64,000 nucleotides of DNA from a virus. Taxonomy: Duplodnaviria; Caudoviricetes. The position numbers and the translations under genes were made by a program. The notes beneath the pieces were generated by a model. The model did no database searches. It had not been told where the DNA came from and saw only the letters and a list, made by a program, of their open reading frames with translations. Of this stretch, positions 1 through 64,000 are shown piece by piece; positions within the stretch are counted from its first letter, which is position 1; every line of letters begins with the position of its first letter. The stretch is from the IMG/VR virus record IMGVR_UViG_3300028593_000003; one strand, given 5' to 3'.

Positions 1-120
1 CCCACTATAGTGGCACCCTTGGAATAGTGTTTTCTGAAATAATTTTTCGTGGCCTTGGGCGTACCAAAGTTCTGGGCGAAAACAACATTTTTTGATGTTA
101 TCTTTCTTATCCTTGGCATA

Positions 121-342
121 TTACCTCTTTCTCGTTTTGAGGGTTTTAAAGGTTTTGTCCTGGCACTCCTGGCAGAGATGGGAAATACCGAACTCCGTAT
201 AGGAGAGGGCGTCACGGAAGTCCTCTACATTGACCTTGTAGGAACCGCAATTCACACAACCGTGACCAGTACGGCCCCTACCGTATAGGTGTTTTGATAA
301 AGAGTTGAGAAAACTCTCCATTTCAGGTGATTTATTCGACAT
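121..342 (-). CDS. Small Zn-finger-like hypothetical protein
   Basis: CVNC...CQEC motif; RBS upstream. Confidence 0.65.
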   Translation of the reverse strand: MSNKSPEMESFLNSLSKHLYGRGRTGHGCVNCGSYKVNVEDFRDALSYTEFGISHLCQECQDKTFKTLKTRKR

Positions 343-345
343 TTT

Positions 346-579
346 TTACTCCTTGTAGTTGATGAGAACCTTTTCCTCTACAGCCTGAAAGATGTCAAGC
401 ATATCGTCATCGTGGAACCCCCACTCTGAGGCGGCCCTTTCGACTTCGGACGAATTGACAACCAATATAGGTTGTTTGTCCTCATCAAGGTACGGTAAAG
501 AAAGGTTTTTGGCGATATAGTTCGCCAGATTGTCAATCCTCAAAAAATAAGAAAGTTTATTCATTTTCCTTTTCCTCAA
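346..579 (-). CDS. Hypothetical protein
   Basis: ORF track; packed in tandem with neighbours. Confidence 0.55.
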   Translation of the reverse strand: MRKRKMNKLSYFLRIDNLANYIAKNLSLPYLDEDKQPILVVNSSEVERAASEWGFHDDDMLDIFQAVEEKVLINYKE

Positions 580-656
580 TTTTCCTTATTTCCTCTTGAA
601 GTCGTTTCAAAAGGTCTGCTTTATCCTTTTCTGAACCAACGAAAATATCGTCCATC

Positions 657-878
657 TTATTGTTCATTTTCGATATCCTCTATAACGGATAAAATCCTCT
701 GCATCGCATCCCTCTCACCCCAAAAATACTGGAACCACAACATCCTCTTCATTTCGGGGTCATCCACTGCACAAAGAGGGGTCACTACGGAGGCGGTAGT
801 TCCCTTCATATTTTTCTCTGATATCTCAATTGACCGTTTGACAACGGTTTTCAGGGATTCGAACTGTTTTCGTGTCAT
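657..878 (-). CDS. Hypothetical protein
   Basis: ORF track; AAGGAG RBS upstream. Confidence 0.6.
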   Translation of the reverse strand: MTRKQFESLKTVVKRSIEISEKNMKGTTASVVTPLCAVDDPEMKRMLWFQYFWGERDAMQRILSVIEDIENEQ

Positions 879-1033
879 TTTTTACTCCTTGACCAATTTG
901 TCTTTCTGTTTATCTGTCACAAAACACGATTTTCCTTTTCCACACAAATCCCACGCTCTTTTCGGCTTTTTACATCTTCCGTCTGTTTTTTGGTATTTGC
1001 AGTTGTCACAGACTGTATTCATATTTTCTCTCC

Positions 1034-1351
1034 TTATATGATACCCAATACCAGTAACCACGAAGGTGAACCATCCGGGCCGTGTCCATCCGGCTCGGTT
1101 TTCTTTCCGGTGACCGTCCTGGCGATACCGTCATACTCCCACCTACCGATAGTATTGAGCTTCGGCGGCTTGGTAAAGCCCGGTACATAGACAAACATAT
1201 GGGCGGTTGATATTCTCCAAGTCTCACCCATAATGGTCACATAGGTGACCCTTCTACAGTCCTCAGGGCGGAACTCGATTTTTTCAATCGGAGTACCTAC
1301 ATAGTAGATCCTACCGTTTTTCAATTTCAGGTCTTTCTTGAGTTTCAACAT
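1034..1351 (-). CDS. Phage hypothetical protein (C-terminal EPDG..PDGSPSWLLVLGII motif)
   Basis: ORF track; distinctive C-terminal motif of a type seen in small phage proteins. Confidence 0.65.
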   Translation of the reverse strand: MLKLKKDLKLKNGRIYYVGTPIEKIEFRPEDCRRVTYVTIMGETWRISTAHMFVYVPGFTKPPKLNTIGRWEYDGIARTVTGKKTEPDGHGPDGSPSWLLVLGII

Positions 1352-1480
1352 ATTACTTCGTCCTCACAGTCTGGTAGACAAAGCCACCCATAAGGTTGGC
1401 GTAGAAGAAGGCCATTTCCTTGGTGTAGGGGCCGTACATAAACCGTTTTCCGAAAATCTCTGTCACAACGTAGAATGTCA

Positions 1481-1699
1481 TTATTTAATGACCGCCTTTC
1501 TTTTGGCTTTGGGGTTGGGGATAATCATATAACCATTCACCTTCAAGTCGCCGATGGCGTTGATGGCCTTGATGGTGTTCGACTTGTGAGGTCTGTCTGC
1601 CAAGGCTTTCGCCACGATGTCGATCTGATTACAGTAGTGGCTGACCTGTTTGTGAAGTCTCAATGACCGTTTACTATCGGGGTTGACTTTTCGTGCCAT
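1481..1699 (-). CDS. Basic hypothetical protein
   Basis: TAATG coupling with the upstream ORF. Confidence 0.6.
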   Translation of the reverse strand: MARKVNPDSKRSLRLHKQVSHYCNQIDIVAKALADRPHKSNTIKAINAIGDLKVNGYMIIPNPKAKRKAVIK

Positions 1700-1905
1700 T
1701 ATATTTTCACCTTTCTTTTACGATTGATTTGAAATCCTTCCGAATTGAGGGATGACCATATGGAAACGGCTCTGTCATAAGGCTTTTCCCATCTCGACCC
1801 CCACTCAAGACCTTTCTTGATGGCCTCGATGATATCGGTATCAGTCTGTATTCTCTGGGCTAACCGGGCTCTTGAAGCCTCTGTACTTTTTCTTCCTCTG
1901 GGCAT
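1699..1905 (-). CDS. Basic hypothetical protein
   Basis: AAGGAG RBS; coupled to the next ORF. Confidence 0.6.
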   Translation of the reverse strand: MPRGRKSTEASRARLAQRIQTDTDIIEAIKKGLEWGSRWEKPYDRAVSIWSSLNSEGFQINRKRKVKI

Positions 1906-1994
1906 TGTTTATCTCCTTGTACCGATGATTACCATATAAAAGATTGAATATTCAATAACGATGGCGACAACGAAAGTGATTATCAGTTGTATCA

Positions 1995-2264
1995 TTAGCT
2001 CCTCAAATCGTCCAGTATACGGTCAAGAATGATAACCGCCCCGTACCTTATACTTTCAGGGTAAATCTGGTCAAACTTGTAAACCGGAAAGTTATAAAGT
2101 AAAGAAGCCACAGACTTACAGGCCTTGGCTTCTCTCAAATAACCGGCATCGTTCAATTTCTGGCTGTAGTCCTCAAGACAATGAACAATGGCCATACAGG
2201 GAAGGTCACCGTTGTTGTAGATGATGTTTCTTGTTCTTTCGATTCTTTCCAAAAGTTGATACAT
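1995..2264 (-). CDS. Hypothetical protein
   Basis: ORF track; translational coupling. Confidence 0.6.
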   Translation of the reverse strand: MYQLLERIERTRNIIYNNGDLPCMAIVHCLEDYSQKLNDAGYLREAKACKSVASLLYNFPVYKFDQIYPESIRYGAVIILDRILDDLRS

Positions 2265-2444
2265 TATATGAGCTCCTTGATACGGGCAAAAAACAACTCG
2301 GCACGGTATGTCGCGGCGTAAAAGGCATCCTCACCAGTATAACCGACCTTCCGCCATTCGTCATCGTGGTAGGCTTCGGTGATTTTTTCCAGTTCGTTCT
2401 TGAACGCCTCGACTTCCCTCTTGAGAAGATTTCTCTTTGTCATA

Positions 2445-2801
2445 TTATCCAATTCTCCAATTGGCGGGTTTCACAGTCAGGTGAACAGGCTTGTTGTTGT
2501 GGGGCTTACGGATAATGGTGATCCTGAAACCGTTGACAACCGACTTCGTAGAGGGCGAACGGTACAGCTGGTTGGACAACCAGTAATAGACAAGACCCTT
2601 GAAGGTGATACCGTCTACCTTACGTTTGCCGTGGTAGGAACGAAACACGTTGGGAGAAACGGTCATCCAGTTCTTGCGGACACCACCAAAGGGGCGTTTC
2701 ACGGTAGTCTGGATTTCCAGTTTTGAATTGGTGTTGAAATTGTAGACAAGTTCTTTACCGAACTTCGTGGTAGTGGGGGTAGGCTTGATACCTCTTATCA
2801 T
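2445..2801 (-). CDS. Hypothetical protein, first gene behind an early promoter
   Basis: ATG at 2801 with GAAAGGA RBS, just downstream of the promoter at 2831-2859. Confidence 0.65.
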   Translation of the reverse strand: MIRGIKPTPTTTKFGKELVYNFNTNSKLEIQTTVKRPFGGVRKNWMTVSPNVFRSYHGKRKVDGITFKGLVYYWLSNQLYRSPSTKSVVNGFRITIIRKPHNNKPVHLTVKPANWRIG

Positions 2802-2830
2802 CGTATGTCCTTTCTTGATTTTCTGTAATA

Positions 2831-2859
2831 ATTCTACCATATTACGACTATAATGTCAA
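2831..2859 (-). promoter_or_regulatory. Strong sigma70-type early promoter
   Basis: TTGACA-17 nt-TAGAAT with extended -10 TG on the minus strand. Confidence 0.8.
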
Positions 2860-2958
2860 GAATTATTTTGGTGTCACATAAAAATATATGTCAATGATTT
2901 CAGGTACTTGTAAAATATTTTCACTTTTTTTCGGGTCAAAAACCACCGGAAACCCAAA

Positions 2959-3061
2959 GTGTCAAAATATTGTCATAGTGTCAAATATTTGACGGTCTTG
3001 TGTCTCACTTTTTCCGATATATGAGACACAAAAAGAGAAATGATTATTATATGAGACACAA
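2959..3061. repeat. Intergenic direct and inverted repeats
   Basis: GTGTCAAA twice (2959, 2978); TATATGAGACACAA twice (3018, 3048); inverted TTGTGTCTCA at 2998. Confidence 0.6.
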
Positions 3062-3235
3062 TAACATTCTGTTCGAAAAGTCTCTTGAGGGTATTCTACC
3101 GGAATAGTATTGTGCCAGAGTGGTTTTCTACTTGTGAAATATTCTTGTGTGTTACTTGAAGGATGGAAAAATTGTCGTGGGGCGCCGTGTGTGTGGCCGG
3201 GGATTATATTATACCCCGGCCCTTGGTGCCTGGCT

Positions 3236-3550
3236 TTATTTCTCAAATGGGTAGAACTGGATGTTACCCGTTGCTCCACTTCCCATATACAGGCTACTGT
3301 AGGCTATGTCCTTTATATACTGTTTTCTTACGAGATATCCTATATACTTGTCATCGTTGAAATTATATCTTCCCTTGTTGTCGGGGTTTTCTTCCAGAAA
3401 TTTCTCTTTTTCTTCAAGGGGGTCAAAGGACTTTATAACCTTGAAAAGACCCATTACGGAATAGTCGGAGTATTCCCCCACATCTATCATCAGTATGGTT
3501 CCCGATTTGCAGATATTCTTGCTTTCTGTAAGGTATCTCTTTATTTTCAT
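3236..3550 (-). CDS. Putative internal virion protein (MKIKRYLTE N-terminus)
   Basis: Late-promoter-like CATAAATA at 3580-3587; N-terminus resembles the T4 capsid-targeting peptide with L-x-E. Confidence 0.55.
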   Translation of the reverse strand: MKIKRYLTESKNICKSGTILMIDVGEYSDYSVMGLFKVIKSFDPLEEKEKFLEENPDNKGRYNFNDDKYIGYLVRKQYIKDIAYSSLYMGSGATGNIQFYPFEK

Positions 3551-3598
3551 TGTTTTCCCCCTGTTTGTGTGTTTTATTGTATTTATGGAAAATGTGTA

Positions 3599-3883
3599 TT
3601 ATTCTATTGTAAACAGTTCGTCCGGTAGACTTGTCGATAAAACATATCCCGATTCGAATGGGTAATAGGGTTTCCAGTTGCAGTACCCTTCCCACTCTTC
3701 TTCTCGGGCTTCCCGTGGTTCTCCCAGTATCTTACCGTTTATCCTTATCCTGACCATACAGAGGGGTTTCTCATTGGAGTTTGGTGCCCAGTAGAGGAAA
3801 AATGTCTTTTTGATATCCTGTACGGAATAGGACATTATGGCTATATTGTGGGGGCTTTTTTCTGTGGCTTCTTTCCAGAGCAT
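3599..3883 (-). CDS. Hypothetical protein, paralog of 4171-4470
   Basis: W.EA..KSPH.IAI and EEW.G...W.PY shared; C-terminal LPDELFTIE. Confidence 0.7.
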   Translation of the reverse strand: MLWKEATEKSPHNIAIMSYSVQDIKKTFFLYWAPNSNEKPLCMVRIRINGKILGEPREAREEEWEGYCNWKPYYPFESGYVLSTSLPDELFTIE

Positions 3884-3913
3884 ATGTGTGTGTACCGTCG
3901 TAGGGGCACCCTG

Positions 3914-4165
3914 TTATTCTATTACAGTTTCGGTGGGCGCGGTTACATCCTTCCATTCGTGTCTCCCCGATTCCTGATGGAGATACTCGGAGAGTGCGTT
4001 CATCGCTTTCTGATAGGAATTGAAATCGTTTATCGGGAGAAAATCGTCGGGTAAGTCCAAGTCAGTCCATCCCCTTATGAGACAGTCTTTCCTGTACTTC
4101 TGTAATCTGTATTTCACACCGTTTGAATATATCCTGTATTTTTCACCGTTCAATTCTATTGGCAT
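3914..4165 (-). CDS. Hypothetical protein
   Basis: ATG at 4165 just after the upstream stop. Confidence 0.55.
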   Translation of the reverse strand: MPIELNGEKYRIYSNGVKYRLQKYRKDCLIRGWTDLDLPDDFLPINDFNSYQKAMNALSEYLHQESGRHEWKDVTAPTETVIE

Positions 4166-4170
4166 TTCTC

Positions 4171-4470
4171 TCACTCCACTATAAAGAGTTCTTCCGGTAG
4201 GTAGAAGTTGTTTTTTGTGTGAAATTCTCCCATATAGGGCACCCATCTGTCGAACCCTTGCCACTCTTCGGGTTCCGCTTCCCTTTCTTCAAGAAGGTGT
4301 TCACCTGCCCTTATCTGCACCGTACAATGGGGTTTCGATGAATATCTTATGTGGCCGTCCAGTACATTGACGTTACCGTAAAGGTGAAATGTCCTTATTA
4401 TAAATTCCTTTTCATATTTCAATATCGCAATGTGGTGTGGACTTTTCCTTACCGCTTCGTGCCAGTTCAT
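4171..4470 (-). CDS. Hypothetical protein, paralog of 3599-3883
   Basis: Clear pairwise similarity; C-terminal LPEELFIVE. Confidence 0.7.
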   Translation of the reverse strand: MNWHEAVRKSPHHIAILKYEKEFIIRTFHLYGNVNVLDGHIRYSSKPHCTVQIRAGEHLLEEREAEPEEWQGFDRWVPYMGEFHTKNNFYLPEELFIVE

Positions 4471-4490
4471 CTATAATCTTCCTGTCAATG

Positions 4491-4892
4491 TCATCTTTCA
4501 GATTTTTTGCTATTTTTCCTATTATCGGGCAGTCTATGTCTTTGTGGTTTCCGCCACACAGGGCACACATCATAACACATTTCATATTCTTTGTATTTTC
4601 TCCATTTACCTGTTTCAAATCCCATCTCCTTGAACCATTTTCTCCATTCTCTTTTCAGTTTGCCCCATTCTTTCACTTCGTAGGACGAATACCCGTAGAA
4701 ATCACCGTCATCGTAGCTTATGTCGTGGACACCGTACACGGTTTCAATGGCCATCATCCTTGCGGAGCCGTTGATGTTCTCATCGAAAAATCTTATCGTT
4801 TCCTCGTCATCGTCTATGTCGAAGGGGCCTGAAATGACCATAGTTACATGCGTAATATCCGTGTTCTCGTCATACAGTATGAAGGGTTTCAT
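4491..4892 (-). CDS. Hypothetical protein
   Basis: ATGA coupling at 4889-4892 with GGGAG RBS. Confidence 0.55.
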   Translation of the reverse strand: MKPFILYDENTDITHVTMVISGPFDIDDDEETIRFFDENINGSARMMAIETVYGVHDISYDDGDFYGYSSYEVKEWGKLKREWRKWFKEMGFETGKWRKYKEYEMCYDVCPVWRKPQRHRLPDNRKNSKKSER

Positions 4893-5095
4893 TCTGTTTT
4901 CTCCCTCACTTCCAGTTCCACACATCTGTACCCTATGGACTTGTAGGCTTCTATGGCTGTATAGAGGGGGGCCCTGTGGGGATTGTATTGTCCGTCCTTG
5001 TTCTGCCAGGTAAAAAAGGCGAACCACGAATTGTGTTCACTATCCGTAATCCACCATATGTAGTTTTCGGGGGTTTTTATTCCGTAGTATTTCAT
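4889..5095 (-). CDS. Hypothetical protein
   Basis: ATG at 5095 after the upstream stop. Confidence 0.55.
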   Translation of the reverse strand: MKYYGIKTPENYIWWITDSEHNSWFAFFTWQNKDGQYNPHRAPLYTAIEAYKSIGYRCVELEVREKTE

Positions 5096-5099
5096 AACA

Positions 5100-5450
5100 T
5101 CACACCTTGAAAAGCCTTTCATCCAGTATAAATTTTGATGGGCAGAATGTCCAGTTGTATTCGTCAATAGCATCCGTCAACATTCTCTTTTCCTTGTCAT
5201 CCTTCAATTTCAATACGGTATTGTCCTGTGTCTTGTCATCTCCCCAAGTCGCGAAACAGAGAGGTGAAAAACCGAAATATGTTTCTTTGTTCCTGTAGAT
5301 GGCGGGAAATATGGCAGAATAAAGAAGAACACCATTCGAAGAAGGAAAAAAATCATCTTTTTTACCGAATTTTATTCCCCTCTTTGTCTGGTGTTCAATG
5401 ACGAAAGAGTAGTCTGTCAACCATTTCAATCTTATATATTTGTTCACCAT
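5100..5450 (-). CDS. Hypothetical protein, paralog of 6228-6587
   Basis: FF.SSN.VLLYSA.FP.IYR..ET.FG and A..EYN shared; C-terminal LDERLFKV. Confidence 0.7.
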   Translation of the reverse strand: MVNKYIRLKWLTDYSFVIEHQTKRGIKFGKKDDFFPSSNGVLLYSAIFPAIYRNKETYFGFSPLCFATWGDDKTQDNTVLKLKDDKEKRMLTDAIDEYNWTFCPSKFILDERLFKV

Positions 5451-5472
5451 ACAGTTTACCTTTTCTTGGGAA

Positions 5473-5901
5473 TTATTCCCAGCTCACCTTTCGGGCGCCT
5501 TGTCTGCCGCCCTTGAGCATGAGTATCCATTTACTATAGTCCGAGAGATTGTTGAATATGGTAGCCTCGCCTTTCATCGCTTTGGTCACGGCTTTTACTT
5601 GGTCATCGTATTCCATATCGCCAAATTTGTCCTGCCACATATCACACGCCGAACAAGTACCGAAATAATACTTGTATGAAAAGACTTTTCCGTTTCTCAA
5701 TACGAGGTCAACATCCATCATACCCTGCATATCGTCACTATATTCAAGGTAGAGGACTTCCTTGACACCGCCGAGTTCCTTGACGGCTTGGGCCAGAGCG
5801 TCACCCCATGTTATATTGTCTGTAACTTTGAGAAAATCGCTGACAGAGGGATCCTGTATTATTTTCTCCCCCCACTCTTTTATGTACTGTTTGAGTTTCA
5901 T
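5473..5901 (-). CDS. Putative internal virion protein (MKLKQYIKE N-terminus)
   Basis: Coupled to 5901-6191 behind CATAAATA; I-x-E motif. Confidence 0.55.
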   Translation of the reverse strand: MKLKQYIKEWGEKIIQDPSVSDFLKVTDNITWGDALAQAVKELGGVKEVLYLEYSDDMQGMMDVDLVLRNGKVFSYKYYFGTCSACDMWQDKFGDMEYDDQVKAVTKAMKGEATIFNNLSDYSKWILMLKGGRQGARKVSWE

Positions 5902-6191
5902 TATACGATGCCCTCCGCTTCGAATTTGTCTATGAGGCTTCCTACAATCTCCTGTCCAGAGGGGTTCAGATACCTTCTGGAGCCAAGTACACAGGACAGG
6001 ACGAAATCCGCGTTGAAATAGGGTAGTGTGTCCATATCGGGATAGACACCGGCATAATCACCCATTTTCTTTATCGCGAAAATCATTATTACCTTCTCGT
6101 CGTGGGTAAGGGAACGGAAAAAGGGTAAATCCTTCAATGCGTCACCCTTGTAGTCTATTTTCCCTTCCGAAAGGTATTTTTTCATTTTCAT
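5901..6191 (-). CDS. Putative internal virion protein (MKMKKYLSE N-terminus)
   Basis: ATG 6191 with GGGGGA RBS; CATAAATA at 6225-6232. Confidence 0.55.
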   Translation of the reverse strand: MKMKKYLSEGKIDYKGDALKDLPFFRSLTHDEKVIMIFAIKKMGDYAGVYPDMDTLPYFNADFVLSCVLGSRRYLNPSGQEIVGSLIDKFEAEGIV

Positions 6192-6227
6192 ATCGTTGGA
6201 TCCCCCTGATTGGTTTCTATACAATAT

Positions 6228-6587
6228 TTATGGAATTTCGAACAATTTTTCGTCCAATGACATTCCGTTCATATTGTACTCCTTTACCGCCTGGAGTAAA
6301 TCCTGTTTTTCCTTCTCTGAATGGAGTTTCAGGATATTGAGGTCGGCCCTCTCGTCACTTCCCCGGCAGGCCAGAACCAGATCCAATCTTCCAAAGTCCG
6401 TTTCCTCATCCCTGTATATTTCTGGAAAGGCGGCAGAATACAACAATACCTTGTTGGATGAGAGAAAGAACTCCCCCTTATTACCGTGACCGAAATACGC
6501 CTCACGGTGAGACTGTTCTGAAATATAAAATTTCAGGTTACCAATCCACTCAATCTTCAGATATCTTACATCAAAAAAGTTTTCCAC
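6228..6587 (-). CDS. Hypothetical protein, paralog of 5100-5450
   Basis: Pairwise similarity; C-terminal LDEKLFEIP. Confidence 0.7.
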   Translation of the reverse strand: MENFFDVRYLKIEWIGNLKFYISEQSHREAYFGHGNKGEFFLSSNKVLLYSAAFPEIYRDEETDFGRLDLVLACRGSDERADLNILKLHSEKEKQDLLQAVKEYNMNGMSLDEKLFEIP

Positions 6588-6617
6588 TATGTCGTTTCCA
6601 CTTCTTTCAGTATTTTT

Positions 6618-6947
6618 TTATGTGGTTCTCTTGGGGAAAATCTCAATGAGATTACCTTTTGTCTTTCGTGTGTCACGATTATTATCCTGACCTTTGACAC
6701 CCTTTTGTTCGTTTTCACCATTGTATTTCTCCAAGAGAAAATCCCAATACTCTTCCATCCTGTCCGTCACATCCTCTATCTCCATCATTATTTTCTGTAG
6801 ATTGGAAATATCGGGTGTATTTGGATGATAGTCAAAATATCCGAACCTTCTGGCCTTCATTATCGCCTTTATCAATTCGGATAACTCCTCAACCAGTTTG
6901 TCCTCTATGTGTCCTATGTGTTTGTACTTCGGGTCACTCATTTCCAT
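6618..6947 (-). CDS. MazG-like NTP pyrophosphohydrolase
   Basis: EELSELIKAI...EIEDV acidic helix pair. Confidence 0.6.
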   Translation of the reverse strand: MEMSDPKYKHIGHIEDKLVEELSELIKAIMKARRFGYFDYHPNTPDISNLQKIMMEIEDVTDRMEEYWDFLLEKYNGENEQKGVKGQDNNRDTRKTKGNLIEIFPKRTT

Positions 6948-7408
6948 TCTCCATCATAATTGTCCGGCGGCTTGACTTTTGGTAAGGATATTCTTATGGA
7001 TGTTCCTATTGCCGAAATTCGGGAAATTGGATACCAATTCCTGATGATGAGTTTTTTCTTTTTCCATCTGTCCTCGATCTCAACCGTAAGATTATTACCA
7101 GCGTGAGATTTCGCCCAGTTCTTAGCGTTTTTCAAAAACCAGAAATCCTTGAAGTAACCGGAACAGTATTCGGATACCGTGGCCCTGTACCTTCTCATCT
7201 CTTCACTTCCCCACCATACAATCTTATCTTGTCCGCCAGTTTCCTGTCTTTTTCCTCTATTTTCAGATACTCGTCTATACAACATTGGTATCCCTTCAAT
7301 AGGGGTTTCCTGTATCTGTGAAGTTTCACAATCTCCATACCGGATGAATGGCTTTTCTGACAAAGTGGTACATTCATCGGGGGTTTTCTTCCTTTTGTTC
7401 CCTTTCTC

Positions 7409-7813
7409 TTATACATTTTCGTTCTCCTTATCTTTCTCATCAAGGATTTCTTTTACATAGTTGGTAAATCCCTCGTAGTCCACGGGGCTCGCCTCTATAC
7501 ACCAAGAGTAACCGTACCTTATTTTTGTGAGCTTGATACTATTTCGTTGTAATGTCTCAAGTTTCTCCTGTAAAACGATATTTTCTTTAATCAATGAACA
7601 TCCCTGACAGGAAAATCTCAGTATTGGCGGTAAGGTAATTCTCTCCTTCAGTATTTTATCGAGCTGTTCCTGTAGATAATCCCTTTCGTGTTTCACTTTG
7701 TCAAACTCTACACGGGTGACAAATGCTCGGAGGGGTTTACAGGAAACACACAAATCACCCGTATCCCCTGTTCCACCCAAGTCTATTCCACAGCCCATAC
7801 ATTTCTTATTCAT
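7409..7813 (-). CDS. Hypothetical protein with N-terminal CxxC...CxxC
   Basis: ORF track; Cys motif followed by coiled coil. Confidence 0.55.
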   Translation of the reverse strand: MNKKCMGCGIDLGGTGDTGDLCVSCKPLRAFVTRVEFDKVKHERDYLQEQLDKILKERITLPPILRFSCQGCSLIKENIVLQEKLETLQRNSIKLTKIRYGYSWCIEASPVDYEGFTNYVKEILDEKDKENENV

Positions 7814-8452
7814 TTTTTATCTCCAAGTTGATAATGTCCATATCATTTATGATTTTTTCGACGGTTTTCTTGATGTCATCCCTGCTGTATCCCCCCAAGT
7901 TTTCACCGTGTATTCTCAAAACAAATTTTGCACAGTCAAGTAATACATATAAGTCTCTCAAAGTTATTTTCATTTTATTCTCCGTCTATAAATTATACAT
8001 CGTCCTCATCATCTTCTTCCATATCCAACCCGATTAAAATCATAAGGGGCAGAAGAGGAAAAAGAAGAAGAGCAAGAATCTCTATAAACCATTCTTTTAT
8101 CTTATCCATACATCAACCATCTCAACGGTAATCCTATCAGAGTACCAAGTACGAAGCCCGGAACTATCACCGTCAGAAAACATAAAGCAAGTAAAACAGT
8201 CATCATCAGGATAACATAGGTGAGCCACTTGAAATACCAAACTATCCATTCAATCACATTATTTGTTTCCGGTATTTTCGGTTCCGTTATCATCTTATTT
8301 CTCCGTATATCTATATTCGAGTACACCCAAAAGAAGGATGCCCACAAAAAGAAACCATCCCCATCCTGATATACCATTTACAGCCATATACACAGCACCA
8401 CCAATACAGATGGACGAAGGTATAATAGCAGCCAATGTCACAAAAAACAGTT

Positions 8453-8884
8453 TCATCGTTCTACCACCTTTATAGTTTTTATTCTTACAGGCCACACATA
8501 GGGCACATATTTCTTGTGGTTCCAGTATTCACCGTAATGGTGAGGATGTTTCCATTGAAGGTTGACCTGATGTGAATGATGGAAATCCTTTCGCCCCAAC
8601 CATATCGGCCACCTGACTTTTTTCGTGTCCACTTTATACAGGGGCATCGTATTGTTGTAGCCTCTGTGCACCCACTCTTTCACCATTACATTGTAATATG
8701 CCTTGAGGGCATCGGGATAATCCATCCACATCAATACGGCCGGATGATGTTTCCATCCACCTTTACCCCTACCCTCTATTATGTCAATGATGATTTTGGC
8801 CTCAAGCCTCTGTTTACCGAGCCTCTTGTAGTCAAGGACACGGGCAGATTTCTTGAAACTCTTGTATGGAAGAAATGTCTGCAT
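8453..8884 (-). CDS. Pyrimidine-dimer DNA glycosylase-like protein (MSMEG_6728/DenV-related)
   Basis: MQTFLPY...LD.KRLGKQR.E...W.HHPAV.MW...EW..RGY signature. Confidence 0.85.
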   Translation of the reverse strand: MQTFLPYKSFKKSARVLDYKRLGKQRLEAKIIIDIIEGRGKGGWKHHPAVLMWMDYPDALKAYYNVMVKEWVHRGYNNTMPLYKVDTKKVRWPIWLGRKDFHHSHQVNLQWKHPHHYGEYWNHKKYVPYVWPVRIKTIKVVER

Positions 8885-9141
8885 TACTTTTCACACTCTT
8901 TCAACTCGTAATCATAAAATAGGTCAGTATCATATTTTTCCGTGTTTTCGTGAGTTCTCACATATTTGAGTTTATACCAACACTCTTTACTGCTACAGGA
9001 TGCTGTCATCACCAATCCTTTTCTATTGTCTATTTTTATACAGACAATATCGCCCACTTTGTATTGGGGCTTCAGGTCTGGCGCACTATCGCCACAGGAA
9101 CACAAAAACAACACGACAATCAACAACACAATCTTTTTCAT
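8884..9141 (-). CDS. Putative lipoprotein with SH3/KOW-like domain
   Basis: MKK, hydrophobic stretch and lipobox-like Cys (LCSC); YKVGDIV motif. Confidence 0.55.
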   Translation of the reverse strand: MKKIVLLIVVLFLCSCGDSAPDLKPQYKVGDIVCIKIDNRKGLVMTASCSSKECWYKLKYVRTHENTEKYDTDLFYDYELKECEK

Positions 9142-9335
9142 TCAGGAAAACCTCTTTATCAGAAAATAACAAAACAATAACAGCAATCCCATAGGGAATA
9201 TGAGACACAATGTAAACAGGAAAAACCGGAAGGCATCCTTTTTGGTCTTGAAATGAGCGCCATCACCGGGCATAGAGTACATCTCTATCCTGTCGGGGTC
9301 AATAAAGGCCCATACTCTTTTCAGAAGTGTTTTCA

Positions 9336-9503
9336 TTATTTCTTATTTCTGTATTTCTTCAGTATTTTCTCGACTTCTTTTGGTTCCAGTAAAGCAAGAG
9401 CCTTGAGGGTCAGTTTGATAATTTCCTTCACTTGAGCGATGGAGACTTGTACCTTTTTCCCCTCAAGTAATGTAATGTTTTTTGCAAATTCATTCATATT
9501 CAT
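9336..9503 (-). CDS. 55-aa basic protein, weakly resembling the HU N-terminal helices (not in the ORF track)
   Basis: AAGGAG RBS; TAATG coupling; MNMNEFAKNITLLEGKKVQVSIAQVKEII. Confidence 0.55.
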   Translation of the reverse strand: MNMNEFAKNITLLEGKKVQVSIAQVKEIIKLTLKALALLEPKEVEKILKKYRNKK

Positions 9504-9874
9504 ATTATTCTCCTTTTTTTATCCAGATATCCAGACTTTTTGGTATAGATGAAGCAGTAGAATAAACAGATTTCCTTTCAACTATACTGTAAATTTTGTA
9601 ACTTATTCTCACATCAGAATGGGGATAGTCAGAAATGAAAATCTCACATTCTTGGTCACATTTTGATAAAGCTTCCACCAATTCTCTTACTTTCATATTT
9701 GATCCTTCAATTTCTTTCCACAAAACGGACAATATTTGGCTATCGGGCCGTCATCGGGATACCATATATCGTGAGTAGATAAAAATATCCATGCGTCATT
9801 CTCAATCTTTATCCATTTCTTGAACTTTTTACAACTACATCTTTCTTCTATTGATTTCACTTTCTCATTCTTTT

Positions 9875-10399
9875 TCATCCCGGCCCCCTGCTGTAGGTCA
9901 TATTCTTATCTGGCATCGTTGATTTGTAAATACAATTTTCATCTGCCCGGAGGCTGTCACCCTCAAACAGGGTGTAGCCACCATAGTAAAAATCAATACG
10001 GAGATATTTTCTCCTTATCTCCTGCGGGGGTTTCCAATCCTTTCTCCATATTCTCCAATCATTTTTTGGTTGTATAACCTCTTCTTGAACATAATAGGAA
10101 TAACAGAAATCACCCTCATACGGTGAACGGCCCGGTGTACCGGAAAACTCTATGGAGCCGGCGGTAGACGATGTTCCCATAAACAGATACCCACTTGGGG
10201 TTTCAGAAAATGTGGCCCGGATTTTCTCCATTTCCTCTTCAGCTTTTTTTCTTATTTCTTCTTTCCTTTTCTCTTCTTCTTCCTTCTTCTTCAGGTAAAT
10301 TTCCTTGTGTTTGTCGAAAATCCTCTTACCGTGCTTCACAAAGAAAGCAACTACTTCTTTCTCGTTCTCTCCATTATATGTTATAATTTCTGCTTCCAT
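9875..10399 (-). CDS. Hypothetical protein
   Basis: 174-aa ORF packed between neighbours. Confidence 0.6.
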   Translation of the reverse strand: MEAEIITYNGENEKEVVAFFVKHGKRIFDKHKEIYLKKKEEEEKRKEEIRKKAEEEMEKIRATFSETPSGYLFMGTSSTAGSIEFSGTPGRSPYEGDFCYSYYVQEEVIQPKNDWRIWRKDWKPPQEIRRKYLRIDFYYGGYTLFEGDSLRADENCIYKSTMPDKNMTYSRGPG

Positions 10400-10400
10400 C

Positions 10401-10844
10401 TTATACCCCGTATGTCAATGACCGTCTGGACGGGAGTGATACTTTCCACTTTCCCCTACTGTAATCTGAATAAACAACAATCCTTTCACAAAGGAAATGT
10501 AGTAAATCATCGTATATTTTTCTTGTCTCAAATCTCAACTTTTCATATCTTTTCACATATCTTTCTTCTTCATCGTCTATATAGATGTGCATTTCAGGGT
10601 CATTCATCAACGCCCATTCAATCGGCAGAGTGTGTATCTGGACTTTATCTTTTTTCCTTGTTACTCTTGCACCTATTATATTATAACAGTCCTCTCTCTC
10701 ATCCCTGATAAGGACTTCATACCAACCGTCATAATATCCCGGCTCTGTGTCAACATAGTGTATGTCTACATTACCCACTACACACTCAAGTTTACCGGAA
10801 GGGTCTGCTTCTTTCAATTGTCTTATAAGTTCTTTTGTTTTCAT
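10401..10844 (-). CDS. Hypothetical phage protein
   Basis: MKTKELIRQL.EADP start typical of small phage proteins; ATGA coupling. Confidence 0.65.
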   Translation of the reverse strand: MKTKELIRQLKEADPSGKLECVVGNVDIHYVDTEPGYYDGWYEVLIRDEREDCYNIIGARVTRKKDKVQIHTLPIEWALMNDPEMHIYIDDEEERYVKRYEKLRFETRKIYDDLLHFLCERIVVYSDYSRGKWKVSLPSRRSLTYGV

Positions 10845-11065
10845 ATTTCAAACAACTCTTTGTCCAGAAAGACATCATACATTTCATAGGGCACACAATC
10901 ATTACACCGGACAAATCTGGATGTCTTGTGTGATGACTGTTCGCTATAAAGAACCTCATACCATCCCTCACCGGATCTATCAAACAGGATTTCCGGATTT
11001 ACATGGAATACTTTCCCCATACAATCAGAATACCAGAGATCGGGATAAAAAATTTTCACTCTCAT
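10841..11065 (-). CDS. Small SH3-like protein (WY.D..G..F.V family)
   Basis: Paralog of 11683 and 11895; ends LDKELFEI. Confidence 0.65.
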   Translation of the reverse strand: MRVKIFYPDLWYSDCMGKVFHVNPEILFDRSGEGWYEVLYSEQSSHKTSRFVRCNDCVPYEMYDVFLDKELFEI

Positions 11066-11256
11066 ATCTCAATCTACTGCCCAATCTTCTTTCACAATCT
11101 TGACACCAAATTTCTTTGCCCATTGTGTTGCATTACGTCTGGTATGATTTATAGTTGGAAAGGTAGCATCGTTGTTTATATACAGGTCATCCCGTATAAT
11201 TATACTCCAAGTATAACCGTCCAGAGTGAGCTTTTCAATTATAAGTAATTTTCCTT

Positions 11257-11481
11257 TCATATCTCAAATAGGCTCTCATCAAGAAAGTATTTTGTCGTGG
11301 GCACACAAAACTCAGCCAGAATGAACTTTCTTTTACCGGATGTGACTATTTCGTAGTATTTGACACCCGCTTTGGTGAAGTATGGAGTATCATAAACATC
11401 CAGTATTGACCCCTCTTTCACAAGATTATGGCCCGCCAGGAGGACTTGTTTGATAGTTTTCACAGTTTTCATTTCAATCAC
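11257..11481 (-). CDS. Small SH3-like protein
   Basis: Beta-rich; ends LDESLFEI. Confidence 0.6.
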   Translation of the reverse strand: MIEMKTVKTIKQVLLAGHNLVKEGSILDVYDTPYFTKAGVKYYEIVTSGKRKFILAEFCVPTTKYFLDESLFEI

Positions 11482-11682
11482 TTTCTATTGAAAGGATACA
11501 GTTCTGGTTGTTTTCTTCTGTTTGACATCGACAAGCTGATAAATTGCTACTTCCCCGTCCTCGATACTATCTGGATCATCATCTGCCAAAAAATAGTATC
11601 CTTCACCATCATCTTCTTTCACCACATACATCGTATTGGGATATTTTACTTTCTTTTCTTTCTTTTTCATAAGCCTCTCCTA

Positions 11683-11892
11683 TTATATTTCAAATAATTT
11701 GGGGTCAAGGACAAATTTGTCCGCGAGCTCCCCTATAAGAATAACATCTTCTTTTCGTATAAAGCCATAACTACCGTCCGCCCTCACATAATAACGAAGA
11801 TCGGTAGGATCTTCTTTCACCTCAAAGACATTACCGATTTTATCGGCATACCAAGCGGCCTCTTTTTTCGCCTTTATAATTTTGACTTTCAA
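11683..11892 (-). CDS. Small SH3-like protein
   Basis: WYADKIGNVFEV; ends LDPKLFEI. Confidence 0.65.
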   Translation of the reverse strand: MKVKIIKAKKEAAWYADKIGNVFEVKEDPTDLRYYVRADGSYGFIRKEDVILIGELADKFVLDPKLFEI

Positions 11893-11894
11893 TT

Positions 11895-12104
11895 TTATAC
11901 CTCAAACAGTTTATCATCTACGGTACTTTCAAGAATAATCTCTACATCCTTCTTGTGAAAACCGTGACTACTGTGAAGAAGGACAAAATATTCATCGGGA
12001 GCGTAGGCATAATCTCTTACAAAAAAAGATTCTCCTATCTTGTCTTTATACCACGCACCCCTTTCGGAATAGCTAACTACTTTTATCAGGTATCTTTTTT
12101 CCAT
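11895..12104 (-). CDS. Small SH3-like protein
   Basis: WYKDKIGESFFV; ends VDDKLFEV. Confidence 0.65.
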   Translation of the reverse strand: MEKRYLIKVVSYSERGAWYKDKIGESFFVRDYAYAPDEYFVLLHSSHGFHKKDVEIILESTVDDKLFEV

Positions 12105-12232
12105 TTATAGTCTTTCCACAATTTGGGCACACAGGGTTCCAGTTCGCCCTGTCGGGAAATTTCGGTGTGAGTATCAATTGCCACAGATTTCCACAGCACT
12201 TCCACTCAACAATTGTCCACGAACCCCTTCTG

Positions 12233-12595
12233 TCAGTTATTTTCATCATAATGCCAGTTTACCTGCCAATCTTTCCATTCCATCACTTCCCGATATTTCT
12301 CGACATCGTAAACCATCTGTTCCATATTCCATACCCCGATATTCCAGAGCATCCGGTTGAAGCTCCACAAAACTTTCTGGAAAACATAATCGAGTTCTTC
12401 TTCCGAAGGAAGATTTTTGATATCATCGGCCGATTTTATTTTTTCGGCCAGCTGGATAAAATAAACCTGTGCGGCCGTACCATAGGTACTATATTTCCTG
12501 TAGACCCACCAGCACCGTATACAGAGAAAAACCAAAAAGAGAAGCCAGACAACAAGAAATGTGACAAGAAGCATCAAGGGGTCAAGTATCATAAT
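12233..12595 (-). CDS. Membrane protein (N-terminal TM helix)
   Basis: Hydrophobic N-terminus downstream of the promoter at 12620-12648 with GGAGG RBS; start approximate. Confidence 0.55.
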   Translation of the reverse strand: MMILDPLMLLVTFLVVWLLFLVFLCIRCWWVYRKYSTYGTAAQVYFIQLAEKIKSADDIKNLPSEEELDYVFQKVLWSFNRMLWNIGVWNMEQMVYDVEKYREVMEWKDWQVNWHYDENN

Positions 12596-12619
12596 ATCCT
12601 CCACACTTTTATTTGTATT

Positions 12620-12648
12620 ATTATACCATATTTCGGCAGACAAGTAAA
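12620..12648 (-). promoter_or_regulatory. Early promoter (T4-early-like)
   Basis: GTTTACT-17 nt-TATAAT with extended -10 TG. Confidence 0.75.
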
Positions 12649-12667
12649 CAAGTATATGTATAAACAC

Positions 12668-12699
12668 AAACCCTTGAAACATAGGGTTCTCAAGGGTTT
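12668..12699 (-). terminator. Hairpin, probable terminator
   Basis: AAACCCTTGA...TCAAGGGTTT inverted repeat in an intergenic gap. Confidence 0.45.
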
Positions 12700-12836
12700 C
12701 GGCGGTTTGTATTTCCTACTGTGCCAATCAATAAAACACCGGAAAATATAGGGGTTTTCATAGAACGGGGCCAAGTCAAAAATCCAATGAAAACGAGTAG
12801 TTATAGAGGTCGATTTCGTGACAAAAATATCGTATT

Positions 12837-13142
12837 TTATGATATTTTGAACAAATCGTCTGACAGAGATAAATCGATCAAATCATCCGGTTGGAAACCA
12901 AATGACTTTTGGATGTGTCCATTTGTAAAATGCCTCGGTTCATCAAACTCCACAATAATGCCCAGATATTTACCACTATTACTTATCACCTTACCCGTTT
13001 CATCATAGAAGAAATGAAAATCCTGGCAAGGTGTTATTACTCGTACCGAAGTTCCTACGGGGAACATTTCAAATGTATTATCGAGTGTATTGTATTTTTT
13101 CTTTTTCTCCATCATCACATCATAAACACTTGGCATAAACAT
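12837..13142 (-). CDS. SH3-like hypothetical protein
   Basis: AGGAG RBS before ATG 13142; FPVGTSVRV...G.VI...VEFD; ends LSDDLFKIS. Confidence 0.6.
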   Translation of the reverse strand: MFMPSVYDVMMEKKKKYNTLDNTFEMFPVGTSVRVITPCQDFHFFYDETGKVISNSGKYLGIIVEFDEPRHFTNGHIQKSFGFQPDDLIDLSLSDDLFKIS

Positions 13143-13146
13143 TCTC

Positions 13147-13533
13147 CTATCGAGTTTCAACTGTAACAATATAAATCATTCGAAGGGCTTTTTCCCATTC
13201 CTTTATCGGGTTATTTTTTTCTTTCCTTCTCTTCCAGTAAGAGTATTCCCACCGTTTGTAAACATTTTGGAACCAATCTTGTCCGTTTTCTTTTCTTTCG
13301 ATAACGATATTTACCTTGTCTCCCGGCTTTATGGACGGAACCTTCTTGGATTTTGGTGATGAATTATAACCGATACCACCGTTATATCCTATGACATAAT
13401 TTATACCATCATTCTTGTTGTGATACAGAATATAAATATATTTCGGGTCTGCGTCTACTATTTCTCCTTCAATAATATAATCACGAAATACTATTTCTTT
13501 TTCTGACGAGTAATTCAGTATATCCTCAAACAT
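13147..13533 (-). CDS. Hypothetical protein, possibly OB-fold (MFEDIL start)
   Basis: GGAG RBS; IKPGDKVNIVIE motif. Confidence 0.55.
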   Translation of the reverse strand: MFEDILNYSSEKEIVFRDYIIEGEIVDADPKYIYILYHNKNDGINYVIGYNGGIGYNSSPKSKKVPSIKPGDKVNIVIERKENGQDWFQNVYKRWEYSYWKRRKEKNNPIKEWEKALRMIYIVTVETR

Positions 13534-13962
13534 TATTATCACTCCACATTTTCAGATGGATTTTATCCTTCGTGATGAGGGCCAACCACTTGATAGGTGT
13601 AGGTTGAACAGACCAGTAGACATCATTCCTTATTATTTCCAGAAGCCTCTCCTGTGAAAGGTCTGTATCAACTTCCTTCCTCACCTTTTGTCCTTTATGT
13701 TCCACAATCAGTTTCATTACGAAAATAGCTTCCAGATATATCCGACAACGACAATAACAGCCACAAAAATCAAACAGTATAGTGCCCAGAGGGCCAGACT
13801 TTTTCCCTGTTCCATATTACTTCTCCTCTTTTTCTTCTTTTATATTCGTTTTTGTGGCCTTCAGAGTGGTTCGACATTTTTTACATTGGTAAACCGGAAT
13901 GTAGGCTTCTCCATCTCTTTCCAGTTTTATTACTTCTACTCTTCCGCCACACTTACAAACAA

Positions 13963-14190
13963 TCATTTCCTGTGTTGCCTCCACAAAAACATACAGAAAT
14001 TTGCCACATCTACTTCTTCATTGTACCCAAGAAGTAGACGGCCGGCGTGATAGTGTATTCTCATCAGGATTTCATCTCTGGGCATTGTCTCCCAACCTTC
14101 AAACCCCTCTTCATACTTTTCTACCAGTTTTTCCTTCATTTCCTTGGAGAACCCATCAACACAAGTTTCCAGTTTTTCCTTCTCTTTCAT
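13963..14190 (-). CDS. MazG-like/dNTP pyrophosphohydrolase-like small protein
   Basis: EMKEKL...GW...EVDVANFCMFLW motif. Confidence 0.5.
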   Translation of the reverse strand: MKEKEKLETCVDGFSKEMKEKLVEKYEEGFEGWETMPRDEILMRIHYHAGRLLLGYNEEVDVANFCMFLWRQHRK

Positions 14191-14424
14191 ATTACCTCTA
14201 TTTCTGGATGTTTATATCTATATCATCATCTTCGGTGACATCACCGCTAAATTCCATTTCATTGAATAGCCTCAAAAGAGATTTTGAAATCGTTCTGGAT
14301 AATCTGTCATCTCCATCTCTCAATTTATCCAGTTCTTCCATAGAAAACTCCACATTTGCCATCATTATGGGGTATCTCTTTCCCGTTTCCTCGTCTTTCT
14401 CAAATCTTTTTGTAAATGATACTT

Positions 14425-14667
14425 TCATTTTTTCTCTTCCTTATTTTCAAGTGGGGTAGTCGAAACAAATACTATAAACTCTTGGTCGCAATTCGAGCAA
14501 AAAACAAGAGTTGAAACATCGTATACCTTCCCATCTGCTGCGGGCTTACCATAAGCTCTATCTTTTATCAATAAGATATCATCACAGCCGCACTTTGGGC
14601 ATACAATTTTCATAATGAGGCTATGTCTTTCCGGCCCACTCTTTTTATTCACAATATCATCAAACAT
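14425..14667 (-). CDS. Zn-ribbon protein (MFDDI start)
   Basis: CPKC...CSNC; AGGAG RBS; paralog of 14679-14915. Confidence 0.7.
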   Translation of the reverse strand: MFDDIVNKKSGPERHSLIMKIVCPKCGCDDILLIKDRAYGKPAADGKVYDVSTLVFCSNCDQEFIVFVSTTPLENKEEKK

Positions 14668-14678
14668 TTTATATTCTC

Positions 14679-14915
14679 CTATTTTTTGGGCGAGACAAAA
14701 ATCCTCACATCCATAATAAAACTTGAAAGACAATAATTACAAATATATTCAAACACGGTTATGCGGTCTGTGGTTGGATTATTTGGATTATGGGTGGAAC
14801 TGATTGTTGACATCAATGTCAGGTTGTCAGATGAACAGATAGGGCAATAGATATCAAGATGGTAAGGTTGTCGAACATCTATTTTCTTGTCTTTTCCCGT
14901 TATATCATCAAACAT
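14679..14915 (-). CDS. Zn-ribbon protein (MFDDI start)
   Basis: CPIC...CNYC; paralog of 14425-14667. Confidence 0.7.
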   Translation of the reverse strand: MFDDITGKDKKIDVRQPYHLDIYCPICSSDNLTLMSTISSTHNPNNPTTDRITVFEYICNYCLSSFIMDVRIFVSPKK

Positions 14916-15890
14916 CTTACTCTTCCTTATGAGGAAATCTCGATTTGTTTTCTTTCTTCAGGCTTATGTGAACCCGTAAAATATCTTCAAAGGGGTCACC
15001 GTTGTTTCTTACACCGCTTCTGTTTGTTTGTTCTTTCGAATTCCAGAATAATTCAATTTCAATACTGTGTGGTATCAATCCCACTCTATCTCTCAATTCT
15101 CTCAAAGCTTCTTTTATTTTACATTCACACTTCTCAACTTCGTTGACGATTAACCTTTGTAACATATCATTTCAAGCTCCCTGATTTCAATAGATATATC
15201 AAAAAACTGGCTAATCCTATTGCCGATATGAGGTAGATAATCATTATCATACCCCCCCAAAAGGTTGTAATAATACTTTTGATTAAAAGATAAAATAGTC
15301 TCATTTTACATTATCTTTCTTTGGAATGCCAAAACTATTCAATGGCCGAAAAACTACCCTGTTGCATTTCAGACAAACAACAAGGTCACCGATAGTGATA
15401 AATCTGTTTTGTTTACCACTACCGTCCATACCGGCTATAGGAAAATCTCTCCAATGCCCTCGGTGAAACAAAAAACATAATATTTTCTTCATATTATATC
15501 ACATCTTCTCTTACAAGTAAATACGCGGTTATGGCAAATCTTATTCTTTCCCACATTTTGTCACGATCTTCCATCGTTTTGAACGACCAATAAATCTTGT
15601 CGTTGGGGATATAAAAGACAATTGTAAAGTAATTATCACGGGCTGTATCAATCTTTTTCATTTCACAGACCTGATATAAATTCACAATACTGTTTTTATA
15701 TTCTATGAACATCTTATTTCTCCTTTATTTCCACTATCTTATCCACTTCAAAGTGGTAGCGCAAATCTTCACCAAAGTAAATTTCCACAGTTTTCTTTTT
15801 GGGGTTTATTTTTGCGGTGGATTTTACCTTGATATTATAATAACCAGCTGGATCATATACGGATTTTTGTTTGAACATATCTACTCCTAT

Positions 15891-15919
15891 ATTATATCAC
15901 GGCGGGGGGATTGCGTAAA
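15891..15919 (-). promoter_or_regulatory. Early promoter at the head of the leftward operon
   Basis: TTTACG-17 nt-TATAAT with extended -10 TG; ATG with AGGAG RBS at 15878. Confidence 0.7.
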
Positions 15920-16001
15920 TAACATTATTATTTATCATAAATATAGGTGAAAGATCGTTTGGTGGAGATCCACCGAAAATAAGAAGCGGAGGTATGAACT
16001 T

Positions 16002-16205
16002 ATGTTTAATCCTTTCAACATTCTCGTGGCTGTAGCCGTTGTGGCTGTAGCCGTGGCCGTGGGTCTTTTCCTTGTATGGAGAAATAACAAGGTAAAGTTT
16101 GTCGCCGTTATGGCTGTACTGGATGAACTCATCAGCGGTAAGGTTGATGAGGCGGCGGTAAAAGCGGCCGTGGAGAAAATCAAAGAAATCCTTGGTAAGA
16201 AGTAG
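16002..16205 (+). CDS. Small single-TM membrane protein, likely late
   Basis: GGAGG RBS; hydrophobic N-terminus; CATAAATA at 15936-15943; followed by a terminator. Confidence 0.7.
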   Translation: MFNPFNILVAVAVVAVAVAVGLFLVWRNNKVKFVAVMAVLDELISGKVDEAAVKAAVEKIKEILGKK

Positions 16206-16217
16206 TTTTCTTACAGG

Positions 16218-16241
16218 CGGGGGGATCAATTCCCCCCGTTT
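16218..16241 (+). terminator. Rho-independent terminator
   Basis: CGGGGGGA-tcaat-TCCCCCCG followed by TTT. Confidence 0.65.
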
Positions 16242-16267
16242 ACTTTCCTTCCCCCGTGTGATATAAT
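16239..16267 (+). promoter_or_regulatory. Early promoter for the dCMP deaminase operon
   Basis: GTTTACT-17 nt-TATAAT with TGTG upstream of the -10. Confidence 0.75.
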
Positions 16268-16284
16268 TTGTAAAGAGGTGTCAT

Positions 16285-16803
16285 ATGAACAAATCACTAA
16301 TAAGATGGGATAGCTACTTTCGTGGTCTGACCATATCAATCGCACAAAACAGTCAATGTCTTTCAAGAAAAATTGGGGCAATCATCGTTTTGGACAAGTC
16401 CATTATCTCCACCGGATACAATGGGCCCCCAAGGGGAGTTCCCCCCTGTGATGAAAGATGGGGGAAAGATCATTCTCTGGAATATGATTTTCCAGAGAAA
16501 GTGAGACAGGGGAAGTGTCCGAGAAAAGTGATGGGGTATGAAAGTGGTCAGGGGCTTGAGTATTGTATCGCCGGCCACGGGGAACGAAACGCCCTCATCA
16601 ATGCCGCTCGACACGGTATAGCCGTGAAAGGGGCGACAATGTATTGTAACTGCCCCATACCCTGTACACCTTGTCTTGTGGAAATTATCAACGCAGGTAT
16701 TATCGAAATTGTTGTCACAAGTCTTGAGACATACGACAAAACATCGGAATATCTTATAATGCAAAGTGGAATAGTTGTGAGGAAATATTATGGTAGTATG
16801 TGA
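16285..16803 (+). CDS. cd: dCMP deaminase
   Basis: GYNG.P.G, HGERNA and PCTPC zinc-deaminase motifs. Confidence 0.92.
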   Translation: MNKSLIRWDSYFRGLTISIAQNSQCLSRKIGAIIVLDKSIISTGYNGPPRGVPPCDERWGKDHSLEYDFPEKVRQGKCPRKVMGYESGQGLEYCIAGHGERNALINAARHGIAVKGATMYCNCPIPCTPCLVEIINAGIIEIVVTSLETYDKTSEYLIMQSGIVVRKYYGSM

Positions 16804-17323
16804 AATACATAAAACAAGAGACAAATATAAAACAACGGCACAATTTATGTTTGATAGACATATGTTTGAGGAAGTAAGCGGAAATGTAAGACTGCTTCTA
16901 CCGGAACCTATGAGACACGGGGAAATAGAAATAAACAGGGATGAAGTTAGTTTCAATTTATATGTGAATGTCACACAAGACCAGTATTTATTGACAGCTT
17001 ATACACAAGACAAAAAAACGAGATTTGATGCCTGGCAGTCATCAAATAACATTATTTTACAGTTCCACGATGGGGGAACCCATTGGCACGAATTTACCAG
17101 AACCATCTCCATATGTACAACTGCTAGAAGCCCAAGTGGAAATATAACCATCCTGTTACCGGAACACACTTGTGATGAGATAAAAGCCGCGGCAGATGAA
17201 TACAATACAATGCTCACAAACAATATGAGGGGGGAGGATTTACATTTCGGAAGAAAAATTGATGTACCCGATTTAAGGAAGGATATGAATTACATTCCAG
17301 ATTTTCTATTCAAAATAGAATGA
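16790..17323 (+). CDS. Hypothetical protein; C-terminal half resembles the 5100/6228 family
   Basis: SSNNIIL...AADEYN; ends IPDFLFKIE. Confidence 0.65.
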   Translation: MVVCEIHKTRDKYKTTAQFMFDRHMFEEVSGNVRLLLPEPMRHGEIEINRDEVSFNLYVNVTQDQYLLTAYTQDKKTRFDAWQSSNNIILQFHDGGTHWHEFTRTISICTTARSPSGNITILLPEHTCDEIKAAADEYNTMLTNNMRGEDLHFGRKIDVPDLRKDMNYIPDFLFKIE

Positions 17324-17333
17324 GGAGGTAAAT

Positions 17334-17555
17334 TTGAGAAAAAGACTGAAGAAGAAATTGAGGAGTTGCCCGAGTTGCAAACCACACAAGACACACGGTG
17401 CTCCAAGATGGAAAAACAAAGACCTTTATGAACTCAAATTAGCGGAGGATGAAATTTTAGAAACAAAAAAGAAAACACCAACGGAAGTATTGGAAGAAAC
17501 GGATTTTGGTATACCAACAAAATACGACAAAGTTTCCGGAATAATTATTCAGTAA
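17334..17555 (+). CDS. Small basic protein with CxxCxxH
   Basis: GAGGAGG RBS; SCPSCKPHK. Confidence 0.65.
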   Translation: MRKRLKKKLRSCPSCKPHKTHGAPRWKNKDLYELKLAEDEILETKKKTPTEVLEETDFGIPTKYDKVSGIIIQ

Positions 17556-17582
17556 ACCCGAAAATAGGGTAAAAAAGATGGT

Positions 17583-17611
17583 GAGGCGGAAGAAATTCCG
17601 CCTCTTTTTTT
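17583..17611 (+). terminator. Rho-independent terminator
   Basis: GAGGCGGAA-gaaa-TTCCGCCTC followed by T7. Confidence 0.85.
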
Positions 17612-17612
17612 G

Positions 17613-17620
17613 CATAAATA
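17613..17620 (+). promoter_or_regulatory. T4-late-like promoter (CATAAATA) at the head of the glycosylation island
   Basis: One mismatch to the T4 gp55 consensus TATAAATA; immediately after a terminator; the same octamer precedes the tail sheath gene. Confidence 0.6.
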
Positions 17621-17625
17621 TTAGC

Positions 17626-17811
17626 GTGGAAAGAATAAAACTGCACGACAAAATAAAAGTAAACAGAAGTAACCATCCTATGTATGGTTTGAGAGGAAAA
17701 GTTGTGGGAATAAGGGGTGAAATAGAACCGGGCAATTTTTGGCTTTTGATCTATTTTCCTTCCCACCAAAGAAGTTTTCTTGTACCAGAAATATATGTAG
17801 AAAAGGAGTAA
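17626..17811 (+). CDS. Small KOW/SH3-like protein
   Basis: HPMYGLRGKVVGI; GTG start after the late promoter. Confidence 0.55.
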   Translation: MERIKLHDKIKVNRSNHPMYGLRGKVVGIRGEIEPGNFWLLIYFPSHQRSFLVPEIYVEKE

Positions 17812-17814
17812 GTT

Positions 17815-18765
17815 ATGTCAGAAAGGGTAGTGTGGTGGAACGGTAAATTCATACCGGAGAGGGAAGCTCGTGTCAGTATCTATGATAGCGCCCTGATGTT
17901 TGGCGATATGGTATTTGAAATGACACGATCTTTCAAGAAAAAACATTTCAAACTCGATGAACATATCCAAAGACTTCTCGATTCTGCGAAGTACATTCGT
18001 CTGGAAATCCCCTATTCAAAGATAGATTTGATTGATGCCTGTGTGGCGACTGCCTTGATGAATGACCGAGAATTCAATCCAGACGATGAACATCGGTTGA
18101 TGATAAATGTCACACGGGGATTATTATCAATCTATCGGGGTATCGACCTTGAAGAGAAGGGGCCGAATGTCATCATAGCGGATTTCCCCTTGAGGTGGAC
18201 GGTACAGGGTATGGGGAAACTGTTTGACACCGGGGTAAATGCTGTCACGCCAAATCAGAGAGCCATCCCGGCAAGATATCTGGAACCCAAAGTGAAAAAT
18301 AGGTCAAGACTTCACTACTTGATGGCAAATATCGAAGTTTCGCAATACAAGGGAGAAAATAACTGGGCCCTCTTACTGGACGATGACGGGTTCGTTACAG
18401 AAGGTACTGGGGCAAATTTCTTCATCCTCGAAAAGTCAGGTAGATTGATAACATCTCACGGAAGAAATGTCTTGAGGGGCATCAGCCGGGCCTATGTAAA
18501 AACTTTGAAATCGACATTTGAAAAAAATATCGAATTATATGATGTAATGATGGCAGATGAAGCTTTCTACACGGGAACTCCTTTCTGTATTATGCCCTGT
18601 ACATCTATAAACGGGGAAAAAATCGGCAATGGGAAAGTTGGGCCAGTCACAAAGGAGCTCTTGAAACTTTGGGGAAAGAATGTGGGCATAAATATTGTAG
18701 ACCAAATCAAAAAATGGGATGAGGATAGTGTAAAGGACGGTGCCACACCATATGCTTTCAAATAA
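17815..18765 (+). CDS. PLP-dependent class IV aminotransferase (IlvE/D-amino-acid transaminase family)
   Basis: FGDMVFE, catalytic K in KVKNRSRL, EGTGANFF, L.GISR, ADEAF.TGT. Confidence 0.9.
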   Translation: MSERVVWWNGKFIPEREARVSIYDSALMFGDMVFEMTRSFKKKHFKLDEHIQRLLDSAKYIRLEIPYSKIDLIDACVATALMNDREFNPDDEHRLMINVTRGLLSIYRGIDLEEKGPNVIIADFPLRWTVQGMGKLFDTGVNAVTPNQRAIPARYLEPKVKNRSRLHYLMANIEVSQYKGENNWALLLDDDGFVTEGTGANFFILEKSGRLITSHGRNVLRGISRAYVKTLKSTFEKNIELYDVMMADEAFYTGTPFCIMPCTSINGEKIGNGKVGPVTKELLKLWGKNVGINIVDQIKKWDEDSVKDGATPYAFK

Positions 18766-19498
18766 TCCAATTGTAGATATTACAATTACAACCTACAATA
18801 CGGAGAAATATATCGAGGAATGTGTGAATAGTGTCCTGTCACAGTCTTATAAAAACTGGAAAATATATTTTGTGGATGACTGTTCGACAGACAATACGGT
18901 AAACAAAATATCTTCTCTTGGTTTGGATGAAAGACACTTTCTATGTGTTTTAAATAAAAATTATGGTTATGGAAAATCCTTGAAAACGGCTATTGAAATG
19001 GGAAGAGGTGAATTGGTGGCGGTTTTGGACTCGGACGATTATTTGTCAAGGCCGGATGCCTTGGAAATAATGGTCAGAGAACATCAAAAATATCTCGATG
19101 CCTCTCTTATATATAGTAATTATTATAGGCTGTATAATGGAGCCAAGCATTTAGTAAAAAGTCGGGCATTAAAATCAAATGAAAAATATTGTGAAAAGCA
19201 AAATATTAAACCAAAATTAAATATTAGTCACTTCAAAGTTTTCAAAAGAAAATATTATGAGATGACAGAGAGATTGGATGACACTTTAATTAAATCTGTA
19301 GATAAGGATTTGATACTAAAATTGGAGGAGGTCGGACTATTAAAATATATCCCATATGATCTTTATATTTATCGTGTAAGGGATGATAGTATTTCAAACC
19401 TATATAAAAAACTTCCAGAAGAGGAAAAGAAAAAATTATTAAAAATTAAAAAACAACTGTTTGAAAGGAAAAAAAATGAAAATATACACAGACAGTAA
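18752..19498 (+). CDS. Glycosyltransferase family 2
   Basis: TYN.EKYI.ECV.SVL.Q, VDDCSTD, LDSDD. Confidence 0.9.
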   Translation: MLSNNPIVDITITTYNTEKYIEECVNSVLSQSYKNWKIYFVDDCSTDNTVNKISSLGLDERHFLCVLNKNYGYGKSLKTAIEMGRGELVAVLDSDDYLSRPDALEIMVREHQKYLDASLIYSNYYRLYNGAKHLVKSRALKSNEKYCEKQNIKPKLNISHFKVFKRKYYEMTERLDDTLIKSVDKDLILKLEEVGLLKYIPYDLYIYRVRDDSISNLYKKLPEEEKKKLLKIKKQLFERKKNENIHRQ

Positions 19499-20399
19499 TC
19501 ACATAATCATTCACAGGATTCATCCATATCTCAAAAAAATGGGATGTGAGCTTTCTCCGATACCAGCCGGATGTGATGTTTATCTGGCCTTCGTTCATAT
19601 CAAACCCACAAAACTTCCGACTGTATTGAGGCTCGATGGGATATATTACGATAGTGATACGGACTACAATTCAAGAAACTCCGGTATAAGTCAGGCACAC
19701 AGAATAGCAGATGCCGTCATTTATCAGAGCCATTTCGCCAGAAGTATGTGTGAGAAGTATCTTTCTCCAAGGAAGAAAGAAGCCAAACCATTTGTCATTT
19801 ACAACGGGATTGACAAAGATTGGTGTGGGGAGTTTGTCGAGCACGAAGGAACGAATATCATTGTCACAGCGAAGTGGAGGCGACACAAGAGACTACAGGA
19901 AACAATCCAGTTATTTTTGAAACACTACAAGAAATATCCACATACCCACTTACACATTTTTGGTCTACTTCATCAGAATGTTCCGGTAAAACATCAAAAC
20001 ATCCATTACTACGGGCACGTTGACAGGAAGGATTTTATGGGTCATCACGCTATGGCGGACTTTACAATCCATCTGTCAAAAAAGGACGCGTGCCCAAACT
20101 CCGTGGTTGAAGCCATCGGGGCGGGAATACCAGTTATAACGACCAATGCCTGTGGTGGCTCGACTGAAATGTGTGCTATGACAGGCGGTTGTATTATATG
20201 TGACGGGGATGAAAACACCATAGAACCTTGTAAACCCTATACGGACGCTTACAATGTAATGCCTCCGGTACTGGAAGAAAACCTATTGGGGGCGATGGAG
20301 ACAATCGAAAAAGATAAATATTGTGTGGAGTTGCCCAAGGAACTGACAGCGGAGTATGTCGCAGAAAAATATTTTGAGGTTTTTAAAAGTATAAAATGA
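19476..20399 (+). CDS. Glycosyltransferase family 4 (GT-B)
   Basis: VIYNGID, KWRRHK, DACPNSVVEAIGAGIPVI. Confidence 0.88.
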   Translation: MKIYTDSNHIIIHRIHPYLKKMGCELSPIPAGCDVYLAFVHIKPTKLPTVLRLDGIYYDSDTDYNSRNSGISQAHRIADAVIYQSHFARSMCEKYLSPRKKEAKPFVIYNGIDKDWCGEFVEHEGTNIIVTAKWRRHKRLQETIQLFLKHYKKYPHTHLHIFGLLHQNVPVKHQNIHYYGHVDRKDFMGHHAMADFTIHLSKKDACPNSVVEAIGAGIPVITTNACGGSTEMCAMTGGCIICDGDENTIEPCKPYTDAYNVMPPVLEENLLGAMETIEKDKYCVELPKELTAEYVAEKYFEVFKSIK

Positions 20400-21316
20400 A
20401 CAGAAAAGACCACATTCTGAGAACATCTGACGGAAAGGAGCCCCGCGTATGGTTATCTGATTATCCCGCGGTTGATATTGCCGTGACTACATTCAATGTG
20501 GCAAAATATGTCGAGGATTGCATCAAGAGTATTGTCGAACAGACATACCCATTTTGGCACATTTATTTCGTGGATGATTGTTCAAAAGACACTACCGTAG
20601 AAAAGATAAAAAATCTGGTAAAGAAATATGAGATAAAGGAAAAATGTTCATTCTTCCAGACAGAAAAAAATAGTGGGTACGGAACAACCTTGAAATGGGC
20701 GATAGAAGCCGGCAACAATGAATTGGTGGCAATCGTGGATTCTGACGATTTTCTCGATGACAAAAATGCCCTACAGATTATTGTTGATGCCCATAGGGAA
20801 AGACCGAATGTTTCAATGATTTATACTGACTACTATGAAATAACAACGAGAGGATATCAACAAAAGAGCTTGATAAAAGCAAAACCACCTACGGAACAGT
20901 TTTTGGGAGGATTTACAAATAATGTCTATAACGGAACAGACGCGGATATCAGCCATTTGAAAACCTTCAAGAGAGAATTTTACAATATGACTGTGGGGCT
21001 GAACCATAGGTTATTGAAAGCCGTTGACAAAGATGTGATATTGAAACTGGAAGAAGTCGGAAAATTATTCTATTTGAGAAAACCACTATATTGTTACAGG
21101 AAACATTCCGCAAGTATTTCTACTGTATGGAGAGATAGGTCTGTAGAGTATAAGAATAAGGTTTTGAAACTCAAGGGCGATATGTACCTGAGCGCAAAAC
21201 ACAGAAGGGAAAGAGGAATATTGATGAAGGTAGGAAATACTTATACCTACTATGAGAACGGAAAAAAATTGGGGCTAAATTGTAAACGGGAGGATGTTGA
21301 AGAATGTACATTGTGA
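20396..21316 (+). CDS. Glycosyltransferase family 2, paralog of 18752-19498
   Basis: VDDCSKD, VDSDD, VDKD.ILKLEEVG shared. Confidence 0.9.
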   Translation: MNRKDHILRTSDGKEPRVWLSDYPAVDIAVTTFNVAKYVEDCIKSIVEQTYPFWHIYFVDDCSKDTTVEKIKNLVKKYEIKEKCSFFQTEKNSGYGTTLKWAIEAGNNELVAIVDSDDFLDDKNALQIIVDAHRERPNVSMIYTDYYEITTRGYQQKSLIKAKPPTEQFLGGFTNNVYNGTDADISHLKTFKREFYNMTVGLNHRLLKAVDKDVILKLEEVGKLFYLRKPLYCYRKHSASISTVWRDRSVEYKNKVLKLKGDMYLSAKHRRERGILMKVGNTYTYYENGKKLGLNCKREDVEECTL

Positions 21317-21975
21317 GTTTGATACCTGCAAGAGAAGGATCAAAAGGAATACCAAAGAAAAATTTGGCTTTACTGGATGGAAAACCACTCATCTACTATA
21401 TTATCCAGAGTAGCCTAAACTCGATATGTCACGACACTTTCGTTTCATCGGACGGCCCTGATATTTTATGGTATTCGATGGAACTCGGAGCAAAGGTCAT
21501 AGAACAACCGCCTATCATTTCCGGTGACAGGAACTCCATCGAAGAAGTGATAGCATTTTTCACGGAGAAAGTCGAATATGACATTCTCGTTCTCCTTGCA
21601 CCCACATCCCCGCTGATAGAACCCAAACATATAAATGACGGTATAGAGAAAATTCTCGTTCACGGTTTCGATTCTGCAATCGGGGCTATGGGGATGGAGA
21701 AAAACGATATATTGTTTTGGGATGGTCTGGTCAGGCAACCGATAAACTATGAGTTGAAGAAAAGGGGCAGGAGACAGGACAGGGAAGAGAACAGATATTA
21801 TATTGAAACTGGTGGATTGTATGTAACAACCCGAAAACAGTTCCTTCAATCAAAGTGTAGAGCTGGAAATAATGTTGGTTTTGTGGAAATCCCGTTCTGG
21901 AAACATTTTGAAGTTGATACACAGGAAGATTTGAGGATGATAGAAGCCATAATGAGGGGGAGAAATGGTTTATAG
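21304..21975 (+). CDS. neuA: CMP-nonulosonic acid synthetase (acylneuraminate cytidylyltransferase)
   Basis: IPAREGSKGIPKKNL...GKPLI, PTSPL, EVDT.EDL. Confidence 0.9.
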   Translation: MYIVSLIPAREGSKGIPKKNLALLDGKPLIYYIIQSSLNSICHDTFVSSDGPDILWYSMELGAKVIEQPPIISGDRNSIEEVIAFFTEKVEYDILVLLAPTSPLIEPKHINDGIEKILVHGFDSAIGAMGMEKNDILFWDGLVRQPINYELKKRGRRQDREENRYYIETGGLYVTTRKQFLQSKCRAGNNVGFVEIPFWKHFEVDTQEDLRMIEAIMRGRNGL

Positions 21976-22217
21976 GGAAAGAAAGACACCCTCTCTGAAA
22001 GAACATATTCCGTTTTCAATGTACGAAAGGAATAAAATCTGGCTCGACTGTGCATCAGGTGATGGTTATGTAGTGGCCGATGGTTTTATTCGAGGCAGAG
22101 AAAAAAACAAGAGTATTGTGCCAGGAAATTATATCTGTGTTGATATGGACAGGAAAAAATTGAAAAGAATGGCGGAAAAGGGTTCGAACAGTTAGTAGAT
22201 AATCTACTATAATCTAC

Positions 22218-22246
22218 TTGACACTACCAAAATCTTTTAGTATAAT
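22218..22246 (+). promoter_or_regulatory. Consensus sigma70 promoter in the IS607 left end
   Basis: TTGACA-17 nt-TATAAT. Confidence 0.8.
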
Positions 22247-22258
22247 TGGAGGTGAAGG

Positions 22259-22456
22259 ATGAAACGAGCGATGGTCACACGAGTAACCAAGACTGAGTTT
22301 GAACTTGACGACGGGCGGGTTTACCAACACCCGTTTGAACTTGATGAAGTTCCCACCAATGAGGAATTTCAGCGCATCTACAACCATTGGCGAGAACTTT
22401 TCGAGAAGGAACTGGATGGCGAGCAAGAGACTAATCGGGATAGCGAAGGCCGCTGA
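22259..22456 (+). CDS. 65-aa acidic ORF inside IS607, upstream of tnpA
   Basis: GGAGGTG RBS directly after the promoter; overlaps the tnpA start. Confidence 0.65.
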   Translation: MKRAMVTRVTKTEFELDDGRVYQHPFELDEVPTNEEFQRIYNHWRELFEKELDGEQETNRDSEGR

Positions 22457-23042
22457 ACTTCTTGGCGTTGGAATTTCTACGCTCCGAGCATGGGATGATT
22501 CTGGCGCGTTGAAAGCAGAGCGCACAAAAGGCGGACATCGGAGATACCGCATTGAAGATATTGAGCAACTTCAAGGTATCGTTTCAGAAGATGCTCCACC
22601 AAATGATTGTGCCGCAATCTACGTGCGGGTGTCGTCTCATGACCAGAAACAGAAAGGTGATTTGGAACGTCAGAAATTGCGCCTGCTTGAATACTGCGCC
22701 AACAAGCAATACCGCGTTGGTTATGTATTTGAGGAAACGTTATCTGGTATGAACGACAATCGCCCCAAACTTCATCGGCTATTTGACCTGGCAATTGAGC
22801 ACAAGATCAACCGCTTGGTCATAGAACATAAAGACCGCCTTGCCCGATTCAATTTTGGAATCTTCGTCAAGTTGTTTGAGAGTCACGGCGTCATTGTTGA
22901 GTGGTGTGAGGAAGTTCTACCCAAGTCATACGAAGCGGAACTGGTTGAAGACATGCTGTCTTTGCTCTCGTCATTTTCAGCAAAAATCTATGGTAAGCGT
23001 TCAGCCGAGCGCAGGAAGCAGAAAGCTGATGGAAATTCTTAG
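22416..23042 (+). CDS. tnpA: IS607 serine transposase (MerR-like wHTH + serine recombinase)
   Basis: AAELLGV..STLRAWD...RTKGGHRRY; YVRVSS..QK.DLERQ; DRLARF. Confidence 0.95.
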   Translation: MASKRLIGIAKAAELLGVGISTLRAWDDSGALKAERTKGGHRRYRIEDIEQLQGIVSEDAPPNDCAAIYVRVSSHDQKQKGDLERQKLRLLEYCANKQYRVGYVFEETLSGMNDNRPKLHRLFDLAIEHKINRLVIEHKDRLARFNFGIFVKLFESHGVIVEWCEEVLPKSYEAELVEDMLSLLSSFSAKIYGKRSAERRKQKADGNS

Positions 23043-24267
23043 AGCCTACAAAACCGAGCTTGACCCCAACAATGTTCAACGAACTGCATTGCTGAAACAT
23101 GCGGGCGCTGCTCGCTTCTCTTGGAATTGGGGATTGGCAAAACGAAAACAGGAATACGAGGAAACCGGCAAGTCGAGCAACGCCATAGAACAACATCGCC
23201 AGTTGAACGCGCTGAAAAAGACAGATTTTCCCTGGCTTTATGAAGTTAGCAAAGCGGCTCCACAAGAGGCTTTGCGCGATTTGGACAAGGCATATCAAAA
23301 CTTCTTCCGCCGTGTGAAGAATGGAGAAAAACCGGGCTTCCCAAGGTTCAAAAGTCGCAAGAATGGTATTGGAAGTTTTAGACTGACTGGCGCAATTCAC
23401 ATCACTGAGACACACATTAAACTTCCTCGTATTGGCTGGCTCAGGCTAAAAGAACACGGCTACATCCCGGCTGATGGCATCCATATTTTATCTGTCACCG
23501 TTTCAGAATCGGCAGGGCGATGGTTTGTAAGTGTTCAATGCAAACAAGAGATTGAGGCTACCCAGGCAATCGGAGAACCCATAGGCGTTGATTTGGGCGT
23601 TAAGGAATTGGCTGTGGTTTCTGATGGGCAGAGATTCGAGAATCCGAAGCCATTAAAGAAGGCACAGGCTAAACTCAGGCGGCTTCAACGCGAACTGTCG
23701 CGCCGAAAGAAAGGTGGAAAGAATCGAGAAAAGACACGGAAGAAAGTTGCCAAAGCGCATCAACGGATAGCCAACATACGCCGTGACACACTACACAAAT
23801 CAACGTCTGTTATCGTTGCGAAAACCAAACCCGATAATGAACGTCCAAGTGTAGTTGTGCTTGAAGACCTAAATGTATCTGGGATGTTGGCAAATCATTG
23901 CTTGGCACAGGCAATCAGCGATGTTGGATTTGCTGAGTTTCGCAGGCAACTGGAATACAAGACAGTTTGGTACGGCTCCGAATTGATAGTCGCCGACAGA
24001 TTTTTCCCATCTTCGCGTCTATGCAGGCATTGTGGTTGCATCAACTCGGAGTTGAAGTTATCAGATAGGGAGTGGACTTGCGACTGTGGTGCAATACATG
24101 ACCGCGACCTAAACGCAGCCATCAATCTCAAGAATTTAGCAGCAAAATTACCGAGAGTTCCTCGGAAAGTTACGCCTGTGGAGAGTGATATAAGACCAAC
24201 AGCAGTATCGTTGGCGGCCTCTTTGAAGCAGGAACCAAGCGCAGAATCTTATGGTAGATTCTGGTAG
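23029..24267 (+). CDS. tnpB: RNA-guided endonuclease TnpB
   Basis: RuvC triad GVDLG / VLEDL / DRDLNAA and zinc finger CRHC...CDC. Confidence 0.95.
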   Translation: MEILRAYKTELDPNNVQRTALLKHAGAARFSWNWGLAKRKQEYEETGKSSNAIEQHRQLNALKKTDFPWLYEVSKAAPQEALRDLDKAYQNFFRRVKNGEKPGFPRFKSRKNGIGSFRLTGAIHITETHIKLPRIGWLRLKEHGYIPADGIHILSVTVSESAGRWFVSVQCKQEIEATQAIGEPIGVDLGVKELAVVSDGQRFENPKPLKKAQAKLRRLQRELSRRKKGGKNREKTRKKVAKAHQRIANIRRDTLHKSTSVIVAKTKPDNERPSVVVLEDLNVSGMLANHCLAQAISDVGFAEFRRQLEYKTVWYGSELIVADRFFPSSRLCRHCGCINSELKLSDREWTCDCGAIHDRDLNAAINLKNLAAKLPRVPRKVTPVESDIRPTAVSLAASLKQEPSAESYGRFW

Positions 24268-24608
24268 GTATTGGAGAACGGATGTAAGACAATCTGTATT
24301 GACCTTGAACAATCAGACATAAAGGAATATGTGCAGAAAGCGGATGTAATACTGTGCCTGGAAACATTGGAACACCTTGAAAAGAAAACGGCAGAAAGGT
24401 TGGTAAAGAATTTTGTCACCATTCTGGAAAAGGAAGGAATTATGATAATAACCTTCCCGTCAAATGTTTCGTTTGATTTGAAAGAGGGTAAACTTTTGAA
24501 TAAACATCAGCCCAATGTGGAAGAAATTTACAAATACAAGGAATATTTTTCCGATACAATCAAAACGATGTGGCACAAAACACACATACTTGTTTTCAGA
24601 GGTAAGAA

Positions 24609-25241
24609 ATGACCAAGAGGAACAAATATCAAAAACCAAATCCCTATGATTTTTATCAAGGTAAAGTCGCAAAAAGTTATGAGGACGAAAGAAGAAATAA
24701 AAAAACCTGGCAAAAAGAAAATCAGATAGTCGAATATTATCTCGACAAAATAGTGGATATAGACAATGTACTGGACATCCCCTTTGGAACGGGGAGATTT
24801 GTTCCACTCTATATCAGAAAAAACTTGGAGATTCACGGCGTCGAAATTTCCGGAGATATGATAAACACATCAAGAGAAATATTGAAAGATGATTTCTTGA
24901 AGTGTAATGTTATTATAGGAAATTCAGTATCATTACCTTATAAAGATGATTATTTTGACATTTTGATATGTACCAGATTTCTGACAGCTATACTTACTTT
25001 CGGTGATGTCAATTTGTCTTTGAAAGAATTCAGTAGGGTTACGAAAAAATATTTTCTGTTGGAAATTGGTCACAGAGAAGATAAAGCTCCCCGATTGAGA
25101 ACACCGTCAGAAGATGAGAAAATGGGATACTGGTTTTATCCGGACGAGATACAGGAAATGTTGAAGGAAAAAAATATTGAGCCGATTGATTGTAAATCTG
25201 TTCTCCAAGATTTATACATTTATCTATGCAGGAAAATATAA
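24609..25241 (+). CDS. Class I SAM methyltransferase
   Basis: VLDIPFGTGRF, GVEIS..M, LPYKDDYFD. Confidence 0.88.
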   Translation: MTKRNKYQKPNPYDFYQGKVAKSYEDERRNKKTWQKENQIVEYYLDKIVDIDNVLDIPFGTGRFVPLYIRKNLEIHGVEISGDMINTSREILKDDFLKCNVIIGNSVSLPYKDDYFDILICTRFLTAILTFGDVNLSLKEFSRVTKKYFLLEIGHREDKAPRLRTPSEDEKMGYWFYPDEIQEMLKEKNIEPIDCKSVLQDLYIYLCRKI

Positions 25242-25843
25242 TGGCAAAAATCATAGAAATTATGGGCCCGGCTGCCGTAGGGAAAACTACAATACTAAAA
25301 GAAATACAAAATCATTATAAAGGTGATAAAACATATGGCTTCATTTCCTACAAAAAGAAGCAGCCGCAACATTGGATTGAAAAATTATCTCACAGTATCA
25401 AGTTCAAATATATCATAACTGAGGATAGATTTTTTTATCATCTAATTTTGGTGGAAAAGGGATTAGCCAGGAAAATAGCTAGCGATGAAACAATTTTGTT
25501 CCAACAAGAAACACTAAAAGAAGATGGAATAAAAGATGTTCTTGAACAGTTTCCCTTCATCTATATGATGATCAATTTTAAATGTAATGAAAATATTATT
25601 TTGGAAAGAATGAAAACTCGGCCGGCAGGGATATATTATAATTATCTGGATAGTGACGAAGATAAGCTTCGGGCCATAAAAAATGTGATGAATTATATTG
25701 ATACTGTGGCAAGAGTTTTTGAAAGGAACGGAGTTTATGTATATGAGATTGACACATCTCTTGAAATTGATGAGAATGTGAAAAAGATAAAGGATATTTT
25801 AGATTATCACAAAAATCTAAAGGGAGATAATTCTTGTGGGTAA
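25241..25843 (+). CDS. P-loop nucleotide-kinase-like protein
   Basis: GPAAVGKTT Walker A; ERMKTR lid-like motif; IDTS. Confidence 0.75.
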   Translation: MAKIIEIMGPAAVGKTTILKEIQNHYKGDKTYGFISYKKKQPQHWIEKLSHSIKFKYIITEDRFFYHLILVEKGLARKIASDETILFQQETLKEDGIKDVLEQFPFIYMMINFKCNENIILERMKTRPAGIYYNYLDSDEDKLRAIKNVMNYIDTVARVFERNGVYVYEIDTSLEIDENVKKIKDILDYHKNLKGDNSCG

Positions 25844-26639
25844 TTCACTTGTAAGCTTGACACAAATAAATATTGAACTTACATCCAGATGTGACAAGAA
25901 TTGCTGGATGTGTGGTCGAAGGGAAAGAGAAAGAAAGTACGGTAACCAGAATTACGGTGATATGGAGTTTGATATGGTGGGTCTAATTGCTGATGAAACC
26001 CCGCCTGGCATTATGGTGGCATTTCATAACAACGGGGAACCACTTCTCTATCCTCGTCTTGGTGAGGCAATTTCATTATTTCATAATCAGACAACTTATT
26101 TTGTTTCCAATGGAATGACATTGACAAAGAAGGCAAACGAACTTATAGACAATCTCGATATTATTTCTGTGTCCGTCATTGAAAAGGAAAGAGAAGATAT
26201 TGCCGAAAAACAGTACAACGAGATTATAGATTTTCTGGCATTGAAGGGAGACAAAAAACCACATTTTGTTTTGAGGTTCGTGGGGAAAGCCGATGAAAGC
26301 AGGTATAAGGATTTGGATGTTCTCAAGGTGAGAAGGGTTCTCCATCTTCCGAAAGGAAGCGTAGGATACAAAAAACCCCCAACCGTTCCAGAGCACGGTG
26401 TATGTCTGGACTTGTTGAATAGACTGGCGATAGACAGATTTGGAAATGTTTCATTGTGTGTCAGGTTTGACCCTGAAGGTGAATTGAGACTTGGGAACAT
26501 AGCGGAAACATCTCTTGCTGATTTGTGGAACTGTGAGAAGAGAAAAAAGATAGTAGAGATGCACATATCCGGTCAGAGGATCAAAGTTCCCTATTGTGGG
26601 GATAAATGTGAATTTTACGGGGTGCCAACGGGGTATTAA
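25836..26639 (+). CDS. Radical SAM protein with SPASM/Twitch domain
   Basis: CDKNCWMC, NGEPLL, C-terminal Cys cluster. Confidence 0.9.
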   Translation: MGNSLVSLTQINIELTSRCDKNCWMCGRRERERKYGNQNYGDMEFDMVGLIADETPPGIMVAFHNNGEPLLYPRLGEAISLFHNQTTYFVSNGMTLTKKANELIDNLDIISVSVIEKEREDIAEKQYNEIIDFLALKGDKKPHFVLRFVGKADESRYKDLDVLKVRRVLHLPKGSVGYKKPPTVPEHGVCLDLLNRLAIDRFGNVSLCVRFDPEGELRLGNIAETSLADLWNCEKRKKIVEMHISGQRIKVPYCGDKCEFYGVPTGY

Positions 26640-26640
26640 G

Positions 26641-27270
26641 ATGGCCGAAGGAATTTACAAAATAACAGAAGATTTTGAGAAGGTGTTATCTGATTACACA
26701 GGGGCCCCCTATGTGGTAACAGTAGACAATCAGAGTAATGCCCTGTTTTTATGCCTGAAATATGAAAATGTTGAAAATATGGAAATTACAATTCCAGCCA
26801 GAACATATCCCTCTGTTCCCTGTGAGATAATCCACGCCGGAGCGAAAGTGAAATTCAGACCCATAAGTGGAACAACATTGAGGGGGGCGTATCAGCTTGA
26901 ACCAACGAAGGTGTGGGATAGTGCCTTGAGGTTCACCTACAATATGTATATTGAAAATACTCATATGTGTATTTCCTTTACAGGCCCTTACAAACATTTT
27001 AAATTGAGTAAAGGTGGTGCAATACTGACAGACGATTACAATGCCTATCTGTGGTTCAAGAGGTCGAGATTTTCGGGTAGAAGGGAATGTTCATATCACG
27101 ATGATCACTTTGATATGCTCGGTTGGAACTTTTATATGATGCCAGAACTGGCTGCAAGGGGATTGTTGTTGATGAAGCAATTTTATGATTTGGACGGAAA
27201 GCCACTCCATAAAGAGGATTTGGAGTTACCGTATCCGGATTTGAGTAGGTTTGAGGTGTATTCAAAATGA
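26641..27270 (+). CDS. DegT/DnrJ/EryC1/StrS-family sugar aminotransferase (short form)
   Basis: SNALFLCL, TYPSV, DSA, SF...K....GGAILTDD, GWNFYM. Confidence 0.8.
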   Translation: MAEGIYKITEDFEKVLSDYTGAPYVVTVDNQSNALFLCLKYENVENMEITIPARTYPSVPCEIIHAGAKVKFRPISGTTLRGAYQLEPTKVWDSALRFTYNMYIENTHMCISFTGPYKHFKLSKGGAILTDDYNAYLWFKRSRFSGRRECSYHDDHFDMLGWNFYMMPELAARGLLLMKQFYDLDGKPLHKEDLELPYPDLSRFEVYSK

Positions 27271-27782
27271 AAATAGGTAAAAATGTAATAATTAGTCCAA
27301 AAGCCAGCATATATAATCCGGACAATATTGAAATAGGTGATAATGTCAGAATAGATGATTTCTGTATATTGTCAGGTGGAAGTGGATTAAAAATTGGAAA
27401 CCATGTTCACATCGCGTGTTATGTTGCTTTATTTGCTGGTGCAGGGATTTATATTGGAAATTTTGTTGGGATTTCTGCCAGAGGAACAGTATATTCACAA
27501 TCAGATGACTATAGTGGAGAGTTTTTATATGGCCCGATGATACCAATAAAATATAAAAAACTTTCCAGCGGGCTCGTCATAATAAAATCACATTCCATCG
27601 TGGGTGTAAACTCAACTATAATGCCCGGAGTAATTTTAGAAGAAGGCGTTGCCGTAGGGGCATATTCTTTAGTTAAAAATAAATGTGATGCATGGTCAAT
27701 GTACGCCGGTATTCCAGCACAGAAAATAAAAGATCGCAAAAAAGATTTGTTAAAAATGGAAGAAGATTTTCTGAAGGAGTGA
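27267..27782 (+). CDS. Hexapeptide-repeat (left-handed beta-helix) acyltransferase
   Basis: IGKNV/IGDNV/IGNHV repeats, YAGIPA. Confidence 0.9.
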   Translation: MKIGKNVIISPKASIYNPDNIEIGDNVRIDDFCILSGGSGLKIGNHVHIACYVALFAGAGIYIGNFVGISARGTVYSQSDDYSGEFLYGPMIPIKYKKLSSGLVIIKSHSIVGVNSTIMPGVILEEGVAVGAYSLVKNKCDAWSMYAGIPAQKIKDRKKDLLKMEEDFLKE

Positions 27783-27793
27783 AAGGATTTTCG

Positions 27794-28546
27794 ATGAGTG
27801 AAATAGATCATTTTATGATAACAAGAATAAACATTGGGTTGTATTCAACAACTCCTAAAAATTATTTGGCCTCATTGGAGGCAAAAAATAAATGGATGGG
27901 TGGGAAACTCAAGGCGCACGAGAAATATCTTCTTCCTTCCATAAAATACCAGACAACCAGAGATTTTAAAATCGTTTGGTTGATTGATGATAAAACACCG
28001 GATGAGTTTATGCCTAAAATAGAAGAACAGGCAAAACAAATTGACGCCACTATCATTAGAGATAAATGGCTAACTGATAGAAACATTACAGAGGGCGGCT
28101 GTCTTGATGGTGATTGGTTGGGAAAATTTAAACCGATGATAAAGAAAGATATTGTGGCTATTACACGGTTTGATTCGGATGATATAATGGCAAAAAATTT
28201 TATGGAAGTTGTAAAAAGCCACTTTAATGAGATCCCCCCCGTGTGTATTGATTTCTGGTATCGTCTTACGCTTGATATGTATGGGGAATTATATTTGGTA
28301 AGATGTATTCCAAGAGAAAAGCCGGGCTGGTGTACTCCTGCAGTTACTCTTATTGAAAAAAAAAGTGATTTCAAATCCCCGTTCAAAGGATCACACTTCA
28401 AGCTAGGTAAAATTTTCCCCGTTAAAATATTCGGAGAAATTTTATGGTGTAAGCCTGAGAGGGCTGCCCCGGCGTCAATAAAAGTGGCAAAAATAGGAGA
28501 AACAAAATTAGAAAATATAAGAGGATTTGAAGGAATAGGATTTTAG
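27794..28546 (+). CDS. GT-A glycosyltransferase (putative rhamnosyltransferase-like)
   Basis: HF.ITR.N, LPSI..QT..DF, TRFDSDD. Confidence 0.75.
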   Translation: MSEIDHFMITRINIGLYSTTPKNYLASLEAKNKWMGGKLKAHEKYLLPSIKYQTTRDFKIVWLIDDKTPDEFMPKIEEQAKQIDATIIRDKWLTDRNITEGGCLDGDWLGKFKPMIKKDIVAITRFDSDDIMAKNFMEVVKSHFNEIPPVCIDFWYRLTLDMYGELYLVRCIPREKPGWCTPAVTLIEKKSDFKSPFKGSHFKLGKIFPVKIFGEILWCKPERAAPASIKVAKIGETKLENIRGFEGIGF

Positions 28547-28549
28547 AAA

Positions 28550-29911
28550 ATGGATATAAAAAATATAAGATGCCCGTTATGCAGGCATAAAAGGGCCAAA
28601 TTGGTATTTTCATCCGGTTTTAATATATTCCAATGTCAGAGATGTCAATTGTATTTTCACGAAAAATATTTCACATTGGAAGAACTTGAGAAATTCTATG
28701 GGCAAGATTATTGTCACGATAAGAGCACATCGAAAAATATAAAAGCCCCACATCAATTTGCTTTCAACGAGGAAAAATATAAAGCGTTCCTGAAAAAATC
28801 TTTACGGAAAAAGTTTATCCCGATTATCAATCAATTTACTCCGCCTCTTGATATCCTTGAAATAGGTGCGGACGCCGGAGGTGCCTCATTTTATATGAAA
28901 GAGAGGGGTCATAATGTAGAGGCTGTAGAAATCTGTAAAGAATACGCGGATAGGATGGAACAAGGTGGTATCAAGGTATACAATACCCTGTTTGAGAATG
29001 TCCAGTTCGATAAGAAGTATGACATAATTGTGGCCTTGGAAGTAATAGAGCATTTCAGTAATCCTGTTATGTGTGTAGATAAAATATACAATTTATTGAA
29101 AGATGGTGGTTATTTTATATTTGAGACACCCGTTGCAAAAATGGGATTGGTTGAAAAGGCCACCTATGCCATAAGACTGGCACATTATTGTGTTTTCAAT
29201 CCGGTATCGCTAAGAAAACTGCTCCAAAAATTTCAGGACATTCCAAATTTTGAGCATCACGAAGAAAGTAATTATGTTTACATGGTAAGAAAAAAGGAAG
29301 AGGGGGGAAAATTAAATATAGATTTGGGGGCAGCCAAGCACCCCACTTACAATCATCTTGAATGGAAAGTAATGGATGTATCCACCACTTGTGATTATTA
29401 TTATAATATAAATTCTAATGAAAAGATGCCACTTTCAGATAATTCAGTTGATAATTTCTACTCCTCAATGACCCTTGAGCATACTCAAATAGATTGTATT
29501 GAAAATGTTTTAAGAGAAATATGGAGAATACTTAAACCTGATGGGCGTGTAAGATTAGTTGTTCCTGATATTTCTTTGGCAGCCAATTGGTATATAAATA
29601 ATGATCTTCAAAATTTTATAAAGAAGGGTACTCCTTGGAAACCTCATAGTTATCCATCAACAATTTTAGGTTATTTTCTCGCGTGGATAATATCTTCACG
29701 GCCAGATATGGGCCCAATACGTGCGGGTCATAATATGGCATTTGATTTTGAAACAATGAATTGGTATTTGGAGAAAATCGGCTTCAAGAATATTAAAAGA
29801 TTAACATATAATGAGGGCTCCGAGGAATTTGAAAATAAAGATCGAAAAAATTATGCAGATTATGCTTTATATGTAGAAGCTCAAAAACCGGAAGAGGTAA
29901 AAAATGTTTAA
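28550..29911 (+). CDS. Tandem two-domain SAM methyltransferase with N-terminal Zn ribbon
   Basis: CPLC..CQRC; LEIGADAG...EVIEH; IDLGAA...TLEH...RILKPDG. Confidence 0.85.
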   Translation: MDIKNIRCPLCRHKRAKLVFSSGFNIFQCQRCQLYFHEKYFTLEELEKFYGQDYCHDKSTSKNIKAPHQFAFNEEKYKAFLKKSLRKKFIPIINQFTPPLDILEIGADAGGASFYMKERGHNVEAVEICKEYADRMEQGGIKVYNTLFENVQFDKKYDIIVALEVIEHFSNPVMCVDKIYNLLKDGGYFIFETPVAKMGLVEKATYAIRLAHYCVFNPVSLRKLLQKFQDIPNFEHHEESNYVYMVRKKEEGGKLNIDLGAAKHPTYNHLEWKVMDVSTTCDYYYNINSNEKMPLSDNSVDNFYSSMTLEHTQIDCIENVLREIWRILKPDGRVRLVVPDISLAANWYINNDLQNFIKKGTPWKPHSYPSTILGYFLAWIISSRPDMGPIRAGHNMAFDFETMNWYLEKIGFKNIKRLTYNEGSEEFENKDRKNYADYALYVEAQKPEEVKNV

Positions 29912-30674
29912 TTCAATAAAACAACTCAAAAGAAATACAAATATCGGTTTTATTCTCGGCACAGCCAAATCGGTAAACGATATAAAATCGGAAGAGTGGG
30001 ATATCATAAACAACAATGATAATCTCGGCATCAATAACTGGTTTTATCATCCAACATTTATTCCAAAGATGTGTTCATTGGAATTGAAAAAATATGACTG
30101 GCAAATTTCCAAAGACCGAATAACTGAAAAATGGGAAAAGGGATGGAAAAATGTCAAGTGGTTATTGTCGGAGAAGAAGGGGGGATATGTCGCGGGAGCT
30201 ATCGGTCACGAATATGAAGCCCAGATTTATCTCTACGGTTTTGAGATGAGGGGAAAACACCCGAAAATCGACGGAGGATGGAAATACATAAATGCCGATT
30301 TTGACCCTGACAACGGGCCACTCTACAAGAGTTATGATGCCTCACTTACTACACTTGTCCACTTGATGTACCGATTGGGATATAAATATATTGTACTGTA
30401 TGGGGTGGATTGGACACACAGCTATTATTTCTGGTCATCGGGTGACAAGATATACGGTAAGACCCATTGCAAAACAAACAAAGACCACGAAGGAAAAGAC
30501 CCAAAATTACCACATAATACAGAACACGTTATAAACTACATCATTGACTTCAATGAGAGACATATGAAACCACAGGGAAGGGAGATCCTCGTAGGTTACA
30601 AGGATACAAGGTTGTATCCATCCCTGAATTACATAGACATAGTGAAGAAGGAAATCCATTATAGAGAGGGGTGA
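29904..30674 (+). CDS. Sialyltransferase/Maf-like glycosyltransferase
   Basis: FILGTAKS...GINNW and LGYKYIVLYGVD motifs of the Cst-II/Maf (DUF115) fold; adjacent to neuB. Confidence 0.65.
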   Translation: MFNSIKQLKRNTNIGFILGTAKSVNDIKSEEWDIINNNDNLGINNWFYHPTFIPKMCSLELKKYDWQISKDRITEKWEKGWKNVKWLLSEKKGGYVAGAIGHEYEAQIYLYGFEMRGKHPKIDGGWKYINADFDPDNGPLYKSYDASLTTLVHLMYRLGYKYIVLYGVDWTHSYYFWSSGDKIYGKTHCKTNKDHEGKDPKLPHNTEHVINYIIDFNERHMKPQGREILVGYKDTRLYPSLNYIDIVKKEIHYREG

Positions 30675-31513
30675 AGATGAAGATAAAACTGGTATCGGAA
30701 ATCGGCATAAATCATAATGGTGATATTGAACTCGCCAAGAAATTGATAAAGAAATCGAAAGATGTGGGAATGGATTATGTGAAGTTTCAGAAAAGGACAA
30801 TAGACCTTGTTTACACAAACGAGGAACTGGATGGTTACAGGGAGAGCCCTTGGGGAACAACCTTCAGGCAACAAAAGGAAGGATTGGAGTTTGGTAAAAA
30901 GGAATACGATATAATAGACCAGTATTGTAAAGAGATGGGGATACAATGGTTCGCCTCCCCGTGGGATGTCAACTCAATAGAATTTCTGGAACAGTACAAT
31001 CCACCGTACCTGAAAATCCCATCGGCTCTTGTGACACACAGGGAGTATCTGGAAAAGATGAAATCAACCGATATTCCCCTTGTAATGAGTACGGGAATGA
31101 GCACCAAGAAGCAGGTGGAAACTGCAATGGACATCCTCGGCCCGAACCTTGAAGTAGTTTTACACACCACTTCCACTTATCCCTGTAAAGTTTCTGAATT
31201 GAATTTATCAAAAATAAGGATGATGAAATACTGTTACGGGCATTACTACAAAATCGGATATTCCAATCACTCACCAAGCGTAATGCCAATTCTTTTCGCT
31301 ATGATATTGGGTGCCGAGTTTATCGAGACACACATTACACACGACAGGGCAGCGTATGGTTCTGACCAATCATCCGCTCTGGAAAAAAGACAGCTGGAAA
31401 CCGTATGTGAGTGGAGAGATGAAATTTATGAGGCTTTGGGTGAGGGGGAATGGAAAGTTTTCGATTCCGAAATCCCCGTTATGAAGAAGCTAAGAAAATA
31501 CTATGACTTTTAG
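30671..31513 (+). CDS. neuB: NeuB-family nonulosonic acid synthase, no C-terminal antifreeze-like domain
   Basis: EIGINHNGD, VKFQK, KIPS, STGMS, H..S.YP, GYSNH, IETH.T..R...GSDQ. Confidence 0.93.
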   Translation: MKMKIKLVSEIGINHNGDIELAKKLIKKSKDVGMDYVKFQKRTIDLVYTNEELDGYRESPWGTTFRQQKEGLEFGKKEYDIIDQYCKEMGIQWFASPWDVNSIEFLEQYNPPYLKIPSALVTHREYLEKMKSTDIPLVMSTGMSTKKQVETAMDILGPNLEVVLHTTSTYPCKVSELNLSKIRMMKYCYGHYYKIGYSNHSPSVMPILFAMILGAEFIETHITHDRAAYGSDQSSALEKRQLETVCEWRDEIYEALGEGEWKVFDSEIPVMKKLRKYYDF

Positions 31514-31682
31514 GAAACAGATTGGAGATAGGGTTGTGATCTCAAATGTTTCCCATAAACATTATCAGGAAAAAGGTAGAATAGTTGACATCCGTAAGGA
31601 ATGGGCAATGGTTTTGCTTGACAATCCGGGCGAAATCATCCCCATTTTACTCTCCAACCTCACAAAAATAATGAAAAAATAG
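31503..31682 (+). CDS. 59-aa KOW-like protein (not in the ORF track)
   Basis: IGDRVVI...HKHYQEKGRIVDI; resembles 17626-17811. Confidence 0.55.
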   Translation: MTFRKQIGDRVVISNVSHKHYQEKGRIVDIRKEWAMVLLDNPGEIIPILLSNLTKIMKK

Positions 31683-31685
31683 TTA

Positions 31686-31714
31686 TTTACCGTATAAATA
31701 GAGTATGTTATAAT
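31686..31714 (+). promoter_or_regulatory. Early promoter with an embedded TATAAATA
   Basis: TTTACC-17 nt-TATAAT; TATAAATA at 31693-31700. Confidence 0.6.
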
Positions 31715-31720
31715 AAATAT

Positions 31721-31933
31721 ATGAGAGATTATATACGAAACTTTTCGAAATACCTGAATGATTTGGGAAAGGCGCTTCCCCCAAAAGACTATGAGAATGT
31801 GCTTCAGACATTTTCCCTTATCGTTCAGACACGGCTTATGAAAGCCAGAAATCAAATAGAGGACGCTGAAATCATACCGAAGCAGATTGAGAAGCCGAAA
31901 AAGAAACAAAAGGGAGTAGATGTATATGTTTGA
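31721..31933 (+). CDS. Hypothetical protein, possibly leaderless
   Basis: ATG 6 nt after the -10 box. Confidence 0.6.
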   Translation: MRDYIRNFSKYLNDLGKALPPKDYENVLQTFSLIVQTRLMKARNQIEDAEIIPKQIEKPKKKQKGVDVYV

Positions 31934-32099
31934 TGATTTATTTGAGGATTTGATCCATAAGAAGAAAACACCGGAAGTGAAACAGGAACCGGAGCCCGGA
32001 AGTCCGTTTGGAGATTATTTTGATACCGGAATGGGAGATCAGGGTAGTGATGTCTGGTCAAGTGGGGAACTTCCTGATTACTGGTCAACAAAAAAATAG
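31926..32099 (+). CDS. 57-aa acidic protein (MFDDLFEDL start; not in the ORF track)
   Basis: GGGAG RBS; ends before the convergent terminator. Confidence 0.55.
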   Translation: MFDDLFEDLIHKKKTPEVKQEPEPGSPFGDYFDTGMGDQGSDVWSSGELPDYWSTKK

Positions 32100-32122
32100 C
32101 AGGCTGTTGTTCTATCCATTTT

Positions 32123-32149
32123 ATAAACCCCGTCTATGATGGGGTTTAT
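32123..32149. terminator. Terminator between convergent genes
   Basis: ATAAACCCC...GGGGTTTAT hairpin. Confidence 0.65.
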
Positions 32150-32817
32150 TTTTGCGCCAAAATCGGCTTCACATATTCCTCAATAACCAGTTTTCTCACC
32201 TCAATAAACTCTTCTTTACTTCCAGCAGAAATATCGGTAGGTGAAGAGATGGCGGTAAAGAAAGCATTGGAACAGAGCTGACCGATATAACCGAATTTGT
32301 ACATCTTCAGCCACATCGCCCAATCTGACAAGCGGTGTATTCTGATATCCGTCACGAACCCACCTACCCTCTCTATCGCCTCAGATTTGTAAAGACTATT
32401 GGACGAAATGTAGTTGTTGTTCATCAGGAAGTTTATGTCGTATATTCTTGGCGGAAAGGTGACATTGATGTAACCTTTGTACTCAAATGGGGAATAGACG
32501 AAACCGATGTTACCACCACTTTTTTCTATTGTGGATAACATCTTGTCCAGATAATTTCTACCGAGAATTATGTCACGGTCAAGTATCTGGATGTAAGGTG
32601 GGAATGATTTATACTTTTCTTTGTAGGCGTCCAAATTTGCCTGCACATTAGTCGCGTGCTTTCCTTCTCCTTCATAACTTGTCCAGATAATAGGAACCCC
32701 GCTTCTTTCCAGAGAAATTTTTGTTTGTTTGAAGATTTGATGCCCCGTAAGTAATGGTGTAACTACCAATATTTGTGCGTTTTTATCTTGTCTTAGGATT
32801 TTTAGCATACTTACCAT
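32146..32817 (-). CDS. GT-A/GT2-like glycosyltransferase
   Basis: LDRDI DxD motif, NNYISSNSL, VGGF, DWAMWL. Confidence 0.75.
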   Translation of the reverse strand: MVSMLKILRQDKNAQILVVTPLLTGHQIFKQTKISLERSGVPIIWTSYEGEGKHATNVQANLDAYKEKYKSFPPYIQILDRDIILGRNYLDKMLSTIEKSGGNIGFVYSPFEYKGYINVTFPPRIYDINFLMNNNYISSNSLYKSEAIERVGGFVTDIRIHRLSDWAMWLKMYKFGYIGQLCSNAFFTAISSPTDISAGSKEEFIEVRKLVIEEYVKPILAQK

Positions 32818-33382
32818 CTTTATAATGAGGATTGTTTTTACCTATATTCATTATTCTAAGTTTTTCTATTGTTTCTTCTGAATGATGTTTGCCCGCCATC
32901 GGGGGAATTTGATTTTTTCTTTTCTTCTTCATTTTTTCTACAGCTATGGGATTTTTCATTGGATTATTTTTCTTCATCCATTCGGAGTGTCCGGGCCGTT
33001 TCTTTCCGAAAAAGGCGTGTCTCTCTTTTCTATAATTTTCCTTCCAAGACTTTCTCATCCTTTTTGCAATTTCTTCGTAATCCATTGGATTACTTTCTCC
33101 GCCATCGGTGAGGTTATATCCATTCGGGGAAATAGAGGAAAATTCTTTTACATAAAATTTTTCAAAATAATCAAGTTCCTCTTTTGTATCACAATCCATC
33201 AATTTATACCATAAAAAATTCTCTTCTCCATATTTTCTGATCGCACAATGAAATGGAAGAAGAGAATCTTTCTGAATAGAGCGGGAATGTTCCAATTTCC
33301 TTTTCTCTAATGTTCTTCTCGTTTGACCAATATAAACTTTACCATTTATTCGGTTGGTAACTCTGTAGATGAGTCCTCGCAT
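32783..33382 (-). CDS. Free-standing GIY-YIG homing endonuclease with NUMOD3 repeat
   Basis: GLIYRVTN.INGKVYIGQT, GYNLTDGG, GKHHSEET. Confidence 0.9.
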   Translation of the reverse strand: MRGLIYRVTNRINGKVYIGQTRRTLEKRKLEHSRSIQKDSLLPFHCAIRKYGEENFLWYKLMDCDTKEELDYFEKFYVKEFSSISPNGYNLTDGGESNPMDYEEIAKRMRKSWKENYRKERHAFFGKKRPGHSEWMKKNNPMKNPIAVEKMKKKRKNQIPPMAGKHHSEETIEKLRIMNIGKNNPHYKDGKYAKNPKTR

Positions 33383-33699
33383 GGAATTTCCTGTAATGTT
33401 GAATCTTCTCCTATATCGGGAAGTGATTCTGCTGGTTTTTCACCTTCTCCTACAACTGGATTTTCCACAAACCCACAGAACTGGGCTGAAAATCTGCCGT
33501 CCTTGATAATATGGTTGACTATATATTTCCTTCCCATCCATTCGATAATCTGCCCAAGGTCTGGCATTGCCTTGGTCTTGGCTGTAAATCTCATCTGGGC
33601 GTAGTTCACATAGTCAATCTTGTAATCCCCGATTTGTGTTCCTGTAACGGGCATCACGGCTTGCCTGAATTGTTTCCTTGAAACGGGTTGTCTATTCAT
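33346..33699 (-). CDS. Hypothetical protein
   Basis: ORF track; overlaps neighbours in operon fashion. Confidence 0.6.
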   Translation of the reverse strand: MNRQPVSRKQFRQAVMPVTGTQIGDYKIDYVNYAQMRFTAKTKAMPDLGQIIEWMGRKYIVNHIIKDGRFSAQFCGFVENPVVGEGEKPAESLPDIGEDSTLQEIPCEDSSTELPTE

Positions 33700-33997
33700 T
33701 TTCTTCTTCCTCTGAATATCCTCTGACGATTGTTTCCATTTCCTCTTTTTGTTCTCTCAATCCCCCAAGGTAAGCTCTCATTCCCAATTGATTATATGTT
33801 TCCAGTTCATCAAGATGGTCAATGACATTGAGGGCAAACAGGGCGTCTGCCAGTTCATTGAGTTTTGAATATTCGTTTAGCACGTCGCCTGGGGATATAT
33901 CTTTGAGTGTCAGACTTACTTCCGGCTTCACACTACTGAAATTTCCTGTATTGAATGTTGCCGCTTTCGTTATTGTAATATCAATTTTTCTCGACAT
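33692..33997 (-). CDS. Hypothetical phage protein
   Basis: AGGAG RBS; TFNTGNFSSVK motif. Confidence 0.65.
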   Translation of the reverse strand: MSRKIDITITKAATFNTGNFSSVKPEVSLTLKDISPGDVLNEYSKLNELADALFALNVIDHLDELETYNQLGMRAYLGGLREQKEEMETIVRGYSEEEENE

Positions 33998-34120
33998 TTT
34001 TCTCTCCTTCTTTCTTCTTTACACAGAAGAAATACTCACAATCTGCACATTGATATACATACATTGTACTCCACTCTTCTTTTCTTCTTGTATCTTCACA
34101 ATCACAAATTGGGCATTTCA

Positions 34121-34900
34121 TTATTTGACTTCCTCGTCTTTTGTGGTCTGAAAGTGCGTTTGAAAAAATTTCTTTTTCTCTTCTTTCTCCTCTTCTCCAT
34201 AAAAACCATCTATTGGTTTTCCATAGAAGTTTGCGGAATATCCCTTTCCGGATTTGATGTCGGCCATATATGATTTTGTAGCGTTGGTCAATGTCACATT
34301 ATACAAACCATTGGCCATTGCACGATTATCAAATTTGTAAGTATTGGAAAGAAACATATCCATTTCTTCTTGGATTTTTTCCGGTTCTGTTCCATAATAA
34401 GTGATTGTCCATCTCTCCGTTTTTTGTAAATCGGAGATCCTTCCCCTGATTTGAGAGAGATTGTATATTCTGGAAGCATTTTCCTGACCGTCTGTGATGA
34501 TGTTTACAAGGAAAGATGTGGTTTTCTCTTCGACATCAGGAAGTTCTTGAAGTTTCGTAAGTGTTTTTCCAATGGCATCGAACAATGCTGTATTTCCATC
34601 TGGAATGTACTCTTTCATATCCAGAGGATTTATATCGGATATACTGTCATCCCATCTCAAGAAATTGATTTTATCGGGATAACTGAAAGTAACAATACTT
34701 ACCTTTGTATCAAGTTGGTCATCCGTTTCGCTTTTGAGGACTTCAAGTTGGTCATTGAAAATGTCCACAACAAACTTCCTCAATACACCCATTGAACCGG
34801 AACTGTCAATTATAAAAGCAACGTGAAGTGTCTTTTTCTTTTTACTGAAAATATCATCTTCAAAATCTTGGAACATTTTGTCTATTTCTTTATCACTCAT
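34121..34900 (-). CDS. vWA-domain protein
   Basis: MIDAS DSSGSM, T.LFDAIG, ITDGQEN. Confidence 0.88.
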   Translation of the reverse strand: MSDKEIDKMFQDFEDDIFSKKKKTLHVAFIIDSSGSMGVLRKFVVDIFNDQLEVLKSETDDQLDTKVSIVTFSYPDKINFLRWDDSISDINPLDMKEYIPDGNTALFDAIGKTLTKLQELPDVEEKTTSFLVNIITDGQENASRIYNLSQIRGRISDLQKTERWTITYYGTEPEKIQEEMDMFLSNTYKFDNRAMANGLYNVTLTNATKSYMADIKSGKGYSANFYGKPIDGFYGEEEKEEKKKFFQTHFQTTKDEEVK

Positions 34901-35105
34901 TATTCATTCTCCTGTATCAATTCATCAACATCAATAGGTAATCGGTCAAGAATATCTCTCAATTTACCCAATTCTGTAAGTGCCTCATCCCTTTCCTTCT
35001 CTGCTTTCGCAAGTCGGGTAGTAAGATAACAAATGGAACAGTTTTCGGGGTCATGGTCAAGCCCGTGGATATGACATCTAATTTTTGTCTCTGCCAATGA
35101 TTCAC

Positions 35106-35969
35106 TCATCCTTCCATCTCCTTTTTTATTACCTCTGCCGCATATTCCATCTTGAACTCTGGATAGAACTTGTCTATCCTGTCATAAATGTGAGCTATGT
35201 ATCCGAGATACACATAATCGTAACTTGAAGTGACAAAAATCATATCACTCAAATTCCTGATTATTGTATCGGAAAACAGAGCGTGGTAGTAACGATGTTC
35301 TTCCGGTAATAATATTATAACATTGTTTTCAAGGATTGTAAAGATGTCAGGATTGAGATATCCTATAGAATAGTCACGGGTTGAACCCAATAAAACCGTA
35401 CATTTCATATCGGAATATTTGATATTCTTGTCAAAAACGACATTCAGGTTGGTATATTCATCCACCTTTTCTTTCGAAATGTTCGAATAATCCGAGTATT
35501 TTGTTGAAGAAGTGGGGTAATTCTTGCCAAATTCCACCAAATACTTCTCAAAAGAGCCCAGTTTATCGAAAATAATACCCTTAAAACCGATTGTAAGGGG
35601 TCGCGGCTCGACTTTATTTAGCTTTAGGGTATCTATCGAGTGTATTTTGGGGCAGTAGTGGGGAAAATAGTGAAAATCGGGCCTGTAATTGACGGCCGGC
35701 TCAAACAAAGACACATTGTATTTCTTTAGCCAGCGGGCTTCATCAGGTCTTATCGCAAGAAATTTGTCAAAAATAATGACACGGGTTTTTTTCTTGAGAT
35801 AAAACTTGAGAACTTCAGTTTGAAGTGCGAAAGGTTTCGGATTTGAGGGATTGTAGGGGATGTATTCAATATAAACGGCGTCACAATCAGAAAAATCGGT
35901 ATCTGATAAGGTGACGCCGTTCAATACTTTGTTAAAAACTGGACTACAGTTTAAGGTAAACAATGTCAT
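35106..35969 (-). CDS. Hypothetical protein, possibly GT-B-like
   Basis: 287-aa ORF overlapping the Ro60 stop; alternating beta/alpha pattern; fold assignment is weak. Confidence 0.5.
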   Translation of the reverse strand: MTLFTLNCSPVFNKVLNGVTLSDTDFSDCDAVYIEYIPYNPSNPKPFALQTEVLKFYLKKKTRVIIFDKFLAIRPDEARWLKKYNVSLFEPAVNYRPDFHYFPHYCPKIHSIDTLKLNKVEPRPLTIGFKGIIFDKLGSFEKYLVEFGKNYPTSSTKYSDYSNISKEKVDEYTNLNVVFDKNIKYSDMKCTVLLGSTRDYSIGYLNPDIFTILENNVIILLPEEHRYYHALFSDTIIRNLSDMIFVTSSYDYVYLGYIAHIYDRIDKFYPEFKMEYAAEVIKKEMEG

Positions 35970-37302
35970 TATGGATATTTTTTACAAACTCCTTTTCATA
36001 CTCTATGATGTAGGAGACTACCGCTTCGGAGAAGCCGTCAATATGAACCCAATCACCATAACCCACACCATTACGGTATGAAGCCACATTGATGAGGTAA
36101 TACTGTGCTTCTGGCAGTTTGTTTGGGATCTCGTCGTGAATTTGTTCATCGGTGATGACGATCAGACGATCAAACTTCTCCCTTTCAACAATCGCTTTGA
36201 TTGCTCTACCGAGCCAAGTTCCACCGTGAGGCTGAGAACGAGAAATAGCATTGGCCAAATTAAATCCACGGTGAGCATCGGCAATTTTTCTCACATCTGT
36301 AGAGAATGAGTACACGGAAACATCCTCACAGATTTCTCTTGCGATGAGAGCAACACCATTAGCGGCGTCAATCCTCGTCATATCGGACTTGTCAGAAAGA
36401 GCCATATCCATAGAACCGGAAACATCCACAAGAATTATTGTCTTACCTTCCAAGGTGTCAAGGTTCCTGATGGACTTGAACATCAGGGTTTCAAGCTGGT
36501 TCTTGAACTTTGGAGCATATTTTACTGCCGCAATAAATCTGAAAGGGAGAACCCTGTCAGTTTTCATATTTTCAAGACCACGAAGAATGATGTTCTCATC
36601 CACATTTGCCTGGGTCATATTACGAAGGTTCCTCAAGAGTGCCAGAGCACCAAGGCGGTTCTCCATAATAAGCTCTTCCCAAACAGCTTTCTTGTCCTTA
36701 CCGGCAGAAAGCCCCGTTTCCCAAGTTTTTGGGATTTCCAATTTGTTGTCAATAAGTTTCTTCCAGACATCAGCCTGTGAAGCATTGAGAGGTTTCGCGT
36801 GAGAAAGAAAAAGAACATCTCTCAATTTTACCGAATAGTCACGGTTATATTTGGCGAGCTGGTACTCGTCAAATTTCGTGAAGGCTTTAGCCAGACCTTT
36901 CTTTACCTGTGCGGCAAGAGGGGTCTTACCATCTTTCCAGTAGAGAGAAAGGAACTCCGCCAACTCGTCAGGACGCTGGATTATCCTTCCCAATGTCTTT
37001 GCCACATATTTCCTATGGTCAATATGGCGTACCATTCCCGTAACAAGAAGAAGAGGAACGTGACGCAAATTCATCCTCTCTCTTGCCTCGACAGCAAGAT
37101 TTGCCACGGTCTTACCATTGACTTGTGGAATAGTTGCGAGTATCCTGTCTGCAACGGATGCTCCGTCCTCATAAAAGGACTTTTCCCAAAGCAAGCAGGA
37201 CATCGTTGAACGTCTGAGGATTTGCTCAGGTGTGAGAACCTTTGCAGAACCACCCTCATAGGTTTTAGGAACACGGTTTTTGAAGGAATTATATTTCGCC
37301 AT
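35944..37302 (-). CDS. rsr: Ro60/Rsr TROVE-domain RNA-binding protein with C-terminal vWA
   Basis: TYEGG, LLWE.SFYE.G, LRHVPL, FDEYQLAKY, LRD.LFL.H.KP, TWET.LS, ALLRNLRN, PFRF, DVSGSM, ITDEQ. Confidence 0.93.
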   Translation of the reverse strand: MAKYNSFKNRVPKTYEGGSAKVLTPEQILRRSTMSCLLWEKSFYEDGASVADRILATIPQVNGKTVANLAVEARERMNLRHVPLLLVTGMVRHIDHRKYVAKTLGRIIQRPDELAEFLSLYWKDGKTPLAAQVKKGLAKAFTKFDEYQLAKYNRDYSVKLRDVLFLSHAKPLNASQADVWKKLIDNKLEIPKTWETGLSAGKDKKAVWEELIMENRLGALALLRNLRNMTQANVDENIILRGLENMKTDRVLPFRFIAAVKYAPKFKNQLETLMFKSIRNLDTLEGKTIILVDVSGSMDMALSDKSDMTRIDAANGVALIAREICEDVSVYSFSTDVRKIADAHRGFNLANAISRSQPHGGTWLGRAIKAIVEREKFDRLIVITDEQIHDEIPNKLPEAQYYLINVASYRNGVGYGDWVHIDGFSEAVVSYIIEYEKEFVKNIHNDIVYLKL

Positions 37303-37331
37303 TCTACCAACCTCCTACAAATTATTTTTAA

Positions 37332-37433
37332 ATAACGGGGAACTTGCGAAACCGGAAATTCGGTGGACTTTCACCACCGTGTCGTTGATCACCTAGCATG
37401 GTCGAAGTAACCGACTTCTATCGCCACCGTTAT
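37332..37433 (-). ncRNA. Y-RNA-like unit 1 (~102 nt, 47-nt insert)
   Basis: Terminal stem AUAACGG/CCGUUAU; GGUGGCG and GUUCCCC; 8-bp stem GAAGUCGG/CCGGUUUC; UUACUUCG. Confidence 0.8.
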
Positions 37434-37442
37434 ATTCTGAAA

Positions 37443-37579
37443 AGCGGGGAACAGCCAAACAGAGACTTATATATCCATTTGCTCTGCCATTGAGCTACCG
37501 TCCATTTGGGTTGGACGGGTTAGAATCGAACTAACAACCTAATGGTTCCGACGAAGTAACTCTATTTTACGCCACCGCT
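37443..37579 (-). ncRNA. yrlA: YrlA-like Y RNA with circularly permuted tRNA domain (unit 2)
   Basis: Same scaffold; insert has T arm GUUAG-UUCGAUU-CUAAC, loop-closed acceptor stem CCGUCCA/UGGACGG, D arm GCUC-AAUGGCA-GAGC. Confidence 0.88.
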
Positions 37580-37588
37580 CATATTCGA

Positions 37589-37725
37589 ATGTTGGGGAAC
37601 AATTGTAAACGGCTCTTTTAGGGGTGTTTTCTTCTTCTGGAAAAAACCAATCGAATATTCAGCCCCTCGTTTTCAATTTAGGGAAATTGATTAACCGAAG
37701 TATCCGAATACCGCACCACCAACAT
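37589..37725 (-). ncRNA. Y-RNA-like unit 3 (~137 nt, 83-nt insert)
   Basis: AUGUUGG/CCAACAU terminal stem; GGUGGUG, AUACUUCG, UGUUCCCC; two internal hairpins. Confidence 0.78.
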
Positions 37726-37734
37726 AAATTTTCA

Positions 37735-37987
37735 TTCATCGGGGAACAGATGGAAATGGGGTGGGGATTAGCAATCCCCGAAAGAACATTTACCTCATCC
37801 TGTTCTTCCCACACCGTAAAAGGAACTACTTGCCCAATTTATTTTGTTCCTGTATGTGAGAACGGCTCCAATGAGGGCTTCGGCCCGTAAAGGTCGAATG
37901 TCTGAGCCGCACCATAACCGTGATTATGGTTCGGGCACCCATAATAGTCATCTGTACGAAGTAACCACTTCCGACGCCACCGATGAA
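37735..37987 (-). ncRNA. Y-RNA-like unit 4 (~253 nt, 197-nt multibranch insert)
   Basis: UUCAUCGG/CCGAUGAA terminal stem; GGAAGUGG/CCAUUUCC; UUACUUCG; at least 6 internal helices. Confidence 0.8.
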
Positions 37988-38006
37988 AATATCAAAGAAC
38001 TATGTT

Positions 38007-38035
38007 ATAATAACATATTTACTTATAAATGTAAA
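38007..38035 (-). promoter_or_regulatory. Early promoter for the Y RNA array-rsr operon
   Basis: GTTTACA-17 nt-TATTAT with extended -10 TG, ~20 nt upstream of unit 4. Confidence 0.75.
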
Positions 38036-38039
38036 CAAA

Positions 38040-38360
38040 TTATTTTCTTTTCAATGAAGATTTCTTGGATTTTTCTTCAACTGCCTGTTTTTCTTCAGTT
38101 ATTGGTGCGCCCACCTTCTCGTCAGAGGTTTTTGTACCTACTGTTTTGTCAACAATCCAGTATCTTACCTCGTCAGATATGGCGTCCACTCTTGAAGCCA
38201 GACCGGAAGAAATAACCCGATGATTTGGGCCTACCCTTCTTATAAGGGTGTTTATAGCCTCTTCGTGTGACCACGAAACGACAAAGGCCGTCCACATTGA
38301 CATATCACGGAGTAATTCGTATTCAATACGAAATACCGACATATTTTTCTTCTCACCCAT
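38040..38360 (-). CDS. Hypothetical protein
   Basis: GGAGG RBS; packed operon. Confidence 0.6.
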   Translation of the reverse strand: MGEKKNMSVFRIEYELLRDMSMWTAFVVSWSHEEAINTLIRRVGPNHRVISSGLASRVDAISDEVRYWIVDKTVGTKTSDEKVGAPITEEKQAVEEKSKKSSLKRK

Positions 38361-38365
38361 ACTGC

Positions 38366-38566
38366 TTATTCCTCCATTTTTTCTATCACAGGTATATATT
38401 CAATTTTCTTGTCGCCCTTGATTTCAATTATCTTGAAATAGGTAATCAAGTCTCCGGGCTTTTTTGTCGCCTTCTGAGCTATAACAGATTTGCCCTCAAG
38501 AAAACATTCGCCCACTATATAATCCTTTGGGCCTTCTGGAAGTTCGTGAAAATCTTTCTCTCTCAT
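38366..38566 (-). CDS. Hypothetical protein
   Basis: GAGG RBS; packed operon. Confidence 0.55.
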   Translation of the reverse strand: MREKDFHELPEGPKDYIVGECFLEGKSVIAQKATKKPGDLITYFKIIEIKGDKKIEYIPVIEKMEE

Positions 38567-38671
38567 AAAACCTCACTTATTTTTTCTTCTTACCTTTCTT
38601 CTTATCTTTTTTTGCCGGTTGTTTTTTCTTGGAAGCCATTTTCATCACCCCCGTTTTGTGTATACAATTAT

Positions 38672-39775
38672 TTACTTTTTTTTCCTCTTTCTATTATTAC
38701 CATTGATTTCTTCTTCATCGGCAACGGTTTCAAGTTCCGCTTCTGCTTCCTCGACTGCCCTATTGATGGCTGAATAACCAGTTTGTTTCAACCATTCATT
38801 GAACTTTGAGAGGAGCTGGGGATATTTACCGATGTTGGCTTCCGCTTTATCCCAACCGACACCTAGCTTTTCTTCTTTCTTCCCGTTGATAACTGTATAT
38901 GTCTTGCCCTCTTCTTTCACAAAACCGGCATTGATGAGATGTGTCAACAATCCAGCATACGGATTGATACCGTTGATGTAATCAATACTCACCGTCGCGT
39001 TTTGGAAAGGTGGATACATTCTGTTCTTGATTGTAATCGCTGTAATTTCGTTTCCGATAATTTTCTTTCCCTCTTTTATCGGGGTCTTTTTCAGGTTGAT
39101 AAGAATAGACGGGAACAATCTCATCGCCTTTCCACCACCAACCTGATCCGGCATCGGGATAACTCCGGGCGAACCATACAAATGACCCGTCACGATACCG
39201 ATGCTTTCCTGTTCAATACAGATATTCAGAAGGAGTTTCAGGAGAGCCCTGATATTCTTCTGCAACAGTCCTTGGTCTGCCTTCGGGTCACCACCGAGAG
39301 CATCCTCGAAGGCTTTATATCTGTCAACTCCACCCATACTGTCTATACCGATAATCAATTTTTTCTGCCCCGTGTCTTTTATCTGGGCAAGGTTACTCCT
39401 GATTTCATTTTCCCAAGGAGTGTATATATAAAGGGTGTTCTCAACATCAAGGCCCCACCTTACACAAAAATCTCTGTCCGTTCCCCTTTCGGTATCAATT
39501 ATAATGGGGTAATAACCTTTCTTCTGGGCTTCAGCCATACAGAGAACCATAAAACTTGATTTCATAGTGTGCTCTGGGCCGACAATACCGACAAGGCTTC
39601 TGTTCGGGATACCTCTCTCAATATCCCCCGATAAAACACGGTTCAAGTCGAGACTTGGAGTTTTGATCCAATCGGACACGGAGGCGATGTCTGACTGTGC
39701 CATAATAGATGCGTGAACACCCTTTACATTTTTGGCTATTCTTTTTTGTAAATCCTCAAAAAAACTTTTATCCAT
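38672..39775 (-). CDS. uvsX: RecA/UvsX-like recombinase
   Basis: T.S..LN..LSG, GPEHTMKS Walker A variant, IDTE, IDSMG, GGG.A, KNR..PPF. Confidence 0.92.
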   Translation of the reverse strand: MDKSFFEDLQKRIAKNVKGVHASIMAQSDIASVSDWIKTPSLDLNRVLSGDIERGIPNRSLVGIVGPEHTMKSSFMVLCMAEAQKKGYYPIIIDTERGTDRDFCVRWGLDVENTLYIYTPWENEIRSNLAQIKDTGQKKLIIGIDSMGGVDRYKAFEDALGGDPKADQGLLQKNIRALLKLLLNICIEQESIGIVTGHLYGSPGVIPMPDQVGGGKAMRLFPSILINLKKTPIKEGKKIIGNEITAITIKNRMYPPFQNATVSIDYINGINPYAGLLTHLINAGFVKEEGKTYTVINGKKEEKLGVGWDKAEANIGKYPQLLSKFNEWLKQTGYSAINRAVEEAEAELETVADEEEINGNNRKRKKK

Positions 39776-39794
39776 AAAAATCTCCTGTTATTAT

Positions 39795-39823
39795 ATTATA
39801 ACATATTTTATCACTATTGTAAA
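39795..39823 (-). promoter_or_regulatory. Early/middle promoter for uvsX
   Basis: TTTACA-17 nt-TATAAT with extended -10 TG. Confidence 0.75.
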
Positions 39824-42018
39824 GATATGTAGCTGAAACCGTCTTTTTTCTCCGCAATGTATATCCTGTCTATGTCCACATCGTTCACTTCTTTCCTGTG
39901 GCTTACAAGGAACATCTTGCTCCCATCTTCCTGTTGCTTTATTTTCAATATCTGCATAACCTTCTCAATTGAATAACTGTCGAGTGAGCTGTCCAGTATT
40001 TCATCCAGTTCAAGTATATCGGGGAAAATACCCGCCTGTATTCTGGCTATGTCCAGTAGAGCCATCTGTAGAGCGAAATCCACGCTCTTCGCCTCTCCAC
40101 CAGAAAGATTACCGTAAGAGCAATTGGTGATGCCCGGGCCCTTGATTTCCTCGTCCAACCAGTTGTCCAGAACAATATAGAATGAGTGGCCGACTTCCGA
40201 TAGATAATGGTTCACCCTCTTGTTCAAAAACGGGATGATGGAACTGATGGCATACTGCTTAACGTGCTCATCACGACAAATCAATTTTACGAAATCGAGA
40301 TAATCACTCACACCGGCTAATTTGGTTACCTGTGCGGACATTGCCCTCTTCTCCCTCTGAAGTTCTTCAATCTTCTCTTCGTGCTCTTTTATCAATGACT
40401 GAAATCTTTCTTTCGATTCTTTTTCGTGTCTGACCTTCTCTTCCAGTAATAATATTTTATTCTTGAGTGTCTGGATTTTCTCTGCCCGCTCATTCACCTC
40501 TATGAGTTCGATGTTCATCTCCTTCAATTCATCTTCCAGATTTTCTATCTTGTTTGAAATCTTTCCCTGTTCTTTCTTGAGATGTTCCAGTTCCTTTGTC
40601 TTTTCTTTTTTCTCTTTCTGGAAAGAGATGCCATTTTCCCTCTTCTCATCGAGATGTTTGTAACTGTCGAGTTTCCCCCTCAATTCAATCATCTTTATTT
40701 TTATGTCCGTCAAGTTTTTTATTTCCGTATTCAGTTTTATCCTGTTTTCCTTGGCTCCTGTCATTGCCGCTTCGAGAGTTATTTTCTTCTTTTCCAAAGT
40801 TTCTATTTTTTTGTTCAAGTCTTTCGTGCTTTTTGTTTTCTGTTTTGCCAGTTTCTCACTATCAATAAGAGAGCCACAAGTAGGGCATACAGTCACGCCC
40901 AGTAACAATTCAAGGCTGCTCGTAGACGATTTGATGTGTGTTTTGTTCTCTATAATGTCGTGTGTCACAGCATCCAAGTCTTTCCTGATGGCATCCACAT
41001 TGGTATTGATATGATTTACGTCTGTCATCATTGAGGCAATCCTGACATTCAACTCCTCTATTGATGTATGTTCTTTTGTATAAAAGTCATATTCCTTTTT
41101 TACCTGACCGGAAACTTCTATATCCTTGTCCACATCCCCGATTTTTTCCAATTGGCTCTCGATGAACTTTATCTGGCTCTCCGCCCCGGAAATCTTTGAT
41201 ATCAGGTCGTAGTTGGTTCTGGACAACCCGTTCAACTCTTCCTGTCTTTTTCTTTTTTTCTCTTGGAGATTTTCCTGTTTCTTCAGAAGATTTCCATTTT
41301 TACTTTCCTTGTATTCCTTTTTCGCTGTCTCCAACTCATCCTCATAAGACATTATTCCAGATATCTGCTGTTTGATACTCTCGACCTGTCTTTGGATATC
41401 CTCGACATTTTTTTCAATATACTCCCTTCTTGTTTTGTATGTGAATGTCTTGTCAGCCACCACCTTCAATTTTTCATTACACTTGTTGCTCAATTGGCTG
41501 AAAAGCTCCAGACCGAAAACTGTTTCAATGAACTTTCTTTTCTTGTCCGCGGTCATACTCAGTATCGGTACAGATGAATTGAGATTGGAATAGACGAGGG
41601 AAATAAAAGTCTTGAAATCCATACCGATGATTTCTTCCTCTATTTCCTTTTGATAGTCAATCTTATGTGACGGGGTTGGCATCAACCGGCCGTTCTTATA
41701 GACTTCCAACCTATCCGGTTTCAATGCCCTCAAAATCATATACTGCATTCCACCCTTATCGAAGGTGAGACAGACCTCGCAGTTTTTTCTGTTTTTCCAG
41801 TTTACAATACTCTCCTTCCTGACATTCCTGTTCACCTTCCCGAAGAGGGCAAATGGGATTGTCTCAAGGAAACCAGATTTTCCCACGGCATTACTCCTGT
41901 CTTTGGTCACATCGTTTCCCAAGACAAGGTTGAGGCCCGGAAGAAAATCCACATCCTGTACTATTTTTCCATAACTGAAAAAGTTACGAAACTTTACATT
42001 CTTGATTTCAAGTTTCAT
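39814..42018 (-). CDS. gp46: Rad50/SbcC-like recombination ATPase
   Basis: SNAVGKS, CPTCG zinc hook, LSGGE, LDEILD. Confidence 0.93.
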   Translation of the reverse strand: MKLEIKNVKFRNFFSYGKIVQDVDFLPGLNLVLGNDVTKDRSNAVGKSGFLETIPFALFGKVNRNVRKESIVNWKNRKNCEVCLTFDKGGMQYMILRALKPDRLEVYKNGRLMPTPSHKIDYQKEIEEEIIGMDFKTFISLVYSNLNSSVPILSMTADKKRKFIETVFGLELFSQLSNKCNEKLKVVADKTFTYKTRREYIEKNVEDIQRQVESIKQQISGIMSYEDELETAKKEYKESKNGNLLKKQENLQEKKRKRQEELNGLSRTNYDLISKISGAESQIKFIESQLEKIGDVDKDIEVSGQVKKEYDFYTKEHTSIEELNVRIASMMTDVNHINTNVDAIRKDLDAVTHDIIENKTHIKSSTSSLELLLGVTVCPTCGSLIDSEKLAKQKTKSTKDLNKKIETLEKKKITLEAAMTGAKENRIKLNTEIKNLTDIKIKMIELRGKLDSYKHLDEKRENGISFQKEKKEKTKELEHLKKEQGKISNKIENLEDELKEMNIELIEVNERAEKIQTLKNKILLLEEKVRHEKESKERFQSLIKEHEEKIEELQREKRAMSAQVTKLAGVSDYLDFVKLICRDEHVKQYAISSIIPFLNKRVNHYLSEVGHSFYIVLDNWLDEEIKGPGITNCSYGNLSGGEAKSVDFALQMALLDIARIQAGIFPDILELDEILDSSLDSYSIEKVMQILKIKQQEDGSKMFLVSHRKEVNDVDIDRIYIAEKKDGFSYISLQ

Positions 42019-42320
42019 TATTCTTCTTTTGCTGTGGCGTCTTTCTTATCCTGTATTTGTCGGGCAAGACCCAAAAGGGCGTAACCGGCGATGTCCTGAT
42101 ACGGACTTTCTCCAAGTGCATTTGGACTTGTTGCCAATCTGAATAATTTGTCAAGTATCCTCACTACACAAAGAGCATCATCCATCTGTTCGGTCTTTAT
42201 TCCCTCCGGATAAAGTATCTTCATAACCTTACCAGACTGACCGAAACTGTCACCGTAAGCAAGTTGCTTCTTTGTGACTATTTTTCCTACAGCTTGTCCT
42301 ATTTTTTCATAATCTGCCAT
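42018..42320 (-). CDS. Nucleotide-modification-associated (DUF1599/Nmad1-like) alpha-helical protein
   Basis: K..AYGDSF...DKLFR...DIAGYALL. Confidence 0.6.
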   Translation of the reverse strand: MADYEKIGQAVGKIVTKKQLAYGDSFGQSGKVMKILYPEGIKTEQMDDALCVVRILDKLFRLATSPNALGESPYQDIAGYALLGLARQIQDKKDATAKEE

Positions 42321-42713
42321 TTATTCCACCTCAAACAATTTATTATCAAGTGCGGGTTCGTATCCTTCTTCTCTTTTTTTGTATTCTCTCAATTGTGAAA
42401 GATTTTTCATCAATCCTTTCTTGAAAAAAATAAATTCCCTGAATGGTAAGCCAAGAACTTCCTCTATTTCTTCCAATGTGAGACTGTTTTTCATCTCATA
42501 GGTTTTGTGGAGAAAATCCAATCTGTCTATGAGCTGAATAAAATCATCCACAGTTTCGGCTCTGGCCAAGTAATCCCGAATTACTTTCAAAATATCTTTC
42601 GGGTCACAGAAGTGTCTCCAAGTATATGATGGGCCCGCAGTAGCCGTATTCGAATCCCAATATACATTATACTCATTATAATTCACATTGTTTATATTAT
42701 TGAATATGCTCAT
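42321..42713 (-). CDS. Hypothetical protein
   Basis: Coupled between gp47 and 42018-42320; ends LDNKLFEVE. Confidence 0.65.
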   Translation of the reverse strand: MSIFNNINNVNYNEYNVYWDSNTATAGPSYTWRHFCDPKDILKVIRDYLARAETVDDFIQLIDRLDFLHKTYEMKNSLTLEEIEEVLGLPFREFIFFKKGLMKNLSQLREYKKREEGYEPALDNKLFEVE

Positions 42714-43711
42714 TATGCGTCCTCTTTCAATAAACCACTTATGACTTGTCTCAATGTGGCTATTTTTATGTGGTCTGGTTTTTCCATTTTCTCAATATAC
42801 TCTGTCAATATGTCACGGGTACTTTTCAACTGGATATTTTCTGTATCGTCACCATTCGCACTCACGATATTGGATGACATTCTCGCAAAGTCCGTGAATA
42901 ACTGGATTGGCTGATATATCTGTACTTGCTCCAGTATTTTCATATTCTCCGATGTTCCGTAATCCTTTTTGTATACCAGTTTTACAATGTTTCCCCGTAT
43001 CTTTTCCGGTTTGATCTGTTCATCAGTTGTGACAACTACAAATTCCGGTGCGTCCTTGTACTGTATGAACTCAAGTTTGTCATCCTCAAAAACATAATAC
43101 CCCCTCTTGCTTCCCGCATCCCCGAAATTGAACTGGAACGGGGCGCCCAGATAAGTAATGTTATTTTTATGTGAGGGAATATGAAAGTGGCCGGAAAAGA
43201 CCTGCTCAAATCTGGAAAAATTCGTGATGTTTATATCGGACTTGTAAAACTCAAATCTCTGTACGACAGGGAACCCGTTGATTTCGAAGTGACCAAGAGC
43301 ATATCGGGCATCCGGAATGTCCTTCATCTCTGTGGCCCAAGGAACCATCACCATATCTTCCATTACTGTGACTTCATCTATTATTTTGATGTTTGGATGT
43401 TCCTCAAATACACTCAAACTCGTAGGATGGATTTTGTCCTTGTAGAATGTATCGTGGTTCCCGATAATAATAAAGACTTCGAGTTTGGCTTCGTGAAGGA
43501 GTTCGGCGATCTTCAGGGCATTGGATAGTGTCTTGATATTGAGATGTCTCCTGTTATCGAAGAAATCTCCCAAGTGAATAATCCTATCAATACACCTTTT
43601 TTTGCATACGTCTATAATTTCTTTGAAGAGAAGAATGGTTGCATCGTGCCATAAATCGGCCGACTTGTAAATTCCAAGATGGGTGTCACCGACAAGTAAA
43701 CAATTTTTCAT
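42713..43711 (-). CDS. gp47: Mre11/SbcD-like nuclease
   Basis: GDTHLG, LGDFFD, GNHD, GHFE, SGHFH. Confidence 0.93.
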   Translation of the reverse strand: MKNCLLVGDTHLGIYKSADLWHDATILLFKEIIDVCKKRCIDRIIHLGDFFDNRRHLNIKTLSNALKIAELLHEAKLEVFIIIGNHDTFYKDKIHPTSLSVFEEHPNIKIIDEVTVMEDMVMVPWATEMKDIPDARYALGHFEINGFPVVQRFEFYKSDINITNFSRFEQVFSGHFHIPSHKNNITYLGAPFQFNFGDAGSKRGYYVFEDDKLEFIQYKDAPEFVVVTTDEQIKPEKIRGNIVKLVYKKDYGTSENMKILEQVQIYQPIQLFTDFARMSSNIVSANGDDTENIQLKSTRDILTEYIEKMEKPDHIKIATLRQVISGLLKEDA

Positions 43712-44121
43712 TATTCTTTTTCACGGATTGCTTCATAGTTGATGGCGCTGTTAGCCGGTTTATTCGCCAGAAGTGAATACTCACGGTAACAGATATCTTT
43801 TATGTCACTATGTTTGTTCTGCTCCTTTATGTAGGTCAGGAAGGCATTTTTGCATATCTGTGTAATGTATGCAAAAGCGTTTTGTGATTTGGCTTCATCA
43901 AAGTTCCGGAGATACTTCAGACAAGTCAGAACAGCCTCCGAAATCATATCTTTTTTCCAAGTGTAACCTGCGAAGCTCCCTTTGGATGAAAAGTTTTCTG
44001 CTATTATCAGCAACATTCTCCCCAAATTTTCCGAGGCTCGGCCATTGGTTTTATAAATCACAATTTCAGCTAATAAATCACTATTTTTGATGTAATAATT
44101 GTCACCTTTTTTTGACATCAA
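43711..44121 (-). CDS. gp55: T4-like late-transcription sigma factor
   Basis: Y..N.DLL, IAE.FS.K..F.GYT..DMIS.A...NFD..KS.N.FAY.TQI..NAF; upstream of gp47/gp46 as in T4-like phages. Confidence 0.9.
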   Translation of the reverse strand: MMSKKGDNYYIKNSDLLAEIVIYKTNGRASENLGRMLLIIAENFSSKGSFAGYTWKKDMISEAVLTCLKYLRNFDEAKSQNAFAYITQICKNAFLTYIKEQNKHSDIKDICYREYSLLANKPANSAINYEAIREKE

Positions 44122-44142
44122 TTCCTCATTGTTACTGTAGAT

Positions 44143-44171
44143 ATTCTACACTATTTTGGAGCAAAGGTAAA
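44143..44171 (-). promoter_or_regulatory. Early/middle promoter for gp55-47-46
   Basis: GTTTACC-17 nt-TAGAAT. Confidence 0.7.
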
Positions 44172-44186
44172 CCTATAGGTGAAAAG

Positions 44187-44549
44187 TTATGATTTATTGT
44201 TTTGTTTTGAGATTTGATTTTCCAGATGTAGCTGTAGCCGGCTCAAATTACCGGATGCTTCAAGGTATTTCCTTCTGATATTTTCGTTTTTTGTTCGCAG
44301 TTTGTCTATTTCATAACCATCAAGGCAAAAGTCAAATTTGAGCTTTCCCCTATAATTTTTCTTCAATTGCTTGTTGAGTTCATTTATCTCTTCAATTATA
44401 TTTCTGTCCAGCTTATGCTTTTCCAGCATTTCGGACACTATTTCACGGTTAGCCGTGTTCACCTGATCCGTCAACTTGATGTTCAATGCCCGAAATATAT
44501 TGGTCTTGTTATCAAGACCCGAATTTGATAAGTGTTTCAGTAATCTCAT
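44187..44549 (-). CDS. Hypothetical protein
   Basis: TAATG coupling at the end of the baseplate operon. Confidence 0.6.
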   Translation of the reverse strand: MRLLKHLSNSGLDNKTNIFRALNIKLTDQVNTANREIVSEMLEKHKLDRNIIEEINELNKQLKKNYRGKLKFDFCLDGYEIDKLRTKNENIRRKYLEASGNLSRLQLHLENQISKQNNKS

Positions 44550-45196
44550 TATCCAACAAGAGTGATATAACTTTCGTTATTGTCAATTTTCCAAATTCTT
44601 ACAACATTGGCCGTCAGAGATTCTGCGACAATTTCCACAGTCTGTTTTGTGTCAACATCCCAGCATTGCACCAAAGGCCATTCATTATTGAAATTGTGGG
44701 TTATATCATATCTGTAGTTTCCCCACGGGCCTTCGAATGGATCATCTTCCGGTGGGATGGGCCCAACCCACTCGCTCGGAATAATATGTGTCACAAGTAT
44801 TTGCGCCCTTTCATTCCAGCTTTTTGCGAGAGCATTACTTACTGTTTTATTTTTTGTGACATCGGTATCGAGTTCATCAACTTCCGCCGTTGCGAGAGCA
44901 ATTTCAACATAGTCAACATACCCGTCATCAATAATGCCGGGTTTTGACCAGGCAATTTTGAACTTCTGCCCCGTGTACCCCTGAGATTCCAAACCGTCAC
45001 CAATCCAAAATTCAAAATAACCGTCCGATGTTGTGGTGACTTGAGGAGGTGTGTTGTCCGGTGGGGCTGCGCCACTTTCAGATTTGTATACCCAGGCGGG
45101 GGTGGATGAATTTGCCAGATAAACAGAAATCTCGGCCCCGTTTACTGGTTGACCTTCTTCGTTTTGTAGATAATGCCAAAAATGTGTTCTTGCCAT
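44549..45196 (-). CDS. Baseplate/fibre-associated structural protein
   Basis: N-terminal prealbumin-like motif (PV.GA.I.VY...TT.DGYF.F); C-terminal ITHNF...PLVQ domain also repeated in 45208-47385. Confidence 0.6.
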   Translation of the reverse strand: MARTHFWHYLQNEEGQPVNGAEISVYLANSSTPAWVYKSESGAAPPDNTPPQVTTTSDGYFEFWIGDGLESQGYTGQKFKIAWSKPGIIDDGYVDYVEIALATAEVDELDTDVTKNKTVSNALAKSWNERAQILVTHIIPSEWVGPIPPEDDPFEGPWGNYRYDITHNFNNEWPLVQCWDVDTKQTVEIVAESLTANVVRIWKIDNNESYITLVG

Positions 45197-45207
45197 ATTT
45201 TTACCTC

Positions 45208-47385
45208 TTATTTGATTGCTAATTCAATTCTATAAAATATTTTTAACTCGACTTCAGCCGGTTTGAAAATCGGGCTACAAGCACTATACCATACCAGATC
45301 ATCATACAGATTATACAATCCCATTTCTGTGATTGTCAAGTCCGTGGGTGTTTTGGGCACAACGGCTGTAAAATAATAATACTGGCTATCACCTCTCGAT
45401 GTAACCGGATGTGTACTGATCAAATTTTTCAAAGTGCCGTAATATTTAGCATTCCAATGCCTTGTATCCTCACCATTACCAATTCCAAGATAGGAAGTGT
45501 CTGCGGCCATACCATCCATATCGGAAAAAGTTTGACCTATTGACCTGACTACGGCGGTTCCGGATACCGGCTCTGAAAATGTAATAGTGCATCTACTCGT
45601 AGTATTTATCGTGATTTCCTTTGGTATAATCAGATTATCATCACCATCATACACTTCAACGTGGAGGCCGTAGGCATTGAGGCCGTGGACAACATACCAT
45701 ATATCCTGTTCACCATCAGGATGATATATATAGGCGGCCTGACCCAGTTGGATACTTCCCGCCTGTGTGGATGAAAATATCGCGGTTATGGTATCATCAT
45801 CATCAATGTGAACTTCCAGAGGCATAAATACATCGAAATTCGATTCTCTCAATTGTACAATCGGATATTTTTCTGATAATGTGTGGTCAATATTCCAAGA
45901 AGCCGCTGATGGGCCGAGTATTGTCTGTGTATATTCCGGCACGGCGACAAAACAATGGCCGTTTGCTGGATTGTATTCATCCCAATATATCCTGATGTGA
46001 TTTGATGAAATTGTTTCTATTCTTGCCGGGAATATTCTTTCATAAAATACATTGTAACATTGAACCATCGGCATCATCGTTCTCAAGTTATGATGAATAT
46101 CCCAAATGGATGACAATGACATTCTACTGTAAACGGCCGTTGCTCCAATGGTTCCCACCGCCAGAGGTTTTACACACCAAGACATAAGAAAAGCAGAATA
46201 GGCCGCGCCATAAAGTGATGTCGGCGCGGGGCCGAAATGTGTCAACGGAGAAATCAACTGCTGATAATCCGCCACTCTTGCCACAGGACGAAACTCTTCC
46301 CAATATTCCAGAAGATTGTCCATAATATTTTCATTGATAATATAATCAGAACCAAAAGGGGCCCCTGTCAAATCCATCTGGACTTTGTAGTGAGGTGAGA
46401 GGATTTTTCCTGTTGGCCAATCATACAATGTCGGATAACCACCGCTTCCGGTTGTTTCTACGCTGTGATAAAATCCCTCTCCTGCCGGCCCTACTGGTAT
46501 CGTTGAGTTGTACGAAGGATTGGCAATGTAAAGATAATCCTCAAAATACGGAAGAGGAATATCTTCAGGGTCTATGACCTGATGCCATCTCTCATACACA
46601 TTGAGGAAATTGGGTGTTCCACCAACTATAGCCCTCCAAATAATATAGAGTGATGTATATGTTCCTTTCCTTTTCAGGAGAGCCGGGAGATTTTCAACCC
46701 ACGCTCTCTGTGAAGGAACATCATCGAGCAAATTCGGGATTGTTACGTCAAACATATTTCCAATATAGTAGAGATAGTCACTATCAGTCTCCTTTGGATC
46801 CGAAAGTGTAAGGACGTTCTTGAGGCGGTTATAGATTTCCTGATATTGCTGGTCAAAAGAAACTTGGAGAAACTCCGTAAATCTGTCTGTCCTATTATTT
46901 TCAGGTAATGCGTCAACTACATAATCCTTCATACCGTAAAAAATAACATTGAAGAAGTTTTCGTTTGTATCGGGATATATCTTACCGAAATAGAGATATA
47001 CCAAATTTGTATTGACAAAGTTTTCCCAATCCGTATTGTCATTTACAAAATCGTGGAATTGACAGTCCTTTCGGAAATAGATTTCCGAATCGGCATAATA
47101 ATTCAACAAATCGTTCCAAGTGACTTGTGGTGCCCTATAATTGTCAACGGGCCCGTAGAACTTGAAAACATTTTCTTCCGGTGTTCCCCCCACCGGAACC
47201 CCCTTTATTCTCAAGTAACCATCATCTGTTTTCAAAAACAAATCGACACCGTAACCAAATCTTGCTATCATACCGGATGACGGCCCCTTCAAGTGAGCCT
47301 TCTTCGGATATTCTGTTCCATAAGGATCAATATTCTGAACAAACTGCTGAACTATAAAATATGGTGAATCGCAAAATCTGGCCAT
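45208..47385 (-). CDS. Baseplate wedge protein (gp7/P2 gpI-like) with three W.I.H.L repeats
   Basis: L.DP.E.D..YL..IG...KRKGT..S motif; follows gp6. Confidence 0.7.
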   Translation of the reverse strand: MARFCDSPYFIVQQFVQNIDPYGTEYPKKAHLKGPSSGMIARFGYGVDLFLKTDDGYLRIKGVPVGGTPEENVFKFYGPVDNYRAPQVTWNDLLNYYADSEIYFRKDCQFHDFVNDNTDWENFVNTNLVYLYFGKIYPDTNENFFNVIFYGMKDYVVDALPENNRTDRFTEFLQVSFDQQYQEIYNRLKNVLTLSDPKETDSDYLYYIGNMFDVTIPNLLDDVPSQRAWVENLPALLKRKGTYTSLYIIWRAIVGGTPNFLNVYERWHQVIDPEDIPLPYFEDYLYIANPSYNSTIPVGPAGEGFYHSVETTGSGGYPTLYDWPTGKILSPHYKVQMDLTGAPFGSDYIINENIMDNLLEYWEEFRPVARVADYQQLISPLTHFGPAPTSLYGAAYSAFLMSWCVKPLAVGTIGATAVYSRMSLSSIWDIHHNLRTMMPMVQCYNVFYERIFPARIETISSNHIRIYWDEYNPANGHCFVAVPEYTQTILGPSAASWNIDHTLSEKYPIVQLRESNFDVFMPLEVHIDDDDTITAIFSSTQAGSIQLGQAAYIYHPDGEQDIWYVVHGLNAYGLHVEVYDGDDNLIIPKEITINTTSRCTITFSEPVSGTAVVRSIGQTFSDMDGMAADTSYLGIGNGEDTRHWNAKYYGTLKNLISTHPVTSRGDSQYYYFTAVVPKTPTDLTITEMGLYNLYDDLVWYSACSPIFKPAEVELKIFYRIELAIK

Positions 47386-49094
47386 TACGTTTCCTCTGAA
47401 AATTCACAGTTACCCAGTAGTAATGCTGGGAACTGGTTATGACCGAGTTGTATTTTTCTCAATTTATTTTCGCCCGGATAAGTTGAGGCCTCTTCAATAT
47501 AGTATGGGTATAGACCGCTAATATTCGGCTCATACACCGAATGGGTGTCACAATCAACATTTCTTACAATCAGATTTTGAATACCCTTTACCTGCGACCA
47601 AGTTTCCCCACTTGTTGATGTTTCAGCCGTATCCATAATATAATTTACAATGTCAATGTGAGAAATTATCTCATTGAAAGCTCTGTTCTTCGATTCAAAA
47701 TAATATTGCAATTTACTTCTCACATCATTCATTACATCCGTATAAACATATGTCCTTTTTATCTTGATGCCCATATCGAAGGAGAAATACACAAGGTCTG
47801 GCAACTCATACAGTTCATAAGTAGTCAGTATTTTCCTTGGCTCAAGATAAGTGGAGATTTCCTCTTCCCAGCTCTGAGAATAAGCAGAAGGTACTATAAT
47901 TTCGTCATTCGTACCACTTGACGAATAAGAAATTGTACTATCTCCCCATTCATCCGGTATCAAGGAAATGTGAACCCTGTTATATTCTTGAATGCTACCC
48001 GAAGGAGCGATTTCCTGTTCCCCCCAAACATGCGCAGCAATAACATCAGACCTCGCCTCAAGATGTGTAGTGTAGTCTCTCTTCGTCACATTCCTATACT
48101 GTGAATGAATTGCTCCGGTTGAAGCGCTCTTTATTTCAGCGATTGTTTCGGGGCCGGAGGATCCCGTTGTGGCCAATTCATTTATGGCAGTATATTCCGT
48201 CAATGGAACATCCAATCCGGTTGTCCTGTTTGTCATAAAAGTTGTTTCTGGTGATGTAATTGTTCCCCCGCCGGCAGCACTATTCAATCCTGCGCTCTTC
48301 AAAAGATAAACAACTATGTCATCCGTGAGATTTGGAACATTTCTGTTGGTAGAAAACTCAACAAGATATTTTTCATACTTGTCAAATCTGAACATATAAA
48401 CAGTATCTATAGTTGATAATCCTGATAATTCGTCATAAAAATCAGAAATCCTTGTCCAGATTTCATCGTTGACTTGAACCTCGACAGACGGATGTTCCGT
48501 TTCATCAATATCATCATCATAATCATAATTTTCAAAAGGAAGATAGAGAATGTTGTCAATCAAATCCTCTCCGCGATATGAATATGTTCTTACGATGCCC
48601 TGTCTTATTGGAACCTTTTCTGTGAGAGTATATGGAAAGGTTGCTGAAGTGGGAATGGTATATGTGAAATCCGCAATGGTTGAAAATCTCAATATATCTC
48701 CATTTTCGTCCGTGAGATCTGGAGCGTCAATTTGTTTCCATCTCTGGATGTGGATTTCATCGCCAGGAGATATAGAAGCACTCGTAGTAATTGTAATTGT
48801 CAAATCTGTCTGGGCAGACCTATATCCCTGTGGATTGTACCCCCTCAATCTCGAAAGCATATGAACAGTTTCATATAAATCCGCCGTATCTATATATTGA
48901 TTTTTTGCCACTTTATTTGTATAGTAAGTAGTAAGTGCGCCAAGATAGGCAATCAACTCTATGAGTAGAGTAATATTACTACCCTCATAATTATAATCAG
49001 CAAAGGTGGTTGTATTCTCAAGTAAATCGGCTATCCTTGCCTTTATAGTAGTAAAATCCATATTCAAATAATCTGGAATTAATGTATTTCCCAT
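47385..49094 (-). CDS. gp6: Baseplate wedge subunit
   Basis: DF.TIK...F.DYNYEGS...L.ELIAY, GY.P...SA, Q.R.VT..DY. Confidence 0.9.
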   Translation of the reverse strand: MGNTLIPDYLNMDFTTIKARIADLLENTTTFADYNYEGSNITLLIELIAYLGALTTYYTNKVAKNQYIDTADLYETVHMLSRLRGYNPQGYRSAQTDLTITITTSASISPGDEIHIQRWKQIDAPDLTDENGDILRFSTIADFTYTIPTSATFPYTLTEKVPIRQGIVRTYSYRGEDLIDNILYLPFENYDYDDDIDETEHPSVEVQVNDEIWTRISDFYDELSGLSTIDTVYMFRFDKYEKYLVEFSTNRNVPNLTDDIVVYLLKSAGLNSAAGGGTITSPETTFMTNRTTGLDVPLTEYTAINELATTGSSGPETIAEIKSASTGAIHSQYRNVTKRDYTTHLEARSDVIAAHVWGEQEIAPSGSIQEYNRVHISLIPDEWGDSTISYSSSGTNDEIIVPSAYSQSWEEEISTYLEPRKILTTYELYELPDLVYFSFDMGIKIKRTYVYTDVMNDVRSKLQYYFESKNRAFNEIISHIDIVNYIMDTAETSTSGETWSQVKGIQNLIVRNVDCDTHSVYEPNISGLYPYYIEEASTYPGENKLRKIQLGHNQFPALLLGNCEFSEET

Positions 49095-49096
49095 AA

Positions 49097-49504
49097 TTAT
49101 ATCCTCTTCAAAACAAAAATTATTCTATCCACATCACGGTAACTTGATCCTCTTATCGAATATGTCACCGTTATGTTATATTGCATTCCCTCATAGTCCG
49201 CTTCTACATTAATGTTTATTATTTCAATTCTATCATCCCAACCGGCTAATTCCTGTAGTATTGTATTTCCAATATCTCTGGCCGTTATTTCATCTATTGG
49301 CTCGAAAAGAAATCTTTCAAGCTGTGCACCAAAAGTCGGTAGCATTCTTCTACTTCCTTTTTTTGTCCTCAAGATATTTCTCAAAGAGTTTTTAACGGCT
49401 TCATATTCTGTTACCCTTCTAACATCCCCATCGGCTTGGCGGGGCATTTCTATATCAAAGTCCGAATAAATGTCTGTAACTGTATATGTAAACTTTCCAG
49501 GCAT
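49097..49504 (-). CDS. gp25: Baseplate wedge/sheath initiator
   Basis: YSDFD, AVKNSLRNIL.T..G.R...P.FG, LFEP. Confidence 0.9.
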   Translation of the reverse strand: MPGKFTYTVTDIYSDFDIEMPRQADGDVRRVTEYEAVKNSLRNILRTKKGSRRMLPTFGAQLERFLFEPIDEITARDIGNTILQELAGWDDRIEIININVEADYEGMQYNITVTYSIRGSSYRDVDRIIFVLKRI

Positions 49505-49507
49505 TTT

Positions 49508-49801
49508 TTATTCACAATCGACATTGGGTGACCCGGCAACTATAGTTCCACTAAAAGTGCCGGAGAAAGAATCACCTATTCGTGCGATTGCCCTCCCATT
49601 AGCATTTGTTTTTGATGCACCAGAAACAATTGTTCCGTAATGCCCACAGTTCGCTCTCACTCTGTCACCCACTCTTGCCACACCTATACTATTCGCATTC
49701 ACATCCGGAGAACACTCTACAATAACACCATTCTGATGCCCGTGATCTCCCGCGGAACAATGTCCTGTAACTGCATCTCCTAATCTACTTACTTTTGCCA
49801 T
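49508..49801 (-). CDS. gp5.4: PAAR-repeat spike tip protein
   Basis: SRLGD, VARVGD, IARIGD repeats. Confidence 0.9.
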   Translation of the reverse strand: MAKVSRLGDAVTGHCSAGDHGHQNGVIVECSPDVNANSIGVARVGDRVRANCGHYGTIVSGASKTNANGRAIARIGDSFSGTFSGTIVAGSPNVDCE

Positions 49802-49802
49802 A

Positions 49803-50642
49803 TCAATTCAAGTTTATCGGGTTTCCAGTAATATTACAGGAGCCCGTGACATTTATATTACAATTCCCACTTACTGTTATTTGAAGATTACCACTAACGG
49901 TTGTTTGCTGATTTGACTGATATCCCTCAGTCACATTTCCCGTAACTGTTTCACTCTTGTCAGATTGAAAATTTTCTGTTACATCGCCCACAACTGTCTC
50001 ATTCTTGTTACCGTTTATATTTATGGTTTCGTTCTCTTCTATAGTCTTGGTTCGATTTTTAACACCATATATTTCTATATTACCTTCGTTATCTATAATA
50101 AAATATGTGCCGGCATTATGATATATTCTAATTCTCTTATTATCCGGTGTAGAATCTACCTCTATTATATGCCCTCCGTGGACATGAAGAACAATATTGT
50201 GAGGATATTGTCCTAATCCCTTGTCATAATCTGGCCCTGTTTTATCCGGATAGGCACCGGCCGGGTCAACAAAGCCCCGTAAGGTATCTGCTGGTGGTGA
50301 TGATGATCCGCCAGGCACAGTACCAAAATATCTCGGTTGTAGAATATTTCCGTTCTCAAAAAATACCATAACATGAGAACCTTGTAGTGGAACCCCCCAT
50401 ACGCCATAATTCGATATTGAGCCCTCAATCAATCCATATATGGGTTCTGCCCAAAGAAGCTCCTCGGTAGGAACCCCCTCAAGAACATCCTTGGTTTTCT
50501 GTGATGTATGAATACCAAATATCCTTACTCTACATCTTCCGGCCTGTTCCGGATCATTATTATCCTCCACCACCCCACGATAAATTCCAAACAATTTATC
50601 TTTGGGTAAAGTCATATCCGTATATTCATTCTTTATTATCAT
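49803..50642 (-). CDS. gp5: Baseplate central spike (OB fold + beta-helix, no lysozyme domain)
   Basis: GVVEDNNDP...GRCRVRIFG.H, YPHN, V.G.....V.GN repeats. Confidence 0.88.
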   Translation of the reverse strand: MIIKNEYTDMTLPKDKLFGIYRGVVEDNNDPEQAGRCRVRIFGIHTSQKTKDVLEGVPTEELLWAEPIYGLIEGSISNYGVWGVPLQGSHVMVFFENGNILQPRYFGTVPGGSSSPPADTLRGFVDPAGAYPDKTGPDYDKGLGQYPHNIVLHVHGGHIIEVDSTPDNKRIRIYHNAGTYFIIDNEGNIEIYGVKNRTKTIEENETININGNKNETVVGDVTENFQSDKSETVTGNVTEGYQSNQQTTVSGNLQITVSGNCNINVTGSCNITGNPINLN

Positions 50643-51910
50643 CTTATATTACCCATTTTCTGTGTCTTTGTTTCAAGATTTACCTTTACAGCGCTATATA
50701 AATCTCGTATTTTCGAATCTGTATAGGCTGTTTTCAATAAAACGAGAAGTTGTTTGTAAAAAGGTAGTGTTCTTCCACTAAACTGATGTGTCACAGATTT
50801 TACAAGATATTTTCCTTCAAATGCCCTATTAGTGACCTCTTCTTTCAATGTACTTGGCCATATAATATCTACCATCATACCCGCATATCTCCTTTCGTGA
50901 CCAATGACTGTCATCAAAACTTCGTGCTCTTTAACATATCTCTTGATAGCATCACTATATGCCATATTTTCCAGTAGAATAATATCACTATCCCCCTCAA
51001 GATCAAATCTCGTGGCTGTATCACTAATATTATAAAAAAATGTCTTTTTTCCAAGTAGAGTAAATTTCTTAATCATATCTTCATATGTATAAGGTTTATC
51101 AATAAAACTTTTGGTTGCGAAATCATATCCAAGCTTATGACCGCCTTTTATACCTATCATAGATTGATAATCTATTCCACTTATAGTAAAACCTAATATT
51201 TTATTGAGGCTATTGTCTGCCGAGGTACTAAAATAATATCTTTGAGGTTTTCCGTCAAACCCCCTTTCCAATTCTGTTTGTTTTAATAGTTTTTCTAATG
51301 TTATAAAATTCAGGCCCCTCTGATTACTATAAAATAGATAGCCGGGGGCCAGAGATTCTAAACTGCTCGCTCTCTTCGAAAGCCATTTTATTGCCTCCAT
51401 CGGCGTCCAATAAGGCATATAAAAATTTGATAAACTTTCCTTTGTTTCCTCAAAATTTATAAAAGAACTATCTGTAAATAGCATAAAATCCGAAATGTGT
51501 TTGATGATATCAGATATTTTTTTATCAATGAAAGATAAACTATATCTCCTTTGTATCAAACTTATAAACATCGGTTCCACAAAATAAATTTCTATTTGGC
51601 TCATATCATAACTTTCTCTTTGGCCCATAGGAGAAATTTGATTTATAGAATATACCATAAAAGTTTTGGATCTATCTTCATCCAATCCATATGACAATAT
51701 AATGGGTTCGTGACCAACAACGGGTAAAAGCTCGAGGCCTCCGACTTTATCAATAAAAACTAGCTTACCTACCATACAAGCCGAAAAAATATCCTCAATA
51801 AAAGTGAATTCTATAATATCACGGCTATCAATGGTGGCCCTTCCAGCTTTCGTTCCCAATGAAACATTAAAATCACTTTTACCTACTGGTTTTTGTGAGG
51901 TATCAATCAT
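50639..51910 (-). CDS. Baseplate hub protein (gp27-like)
   Basis: EDIFS..M.G, P.W.P..AI.WL, GKYLV..V.H; upstream of gp5. Confidence 0.7.
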   Translation of the reverse strand: MIDTSQKPVGKSDFNVSLGTKAGRATIDSRDIIEFTFIEDIFSACMVGKLVFIDKVGGLELLPVVGHEPIILSYGLDEDRSKTFMVYSINQISPMGQRESYDMSQIEIYFVEPMFISLIQRRYSLSFIDKKISDIIKHISDFMLFTDSSFINFEETKESLSNFYMPYWTPMEAIKWLSKRASSLESLAPGYLFYSNQRGLNFITLEKLLKQTELERGFDGKPQRYYFSTSADNSLNKILGFTISGIDYQSMIGIKGGHKLGYDFATKSFIDKPYTYEDMIKKFTLLGKKTFFYNISDTATRFDLEGDSDIILLENMAYSDAIKRYVKEHEVLMTVIGHERRYAGMMVDIIWPSTLKEEVTNRAFEGKYLVKSVTHQFSGRTLPFYKQLLVLLKTAYTDSKIRDLYSAVKVNLETKTQKMGNIR

Positions 51911-52287
51911 AATTCCCCAATATCCCTCATTTCTCTCAAAAGAATTGGTATAATACTTGAAACGAGAATTTGTATGTCGTTTTCCTTATCTAATTCCTCA
52001 AATGGATTGACAACTTTATTTGCCAAGGGTGTAACCCACCATAAACCAACTGATTTATAGAGGCTGTGAGAAATTAATTCCCACCAATCGTCCTCTTGAA
52101 CCTCGTAAATCTGATAATACATAACATCTCGAAAAAGGGCATCATTTATATCATATGTTCTAAAGATATTCAGAAATTTTGTTCCATCTTCCTCTTCCAT
52201 AACATTAAAAAGTCGAAGGTAAGAAACATTTGATAATGTGTGCCCAGTTAAATCTTCGAAGGGTTCTGTTACTTTTTTGGATGCCAT
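51907..52287 (-). CDS. gp53: Baseplate wedge protein (LysM-like)
   Basis: Y.V...D..E.IS..LY....LWW....N...NPF. Confidence 0.8.
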   Translation of the reverse strand: MASKKVTEPFEDLTGHTLSNVSYLRLFNVMEEEDGTKFLNIFRTYDINDALFRDVMYYQIYEVQEDDWWELISHSLYKSVGLWWVTPLANKVVNPFEELDKENDIQILVSSIIPILLREMRDIGEL

Positions 52288-52291
52288 TCAG

Positions 52292-53437
52292 TTATATCTC
52301 CCGAAACTTTCGAGCAATTTCTCCCGAAAGTGATCTTTTTATAGTCTTTGCATCTTTTGTTCCTGTTGTTACCAATCCTTTAGTATAAAATGCGCTATCC
52401 CATAATGGAGGTATTTCTGTAAATGAAAGATGAAGCTCACACATTGATGGCTGTCCATCGACATATGGTGCCCTCCAAGTCGGTTGAACAAGAGTTAATG
52501 CAGCATACTCAATTTTCAAGAAATCTATAGGATATGTTTCTATTGTAAAATAGAAAGGAAAATCTATTTCCGATAAATCATTTACCCCCTGTGTTTTTGT
52601 TTTGGTTGGTGACGATAAATATTCCAGAAGTTTTACAGGATAGATAATTTCTTTATACAAATCTGTACCAACATCCGCAAGATAAAAAACAAAGTCATAT
52701 TTTCTTCTTTCAGAATTTTTATAAACTAATGCAGTATCAATCCTTGTTTTTGCGACATCTGCCTGGGATGCGGCTGTGGCCATTCTATGCACAAGCTCCC
52801 CCCATCCTTTTTGATTCTGATCCACGATTGCTTGATATATGGTTTTTAACATCGAATAATAATTACCGCCTTTCCATGCATTTGCAACATCTTGCATCGT
52901 TTTATTTTCCCCGGCTTGCAACCCAATATTATCTATTTCTTTACTCACTCTTGCTGCCCAGGCGGCCTTTTCCGCAATCGTGGCAGCTAAAGATTCATAA
53001 GGGCCCCAATCGTGTGATACTATTTCTTGTAATTCATTCGGTGCTAATAAGAAAAATGTAAACCTTTTGTTTCTTGGTGTAAGTGGTTTATCACTTCTTC
53101 CCCAAGATGCCATACTTTCAATACCTCTGGCCTGTAATTTTATCCATAAATTATTCGTTGTGGAATTGTGTAAAGATGAAGGACACCAAATTGGAGAAAC
53201 ATCGTCTATATCTTCACTTTGAGGCTTGGTTCCTGATGCATCCGCAATAGCATCGTTCTTTTTATTACCCGATTGTGTTGTGGCCCCCCTGTCTTTCTTT
53301 GCACTCTCATCTATTTTCTTTCGGTATTGTCCTTGATTTTTATTCTGGTTACCTGAAAGATCTCCATATACATACTCATAATTAGGATCAAGACGGTTGA
53401 GAGCATCTATAGCGTCATCTACTGCCATATTTATCAT
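52292..53437 (-). CDS. Baseplate tail-tube cap (gp48-like)
   Basis: R.Y.F.F.L...P..F.I...DG.P..L.LSFTE; position in the module. Confidence 0.6.
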   Translation of the reverse strand: MINMAVDDAIDALNRLDPNYEYVYGDLSGNQNKNQGQYRKKIDESAKKDRGATTQSGNKKNDAIADASGTKPQSEDIDDVSPIWCPSSLHNSTTNNLWIKLQARGIESMASWGRSDKPLTPRNKRFTFFLLAPNELQEIVSHDWGPYESLAATIAEKAAWAARVSKEIDNIGLQAGENKTMQDVANAWKGGNYYSMLKTIYQAIVDQNQKGWGELVHRMATAASQADVAKTRIDTALVYKNSERRKYDFVFYLADVGTDLYKEIIYPVKLLEYLSSPTKTKTQGVNDLSEIDFPFYFTIETYPIDFLKIEYAALTLVQPTWRAPYVDGQPSMCELHLSFTEIPPLWDSAFYTKGLVTTGTKDAKTIKRSLSGEIARKFREI

Positions 53438-53440
53438 CCT

Positions 53441-55819
53441 CTAAACTGTATTTTGTAAAACAATATACCAAGCCACCGGCGTTGACATTAGTGTTGGTAA
53501 TGGGTCGCCAGGTGCACCACCCGGGCCTAATTCATTTTTGTTGACCTGTATTGGTGCAGTATTAAAAGTATTGGAGTTCATACCTACAGGAATCGGCACA
53601 GGCCCTTGTTGTTGTAATCCTCCCGTCGTGAGGGAAGCACTTAACTTATTTAATAACATTTCCTGACTTTCCAGATTTCTCAATCCATTACCTATTTCAC
53701 CTCTAATTGGTGCCCCAAGTTCACCTCTTGTGAGGGGAACTCTTCCACCTCTTTGAAATCCCATCAGAGCTCCGGCACCTAAACCACCAAAAGTAAAATT
53801 ACTTGCGAATTTCATCAGAGTTCCAATTGGGTCGCGAAGCAATGCTGCCATTCCGCCGGGCAAAATACTATTGAGTAAACCGGCCGTTCCTTTCGGTGTT
53901 ACCCACTCACCAACCGAGGCAGCAATAAGTCTATTGTCAATTCCTTTGCCTGGAATGGTTTGCCCACCAGTAATTTTTCCCCCTGTCTGCGCTCCAGCAA
54001 TTTGACCTCTAAATCCCTCCTGCTTCATCATTCTTTTTGCCAAATCATTTATTTCGGAATCGGACAAATCAGCAACTTTTCTATTTGATAGATGTGGGGC
54101 TACTCCACCACCATATCCACCACCACTCCATTGTTTCAATCGTTCATCGACAGTTTTACTGCCACTTTTAGTTTTTAATGCCTCTTTCATTGCAGCAAAA
54201 CCGGCTTCTGGTGTTGGAAATTGCAGAAATGTACCACCGTCTGCTGCCTTAACACCACTATTTGTCGCGCCATATTTTTGTTTCAGATAATCGGTAAAAT
54301 CTGTTCCCTGATCTTTTATATTGCCTGGATTATTCAATCTTTCCGCTACATTAAGTTTTCCTCTTGCTCCAGTTGTTCCTGCAGGCCCGGCGGGCCCTGT
54401 TCCTACACCTTTTGTTCCTACACCTTCTGTTCCCATACCTCGCTTTTGTTTCATTTTTTCGAGTATTTTTTTTCTATATTCAGGATCTTCTCTTATGCGT
54501 CTATGTTCTTCTTCTTCAATGGGCTTTCTTCTTTTTTTCTCCTCCTCCTCAATGTCTTTTAATCTTTTTTCCATAGCCCTTCGGGCAGGAGTTGCCAAGC
54601 CAAAGCTCGCGATGTCTAAACCATATTCTAATGCTTTATCTTTGATAGTTTTCAGAACAAGATCAAATAGATTTCTAAATTTCTCAACTACCCAATCTGT
54701 AAAAATTTCCCAATCCTTTTGAAATTCGGGATCTTTAATAAGATTTTGTATCAGGGCCCCGGCACCCAAAGCAAGTAAACCAATAGCAACGGGAAGAAGT
54801 AGCGGGGCCAGCATTGTCATAAAAGAGCCCATAAGCCCCGCAATTGCACCAATAAAAAAGGGCATCATCCATTTCATAGCATTCCACATACCACCCAGAG
54901 CGCTTCTACTTATTTTTGCGAATGGCTTCGTAAGCCATTTTCCGATACCTTTTGTTTTCTGCCATAACCAGAATTTCGCGGCCTCTAATTTCATCTGAAG
55001 CCAATATTTTGCCCTATCTTTTTTATCCTTTACCCAACCTATAATTTTTTCTTTGGCTTCTCTTTTCTTTTGATATACCCATTCTTTACCGGCCTGATAC
55101 AGCCAATTTTTAATTTTGAACAGAGCGGTCAACCCCTTTAGAGATTTGAATATTTTCTGGAATGGTAAAATTATTATTTTTTTGAACTGCAAACCAACTT
55201 TATCAAAGAATTTTTTAATCGGGGCCATAGAGTATAAACTTTTGGCTATTTTCCATAAAGCCTCACCTACACCAATCGCCGCATTTTTAAGAGTGACAAG
55301 AGAATCTCTTGCCAAATCAAAAATTGGTGCCATATCTCCCAATATATCGTGAAGCTGTGATTCAAAAAAACCCGTGATCCTGCCTATTCCTTCTCTTATT
55401 GTGGAAAGAACTTTAAGGTTCCAAAAACCATACCAAGCTTTTAAAAATGTTCGGCCCCAAAATCTCTGTAAGAGCCATTTCTCGACCTTTTCTCTTACTG
55501 TTACTGTTCTTCGTAGTTCTTTATAATATCTTTCAAGTTCCGCTTTTCTTTTTTTATCTTCCTTTTTTTCTTCATCTGTTCTATATTTTTTATCTAATTT
55601 TTTTGTTTCTTCTACTTTTTTCTTTTCTAATTTTTCAAGTTTATCATACAGATCTTCAGGACTTTTTACTCTTTTAGTACCAATGACATCCTTTGGCATA
55701 GACTTCTCTATTTGTTTCTGAAATTTTAGAAGTTCCTTTGATGCGGATGCGGCGAAGGCCTTACTAAATTCTCTAGCAAAGTCTTGCATTTCTTTTGGTA
55801 ATGCTTTGGCTGTAGCCAT
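53441..55819 (-). CDS. Tape-measure/gp29-like protein with TM segments and a lysozyme-like domain
   Basis: Long helical K/W-rich region, hydrophobic segments, RLNNPGNIK...FPTPEAGFAAM. Confidence 0.65.
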   Translation of the reverse strand: MATAKALPKEMQDFAREFSKAFAASASKELLKFQKQIEKSMPKDVIGTKRVKSPEDLYDKLEKLEKKKVEETKKLDKKYRTDEEKKEDKKRKAELERYYKELRRTVTVREKVEKWLLQRFWGRTFLKAWYGFWNLKVLSTIREGIGRITGFFESQLHDILGDMAPIFDLARDSLVTLKNAAIGVGEALWKIAKSLYSMAPIKKFFDKVGLQFKKIIILPFQKIFKSLKGLTALFKIKNWLYQAGKEWVYQKKREAKEKIIGWVKDKKDRAKYWLQMKLEAAKFWLWQKTKGIGKWLTKPFAKISRSALGGMWNAMKWMMPFFIGAIAGLMGSFMTMLAPLLLPVAIGLLALGAGALIQNLIKDPEFQKDWEIFTDWVVEKFRNLFDLVLKTIKDKALEYGLDIASFGLATPARRAMEKRLKDIEEEEKKRRKPIEEEEHRRIREDPEYRKKILEKMKQKRGMGTEGVGTKGVGTGPAGPAGTTGARGKLNVAERLNNPGNIKDQGTDFTDYLKQKYGATNSGVKAADGGTFLQFPTPEAGFAAMKEALKTKSGSKTVDERLKQWSGGGYGGGVAPHLSNRKVADLSDSEINDLAKRMMKQEGFRGQIAGAQTGGKITGGQTIPGKGIDNRLIAASVGEWVTPKGTAGLLNSILPGGMAALLRDPIGTLMKFASNFTFGGLGAGALMGFQRGGRVPLTRGELGAPIRGEIGNGLRNLESQEMLLNKLSASLTTGGLQQQGPVPIPVGMNSNTFNTAPIQVNKNELGPGGAPGDPLPTLMSTPVAWYIVLQNTV

Positions 55820-55822
55820 ATA

Positions 55823-56020
55823 TTATTTCCCCTGTTTCTGTGTTTTATCTGGTTGTTTCATAGCATCTGCTTTTTGTTTCATATCTTTTATAACGAGATT
55901 GAGAAAGGCCTCCCTTTCAAAATCTGGTAAGAGGTTGCTTTCCTCAATACTTATATTCGCCCGGCTTGCTAAATAATATTGCTCCTCTGTAATAACGTGC
56001 AAGCTCGTGCCACAACACAA
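55823..56020 (-). CDS. gp51: gp51-like tail assembly factor, probably made by -1 frameshift from 56029-56889
   Basis: S..E...L..FER..F motif; no ATG or RBS; open -1 frame back to the slippery site. Confidence 0.7.
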   Translation of the reverse strand: MCCGTSLHVITEEQYYLASRANISIEESNLLPDFEREAFLNLVIKDMKQKADAMKQPDKTQKQGK

Positions 56021-56028
56021 TGTATAAA

Positions 56029-56889
56029 TTAGAAGAAAAAATCTTCAAGTGGAACATCTCTCTTTGACTTATGATGGCATTGAGGACATTCTATATTAAT
56101 GGAAAAGTCAACACCAAAATCATATTTTTCAAACCATTTTGGTAATTTTACTTCTTCCTGTTCTGTAAGGGCATCCAATAAATAAACTCTATCTTCGATG
56201 CTCAAATCTGTTTCTTCACCGTCCGGTGTAATAATTCCCTTTATTGAAAGGGCGAGAATGGCGGTCATTGTCTGAATAGCCTTCTCGGCATCCGCGGCCT
56301 CTGGATAAGTATTTTTTACCCATTCCATCGCCTGTTTTTGTATTCCTCTCGTAACCAGAGACATTCTCACTTTAATTCTATCATTTACTTCCACAATATC
56401 AGGTTCAGAAATTTCCTTCTCTACTATTTCAGGAGAAATCTCTTCGGTTTTAATTTCTTGGAGAGGTTGAGATTTCTTTTTCTTTTGTGCCGGAGGAGTT
56501 TCCGACCCTTTAACTTTCTTTTTCCCAAAATCAAGAAGCTTTACAGGCATTTCAGAAAGATTTACTGTTTGTAGTGATTGGCTGCCACAACTTGGACATA
56601 TTGTTTGAAATTGATATGTATTCCCCTTCGTAACTTTTCTAATTTCCAGTAATAGAAAAAATCTATCTTGTAAATATAAATCACTTACTTTAAAATCTTC
56701 TCCAATAACACACCCCTCCAGAATTTCATCAAGGGCAGTTTCAATAATTGCCTGATCTTCAGCATTTTCATACATTAATAATTTTTTAATTTGACCTGTT
56801 GTAATTGGTTTGAATTTTACAGTTTTACCGTTTCCTGGCAAAACAGTTTCAAATTCATACACATTGATATACCTTTTAAAATTTGACAT
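56029..56889 (-). CDS. gp26: gp26-like baseplate hub/tail assembly chaperone
   Basis: LP..GK.VKF.P.T....K.LL, L...D...L.L.IR....G, CPSC, CPQC, ends DFFF. Confidence 0.75.
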   Translation of the reverse strand: MSNFKRYINVYEFETVLPGNGKTVKFKPITTGQIKKLLMYENAEDQAIIETALDEILEGCVIGEDFKVSDLYLQDRFFLLLEIRKVTKGNTYQFQTICPSCGSQSLQTVNLSEMPVKLLDFGKKKVKGSETPPAQKKKKSQPLQEIKTEEISPEIVEKEISEPDIVEVNDRIKVRMSLVTRGIQKQAMEWVKNTYPEAADAEKAIQTMTAILALSIKGIITPDGEETDLSIEDRVYLLDALTEQEEVKLPKWFEKYDFGVDFSINIECPQCHHKSKRDVPLEDFFF

Positions 56890-56899
56890 AAAAACCTCC

Positions 56900-57649
56900 T
56901 TATAGTGGTATCTTCCCTCTTATCGCCTCTATATTCAAGTCCAAAAGACTTCTTCCGCCCCTTTGTAAGAATGTTGCAAGAGCACCGGGTTCTCTCTCCG
57001 TTATTGTATGATATTGATATGAAAAAGTAACATCAAATTGAACCAAATCATTCGTCTGATAATCTAATTGAATTTGTCCAATACTTTTTGGCCAAGCCCC
57101 ATAAAGTTTAAAACAGCAAATTGTGCTCCCAGTATCAAAGCCTAAAAGATGAATATCTTGATCAACCATATAGGAAACTGGTTTACCATAGATATTGGCT
57201 TGTGGATTATGTATTATTTTTTGCCAGGCCCAAAATCTTGTAAGAATTTTTGCATCATTATCAACTATGAATGTCACACTCCAATCCCCATCAGACCTCG
57301 TTGAGGCCATCTTGAATTTCTGGCCAACCCAATAAGTTTGAATTTCTTCCAATGTAGAATCTGGTAATGATGTAGATTTTACAAGATATGGAAAATTTGA
57401 TGTAGAATTATTCAACAAGAAAACATCTGTGGCTGCGCCCAAACCTTCAACCGCACCCTTTTTGAGGATTTCATCCGTGGCCCCACTACTCAAATCCTCT
57501 ATGGTTTTCATACCAGATAATACACCCTCGGCGGCCGCCTTCAAAATATTACCAAAATTTGGGAACTGAAGATTTACATAGAATAAATACTGCCTGGCAC
57601 CACCAAGAAATCTGGATTTATAGGATTGAATATCAATATTAACCTTCAT
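56900..57649 (-). CDS. Tail-tube-like paralog (gp19/gp54 family)
   Basis: GGARQYLFY...YLVK.T.LP...WPKSIG..LDY. Confidence 0.8.
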   Translation of the reverse strand: MKVNIDIQSYKSRFLGGARQYLFYVNLQFPNFGNILKAAAEGVLSGMKTIEDLSSGATDEILKKGAVEGLGAATDVFLLNNSTSNFPYLVKSTSLPDSTLEEIQTYWVGQKFKMASTRSDGDWSVTFIVDNDAKILTRFWAWQKIIHNPQANIYGKPVSYMVDQDIHLLGFDTGSTICCFKLYGAWPKSIGQIQLDYQTNDLVQFDVTFSYQYHTITEREPGALATFLQRGGRSLLDLNIEAIRGKIPL

Positions 57650-58344
57650 TTTGTCAACATCCCCGCTACTTTTTCATAACCTCGCTTTATCGCGTCTGAC
57701 AAAGATGTAGACGGTTTTGTTTCCAGTTCCATTTTATAGAAAGAAAAAACCACATTCATTGTCAGAATTTCAGCTGAGGCATAATCAAAGGTAATATTAC
57801 CAACTGATTTCGGCCAGCATTTTCTCAAAACAAAAGATTTTACAATATTTCCTGAATAATCTATCATATGAACCTCTTGGTCTTGCATATACATTCTTGA
57901 TGACGATCTTCCACCATCATTTTTTCCCATTGATGTTCTCTGAATCAGATTTTGCCAGCTATACATTCTTTCGATAATATCACCATTAATATCAACATTC
58001 ATATCAACTGTCCAATCACCATATTTTCTATAACCCGCTATCTTGTAATCAAGGTTCTGCCACGGAATTGGAATTTCATCAAAGGACGCCTCTGGAATAG
58101 ATGTCGCCTTTACCAAATATGGCCATTTATCAAAATCTGAACCCAATCCATATGTTGTAAGAACACTATTGGCTGCTGGCACAAACCACTTCTTCCACCC
58201 ATCTGTACTTGCGGACATAAAAGATGAACCAACTTCCTTAGTGGCCGCGGGTGGCAACTTCAAAAGAATATAAAACAAAAATTGTCTGGCTCCACCAGAA
58301 AATCTTGTCCTATATGTATCAACATCAAATAATATCTCTGGCAT
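57646..58344 (-). CDS. Tail-tube-like paralog (gp19/gp54 family)
   Basis: GGARQFLFY...K.AG.R.YGDW...WPKSVG. Confidence 0.8.
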   Translation of the reverse strand: MPEILFDVDTYRTRFSGGARQFLFYILLKLPPAATKEVGSSFMSASTDGWKKWFVPAANSVLTTYGLGSDFDKWPYLVKATSIPEASFDEIPIPWQNLDYKIAGYRKYGDWTVDMNVDINGDIIERMYSWQNLIQRTSMGKNDGGRSSSRMYMQDQEVHMIDYSGNIVKSFVLRKCWPKSVGNITFDYASAEILTMNVVFSFYKMELETKPSTSLSDAIKRGYEKVAGMLTK

Positions 58345-58355
58345 CCTTCCTCCAA

Positions 58356-58395
58356 ATAAAAAGGTCTGAAGAGTTCAAGTACCCTTCAGACCTTT
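58356..58395 (-). terminator. Terminator downstream of the major tail tube gene
   Basis: AAAGGUCUGAAG...CUUCAGACCUUUUU hairpin with U tract. Confidence 0.75.
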
Positions 58396-58437
58396 CGATC
58401 CATTAGTTTCTTCACTAAGCGTGGTACGGGTTATAAG

Positions 58438-58445
58438 TATTTATA
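58438..58445 (-). promoter_or_regulatory. T4 late promoter
   Basis: Exact TATAAATA, intergenic. Confidence 0.6.
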
Positions 58446-58454
58446 TAATACCTA

Positions 58455-59000
58455 TTATCCGAAAGTCACCGTTGCACCGTAACTTACATTATCAGAAATA
58501 TGATATATGTAGGTAAATGTCATATCAAATTGAACAACATCGTTTGCGGAGTAATCAAGTGTGGCAGTTCCAACTGATTTTGGCCAAGCCCCAAAAAGCT
58601 TATACTTCATAATGGGCTTGCCATCGTAACCCAAAAGCTCGAGTTGCTGATCCACCATATAGAGATTTGGTGGTGTATACAAATTCGTTGTTGGATCGTG
58701 AACAAGCTGAGCCCATTGCATAAACATCTGCTGAATTTTTGCATCAATATCTACATTGAAAGTAACTGTCCAATCACCATAGGTATACTTTCCAGCAAAT
58801 TTAAAATCAAAACCTTGCCAGTTTGTCATAATTTCATCAGATGTTGTCTCCGGCAAATTTGTGGCTCTTACAAGATATGTTGCCTTTTCCGTATCTGTTC
58901 CTGCTACACCAGCTGGAAACATTGGTTTGTAGTAGAATAGATATTGTCTTGCTCCACCTTGAAATGATGCCCTATAACTGTCAATATCAAATCTTGGCAT
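58455..59000 (-). CDS. gp19: Major tail tube protein
   Basis: Follows the sheath gene; GGAR..LF, AG..TYGDWTVT, GAWP..VG...LDY. Confidence 0.9.
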   Translation of the reverse strand: MPRFDIDSYRASFQGGARQYLFYYKPMFPAGVAGTDTEKATYLVRATNLPETTSDEIMTNWQGFDFKFAGKYTYGDWTVTFNVDIDAKIQQMFMQWAQLVHDPTTNLYTPPNLYMVDQQLELLGYDGKPIMKYKLFGAWPKSVGTATLDYSANDVVQFDMTFTYIYHISDNVSYGATVTFG

Positions 59001-59021
59001 TGTTTATTCCTCCAATTATTC

Positions 59022-60746
59022 TTACGCTCCCGTTGATGCTCCGGCAAGCTCCGTAAAGGAAGCGCCGGTCTTGGTTGCAATAAAGTTCAAAACGATAAAT
59101 TCTGCGGCCCTTGTAGGCTTGATATAAATATCACACCAGAGTTCGTTTCTGTCAATTCTTTCCGGTGTATTATTTGTTTCATCACAAACAACCATATAAT
59201 CGTAAATACCTCTTCTGGAACGAACATCTCTCAAGAATGGGTCAATCATATTAACCAAGAGAAGTCTTGTAAGATCATCGTTTGGTTCGAAGAGAAAATA
59301 TTTTGCTGCGGTGGCAATTGCCTTTTCGAGGACAATGAAAAGCCTACGAACATTAATCCTATTGAAAGCAGATTCTTTATCGAGAAGTGTTTTCTGACCC
59401 CAAACAACTTTTCCCTGTCCGGCAAAAGATACAAGTGGGTTAATACCCGCTTTATAAAGAATATCTCTCTCTCCGAGAGTTGGGTTCCAAGCAAGCCTCC
59501 TGACATTTCCAAGAAGCGCTCTATTCAGACCGGCAGGAGCAAACCAAGGATCGGAAACATTATCTGTATTTGCATAAATCCCGGCAATAAAACCGGAGGC
59601 CGGAATCCATCTATATTTCCCATTCCACTTATCATAAATCTCAATCCAGTTTCCATAAATGGATGCATAACTGGTATTCTCATTCAATGTACTTTGTCTA
59701 TATGTTCTAAGAGAAGTGGCTTCATTACCGGAGTTATTGATGACAGATTCATAGAGACAATCAAGAACAGCAATACAATCTTTTCTTGTTTCTGCAATTG
59801 AAACAAGATATGATTTTACTGTAGTTGATTTATTAGAATCAATAAATACATTGACATCAATTTCTTCTGCATTCGCATAAAGGTCAATGTCATTCATAAT
59901 AAGTGCATCTGTTACTTGATCTCCCTGATCATCTGCACCACCACCAAATAATTGATAATTGGAAGTTGAAATTGTGATGTCCTGATTTTTCTGTGTTTCA
60001 TTCAGAGAAATTCTAATATAAGATGATTGTGAATTGATTTTCGTTTCTGCAAAGAGCTTCTGACCCTGATCATCAACTATATCTTCATCGGTAGAAACAT
60101 TCCAATATTCTTTTACCACATAAGATGTTTCTCCCTGTGGTTTTACTGATACAACAATTAAAAATGATTTGCTGCTGAGAAGCGGGCTATCAATTGCCGA
60201 AATGTCTGGATAGGTTTCCCAATCTGAATGGCCGCCCGATGCTATTTGATTATAAGTCGTATAATCAATAACGGCTACTTTGATATTGTTCCCCCAGGCG
60301 CCTCTTGAATCTGCAATAAGATAGAACGGGAAGCCCGCAATAGGAGAAACATCATCTGCGAAATTATCGGGGTCTTGACTTGCAAGATCGCCCAATTTGA
60401 GGGCATCGGCCACAGAGAAAGGTGAAAATGTTGCTTCTGATCCACTTACTGCCATAGTTCCGGCGAAGGTTGCTGAGACGGGCATCGTTCTCGTGCAGTA
60501 AAGTGAGTTACCATATCTCAAATAACCCGTGGCCGAAAGAATATCTTGATAACAATTCGCTATATTCGTTGGTTTTCCAAAAAAATCTATCAATTCATTT
60601 GTGGTCGTTATCAGCGTTTTCTTTCTTTCCGGCCCTTTATAAGTATTTCGCAAAATAATTGCGGCAATAGAAGTGGCTACCGCTGGAATAGTAGTAGACA
60701 AATCTATTTCATTTACATCTACGAGTGGTGACAAATAAAATGCCAT
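59022..60746 (-). CDS. gp18: Tail sheath protein
   Basis: SP.V.V.EID, PWFAPAGLNR, RINVRRLF, FEPND, IKP.RA.EFI.L.F.AT.TG. Confidence 0.96.
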   Translation of the reverse strand: MAFYLSPLVDVNEIDLSTTIPAVATSIAAIILRNTYKGPERKKTLITTTNELIDFFGKPTNIANCYQDILSATGYLRYGNSLYCTRTMPVSATFAGTMAVSGSEATFSPFSVADALKLGDLASQDPDNFADDVSPIAGFPFYLIADSRGAWGNNIKVAVIDYTTYNQIASGGHSDWETYPDISAIDSPLLSSKSFLIVVSVKPQGETSYVVKEYWNVSTDEDIVDDQGQKLFAETKINSQSSYIRISLNETQKNQDITISTSNYQLFGGGADDQGDQVTDALIMNDIDLYANAEEIDVNVFIDSNKSTTVKSYLVSIAETRKDCIAVLDCLYESVINNSGNEATSLRTYRQSTLNENTSYASIYGNWIEIYDKWNGKYRWIPASGFIAGIYANTDNVSDPWFAPAGLNRALLGNVRRLAWNPTLGERDILYKAGINPLVSFAGQGKVVWGQKTLLDKESAFNRINVRRLFIVLEKAIATAAKYFLFEPNDDLTRLLLVNMIDPFLRDVRSRRGIYDYMVVCDETNNTPERIDRNELWCDIYIKPTRAAEFIVLNFIATKTGASFTELAGASTGA

Positions 60747-60776
60747 TTTATTGATCCTCCGAGTTTTTTCCTTATA

Positions 60777-60805
60777 TATTTATGGATATTTCAATAATAT
60801 TTATA
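60777..60805 (-). promoter_or_regulatory. Tandem late promoters upstream of the sheath gene
   Basis: TATAAATA (60798-60805) and CATAAATA (60777-60784). Confidence 0.7.
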
Positions 60806-60810
60806 AAAAT

Positions 60811-61311
60811 TTAACCGATTTCATATCTATCGTACATAAATGTTGCAGAACCTTCGAGTACGGCCTCCCCATCCCTCATAGAAAGAGTAAGCTCTCCGAG
60901 CTGCTGTATCCAAACATTTTTAAAATTTATAGCGAGGACACTCCCACCGAAATTATCGGATATTTGAAGTGATGCGTCAATAACCATCTCATTCGGTATA
61001 ACACCAAACCTATCCTTGTTATTATTTATATAAAATATCCAATTTGTCAGAGCTTTCCAGTTTCTAAATTCCGAATCTACAATAAAATTGACTGTCCAAG
61101 AGTCAAAAGTAAGCTTTCCAATCTGTAGTTGTAATCTGCCACCCTGCCAGGGAGCTTCAACATTATCAAGTGCCAAGCCGGGGATGACGGTTCCAAACAA
61201 ATTCAGCTCAAGTTCAGCAGTCGCAGCACGGGATGTCTCCGATGGTAATACGGGAAAAACCAGCTTAAAATTGGTGGGGGTCGCCCTGTTTACATTTACC
61301 GATAATGCCAT
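60811..61311 (-). CDS. gp3: Tail tube terminator
   Basis: N...PTNFKL...IPG...F.VD....NW...NW, DASL.I, ATF.Y. Confidence 0.8.
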   Translation of the reverse strand: MALSVNVNRATPTNFKLVFPVLPSETSRAATAELELNLFGTVIPGLALDNVEAPWQGGRLQLQIGKLTFDSWTVNFIVDSEFRNWKALTNWIFYINNNKDRFGVIPNEMVIDASLQISDNFGGSVLAINFKNVWIQQLGELTLSMRDGEAVLEGSATFMYDRYEIG

Positions 61312-61320
61312 TTTTACCCC

Positions 61321-62124
61321 TTATGGATCCCAAATTCCTCTGCCAGGGAAAATCTCATATCTTGACAGTATTCCTGCTGTCTCATCGTACCCAAGCGCTT
61401 CCACATAAACAGCCTCAGCATAATTCCCGCTGGCACCAGATGTGAAGGTGGTTTCTGTTTCAGTTTCCATTGCGCCCTTGGTCGTATAAATCCTGGCCAT
61501 CGCCTTTTCGATGAGTTTGTTTCCTGCGACACCTTCCTCTGATATCGGAAGTATAAAATATCCCTGTATTGTAAATGTCAATGTCCATTTCAACACTCTC
61601 CAATCCTCTTCTCCCCAATCTTCCATAATATCCGGTGTGGCACTATTGAAAACAACCTTCAATTCGATATTGGCATCCAATTCCGGAACACCAATCCTTA
61701 TCATCGTAAACGGATTGAAAAATGGTAATATCTGCTCCAAAATCTGGTCAATGTCAACAATGTGAAGTGCCCAGATGTTCACATTGAGAAGAAAATTATA
61801 CGGTACAAGGTTCTTGACGATTTCCTGTGTAGCCTGCTCATAGTCCTTTGACACAACAATATCGACATTCTTGTTTCCAAGTCTCGTACTGTCATAATCT
61901 ATTGACATAAGAGTTACGGAGATAATGGGGAGTTGTTCTTCTGTGGAATATTCCTTGACCCAGTAATAGGCCTTTTCCTTTGGGCCAAATTTTACAGGAA
62001 CAAGTACGGTCTTTGTAATATTCCCGTCATTGTCATACCTCGCCACATATATCTCGTTCAACATATCGAGAAATTGTATAAGAGTTTTTCTGAAAATTTT
62101 ATAATAATAGTATGTTCTGGCCAT
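61321..62124 (-). CDS. gp15: Tail terminator/sheath stabiliser
   Basis: VPV.FGPKEK, LP.IS, VPYN, QI.EQILPFFNP, WTL.FT..GY. Confidence 0.9.
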   Translation of the reverse strand: MARTYYYYKIFRKTLIQFLDMLNEIYVARYDNDGNITKTVLVPVKFGPKEKAYYWVKEYSTEEQLPIISVTLMSIDYDSTRLGNKNVDIVVSKDYEQATQEIVKNLVPYNFLLNVNIWALHIVDIDQILEQILPFFNPFTMIRIGVPELDANIELKVVFNSATPDIMEDWGEEDWRVLKWTLTFTIQGYFILPISEEGVAGNKLIEKAMARIYTTKGAMETETETTFTSGASGNYAEAVYVEALGYDETAGILSRYEIFPGRGIWDP

Positions 62125-62501
62125 TATTTCTTATCGCCTTCACCCTCTTTCTTTTCACTTTTCTTTGCTTCATTTTTCTTTTTATTCAATTCTGCTGAAT
62201 ATATTGATATAGCCTGGGCAATATTGACTAAGGCTTTTCTTGCGTCTTTCAATTTTTTGGTATCAGCAACACCGGGCCCGAGCTTCTCAAAACCTTGCTG
62301 TTGAGTTTGAATATCTTTCGCATCTTTCTCTAAGTCTTTCCACGATGCAATCTTCTTCTCAATTTCGGAAGCGGATAATTTTCGTGCATCCGCGGCATAA
62401 ACCTTTTTCCAGACCCAACTCATAAGACCCTCGGAAATCTGAGATTCGTATATTTCCTGTAGTTTTTTAACTTCCTCTGTATCATTCGTAAAATATCCCA
62501 T
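62124..62501 (-). CDS. Hypothetical protein, possibly internal virion protein
   Basis: GGAGG RBS; L-x-E/I-x-E sites near the N-terminus. Confidence 0.55.
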   Translation of the reverse strand: MGYFTNDTEEVKKLQEIYESQISEGLMSWVWKKVYAADARKLSASEIEKKIASWKDLEKDAKDIQTQQQGFEKLGPGVADTKKLKDARKALVNIAQAISIYSAELNKKKNEAKKSEKKEGEGDKK

Positions 62502-62513
62502 TTCTATTTCCTC

Positions 62514-64000
62514 CTACCAGTTCTTCTCCAATGTAAAATTTGCCCTTGAAAATTCAAGCCTGTCAACCAGTTTCAATATGTTACCAGACTTGTCAATAAC
62601 ACAGAAACCTTCCGGCTTTGTGACATTGTATCCATCACCACTACGGATGAATGTTCCGATGTTACTGATTTCCCCGAATTTCCTTACAAAAATATTTTTC
62701 AGGCGGATGAAAATCAGGTAAAGATACAGTAATCCCATTATTTCTCTCTTATATTTATGAAGAAAATGATGAGCAGAATCTATCATTTCCATTCTTCTTT
62801 TCTTGGCCTCTGGTGATTTCACCTGCTCAGCCTGTTCTTCATACCTTCTTTTTATGAAGAACATAAAATCTTCATAATAGGAAGTGATCGAGCGTAATGC
62901 TTGGGCGTTCTTGATGTTCTCATTGTGGAATATCCTGAACAGTTCATAAAGACCGAAGCTCTTCATTTTCTTGAAGATATCTTCCTTGACATATTTGGAA
63001 ACCCTTTCCGCCTCCGAAATCAGTTCATTGACTTTATCCACTTCCGACCTTGAGAAATTTACCGTACCACTTTCATCCCTGAAGTAGGCATCCTGCACCC
63101 ACACATCAGCGTCATTGAAATGGTCTGATACATCTATATTGAATTTGGCCGAAAGAGTATCGAGAGTTTTTCCTGTATATTCAGTATGAATGACGATGCC
63201 CATTTTCGCCCTTTTGATTTTCTGTGCCAAGTCACTATCACTTGGAACGGCATAGGTAATCGTATTTGGCGTGAATGTAATATACTTCACACCGTTTATG
63301 CTCTCCATTTTCTTGTCATCCGTAAAGAGAAGGTCACCTTGATATATCGTGTTTACTCCGAGATCTGATAGATATTTGAGGGATGTTTTCAACTTAGCTA
63401 CAAGTCCTGGCGCATGACCGAAATGCTCATTTACATCGGCATCCGTGTAGGCCAATTTTGGTGTCTTGTTGAAGAGGGCTTTTGTGCTAACAAAAAATTT
63501 CTTGTTCTCCGGATTGATACCAAAGAAAACAGCTGGCGCACCATCCCATTTGACTGTGATGGTCGCCCTATTTTTCGAATCTCCGGAAAGCGTGTCGCGA
63601 ATTAGCTCAGCCAACTCGATGTTCTTTTTTATACCGTCCACACCGTTGTTGAACATATTGTCCTCAAAATGTTCCATATGGCGGTTGATATCCTCATTGA
63701 TGAGTTCCTGTATGGTGTATGTCCTTTCTTCCTTGAACAGCTGACCCCTGACATTTCCAGGCCTTCCAACTGTTGCCTTGAGGAGCTTGCGAAACTTCTC
63801 AAACCATTCCTCATTATCCAATCCTTTTGCCACATTCCTTTTATATTCCTTGAAATCATTATTCCCAATAGCTTTTCTTGCCTTGGACGCAGAAATATCC
63901 TCCTCGGTTCTTTTTATTTCATCGAAGATGACATTATAATCCACTCCCCGAAACTGTACTTTATATCCGTCAATCCTGTCAGAACCGGCAATAATTGCAA
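62514..64000 (-). CDS. Cytidylyltransferase-like domain fused to DUF6267 (KWDG nucleotidyltransferase-like); 5' end outside the window
   Basis: Frame stays open to the window edge (AIIAGSDR...ISASKAR); HMEHFED, TVKWDGAPA, QGDLLF, F.PNTITY, PEGF, KLVDR.EFS..NF. Confidence 0.8.
   Translation of the reverse strand, partial: AIIAGSDRIDGYKVQFRGVDYNVIFDEIKRTEEDISASKARKAIGNNDFKEYKRNVAKGLDNEEWFEKFRKLLKATVGRPGNVRGQLFKEERTYTIQELINEDINRHMEHFEDNMFNNGVDGIKKNIELAELIRDTLSGDSKNRATITVKWDGAPAVFFGINPENKKFFVSTKALFNKTPKLAYTDADVNEHFGHAPGLVAKLKTSLKYLSDLGVNTIYQGDLLFTDDKKMESINGVKYITFTPNTITYAVPSDSDLAQKIKRAKMGIVIHTEYTGKTLDTLSAKFNIDVSDHFNDADVWVQDAYFRDESGTVNFSRSEVDKVNELISEAERVSKYVKEDIFKKMKSFGLYELFRIFHNENIKNAQALRSITSYYEDFMFFIKRRYEEQAEQVKSPEAKKRRMEMIDSAHHFLHKYKREIMGLLYLYLIFIRLKNIFVRKFGEISNIGTFIRSGDGYNVTKPEGFCVIDKSGNILKLVDRLEFSRANFTLEKNW

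Follow-up and report, generated by a model that had tools for sequence, protein, structure and literature searches.

A shared C-terminal peptide on unrelated small proteins of uncultured T4-like phages: a likely docking tag

Eleven small genes with a common ending

The window, a 64,000-nucleotide stretch of DNA from an uncultured T4-like phage, contains eleven genes for small proteins that close with closely similar residues. These eleven shared endings were reported in a preliminary description of the DNA, and all were confirmed in position and sequence, each closing its ORF as quoted. The carriers of the tail are as follows.

3599..3883, minus strand: carrier of 94 aa, family A; ends ...STSLPDELFTIE; exact product recorded on 19 contigs; called gene in L225
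4171..4470, minus strand: carrier of 99 aa, family A, paralogue of 3599 (44% identity); ends ...NFYLPEELFIVE; called 99-aa gene in L225
5100..5450, minus strand: carrier of 116 aa, family B; ends ...KFILDERLFKV
6228..6587, minus strand: carrier of 119 aa, family B, paralogue of 5100 (43% identity); ends ...MSLDEKLFEIP
10841..11065, minus strand: carrier of 74 aa, small beta-rich family C; ends ...DVFLDKELFEI
11257..11481, minus strand: carrier of 74 aa, family C; ends ...KYFLDESLFEI
11683..11892, minus strand: carrier of 69 aa, family D; ends ...KFVLDPKLFEI
11895..12104, minus strand: carrier of 69 aa, family D; ends ...ESTVDDKLFEV
12837..13169, minus strand: carrier of up to 110 aa, start uncertain (TTG); ends ...LSLSDDLFKIS
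16790..17323, plus strand: carrier of 177 aa; ends ...NYIPDFLFKIE
42321..42713, minus strand: carrier of 130 aa, helical; ends ...PALDNKLFEVE

The only plus-strand carrier is the first gene past the strand switch; position 16790 is its gene start, its tail lies at 17297-17323, and a sigma70-like promoter match precedes it at 16733-16760. Carrier 42321 sits between gp47 (42713-43711) and gp46 (39814-42018), two genes past gp55. Nine of the ten carriers looked up are recorded gene products in public metagenome assemblies, seven of them on 19-21 contigs each; the exact sequence of carrier 12837 was not found among these recorded products.

Most carriers belong to a region of small genes of the early type, in which sigma70-like promoter matches are enriched (78 versus 46.8 ± 5.9), while the late promoter (T/C)ATAAATA occurs in the window about as often as chance predicts (9 and 8 versus 6.5). 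With timing read from this sigma70-like enrichment and from gene context, the carriers are probably early accessory proteins. An exact 40-mer of the window had no match in the IMG/VR, JGI metagenome and GTDB genome sets. DNA beyond the window was reached through public contigs, which brought the sequence of this phage to about 190 kb in total. In the approximately 50 kb of late genes examined, no carrier of the C-terminal tag was found.

The full tail comprises about 12 residues: a short lead-in of alternating hydrophobic and charged residues (phi-K-phi-K/E) is followed by the core [LI]-[PD]-x-[ED]-[LV]-F-[KE]-[IV], by zero to two further residues and by the stop. The 41 listed ORFs that bear the motif include three that are probably spurious; F6 is invariant (41/41), and position 1 is always L, I, F or V and never Q, with L-F at positions 5-6. 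Since 15 of these 41 ORFs carry one or two extra residues (mostly E) past the motif, the tail does not include a fixed free carboxylate. AlphaFold2 monomer models are of low confidence (pLDDT 58 for the small beta-rich family and 46 for carrier 42321), the ESM Atlas model for carrier 42321 is likewise poor, so that the models do not suffice for a fold search and accessibility of the tail is only suggested.

Selection on the peptide, unrelated bodies and spread across the clade

The strict pattern [LIV][DPS]xxLFx[IV] was searched in 122 likely genes (20,067 aa), where chance would give 0.34 matches anywhere and 0.004 within 0-1 residues of the C-terminus. Eleven matches were observed at C-termini and none internally, which bears out the enrichment over background that the preliminary description had proposed to check; among all six-frame ORFs of at least 30 aa, there were 11 C-terminal and 4 internal matches. 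The tail is confined to the extreme C-terminus. As had also been noted, its codons differ between carriers: those for L1, L5, F6 and I/V8 vary (CTA/CTG/TTG/CTT/GTA/ATT etc.), so conservation operates at the level of the peptide and not of the DNA, and selection on the tail acts at the peptide. Across five ortholog or paralog pairs whose bodies are 29-46% identical, 27 of 40 tail positions are identical, against 5 of 60 in the preceding 12 residues. The alignments thus present the tail as a conserved island after a variable linker.

The bodies that precede it are dissimilar. By BLASTP they form the pairs 3599/4171, 5100/6228, 10841/11257 and 11683/11895, with 12837, 16790 and 42321 as singletons; in alignment, the pairs 10841/11257 and 11683/11895 resemble one small beta-rich superfamily. 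Comparison across families with hhalign aligned only the last 11-20 columns, at probabilities of 2-15%. Approximately six or seven sequence families would be a fair count, and the original figure of at least four was conservative. A single homologous family for all carriers can be rejected, given bodies that lack detectable homology by hhalign and, in the relative G006, carriers that include a NADAR domain and a Ribosomal_L12 C-domain.

Searches of the window carriers against PHROGs and Pfam matched only carrier 11683, whose residues 1-55 resemble phrog_9181 and phrog_17910 (function unknown) with the tail outside the match; the remaining Pfam matches fell below the cut-off. A tblastn search with this carrier against cultured phages gave no match, and neither did the window DNA in INPHARED. 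No homologs of family B (5100, 6228) were found outside its own phage, and homolog search returned one for carrier 42321. A gp33-like fold was considered as a candidate for carrier 42321; the BLASTP comparisons with T4 gp33 were not significant (E 0.44 for carrier 42321; E 0.79 for G004_2454). The carrier bodies are orphans, so for most of them no link to DNA is apparent, a point against the gp45 sliding clamp as reader of the tail.

The tag spans a clade of uncultured T4-like phages that is divergent: the polymerase pieces of G006 and of another member are only 54% identical. Carriers number about 23 in G006, two each in G011 and G001, and one in G004; the records of G001, G003, G004, G006 and G007 are incomplete. 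One G011 carrier has T4-like spacing (LDDLFEI), which favors the clamp as reader. In G006, one carrier matches Pfam NADAR (E 2.5e-21), with the model stopping at residue 145 and the tail occupying residues 146-160, and another matches the Ribosomal_L12 C-domain (E 1.7e-9). The NADAR carrier is likely an anti-DarT enzyme. Its G007 ortholog (E 5e-44 to the G006 protein) ends ...REEVGYVDK and has no tail; the tail is thus modular, gained or lost on orthologous proteins. The slot of carrier 42321 is also occupied elsewhere. P0107, an ortholog with 34% identity in the same gp55-gp47-x-gp46 arrangement, ends ...VLEDKLFEV, so that LEDKLFEV is kept and the linker has diverged, and in the equivalent slot of G004, immediately following gp47, lies a different carrier of 86 aa (...LDPNLFKME).

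Candidate readers of the tail

Most likely, the tail is a short linear motif that acts as a portable docking peptide at the C-terminus. After a variable linker it ends small accessory proteins whose folds are unrelated, and one common partner would read it, thereby gathering all carriers at one place. That a single partner does the reading seems to us somewhat more probable than the contrary. The preliminary description had inferred docking on a shared hub by analogy with the T4 clamp tails; a peptide tag shared by unrelated proteins, modular and found throughout the clade, favors the docking, while the analogy itself is weakened by the tail of the phage's own polymerase, GLNLFFGE. No description of the present C-terminal tail was found in a full-text search of the literature.

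As a single guess, the gp45 sliding clamp is the best, albeit a tentative one that is less likely than not to be right. In T4, gp43, gp33 and gp55 carry hydrophobic-acidic C-terminal tails (…SLDFLFG, …TLDFLL and …SLDFLYEAND) that are near-identical and interchangeable among the three proteins (PMC2988020). The present tails are likewise short hydrophobic and acidic peptides at the extreme C-terminus, joined through a variable linker to unrelated proteins of a phage of the T4 type, and both kinds begin with L-D and contain L-F. The clamp would bring the carriers to phage DNA, both to replication forks and to complexes of late transcription, as happens in T4 with gp43, gp33 and gp55; the clients would include the NADAR DNA de-ADP-ribosylase and the conserved small protein near gp55. 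NADAR acts on DNA (PMC11825919, PMC11543638). In favor of the clamp, a tail-bearing small protein follows gp55-gp47 in three phages, and the gp55 of the clade has no tail of its own; that of the window ends ...AINYEAIREKE and lacks a hydrophobic tail, as the preliminary description had claimed. Orthologs of gp45 are present in G001, G003, G006, G007 and a close relative. The Pfam gp45 models PF09116 and PF02916 miss the clamp of this clade, which is recovered by PHROG 223 and synteny; in the approximately 190 kb of DNA reached for the window phage, its own gp45 was not located, and the gp45 protein P0124 comes from samples other than those of this phage.

Several differences set the carriers apart from the T4 clients. 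Two polar residues separate LD from LF in the carriers (a helical 1-5-6-8 pattern), unlike the compact LDFLF of T4, and the tail is borne not by three core proteins but by 11 to about 23 small accessory ones; binding of the carriers to gp45 is putative. The polymerase C-fragment of the window phage (P0025) keeps a separate T4-like tail, ...GLNLFFGE, and 89 polymerase homologs of the clade have the consensus [LVI][NDG]xFF, versus LDxxLFx[IV] in the carriers; RNase H ends in NKLMMLY or NNLLKMY. As both tails differ from the carrier motif, the known clamp clients here use another pattern, and the T4 analogy is weakened because the phage's own polymerase tail differs whereas the clamp tails of T4 are near-identical. 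The bacterial beta-clamp motif QL[SD]LF or QxxLF, found in Pol II, Pol IV, delta and Hda, is also often C-terminal, ends in L-F and is common to many unrelated clients of one hub. Unlike it, the carriers have no Gln at position 1, place L-F at positions 5-6 instead of 4-5 and conserve I/V two residues past F.

A distinct possibility, though one we hold to be less probable than not, is that large T4-like phages possess a recruitment system not yet described, for which the tail serves as address label. In the infected cell, 10-25 fast-evolving accessory and counter-defense proteins (e.g., NADAR) would be brought together at one site by a reader of their own, distinct both from the canonical pocket by which the clamp binds the polymerase and from the known proteases, and new effectors would join by gaining the 8-12-residue tag.

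Reading by an AAA+ unfoldase or protease is unlikely. The tail would then be a degron by which early proteins are removed at set times, or an SspB-like ClpX tether that makes the carriers adaptors for host targets. C-terminal degrons and tethers are well established (ssrA, MuA, SspB XB), and they too are short, lie at the extreme C-terminus and are recognized by a single machine; the carriers are many, unrelated and probably early, and their region is the one enriched in sigma70-like promoter matches. Moreover, the window phage encodes ClpP directly after the polymerase gene (L196:10879-11487), as well as a PrkA AAA+ protein. Nevertheless, the peptide is unlike any known degron, with no sequence likeness to SspB XB (LRVVK) or ssrA (LAA), its frequent extension past the motif argues against a fixed free carboxylate, and no phage unfoldase was found, neither ClpX nor ClpA being seen in the phage DNA examined. 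ClpP itself was rejected as the reader, being found in the window phage only and not in the incomplete records of G001, G003, G004, G006 and G007, among which G006 has the most carriers. ThiF/JAB and PrkA were set aside as non-discriminating, since every relative whose record covers the region conserves them; for the ThiF/JAB pair, a small protein with a terminal Gly is the more likely client.

It is likewise unlikely that the tail mimics the C-terminal tip of gp32 and so docks on, or competes for, the replisome and recombination proteins that read this tip. T7 gp2.5 and gp4 and bacterial SSB have acidic tails with a critical aromatic at the very last residue, and thus also exemplify several proteins docking at one site. 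The gp32 of the clade closes with an acidic amphipathic peptide at its very C-terminus (G006 ...EELLRELDKI; close relative ...EELLRELDEL; G001 ...DIMAKLETI; T4 ...DLDDLLNDL), and the G006 carrier consensus LPKELFKI matches the gp32 tip LLRELDKI at five of eight positions (1, 4, 5, 7 and 8). Against this, F6, the sole invariant carrier residue, is D or E in gp32 and lies three to five residues from the carrier end, and the i, i+4, i+7 pattern is generic among amphipathic helices.

An arrangement with no external reader, in which tails bind each other (as a hetero-oligomer or condensate) or cap their own small domain, is improbable. The tail is short and amphipathic with a beta-like lead-in, and many carriers are so small (58-100 aa) that they might need a partner to fold; however, it also occurs on the well-defined autonomous domains NADAR and L12-C, the NADAR ortholog in G007 does without it, the preceding linker varies in length and sequence, and eight residues are short for a stable self-contact. 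A tag for shell or capsid cargo was rejected. The T4 capsid leader and the encapsulin cargo-loading and microcompartment encapsulation peptides are also short terminal amphipathic tags joined by a linker to unrelated cargo, but the carriers lie in the sigma70-promoter-rich small-gene region and not in late operons, and the putative capsid cargo of the window phage bears a separate N-terminal leader of the MKFKNYLTE type. Finally, an ending without protein function, either a recombination relic at gene ends or a nascent-peptide or translation-termination signal, might be suggested by the gene shuffling in hyperplastic regions of T4-like phages and by the ATATGA or TAATG overlaps of several carriers with the next start codon. 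This reading is very improbable, and the codon differences, which affect each conserved position, already refute it for the most part. In addition, downstream DNA is unrelated, intergenic gaps follow some carriers, and the tail persists where bodies share 34% identity and between phages with approximately 55%-identical polymerase pieces; its distance from the stop is not fixed (0-2 residues), unlike that of arrest peptides.

Significance for large phages

In large phages, the majority of small early genes are orphans that offer no handle on function, and a shared, selected tail provides one. As a docking peptide, the tail marks which orphans belong together, including the likely anti-DarT NADAR enzyme, and its 8-12 residues are directly usable as bait for the partner. 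Approximately a tenth of the accessory genes in these phages would work via one common partner. If the reader is the clamp, the 'tool-belt' of T4 would grow from three clients to dozens, with a second class of motif; if it is something else, the tail would represent a new sorting principle.

The phage and its small-gene region

The window covers part of the genome of an uncultured, distantly T4-like myovirus. Its DNA matches nothing in INPHARED, and its sheath is only 34-42% identical to those of cultured T4-like phages. The following genes were assigned by PHROG matches.

38672-39775, UvsX
39814-42018, gp46/SbcC
42713-43711, gp47/SbcD
43711-44121, gp55
45-64 kb of the window, baseplate, tube and sheath genes

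Bases 1-16,400 are tightly packed with small ORFs on the minus strand and hold 78 sigma70-like promoter matches, versus 46.8 +/- 5.9 in shuffles; the early "hyperplastic" region of T4-type phages is usually of this dense and promoter-rich kind. Within it, a 143-aa ORF (8453-8884) is a homologue of T4 endonuclease V (Pyr_excise) by precomputed Pfam match. Further along, an IS605-type TnpB gene (22840-24267) lies within phage DNA. Its nearest copies (81-85%) are found in Anaerolineae, Thermoflexus and Thermotogota MAGs, several per genome, which hints at a Chloroflexota bacterium from digesters or sludge as host.

The C-terminal tail and its carriers

The observation of a shared tail on eleven small proteins of the window (the carriers, named by coordinate) stands, and is stronger than first stated. 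All eleven C-termini quoted in the preliminary description are correct. Calculated from residue frequencies in 122 likely genes, the chance expectation for the strict pattern [LIV][DPS]xxLFx[IV] lying 0-1 residues from a C-terminus is 0.004, against 11 observed; the pattern does not occur inside any of these genes, and occurs internally four times among all six-frame ORFs. The codons of the conserved tail residues vary among carriers, and the sequence 3' of their stops is unrelated DNA. By BLASTP, the carriers comprise four paralogue pairs and three singletons, and profile-profile comparison across their families aligns the tail only; the bodies therefore come from unrelated families, as had been proposed, and not from a single homologous one. 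No further carriers were found in roughly 50 kb of late-gene DNA outside the window, in the polymerase region or in the 10 kb before the window, so that in this phage the tag is confined to 3.6-17.3 kb and to carrier 42321.

Relatives were obtained by a sheath search of IMG/VR, from which several records were then taken in full. DNA of the clade occurs in the public samples 3300028564, 3300036958-63, 3300046710 and ERZ2725xxxx. In the 156-kb record G006, whose polymerase piece is 54% identical to that of G001, about 23 ORFs end in [LIF]-[PDS]-x-[ED]-[LVI]-F-x-[IVL] followed by 0-2 residues; there are two carriers, adjacent to each other, in G011, two in G001 and one in G004. Among 41 listed motif-bearing ORFs, three of them probably spurious, F6 is invariant, positions 5 (L/V/I) and 8 (I/V/L/M) are nearly so, position 2 is P, D or S, and charged residues fill positions 3, 4 and 7. 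In the four residues ahead of the motif, hydrophobic ones alternate with K/E. Carrier tails include …KFKLPKELFEIE and …IPKIDKELFKID. Variants include a D-rich form in the window phage, a P-K-rich form in G006 and L-to-V at position 5. One G006 carrier matches the Pfam domain NADAR, whose model ends at residue 145 and leaves residues 146-160 as tail, while the NADAR orthologue of G007 has no tail. Another G006 carrier resembles the ribosomal L12 C-domain; the rest include a Cys-rich family and a number of orphans.

For carrier 42321, 1.8 billion representatives contain a single remote homologue, the protein P0107 (34% identity). It occupies the same gp55-gp47-x-gp46 slot and retains LEDKLFEV, with a linker unrelated to that of 42321. 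Over five pairs compared, the tail is 68% identical, the preceding 12 residues 8% and the bodies 29-46%. The tail is thus a short linear motif of the C-terminus that is modular, under selection and found clade-wide. G004 (61 kb) and G006 both come from IMG/VR sample 3300046710; their CheckV completeness is 30% and 70%, respectively, and their gene sets are complementary. Together they are probably a single genome of about 217 kb with some 24 carriers.

C-terminal tails that several proteins share and a single hub reads are already known from the T4 clamp tails, the T7 acidic tails and degrons. The present peptide, its range of carriers and its clade appear to be undescribed in the literature searched.

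Candidate readers of the tail

The tail is most economically explained as a docking tag read by a single common partner, and we favour this explanation with slightly better than even confidence. Genes of putative readers lie at the following sites in public DNA pieces (L-numbers) and relatives.

L121:2500-3255, gp45 sliding clamp of G006
L196:10879-11487, ClpP (Pfam CLP_protease) of the window phage, directly 3' of the polymerase C-fragment
L199:1703-3123, ThiF/JAB module of the window phage
G003 13635-16235, ThiF/JAB module
G001 32962-36382, ThiF/JAB module
L108:3228-8177, complete PrkA-YeaH(DUF444)-SpoVR triad, located between the genes for major capsid protein and large terminase

The best single guess for this partner is gp45, which was found in relatives; it is proposed tentatively, as a candidate only. 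The T4 proteins gp43 (SLDFLFG), gp33 (TLDFLL) and gp55 (SLDFLYEAND) bind gp45 through mutually interchangeable C-terminal tails (PMC2988020), a precedent for unrelated proteins sharing a tail read by the clamp. The simple version, in which the carrier tail is the polymerase peptide itself, fails: the C-fragment recovered for the window phage polymerase (P0025, from a contig with the same signature as the window proteins) ends in GLNLFFGE, and 89 clade polymerases end in [LVI][NDG]xFF; the G006 polymerase tail is …RLSLFFK. Orthologous to the T4 epitope, the polymerase tail is compact and hydrophobic, whereas the carrier tail follows a 1-5-6-8 helical pattern. Clade RNase H proteins end in NKLMMLY or NNLLKMY.

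Three observations still speak for the clamp. The clade's gp55 has lost its tail, in line with the tailless gp55 described earlier, while a small tail-bearing protein follows gp55-gp47 in three phages; the carrier domain NADAR acts on DNA (PMC11543638, PMC11825919); and one G011 carrier, LDDLFEI, has T4 spacing. A 128-aa ORF some 6 kb ahead of the window (L225:16362-16748) ends in ...WDRLFFIE, a tail of the polymerase type (LFF-x-E) and not of the carrier type; this sequence makes it a candidate for a true clamp client. The baseplate hub protein of the window (PHROG 150, 56029-56889) has an aromatic acidic C-terminus, ...DVPLEDFFF.

That a protease or unfoldase reads the tail is unlikely: the window phage does encode ClpP, but the incomplete records of G001 and G006 contain none. 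A T4-type prohead protease is encoded at another site of the window phage. Use of a docking site like that of the gp32 tail is quite improbable, since the clade tips of this single-strand-binding protein (…EELLRELDKI, …EELLRELDEL, …DIMAKLETI) match the carrier tail at 5/8 positions yet lack the invariant F. A ThiF/E1-like gene (~200 aa) and a Prok-JAB gene, another putative reader, adjoin gp44-gp62-gp45 in every relative holding that region; however, a more natural substrate would be the accompanying ~90-aa protein ending in Gly (the ORF ends ...DIAG in G003, ...DVAGF in L229, ...EAGLV in G001), and the three genes look like a phage-encoded ubiquitin-like conjugation module. PrkA-YeaH-SpoVR, likewise a putative reader, is also conserved in the clade, with PrkA additionally in G001, G002 and G004.

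The polymerase region and an apparent second terminal tag

In the window phage, a free-standing GIY-YIG ORF interrupts the polymerase palm (L196:7615-10876); in G001 (17073-21356), HNH endonuclease ORFs do so. G001 has over ten HNH paralogues, each about 290 aa long and all ending in C-C-L-N-K-I-N-x-L-I-G. Near the polymerase of the window phage (L196:3-1392, 16100-16912), many ORFs start with a leader of the MKFKNYLTE or MRLYEFLSE type. With this N-terminal leader besides the C-terminal tail, the window phage thus appears to have two separate terminal tags.

What the first reader, a model, noticed from the sequence alone, without database searches (positions are those of the whole stretch)
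35944..38035. Phage Ro60 operon led by a tandem array of four modular Y-RNA-like ncRNAs (one scaffold, four different cargo domains)
Seen: between a sigma70-like promoter (38007-38035) and the Ro60/TROVE gene lie four units (37735-37987, 37589-37725, 37443-37579, 37332-37433) separated by ~9-nt AT-rich linkers. On the minus strand each reads terminal stem-GGUGGYG-N2/3-8 nt-WUACUUCG-[insert]-8 nt-N3-(U/A)GUUCCCC-terminal stem. The terminal stems and the 8-bp upper stems differ in sequence yet stay paired: GGAAGUGG/CCAUUUCC, GUAUUCGG/CCGUUUAC (two U-U), AAAUAGAG/CUCUGUUU, GAAGUCGG/CCGGUUUC. Their G-U pairs only work on the minus strand. The inserts are unrelated, at 197, 83, 87 and 47 nt. Established: bacterial Rsr genes sit next to Y RNA genes, and Y RNAs consist of a Ro-binding stem plus an effector domain (in Deinococcus the RNA tethers Rsr to PNPase). 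Inference: this is a processed polycistronic cassette of interchangeable RNA adaptors giving one phage Ro60 ring four different partners or decoy functions. I do not recall a four-member variable-cargo array being described in a phage.
Basis: partly seen in the sequence, partly recalled or inferred. Interest (0 to 1): 0.93.

Follow-up and report, generated by a model that had tools for sequence, protein, structure and literature searches.

The report
Four Y RNAs ahead of phage Ro60
An uncultured phage encodes four small structured RNAs that share one "handle" but carry different bodies, directly in front of its gene for the RNA-binding ring protein Ro60; this is a real example of the known Ro60/Y-RNA partnership, in a tandem multi-copy form that proved common in phages but that I found described in no paper.

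Summary
Four minus-strand units (37735-37987, 37589-37725, 37443-37579, 37332-37433) share one scaffold, are separated by 9-nt linkers, and lie between a sigma70-like promoter and a TROVE+vWA Ro60 gene.

A covariance model built from short units of other phages finds units 2, 3 and 4. It gave 126 units in 72 Ro60 loci, all on the Ro60 strand, and none in 700 kb of phage DNA without Ro60. Both handle helices covary strongly.

Unit 3 carries a YrlA-type tRNA-like domain. It scores below Rfam's threshold.

Two close relatives keep the same promoter and the same four units in order:
- Unit 1's 197-nt cargo is structured and conserved in one relative.
- Unit 4's hairpin covaries.
- Unit 2's cargo is not conserved.

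So "four different partners" is not shown.

Arrays of 2-8 such units are common. Caulobacter phage CcrColossus has 8, Xanthomonas phage Sopo 5 and crAss001 3. Four is therefore ordinary for this class.

Phage Ro60 with two upstream Y-like RNAs is already published (Thermus phage phiLo), as are co-transcribed YrlA and YrlB. I found no paper on larger arrays. This scan has flagged similar arrays in many other genomes.

Verdict: a new variant of a known kind, of moderate interest.

The parts
38007..38035 (-). Sigma70-like promoter (TTTACA-17-TATTAT, TG before the -10)
   Evidence: The position and both hexamers are conserved in L135 and L136 (TTTACA-17-TAGAAT). Function is inferred.
37735..37987 (-). 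Y RNA unit 1: handle plus a 197-nt multi-helix cargo (37760-37956)
   Evidence: Full handle with 8/8 upper-stem pairs. Fold z -2.6. The cargo is 80% identical over 154 nt in L135, with 10 compensatory pairs, and is shortened in L136. It has no Rfam match. It is too long for model R1.
37726..37734 (-). 9-nt AU-rich linker between units 1 and 2
   Evidence: Linkers of 9-17 nt are typical in related arrays. That it is a cleavage site is inferred.
37589..37725 (-). Y RNA unit 2: handle plus an 83-nt cargo that is not conserved
   Evidence: R1 44.3 bits, E 4e-11, not a seed. The cargo is replaced by about 16-25 nt in L135 and L136. Fold z -1.6.
37580..37588 (-). 9-nt linker between units 2 and 3
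37443..37579 (-). Y RNA unit 3: handle plus a YrlA-type permuted tRNA-like domain (37477-37543)
   Evidence: Rfam RF02553 33.7 bits, E 2e-5, model positions 23-85. R1 35.9 bits, E 8e-9, not a seed. The T stem and the acceptor-like stem covary with L135 and L136.
37434..37442 (-). 9-nt linker between units 3 and 4
37332..37433 (-). Y RNA unit 4: handle plus a 47-nt cargo with one hairpin
   Evidence: R1 57 bits (a seed). The hairpin CGGUGG/CCACCG is replaced by GGCCCC/GGGGCC in L135 and by GGCC/GGCC in L136, at the same place.
37311..37316 (-). AGGAGG ribosome-binding site of Ro60, 15 nt after unit 4
   Evidence: Identical in L135 and L136.
35944..37302 (-). Ro60 gene (452 aa; TROVE + vWA with a DVSGS MIDAS motif)
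   Evidence: Pfam PF05731 5e-23. phrog_850 1e-51. Best solved relative is Thermus phage phiLo Ro60, 9KOP/9L5Y, E 9e-27 over residues 12-433. Translation.
35106..35969 (-). 287-aa ORF of unknown family overlapping the Ro60 stop; possibly on the same transcript
   Evidence: no family. Conserved only in the close relative L136 (72% aa), not in other Ro60 loci.

Best explanation
The locus is a phage Ro60/Y-RNA operon.

- Transcription (inferred): host RNA polymerase starts at the sigma70-like promoter and makes one precursor. It holds four Y RNAs and then the Ro60 mRNA.
- Processing (inferred): the precursor is cut in the short AU-rich linkers and trimmed back to the terminal stems.
- The handle (shown as conserved and covarying): each RNA keeps the same structure. 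From the ends inward it is a terminal stem, an internal loop with GGUGGYG on the 5' side and UGUUCC on the 3' side, an 8-bp upper stem, and the junction UACUUCG.
- Binding (inferred by homology to YrlA): the handle is the Ro60-binding site.
- Cargo: the variable body projects from the ring. Unit 3 is a YrlA-type tRNA mimic. Unit 1 carries a lineage-specific 197-nt folded domain. Unit 4 carries one hairpin. Unit 2 carries a fast-changing, possibly neutral insert.
- Function (inferred by analogy with Deinococcus, Salmonella and phage phiLo): the RNAs gate Ro60 and tether it to host factors such as PNPase early in infection. This would redirect RNA decay or quality control.

Which partners are bound, and whether all four cargos matter, is unknown.
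For: - Four exact handle motifs against none expected, and the folds recover the handle.
- Model R1, built from 19 short units (18 from other phage loci plus window unit 4), finds the non-seed units 2 and 3 at E 4e-11 and 8e-9.
- R1 gave 126 hits in 72 Ro60 loci, every one on the Ro60 strand: 105 upstream, with the last unit a median of 58 nt from the gene, and 19 downstream.
- R1 gave 0 hits in 700 kb of phage DNA without Ro60, even though much of that DNA was chosen for matching part of the motif.
- Every motif-anchored locus with a robust full handle has Ro60 next door; the two doubtful 7/8-pair matches with long inserts (L044, L045) do not.
- Covariation on 19 units: 94.4% paired, 14 of 16 pairs with compensatory change, score 0.835 against 0.21 shuffled and 0.10-0.20 slid.
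- Covariation on 123 distinct units: 94.1% paired, 16 of 16 pairs, score 0.834 against 0.214 shuffled.
- Unit 3 matches the tRNA-like core of Rfam YrlA. In CcrColossus, units match YrlA over the full model length. The YrlA consensus shares GGCGAA and CUUGU with the handle.
- Close relatives L135 and L136 keep the promoter, the unit order and the RBS.
- Published precedents: YrlA and YrlB processed from one precursor upstream of Rsr (PMC4201824); phiLo Ro60 binding Y-like RNAs and host PNPase (PMC12135203); the TROVE gene of crAss001 expressed early (PMC8375218).
Against: - There is no expression, processing or binding data for this phage, and its host is unknown.
- Neither unit 3 nor any of the 20 related loci scanned reaches Rfam's YrlA gathering score of 69 bits.
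- The published GNCGAAN0-1G motif is only approximated in the four units.
- Unit 2's cargo is not conserved, and its fold is no better than shuffles (z -1.6). Unit 4's fold has z -0.4.
- The R1 seeds were picked by a finder that required at least 7 of 8 upper-stem pairs, and alignment A4 is fitted to the model. Helix 2 statistics are therefore somewhat circular. Helix 1 was not selected for.
- R1's E-values are rough.
- No partner gene is conserved next to Ro60 across loci.
Confidence: 0.8

Rival explanations
1. Redundancy and turnover rather than four adaptors. All units are Ro60 ligands. Only the handle, and perhaps the tRNA-like domain, matter. The array supplies dosage, and duplicated units drift, so most cargos are neutral filler.
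For: Unit 2's cargo differs completely between relatives with 80-82% identical Ro60. Unit 1's cargo is about half deleted in L136. Array size varies from 1 to 8 among loci. 85 of 124 model-detected units carry no tRNA-like motif and have short, varied loops.
Against: Unit 1's cargo keeps 10 compensatory pairs against L135. Unit 4's hairpin covaries. The four units keep their order and type in three phages.
Confidence: 0.3
2. A cis-acting leader. The array is chiefly a structured 5' untranslated region through which Ro60 autoregulates its own translation or mRNA stability, rather than a source of free RNAs.
For: Unit 4 ends 15 nt before the RBS. The last unit lies a median of 58 nt from Ro60 in 49 loci with upstream arrays.
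Against: Seven loci, and also cr106_1, crAss001 and phiLo, have the units downstream of Ro60. In some loci real tRNA genes are interleaved with the units, which points to processed stand-alone RNAs. YrlA and YrlB are free RNAs in bacteria (PMC4201824).
Confidence: 0.07
3. The handle is recognised by something other than Ro60, for example a processing enzyme or another phage protein. Linkage to Ro60 would then reflect a shared pathway, not direct binding.
For: No binding data exist. The exact published CGAA motif is absent from the four units. Rfam's YrlA threshold is not reached.
Against: No other gene is conserved beside the arrays across loci. The handle has the Y-RNA plan of a terminal stem, an internal loop and a second stem. 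It shares GGCGAA and CUUGU with the YrlA consensus.
Confidence: 0.05

Closest known systems
Bacterial Rsr (Ro60) with YrlA and YrlB (Salmonella Typhimurium, Mycobacterium smegmatis; Rfam RF02553; Chen et al. 2014, PMC4201824)
   Same: The RNAs are encoded within a few hundred nt of Ro60 on the same strand. The 5' and 3' ends pair into a stem with an internal loop carrying a GGCG(A/U)A-type motif. One RNA carries a permuted tRNA-like domain (T arm, closed acceptor-like stem, D arm). A second, non-tRNA-like RNA lies beside it, and both are cut from one precursor upstream of Rsr.
   Different: There are four units instead of two. The handle consensus (GGUGGYG ... UACUUCG ... UGUUCC) does not score on the stem part of the Rfam model, so the match is 33.7 bits against a threshold of 69. 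Where YrlA has Watson-Crick pairs, the phage handle has mismatches or G-U. Unit 1's 197-nt cargo has no counterpart. The context is a phage, not the rsr-rtcBA operon.
Thermus phage phiLo Ro60 with Yrl1 and Yrl2 (PMC12135203; PDB 9KOP, 9L5Y)
   Same: It is a phage-encoded Ro60, and the best solved match to the window protein (E 9e-27). Two Y-like RNAs are reported next to the gene. It forms a complex with host PNPase in vitro.
   Different: The proteins are only about 27% identical. The published Yrls were picked upstream by a CGAA motif and do not match my handle model. Instead, the model hits two units just downstream of phiLo Ro60. There are two RNAs there, not four.
Deinococcus radiodurans Rsr-Yrn1/Yrn2-PNPase (the RYPER machine)
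   Same: It is the working model for the mechanism. The Y RNA handle binds the ring, and the other module tethers an exoribonuclease. Several Y RNAs are encoded upstream of rsr.
   Different: I found no sequence similarity. PNPase binding is not testable here. Expression there is stress-induced and bacterial, not from a phage operon.
Vertebrate Y RNAs (human Y1, Y3, Y4, Y5) with Ro60
   Same: One Ro60 serves four Y RNAs that share a conserved Ro-binding stem and differ in their loop modules.
   Different: Those are separate RNA polymerase III genes, not one tandem operon. The conserved helix is a different sequence (GGUCCGA type). There was no Rfam Y_RNA match.
Listeria phage CKA15: three abundant RNAs upstream of an Rsr-like gene (PMC12282133)
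   Same: Three highly transcribed non-coding regions lie within 2 kb upstream of a phage Ro60-like gene and run in the same direction. The authors suggest they are Y RNAs.
   Different: That paper defines no handle or structure. I did not test that locus.

Membership tests
Ro60 / TROVE protein family | TROVE domain above Pfam's threshold | tested here: met
   PF05731 at 82.4 bits against a cut-off of 23, E 5e-23. phrog_850 'RNA-binding protein' at 1e-51.
Ro60 / TROVE protein family | C-terminal vWA domain with a MIDAS motif (DxSxS) | tested here: met
   DVSGS is present in the translation. The Pfam vWA_Ro60 and VWA_2 matches lie just below their cut-offs: 22.8 against 27.7, and 25.8 against 27.
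Ro60 / TROVE protein family | Full-length similarity to a Ro60 with a solved ring structure | tested here: met
   phiLo Ro60 (9KOP/9L5Y), E 9e-27, residues 12-433 of 452. I did not predict a structure.
Rfam YrlA (RF02553) | Score at or above the gathering threshold (69 bits) | tested here: not met
   Unit 3 scores 33.7 bits, E 2e-5, over model positions 23-85 only. Units 1, 2 and 4 give no match. None of 20 related loci reaches the threshold. The best CcrColossus unit scores 42.3 bits.
Rfam YrlA (RF02553) | Permuted tRNA-like core: T arm, closed acceptor-like stem, D arm | tested here: met
   Met for unit 3 only, which aligns to the YrlA core with GUUCGAUUC and UAGCUCAAUGG. The stems covary with L135 and L136.
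Rfam YrlA (RF02553) | GNCGAAN0-1G motif near the 5' end (Chen et al. 2014) | tested here: not met
   At the equivalent place the units read GGCGUCG, GGUGCGG, GGCGUAA and GGCGAUAG. Many relatives do read GGCGAAG or GGCGUAG.
Rfam YrlA (RF02553) | Within 4 kb of a Ro60 gene and on the same strand | tested here: met
   All four units lie 30-685 nt upstream of Ro60 on its strand.
Y RNA (functional class) | 5' and 3' ends pair into a stem with a conserved internal loop, and a variable module lies distal to it | tested here: met
   Folds. Covariation of both helices.
Y RNA (functional class) | Bound by Ro60 in vivo or in vitro | not testable with these tools
   This needs RIP, CLIP or EMSA. The only evidence here is the two-way genomic association.
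Polycistronic Y-RNA precursor (as M. smegmatis YrlA/YrlB) | One promoter, no internal terminators, discrete processed products | tested here: inconclusive
   There is one conserved promoter and no terminator-like site in the array. Two weak internal promoter-like sites exist (9/12 matches). The products cannot be tested.

The most novel reading that the evidence does not exclude
Phage Ro60 genes generally travel with an expandable, fast-evolving library of 2-8 Y RNAs. These RNAs share a phage-type handle that current catalogues miss, and each cargo retargets the Ro60 ring or titrates a different host factor. The cargos seen include tRNA mimics, hairpins and new folded domains such as the 197-nt body of unit 1. 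On this reading the four units here are four functionally distinct adaptors, and the handle model gives the first way to find YrlB-type (non-tRNA-like) Y RNAs by computation.
Probability: 0.3. Interest if true: 0.72.

Novelty: new variant of a known kind. Interest (0 to 1): 0.55.

Why it matters
Ro60 and Y RNAs are conserved from bacteria to humans and are tied to RNA quality control and lupus autoimmunity. Yet the non-tRNA-like bacterial and phage Y RNAs have, in the words of their discoverers, "eluded bioinformatic discovery" (PMC4201824).

This locus and its relatives define a covarying handle that finds such RNAs specifically beside Ro60. The work shows that phages commonly carry arrays of them, including cultured and tractable phages: CcrColossus on Caulobacter, Sopo on Xanthomonas and crAss001 on Bacteroides.

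That makes an open question testable: what do different Y RNA modules recruit, and why do phages bring their own Ro60 particle early in infection? The window itself is one ordinary member of that class. Its most individual feature is the unexplained 197-nt cargo of unit 1.

Tried and rejected
- Rfam at gathering thresholds gave nothing on the window. On 20 related loci it gave only true tRNAs.
- blastn of the locus against 50,697 phage records found no match. The UvsX-like neighbour is at most 27% identical to any cultured phage, so phage identity and host stay unknown.
- No whole genome is held for the window.
- Unit 1 cargo:
  - No Rfam match, even at E of 5-10.
  - Its only homologue among all fetched loci is in L135.
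  - An exact 24-mer from its core found nothing in IMG/VR.
  - A looser 17-mer found only chance hits in coding DNA.
- Unit 2 and unit 4 cargos have no homologues beyond the close relatives.
- A motif scan of IMG/VR returned mostly chance matches. Only loci with a full handle proved real, and those all had Ro60.
- I looked for a conserved partner gene next to Ro60. The neighbours are shared only with L135 and L136.
- The published phiLo Yrl region upstream of its Ro60 does not match my model.
- Model R1 cannot span unit 1, because its insert is too long.
- Two reviews (PMC10870794, PMC6542706) and the supplementary tables of Chen et al. 2014 are not held. I therefore could not check whether multi-copy phage arrays are listed there.
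- A protein-coding reading of the array is rejected. The differences from L135 are compensatory pairs and indels of 1, 2 and 3 nt.
Full report
**What is in the sequence**

I read the minus strand. The order is:
- a promoter-like site at 38035-38007 (TTTACA-17-TATTAT, preceded by TG);
- four units at 37987-37735, 37725-37589, 37579-37443 and 37433-37332;
- an AGGAGG site at 37316-37311;
- the ATG of a 452-aa ORF at 37302.

From the ends inward it is a terminal stem (8, 7, 5 and 7 bp), GGUGGYG, 2-3 nt, an 8-nt strand, WUACUUCG, the insert, the complementary 8-nt strand, 3 nt, (U/A)GUUCCCC, and the closing terminal stem. The inserts are 197, 83, 87 and 47 nt, and the three linkers are each 9 nt. 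The 5' motif pair occurs four times in the window against none in 100 shuffles. Single-sequence folds recover both helices in all four units. Their z-scores are modest: -2.6, -1.6, -2.0 and -0.4.

**The gene**

The ORF at 35944-37302(-) is a canonical Ro60:
- TROVE PF05731 at E 5e-23;
- phrog_850 at 1e-51;
- a vWA part with the MIDAS motif DVSGS;
- a full-length match to the solved Ro60 of Thermus phage phiLo, E 9e-27.

A 287-aa ORF of no known family overlaps its stop codon.

**Is the scaffold real beyond this window?**

I fetched 16 IMG/VR loci and 78 metagenome loci that encode relatives of this Ro60. These loci were chosen by the protein, not by the RNA. Their flanks are full of the same motif.

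I aligned 19 short-insert units, 18 of them from other phage loci, and wrote down the two helices. On that alignment:
- 94.4% of cells pair;
- 14 of 16 pairs show compensatory change;
- the covariation score is 0.835, against 0.21 for shuffles (0 of 500 reach it) and 0.10-0.20 when the partner is slid by 1-3 columns.

My unit finder required at least 7 of 8 pairs in the upper stem, so that helix is partly selected. The terminal helix was not selected, and it does as well (92.8% paired, 7 pairs with double changes).

The covariance model R1 built from this alignment finds window units 2 and 3, which were not seeds, at E 4e-11 and 8e-9. Unit 1 exceeds the model's span. Its handle shows in the regex search (8/8 pairs) and in the consensus fold with L135.

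**Specificity**

- In 72 Ro60 loci (400 kb), R1 gave 126 hits, every one on the Ro60 strand.
- 105 of them lie upstream, with the last unit a median of 58 nt from the gene, and 19 lie downstream.
- On those 123 distinct units, 94.1% of cells pair, all 16 pairs have compensatory changes, and the score is 0.834 against 0.214. This alignment is fitted to the model.
- In 82 phage loci without a Ro60 hit (700 kb), R1 gave no hit at E up to 0.01. Most of these loci had been fetched because they match part of the motif.
- Conversely, every motif-anchored locus with a robust full handle has a Ro60 gene beside it; two doubtful 7/8-pair matches with long inserts (L044, L045) do not.

The handle and Ro60 are therefore linked in both directions.

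**Relation to known Y RNAs**

Unit 3's insert aligns to the tRNA-like core of Rfam YrlA, that is the T arm, a closed acceptor-like stem and the D arm. The match is 33.7 bits, E 2e-5, over model positions 23-85, against a threshold of 69. The same holds for L135 at 39 bits. None of 20 related loci reaches the threshold.

In CcrColossus, two units align over the whole YrlA model, at 42.3 and 29.9 bits. That alignment shows how the handles correspond. The YrlA consensus has CGGCGAAUGC on the 5' side and ACUUGUCGCCG on the 3' side. The phage handle has GGUGGYG(A/U)A and CUUGUUCCCC. Positions that are Watson-Crick pairs in YrlA are mismatches or G-U in the phage handle.

The published GNCGAAN0-1G motif (PMC4201824) is the GGCG-AA-G part of this handle. 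It is exact in many relatives and only approximate in the four window units. I therefore read the units as working like Y RNAs of the YrlA/YrlB kind. I do not file them under RF02553.

**Close relatives and the cargos**

L135 and L136 have Ro60 proteins 82% and 80% identical to the window's. They keep the promoter, four units in the same order, and the RBS.

- Unit 1: its cargo is 80% identical over 154 nt in L135. The consensus fold has 69 pairs, of which 10 are kept through changes on both sides. In L136 about half of the cargo is missing.
- Unit 3: the T stem and the acceptor-like stem covary.
- Unit 4: the hairpin keeps its place while its sequence changes, CGGUGG/CCACCG against GGCCCC/GGGGCC.
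- Unit 2: the handle is conserved, but the 83-nt cargo is replaced by about 16-25 unrelated nt.

Three cargos therefore show some constraint and one does not. None except unit 3 matches anything in Rfam. Unit 1's cargo has no relative in IMG/VR.

**How common are arrays?**

Related loci hold 0-7 units. Among 27 loci with at least 1 kb of flank on both sides and at least one unit, the counts by default filters, which undercount, are:

| Units in locus | Loci |
|---|---|
| 1 | 5 |
| 2 | 11 |
| 3 | 7 |
| 4 | 2 |
| 5 | 1 |
| 6 | 1 |

Cultured phages show the same architecture:
- Caulobacter phage CcrColossus has 8 contiguous units in front of gp139.
- Brevundimonas phage Gurke has about 6.
- Xanthomonas phage Sopo has 5.
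- CcrPW has 5 (L052, identified as CcrPW only by its matching contig length of 308,141 bp).
- crAss001 has 3, downstream of gp96.
- cr106_1 has 2.

Most model-detected units (85 of 124) carry no tRNA-like motif. In some loci true tRNA genes sit between units. Four units is therefore typical, not exceptional. The 197-nt cargo is the longest I saw attached to a verified handle.

**Literature**

- Chen et al. 2014 (PMC4201824) report YrlA-like RNAs next to Ro60 in 254 bacteria and 22 phages. They describe a second, non-tRNA-like Y RNA per species, and processing of YrlA and YrlB from one precursor. They also suggest that extra Y RNAs widen the range of Ro60 partners.
- The phiLo study (PMC12135203) reports two Y-like RNAs beside a phage Ro60 and a ternary complex with host PNPase.
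- A Listeria phage paper (PMC12282133) proposes that three abundant RNAs upstream of an Rsr-like gene are Y RNAs.
- The crAss001 TROVE gene is expressed within 10 minutes of infection (PMC8375218).
- Five searches of the paper library found no description of larger tandem arrays or of this handle. Two reviews and the 2014 supplement are not held.
- Notes from this scan list many similar arrays in other genomes. I treat them as leads only.

**Mechanism, with its status**

Shown:
- a conserved, covarying handle tied to Ro60;
- a tRNA-mimic cargo in unit 3;
- conserved order, promoter and RBS.

Inferred:
- a single transcript made by host RNA polymerase, hence early expression;
- cleavage in the AU-rich linkers and trimming to the terminal stems;
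- Ro60 binding at the internal loop and the UACUUCG junction;
- cargo-dependent tethering to host factors such as PNPase.

The strong form, four cargos meaning four partners, has about a 0.3 chance in my view, mainly because of unit 2. A purely cis-regulatory leader is unlikely, because arrays also sit downstream of Ro60 and among tRNA genes.

**Verdict**

This is a new variant of the known Ro60/Y-RNA system, and one instance of a widespread, under-described phage architecture. Interest 0.55.

Noticed in passing
L216 (Thermus phage phiLo, MH673673) 3478-3553 and 3669-3758: Two units with the phage handle lie just downstream of phiLo Ro60 on its strand. They have terminal stems, a GUACUUC(U/A) junction and a UUUCC 3' motif. 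R1 scores them at E 5e-5 and 0.37. They overlap the annotated CDS phiLo_25. The published Yrl1 and Yrl2 were chosen upstream by a CGAA motif, and that region does not match the model. The natural Y RNAs of phiLo may be these downstream units.
   Followed up: partly
L213 (CcrColossus) 2173-2240; L218 (Brevundimonas phage Gurke) 2793-2867: An annotated 'tRNA-Gln' and an annotated 'tRNA-Ser' each lie inside a Y-RNA unit (R1 hits at 2163-2339 and 2789-2932). They are probably tRNA-like Y-RNA cargos annotated as tRNA genes.
   Followed up: partly
L136 2683-2876: The close relative L136 has about 200 extra nt between units 3 and 4 that the window and L135 lack. The content is unknown: possibly a small inserted element or a further RNA.
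   Followed up: no
L179 2424-2496, L149 5694-5767, L196 370-437, L151 2317-2400: True tRNA genes above Rfam's threshold are interleaved with Y-RNA units, or abut them, on the same strand. This suggests shared transcription and tRNA-type processing.
   Followed up: no
window 37878-37884 (-): Unit 1's cargo contains GCCGAAG, an exact match to the published Ro60 motif GNCGAAG. It sits in the loop region of a GGGC/GCCC hairpin within a core that is almost invariant between the window and L135 (one change in about 50 nt). It could be a second Ro60 site or a coincidence (chance of about 0.05 for this length).
   Followed up: no
window 37996-38003 (-) and the aligned positions in L135 and L136: An octamer TTCTTTGA just after the -10 hexamer is identical in all three relatives. 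It may mark the transcription start region or a second promoter element.
   Followed up: no
window 32783-33382 (-): A 199-aa ORF matches GIY-YIG-type homing endonuclease families (phrog_314 at 4e-31). It lies a few genes downstream of Ro60.
   Followed up: no
window 34121-34900 (-): A second, stand-alone vWA-domain protein of 259 aa (PF00092 at 1e-4, just below its cut-off; phrog_7371 at 4e-27) lies about 1 kb downstream of Ro60 on the same strand. It is not found in L136.
   Followed up: partly

What the first reader, a model, noticed from the sequence alone, without database searches (positions are those of the whole stretch)
37760..37956. ~200-nt multibranched RNA domain with a predicted pseudoknot, carried by unit 4
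Seen: helices at 37911-17/37924-30, 37863-68/37904-09 (enclosing 37875-78/37883-86), 37808-14/37854-60 (enclosing 37821-26/37846-51), 37782-88/37801-07 and 37763-69/37773-79. The loop sequence UUGGGCA (37837-37831) is complementary to the single-stranded UGCCCGA (37937-37931), giving a 7-bp long-range pseudoknot. Two CAGGA motifs occur, one as CAGGAUG running into a hairpin loop, which recalls CsrA/RsmA sites. This is much larger than the Y RNA effector domains I know and I do not recognise the fold. It could be a new structured RNA class (scaffold, sponge or ribozyme).
Basis: partly seen in the sequence, partly recalled or inferred. Interest (0 to 1): 0.75.

Follow-up and report, generated by a model that had tools for sequence, protein, structure and literature searches.

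The report
Large folded cargo in phage Y RNA
The ~200-base stretch is a real, conserved, multi-helix RNA domain with a likely pseudoknot. It takes the place of the usual tRNA-like "cargo" in one of four Y-RNA-like genes in front of a phage Ro60 gene, matches no catalogued RNA family, occurs in only one small phage lineage, and its binding partner is unknown.

Summary
The finding holds as an observation. On the minus strand, 37760-37956 is the insert ("cargo") of the first of four tandem Y-RNA-like units (37987-37332). These lie between a sigma70-like promoter and a phage Ro60/TROVE-vWA gene.

Only one other intact copy of this cargo was found, L017 (Ro60 82% identical). Against it, 99% of pair positions in 51 proposed pairs stay paired. 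Ten pairs changed on both sides, and shifted-register controls gave at most 2. Two are invariant, and one of these has an equally stable alternative. One helix (37782-88/37801-07) is not kept.

The 7-bp loop-to-strand pairing is more stable than 99.6% of shuffles in both copies. In L017 it is lengthened by two inserted bases that pair with each other.

A 48-nt core is 46/48 identical, while neutral sites are about 59% identical. There is no Rfam hit at E<=10. There are no further homologs in about 110 Ro60 loci, IMG/VR patterns, GTDB genomes or GenBank phages. A common sister lineage (L018 type) has deleted half of the domain.

Best reading: a lineage-specific, pseudoknotted adaptor domain of a Ro60-bound Y RNA. 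Nothing supports a CsrA sponge or a ribozyme. This scan has already noted phage Ro60 with handle-plus-cargo RNA arrays on much other DNA; this particular cargo is new.

The parts
38007..38035 (-). Sigma70-like promoter (TTTACA, 17 nt, TG-n-TATTAT) driving the RNA array and probably Ro60.
   Evidence: 10 of 12 matches with an extended -10. The same TTTACA-17-TAGAAT arrangement is kept in L017 and L018.
37735..37987 (-). It comprises the terminal stem UCAUCGG/CCGAUGA, GGUGGCG, the 8-bp handle stem GGAAGUGG/CCAUUUCC, UUACUUCG, the cargo, and UGUUCCCC.
   Evidence: The handle is shared by all four units here and by units in about 60 other Ro60 loci. The 8-bp handle stem differs between units while staying complementary.
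37760..37956 (-). The 197-nt cargo domain, which is the finding itself.
   Evidence: Alignment A3 with L017:606-807. Model R1 scores 234 and 242 bits for the two copies and finds nothing else.
37911..37930 (-). Hairpin Ha: ACCAUAAU / GUUAUGGU with loop CACG.
   Evidence: Three pairs changed on both sides in L017, which reads CACCCAA/UUGGGUG.
37863..37909 (-). Invariant core (block 1). Helix Hb is CGGCUC/GAGCCG. It encloses either GGGC-CGAA-GCCC or the alternative UUCGACCU/GGGCCGAA hairpin.
   Evidence: 46 of 48 positions are identical to L017, against about 59% at neutral sites. The two inner folds are isoenergetic. No pair varies, so the pairing is untested.
37806..37862 (-). Long arm Hd. The outer helix is 37854-62/37806-14 and the inner helix is 37846-51/37821-26. 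They close a 21-nt conserved loop containing AAUAAA and UUGGGCA.
   Evidence: Six pairs changed on both sides and four wobble changes, all kept paired. Sequence identity here is only 55%.
37931..37937 (-). 5' strand of pseudoknot PK1 (UGCCCGA). It pairs with the Hd loop at 37831-37837 (UUGGGCA).
   Evidence: One search gives the energies and shuffles. One search shows 5 invariant pairs, 1 wobble change and 1 lost pair. In L017 the helix gains two extra pairs (A-U and G-C), the G and C lying in insertions on the two strands. In L018 the 5' strand is deleted and the loop has mutated to UUUAGGUAG.
37779..37805 (-). Conserved block 2 (CAGGAUGAGG-U-AAAUGUUCUUUCGG). Its GAUGA (37795-37799) could pair with UCAUU (37870-37874) as a second pseudoknot.
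Evidence: 25 of 29 positions are identical to L017. RNAalifold chose CCUCAUU/GGAUGAGG. All of those pairs are invariant, so this is untested.
37763..37779 (-). Hairpin Hf: GGGGAUU-GCU-AAUCCCC.
   Evidence: One pair changed on both sides and two wobble changes in L017. A weaker version remains in L018.
37332..37725 (-). Units B, C and D of the same array. Unit C carries the permuted tRNA-like (YrlA-type) cargo.
   Evidence: Rfam YrlA scores 33.7 bits, E = 2e-5, at 37477-37543, below the gathering score of 69. The L017 counterpart scores 39 bits. The handles are shown.
35944..37302 (-). Phage Ro60 (TROVE + vWA) gene, the presumed protein partner.
   Evidence: Pfam TROVE E = 5e-23, with vWA_Ro60 and VWA_2 just below their cut-offs. 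PHROG 850 'RNA-binding protein' E = 1e-51.

Best explanation
Unit A is a Y RNA of the phage's own Ro60 protein. Its handle consists of the terminal stem, GGUGGCG, an 8-bp stem, UUACUUCG and UGUUCCCC. This handle docks on Ro60, as it does for the three sister units. Its 197-nt insert is a lineage-specific effector (adaptor) domain.

The insert folds into a compact body. This body has hairpin Ha, an invariant 48-nt core closed by Hb, a long two-part arm Hd, and hairpin Hf. The loop of Hd reaches back to a 5' single strand to form a pseudoknot.

By analogy with characterised Y RNAs, which tether Ro60 to an effector such as PNPase, the domain most likely presents its two sequence-invariant blocks as the binding surface. 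The partner would be a host or phage protein or RNA different from those engaged by the tRNA-like and small cargos of units B-D.

Shown here: the location, strand and shared handle; conservation of the fold through compensatory change; strong sequence constraint on the core; and the lack of any catalogued family.

Inferred: Ro60 binding, expression and processing, and partner recruitment. The partner's identity is unknown.
For: Context:
- Four tandem units with one handle sit directly upstream of, and on the same strand as, a TROVE/vWA gene.
- The same handle-plus-variable-insert design lies upstream of Ro60 in most of 94 related loci.
- One unit is YrlA-like.
- A conserved promoter lies upstream.

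Literature:
- Y RNAs are encoded next to Ro60 and tether it to PNPase. At least one per species is tRNA-like and the others differ (PMC4201824).
- A phage Ro60 binds two upstream Y-like RNAs and host PNPase (PMC12135203).

Structure:
- 10 pairs changed on both sides, 99% of pair positions paired and slid controls <=2.
- The helices evolve at the neutral rate, 55-59% identity, equal to Ro60 third codon positions. Block 1 is 46/48 identical.
- The pseudoknot duplex beats more than 99.6% of shuffles in both copies.
- G-U pairs and wobble intermediates fit the minus strand only.

Ancestry:
- L017 and L018 Ro60 are 92% identical to each other and 80-82% identical to the window. The domain is therefore ancestral to the three types and has been kept in two of them.
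Against: - Only two independent intact sequences exist, so every covariation count rests on one pairwise comparison.
- The L018-type phage has lost about 92 nt plus about 24 nt of the domain. It is nevertheless the form seen on the most contigs (15) in several samples. The full domain is therefore dispensable in at least one lineage.
- Thermodynamic support from the window alone is weak: z = -1.27. The opposite strand scores z = -2.08.
- No expression data could be obtained.
- No candidate partner emerged. The gene after Ro60 is equally conserved in the truncated lineage, and its Atlas feature matches include phage clusters with glycosyltransferase labels.
- The handle motif here (GGCGUCGG) departs from the published GNCGAAN0-1G.
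Confidence: 0.6

Rival explanations
1. The cargo is a decoy or mimic of a host RNA, as unit C mimics tRNA. It would draw a host enzyme or defence nuclease onto the Ro60 particle or away from its real substrate.
For: Mimicry has a precedent in the same array (the YrlA-like unit C) and in the literature (PMC4201824). The invariant 48-nt core suggests sequence-specific recognition. An earlier unchecked note of this scan reports rRNA-like cargos in other phage Y RNAs.
Against: There is no Rfam hit at E<=10 in either copy. Similarity to the E. coli 16S, 23S, 5S, tRNA-Ile and tRNA-Ala genes is no greater than for shuffles: 44/100 and 25/100 shuffles score as high. Core 21- to 35-mers are absent from 185,579 GTDB genomes. 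The host is unknown, so a host-specific model cannot be excluded.
Confidence: 0.12
2. It is a tolerated expansion segment. The insert is kept folded only so that the Y RNA stays stable and nuclease-resistant, and it has no specific partner.
For: The domain is confined to one small lineage. It is half-deleted in the widespread L018 type without loss of the handle. Cargo length varies widely among phage Y-like units. Most are about 30-36 nt or 84-112 nt, with a few of about 200 nt such as L082.
Against: A merely tolerated insert should not hold 46/48 identity over its core when neutral sites are at 59%. It should also not conserve a 21-nt hairpin loop and its distant complement.
Confidence: 0.15
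3. It is a CsrA/RsmA-type sponge that titrates a host translational regulator through GGA motifs.
For: AACAGGAUGAG resembles the SELEX CsrA site RUACARGGAUGU (consensus quoted from memory, not checked here) and is invariant in L017, which has a second GGAUGAGGAAAU copy.
Against: Only one conserved site exists. The other CAGGA lies inside a covarying helix and is lost in L017. The hairpin that would display the site in a loop is not conserved (and the manual check of 37782-88/37801-07). GGA appears about five times in 197 nt, near the rough chance expectation of 3-4 (counted by eye). Known sponges carry many sites. The L018 type has lost the motif.
Confidence: 0.03
4. It is a self-cleaving ribozyme that helps cut the four-unit precursor.
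For: It is a pseudoknotted, multi-helix RNA with an invariant core at the head of a polycistronic RNA array.
Against: No ribozyme family of Rfam matches at E<=10. The other three junctions have no such element. Arrays in about 60 related loci lack it. The L018 type works without it.
Confidence: 0.03

Closest known systems
Bacterial and phage Y RNAs of the YrlA/YrlB type with Ro60 (Rsr): Rfam RF02553; Chen et al. 2014, PMC4201824
   Same: It is encoded next to Ro60 on the same strand, in a multi-RNA precursor upstream of the gene. The 5' and 3' ends form a long stem with a conserved purine-rich 5' motif. Relatives have GGCGAAG, which fits GNCGAAN0-1G. The design is modular, with one conserved Ro-binding stem and a variable effector part. 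A sister unit in the same array is YrlA-like.
   Different: The cargo is 197 nt, so the unit is about 250 nt against the published 80-130 nt. It has no T-arm or D-arm module and no RF02553 score. It has a pseudoknot and two invariant blocks. The handle motif here is GGCGUCGG. The handle also carries a strongly conserved GGWUACUUCR element.
Yrl1 and Yrl2 of Thermus phage phiLo with phage Ro60 (PMC12135203)
   Same: These are phage-encoded Y-like RNAs directly upstream of a phage Ro60 gene. They were shown to bind that Ro60 and host PNPase, and they are the nearest experimental model for how this unit would work.
   Different: The phiLo RNAs are described as canonical stem-bulge-stem Y RNAs with a CGAA motif. 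No large pseudoknotted cargo is reported. No sequence relationship was tested here.
Deinococcus radiodurans Yrn1 in the Ro60-Y RNA-PNPase (RYPER) particle (as summarised in PMC4201824)
   Same: The working principle is the same: the stem binds Ro60 and the distal module binds an effector enzyme.
   Different: Yrn1's module is tRNA-like and its partner, PNPase, is known. For the present cargo the partner is unknown and the fold is different.
Other long cargos in phage Y-like units, e.g. L082:~29-230
   Same: It has the same handle, the same position upstream of Ro60 and a cargo of about 200 nt made of several hairpins.
   Different: It is not homologous: R1 gives no hit. It has repeated simple hairpins rather than a pseudoknotted body with an invariant core.

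Membership tests
Y RNA (Ro60-associated, YrlA/YrlB-like) | Encoded within about 2 kb of a Ro60 ortholog, on the same strand. | tested here: met
   Unit A ends 433 nt upstream of the TROVE/vWA gene start, on the same strand and in one array with three further units.
Y RNA (Ro60-associated, YrlA/YrlB-like) | The 5' and 3' ends pair into a long stem interrupted by a conserved internal loop or bulge. | tested here: met
   A terminal 7-bp stem plus an 8-bp inner stem flank GGUGGCG and UGUUCC. The inner stem differs between paralogous units and between phages while staying complementary.
Y RNA (Ro60-associated, YrlA/YrlB-like) | GNCGAAN0-1G motif near the 5' end (Chen et al. 2014). | tested here: inconclusive
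   Unit A has GGCGUCGG and unit D has GGCGAUAG. Relatives have GGCGAAG or GGCGUAG at the same place. The position is the same but the sequence is degenerate.
Y RNA (Ro60-associated, YrlA/YrlB-like) | Physical binding to Ro60. | not testable with these tools
   This needs RIP or EMSA.
YrlA (Rfam RF02553) | A tRNA-like module (T-arm, D-arm) and a score at or above the gathering threshold of 69 bits. | tested here: not met
   There is no RF02553 alignment on 37735-37990 even at E<=10. The module has no canonical T or D arm. Only unit C scores, at 33.7 bits.
CsrA/RsmA-sequestering sRNA (CsrB/RsmY type) | Several GGA motifs, mostly displayed in hairpin loops and conserved. | tested here: not met
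   There is one conserved GGA site. The second is lost in L017, and the displaying hairpin is not conserved.
Known self-cleaving ribozymes and other large structured RNAs in Rfam 15 | A covariance-model match. | tested here: not met
   There is no relevant hit at E<=10 on either copy and none at gathering score in the whole window.

The most novel reading that the evidence does not exclude
The cargo is a new pseudoknotted protein-recognition fold. Through it a phage re-aims its Ro60 particle at a host machine other than PNPase or tRNA enzymes, for example a ribonuclease, a ribosome-associated factor or a defence protein. Each unit of the array would then be a different 'address label' for one Ro60 ring. 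The invariant 48-nt core would be the address. Loss of that core in the L018 lineage would mark a change of host or of host defence.
Probability: 0.2. Interest if true: 0.7.

Novelty: new variant of a known kind. Interest (0 to 1): 0.45.

Why it matters
Y RNAs are thought to work as modular adaptors: a constant stem holds Ro60 and a variable part chooses the partner. So far only tRNA-like and simple-loop modules have been described.

The cargo found here is large, is conserved through compensatory change, is probably pseudoknotted, and has an invariant core. If it is real, phage Y RNAs carry a wider repertoire of modules than is known. It also gives a concrete bait for finding a new Ro60 partner, using pull-downs with the intact cargo against the naturally truncated one.

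The value is limited for now. The domain is known from two related phages of anaerobic-digester-type metagenomes, the host is unknown and there are no expression data.

Tried and rejected
- Rfam: gathering search of the whole window, and E<=10 searches on the array and on unit A alone in both copies. Nothing was found for the cargo.
- GenBank phages: blastn with the array found no match.
- Exact or degenerate core patterns: four scans of IMG/VR and two of GTDB genomes. All returned 0 hits.
- Model R1 over the window plus about 104 loci found only the window type, L017 and the truncated L018 type.
- nhmmer with block 1 and block 2 alone gave the same result.
- Ro60 protein search: only three clusters are at or above 80% identity, and the next are at or below 62%.
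- Search with the upstream 106-aa neighbour found a new lineage (L108/L109) that has a different first unit. Another lineage (P0127) has the same 740-nt gap, but its DNA could not be fetched.
- Similarity to the E. coli rrn operon is no better than for shuffles.
- Antisense targets in the window: no match longer than 12 nt, which is the chance level.
- Small ORF: AUG at 37788 after GAGG gives 17 codons here but 6 in L017. It was rejected as coding.
- T-arm/D-arm reading of the core (GGCUCAG...UUGGAGCC, UUCGACC): only 2 of 5 'T-stem' pairs are canonical. It remains a resemblance only.
- Partner by synteny: the gene after Ro60 is 72% conserved in the truncated lineage too, so no correlation exists.
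- The automatic census of cargo lengths is heuristic and contains false units. It is used only qualitatively.

Full report
**Where it sits**

The stretch lies in a 738-nt gene-free gap. On one side is a small phage gene (38040-38360, minus strand). On the other is a 452-aa gene (35944-37302, minus strand) that matches Pfam TROVE (E = 5e-23). It has Ro60-type vWA matches just below their cut-offs and matches PHROG 850, 'RNA-binding protein'. Nearby genes are RecA-like, SbcC/SbcD-like and a GIY-YIG endonuclease, so this is a phage.

Read on the minus strand, the gap holds four tandem units with one common frame. The frame is: terminal stem, GGUGG(C/U)G, 2-3 nt, an 8-nt stem strand, (U/A)UACUUCG, a variable insert, the complementary 8-nt strand, about 3 nt, (U/A)GUUCCCC, and the terminal stem.

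- The third unit's insert is a permuted tRNA mimic. It gives a sub-threshold Rfam YrlA hit of 33.7 bits, E = 2e-5.
- A sigma70-like promoter with an extended -10 lies at 38035-38007. It is conserved in relatives.
- The finding's coordinates, 37760-37956, are exactly the insert of the first unit, here called unit A (37987-37735).

**The design is general**

Sixteen IMG/VR loci and 78 metagenome loci encode relatives of this Ro60. Most of them have one to five units with the same handle upstream of the gene.

- Inserts are mostly about 30-36 nt (simple hairpins) or about 84-112 nt (tRNA-like). A few are much longer, for example L082.
- This agrees with published work. Y RNAs are encoded beside Ro60, at least one per species is tRNA-like, and others differ. 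Characterised Y RNAs are 80-130 nt (PMC4201824).
- A Thermus phage Ro60 binds two upstream Y-like RNAs and host PNPase (PMC12135203).
- Earlier notes of this scan describe many such phage arrays on other DNA. I used them only as leads.

**Is the structure real?**

From the window alone the case is weak. The cargo's MFE is only 1.3 sd better than shuffles. The opposite strand does no worse. The decisive evidence is comparative.

Only three Ro60 clusters are at or above 80% identity to the window's. The next are at or below 62%.

- Contigs of the window's own type (L102, L103, L104) have an identical unit A.
- L017 (Ro60 82% identical) has an intact 202-nt cargo that is 72% identical in nucleotides.
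- On that alignment I counted 51 proposed pairs. Of their pair positions, 99% are standard pairs. Ten pairs changed on both sides and eight changed through a wobble. Registers slid by 1-3 columns gave 38-57% pairing and 0-2 double changes.
- The double changes fall in Ha (3), Hd outer (3), Hd inner (3) and Hf (1).
- These regions are only 55-59% identical, the same as third codon positions of Ro60 (59%). The sequence therefore drifts freely while the pairing is held.

Two helices, Hb and Hc, never vary and so remain untested.

**The pseudoknot**

- The duplex between the 5' single strand and the 21-nt Hd loop is -11.3 kcal/mol in the window. Seven of 2000 shuffles are as good. In L017 it is -17.2 kcal/mol, and six of 2000 are as good.
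- The GCCC/GGGC core is an island of conservation in an otherwise variable 5' segment.
- One G-U becomes A-U, and one terminal pair is lost.
- In L017 the helix gains two extra pairs (A-U and G-C), the G and C lying in insertions on the two strands.
- Single-sequence folding nests this helix at the expense of Hd. Hd carries six compensatory pairs, however, so the two together make a genuine pseudoknot.
- I put this pseudoknot at roughly two in three.
- A second possible long-range pairing, CCUCAUU with GGAUGAGG, was chosen by RNAalifold. It is invariant and therefore untested.

**Sequence constraint and loss**

Block 1 (37863-37909 plus one flanking base) is 46/48 identical to L017. Block 2 (CAGGAUGAGG...UUUCGG) is 25/29 identical. 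This points to sequence-specific recognition or tertiary contacts.

- The L018-type phage is found on 15 contigs from several samples. Its Ro60 is 92% identical to L017's.
- This type has lost about 92 nt: the PK1 5' strand, Ha, the 5' strand of Hb, and Hc. It has also lost about 24 nt further on.
- Its orphaned loop has mutated from UUGGGCA to UUUAGGUAG.
- By parsimony the domain is ancestral and was deleted once. The full domain is therefore not essential to every member of the lineage.

**What it is not**

- No Rfam family matches either copy at E<=10.
- The cargo model R1 and block-only HMMs find nothing in about 110 Ro60 loci.
- Core patterns are absent from IMG/VR and from 185,579 GTDB genomes.
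- There is no match among GenBank phages.
- Similarity to the E. coli rRNA and tRNA genes does not exceed that of shuffles.
- No antisense target exists in the window.
- A 17-codon ORF in the 3' part is cut to 6 codons in L017.
- The CsrA idea rests on one conserved GGA site. The other site is paired and not conserved.
- Nothing suggests self-cleavage.

**Mechanism**

Step 1, shown: unit A has the same handle as its sister units and lies in a Ro60 operon.

Step 2, inferred from PMC4201824 and PMC12135203: the handle binds the phage Ro60.

Step 3, shown: the cargo is a selected fold with an invariant core.

Step 4, inferred: the cargo acts as an adaptor that brings Ro60 to, or gates it for, a partner different from those of units B-D. 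No partner could be named. The gene after Ro60 is equally conserved in the truncated lineage. Its Atlas feature matches include phage clusters with glycosyltransferase labels. Expression could not be checked.

**Verdict**

This is a new variant, a large pseudoknotted cargo, of a known kind of RNA (the Ro60-associated Y RNA). It is not a free-standing new RNA class. Interest is moderate: the structure is well supported for two sequences, but the distribution is narrow and the function is unknown.

Noticed in passing
L108:1160-1310 and L109:887-1040: A related phage, whose homolog of the 38040-38360 protein is 55% identical, has a ~150-nt hairpin-rich leader between the conserved promoter and its four-unit Y-like array. 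Its first unit has only a ~37-nt cargo with a GGGC-UUCG-GCCC hairpin.
   Followed up: partly
L082:~29-230: This is another ~200-nt cargo in a Y-like unit upstream of a distant Ro60 (34% identity). It is built from several hairpins, including two near-identical ones (CAGAGCUUGUCUCUG and UAGAGCUUGUCUCUA). It is not homologous to unit A.
   Followed up: no
L095:2640-2900 (also L018 and L099; absent in L096): A ~200-nt insertion with a called 73-aa ORF sits between the third and fourth Y-like units of the L018-type phage. It is present or absent among otherwise near-identical contigs.
   Followed up: no
window 35106-35969 (-): A 287-aa gene overlaps the Ro60 stop codon by 26 nt and is 72% conserved in the L018 type. 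It has no Pfam or PHROG match. ESM Atlas feature matches include phage clusters labelled GT47/exostosin-like, and one in which 12% of members carry Glyco_trans_1_2.
   Followed up: partly
window 37854-37868 with 37846-37851 (-): A local hairpin (GUUCU/GGAAC here, CCUUG/CAAGAGG in L017) is possible in both copies. It is mutually exclusive with the covarying arm Hd, and together with the nested form of PK1 it gives the single-sequence MFE. It could be an alternative conformer, but no covariation supports it.
   Followed up: partly
window 37957-37964 and the equivalent in every unit; L001-L094: GG(A/U)UACUUC(G/A), directly 3' of the first handle stem strand, is the most conserved element of these phage Y-like units across about 60 loci. 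It is more conserved than the published GNCGAA-type motif. Its role is not described in the papers I read.
   Followed up: no
Logan SRR23086382, SRR23086390 and SRR23086399 (no locus): A lineage with a 61%-identical neighbour gene has the same 740-nt gap before a 452-aa TROVE gene as the window. Its DNA could not be retrieved. It is the best candidate for a third intact copy of the cargo.
   Followed up: no
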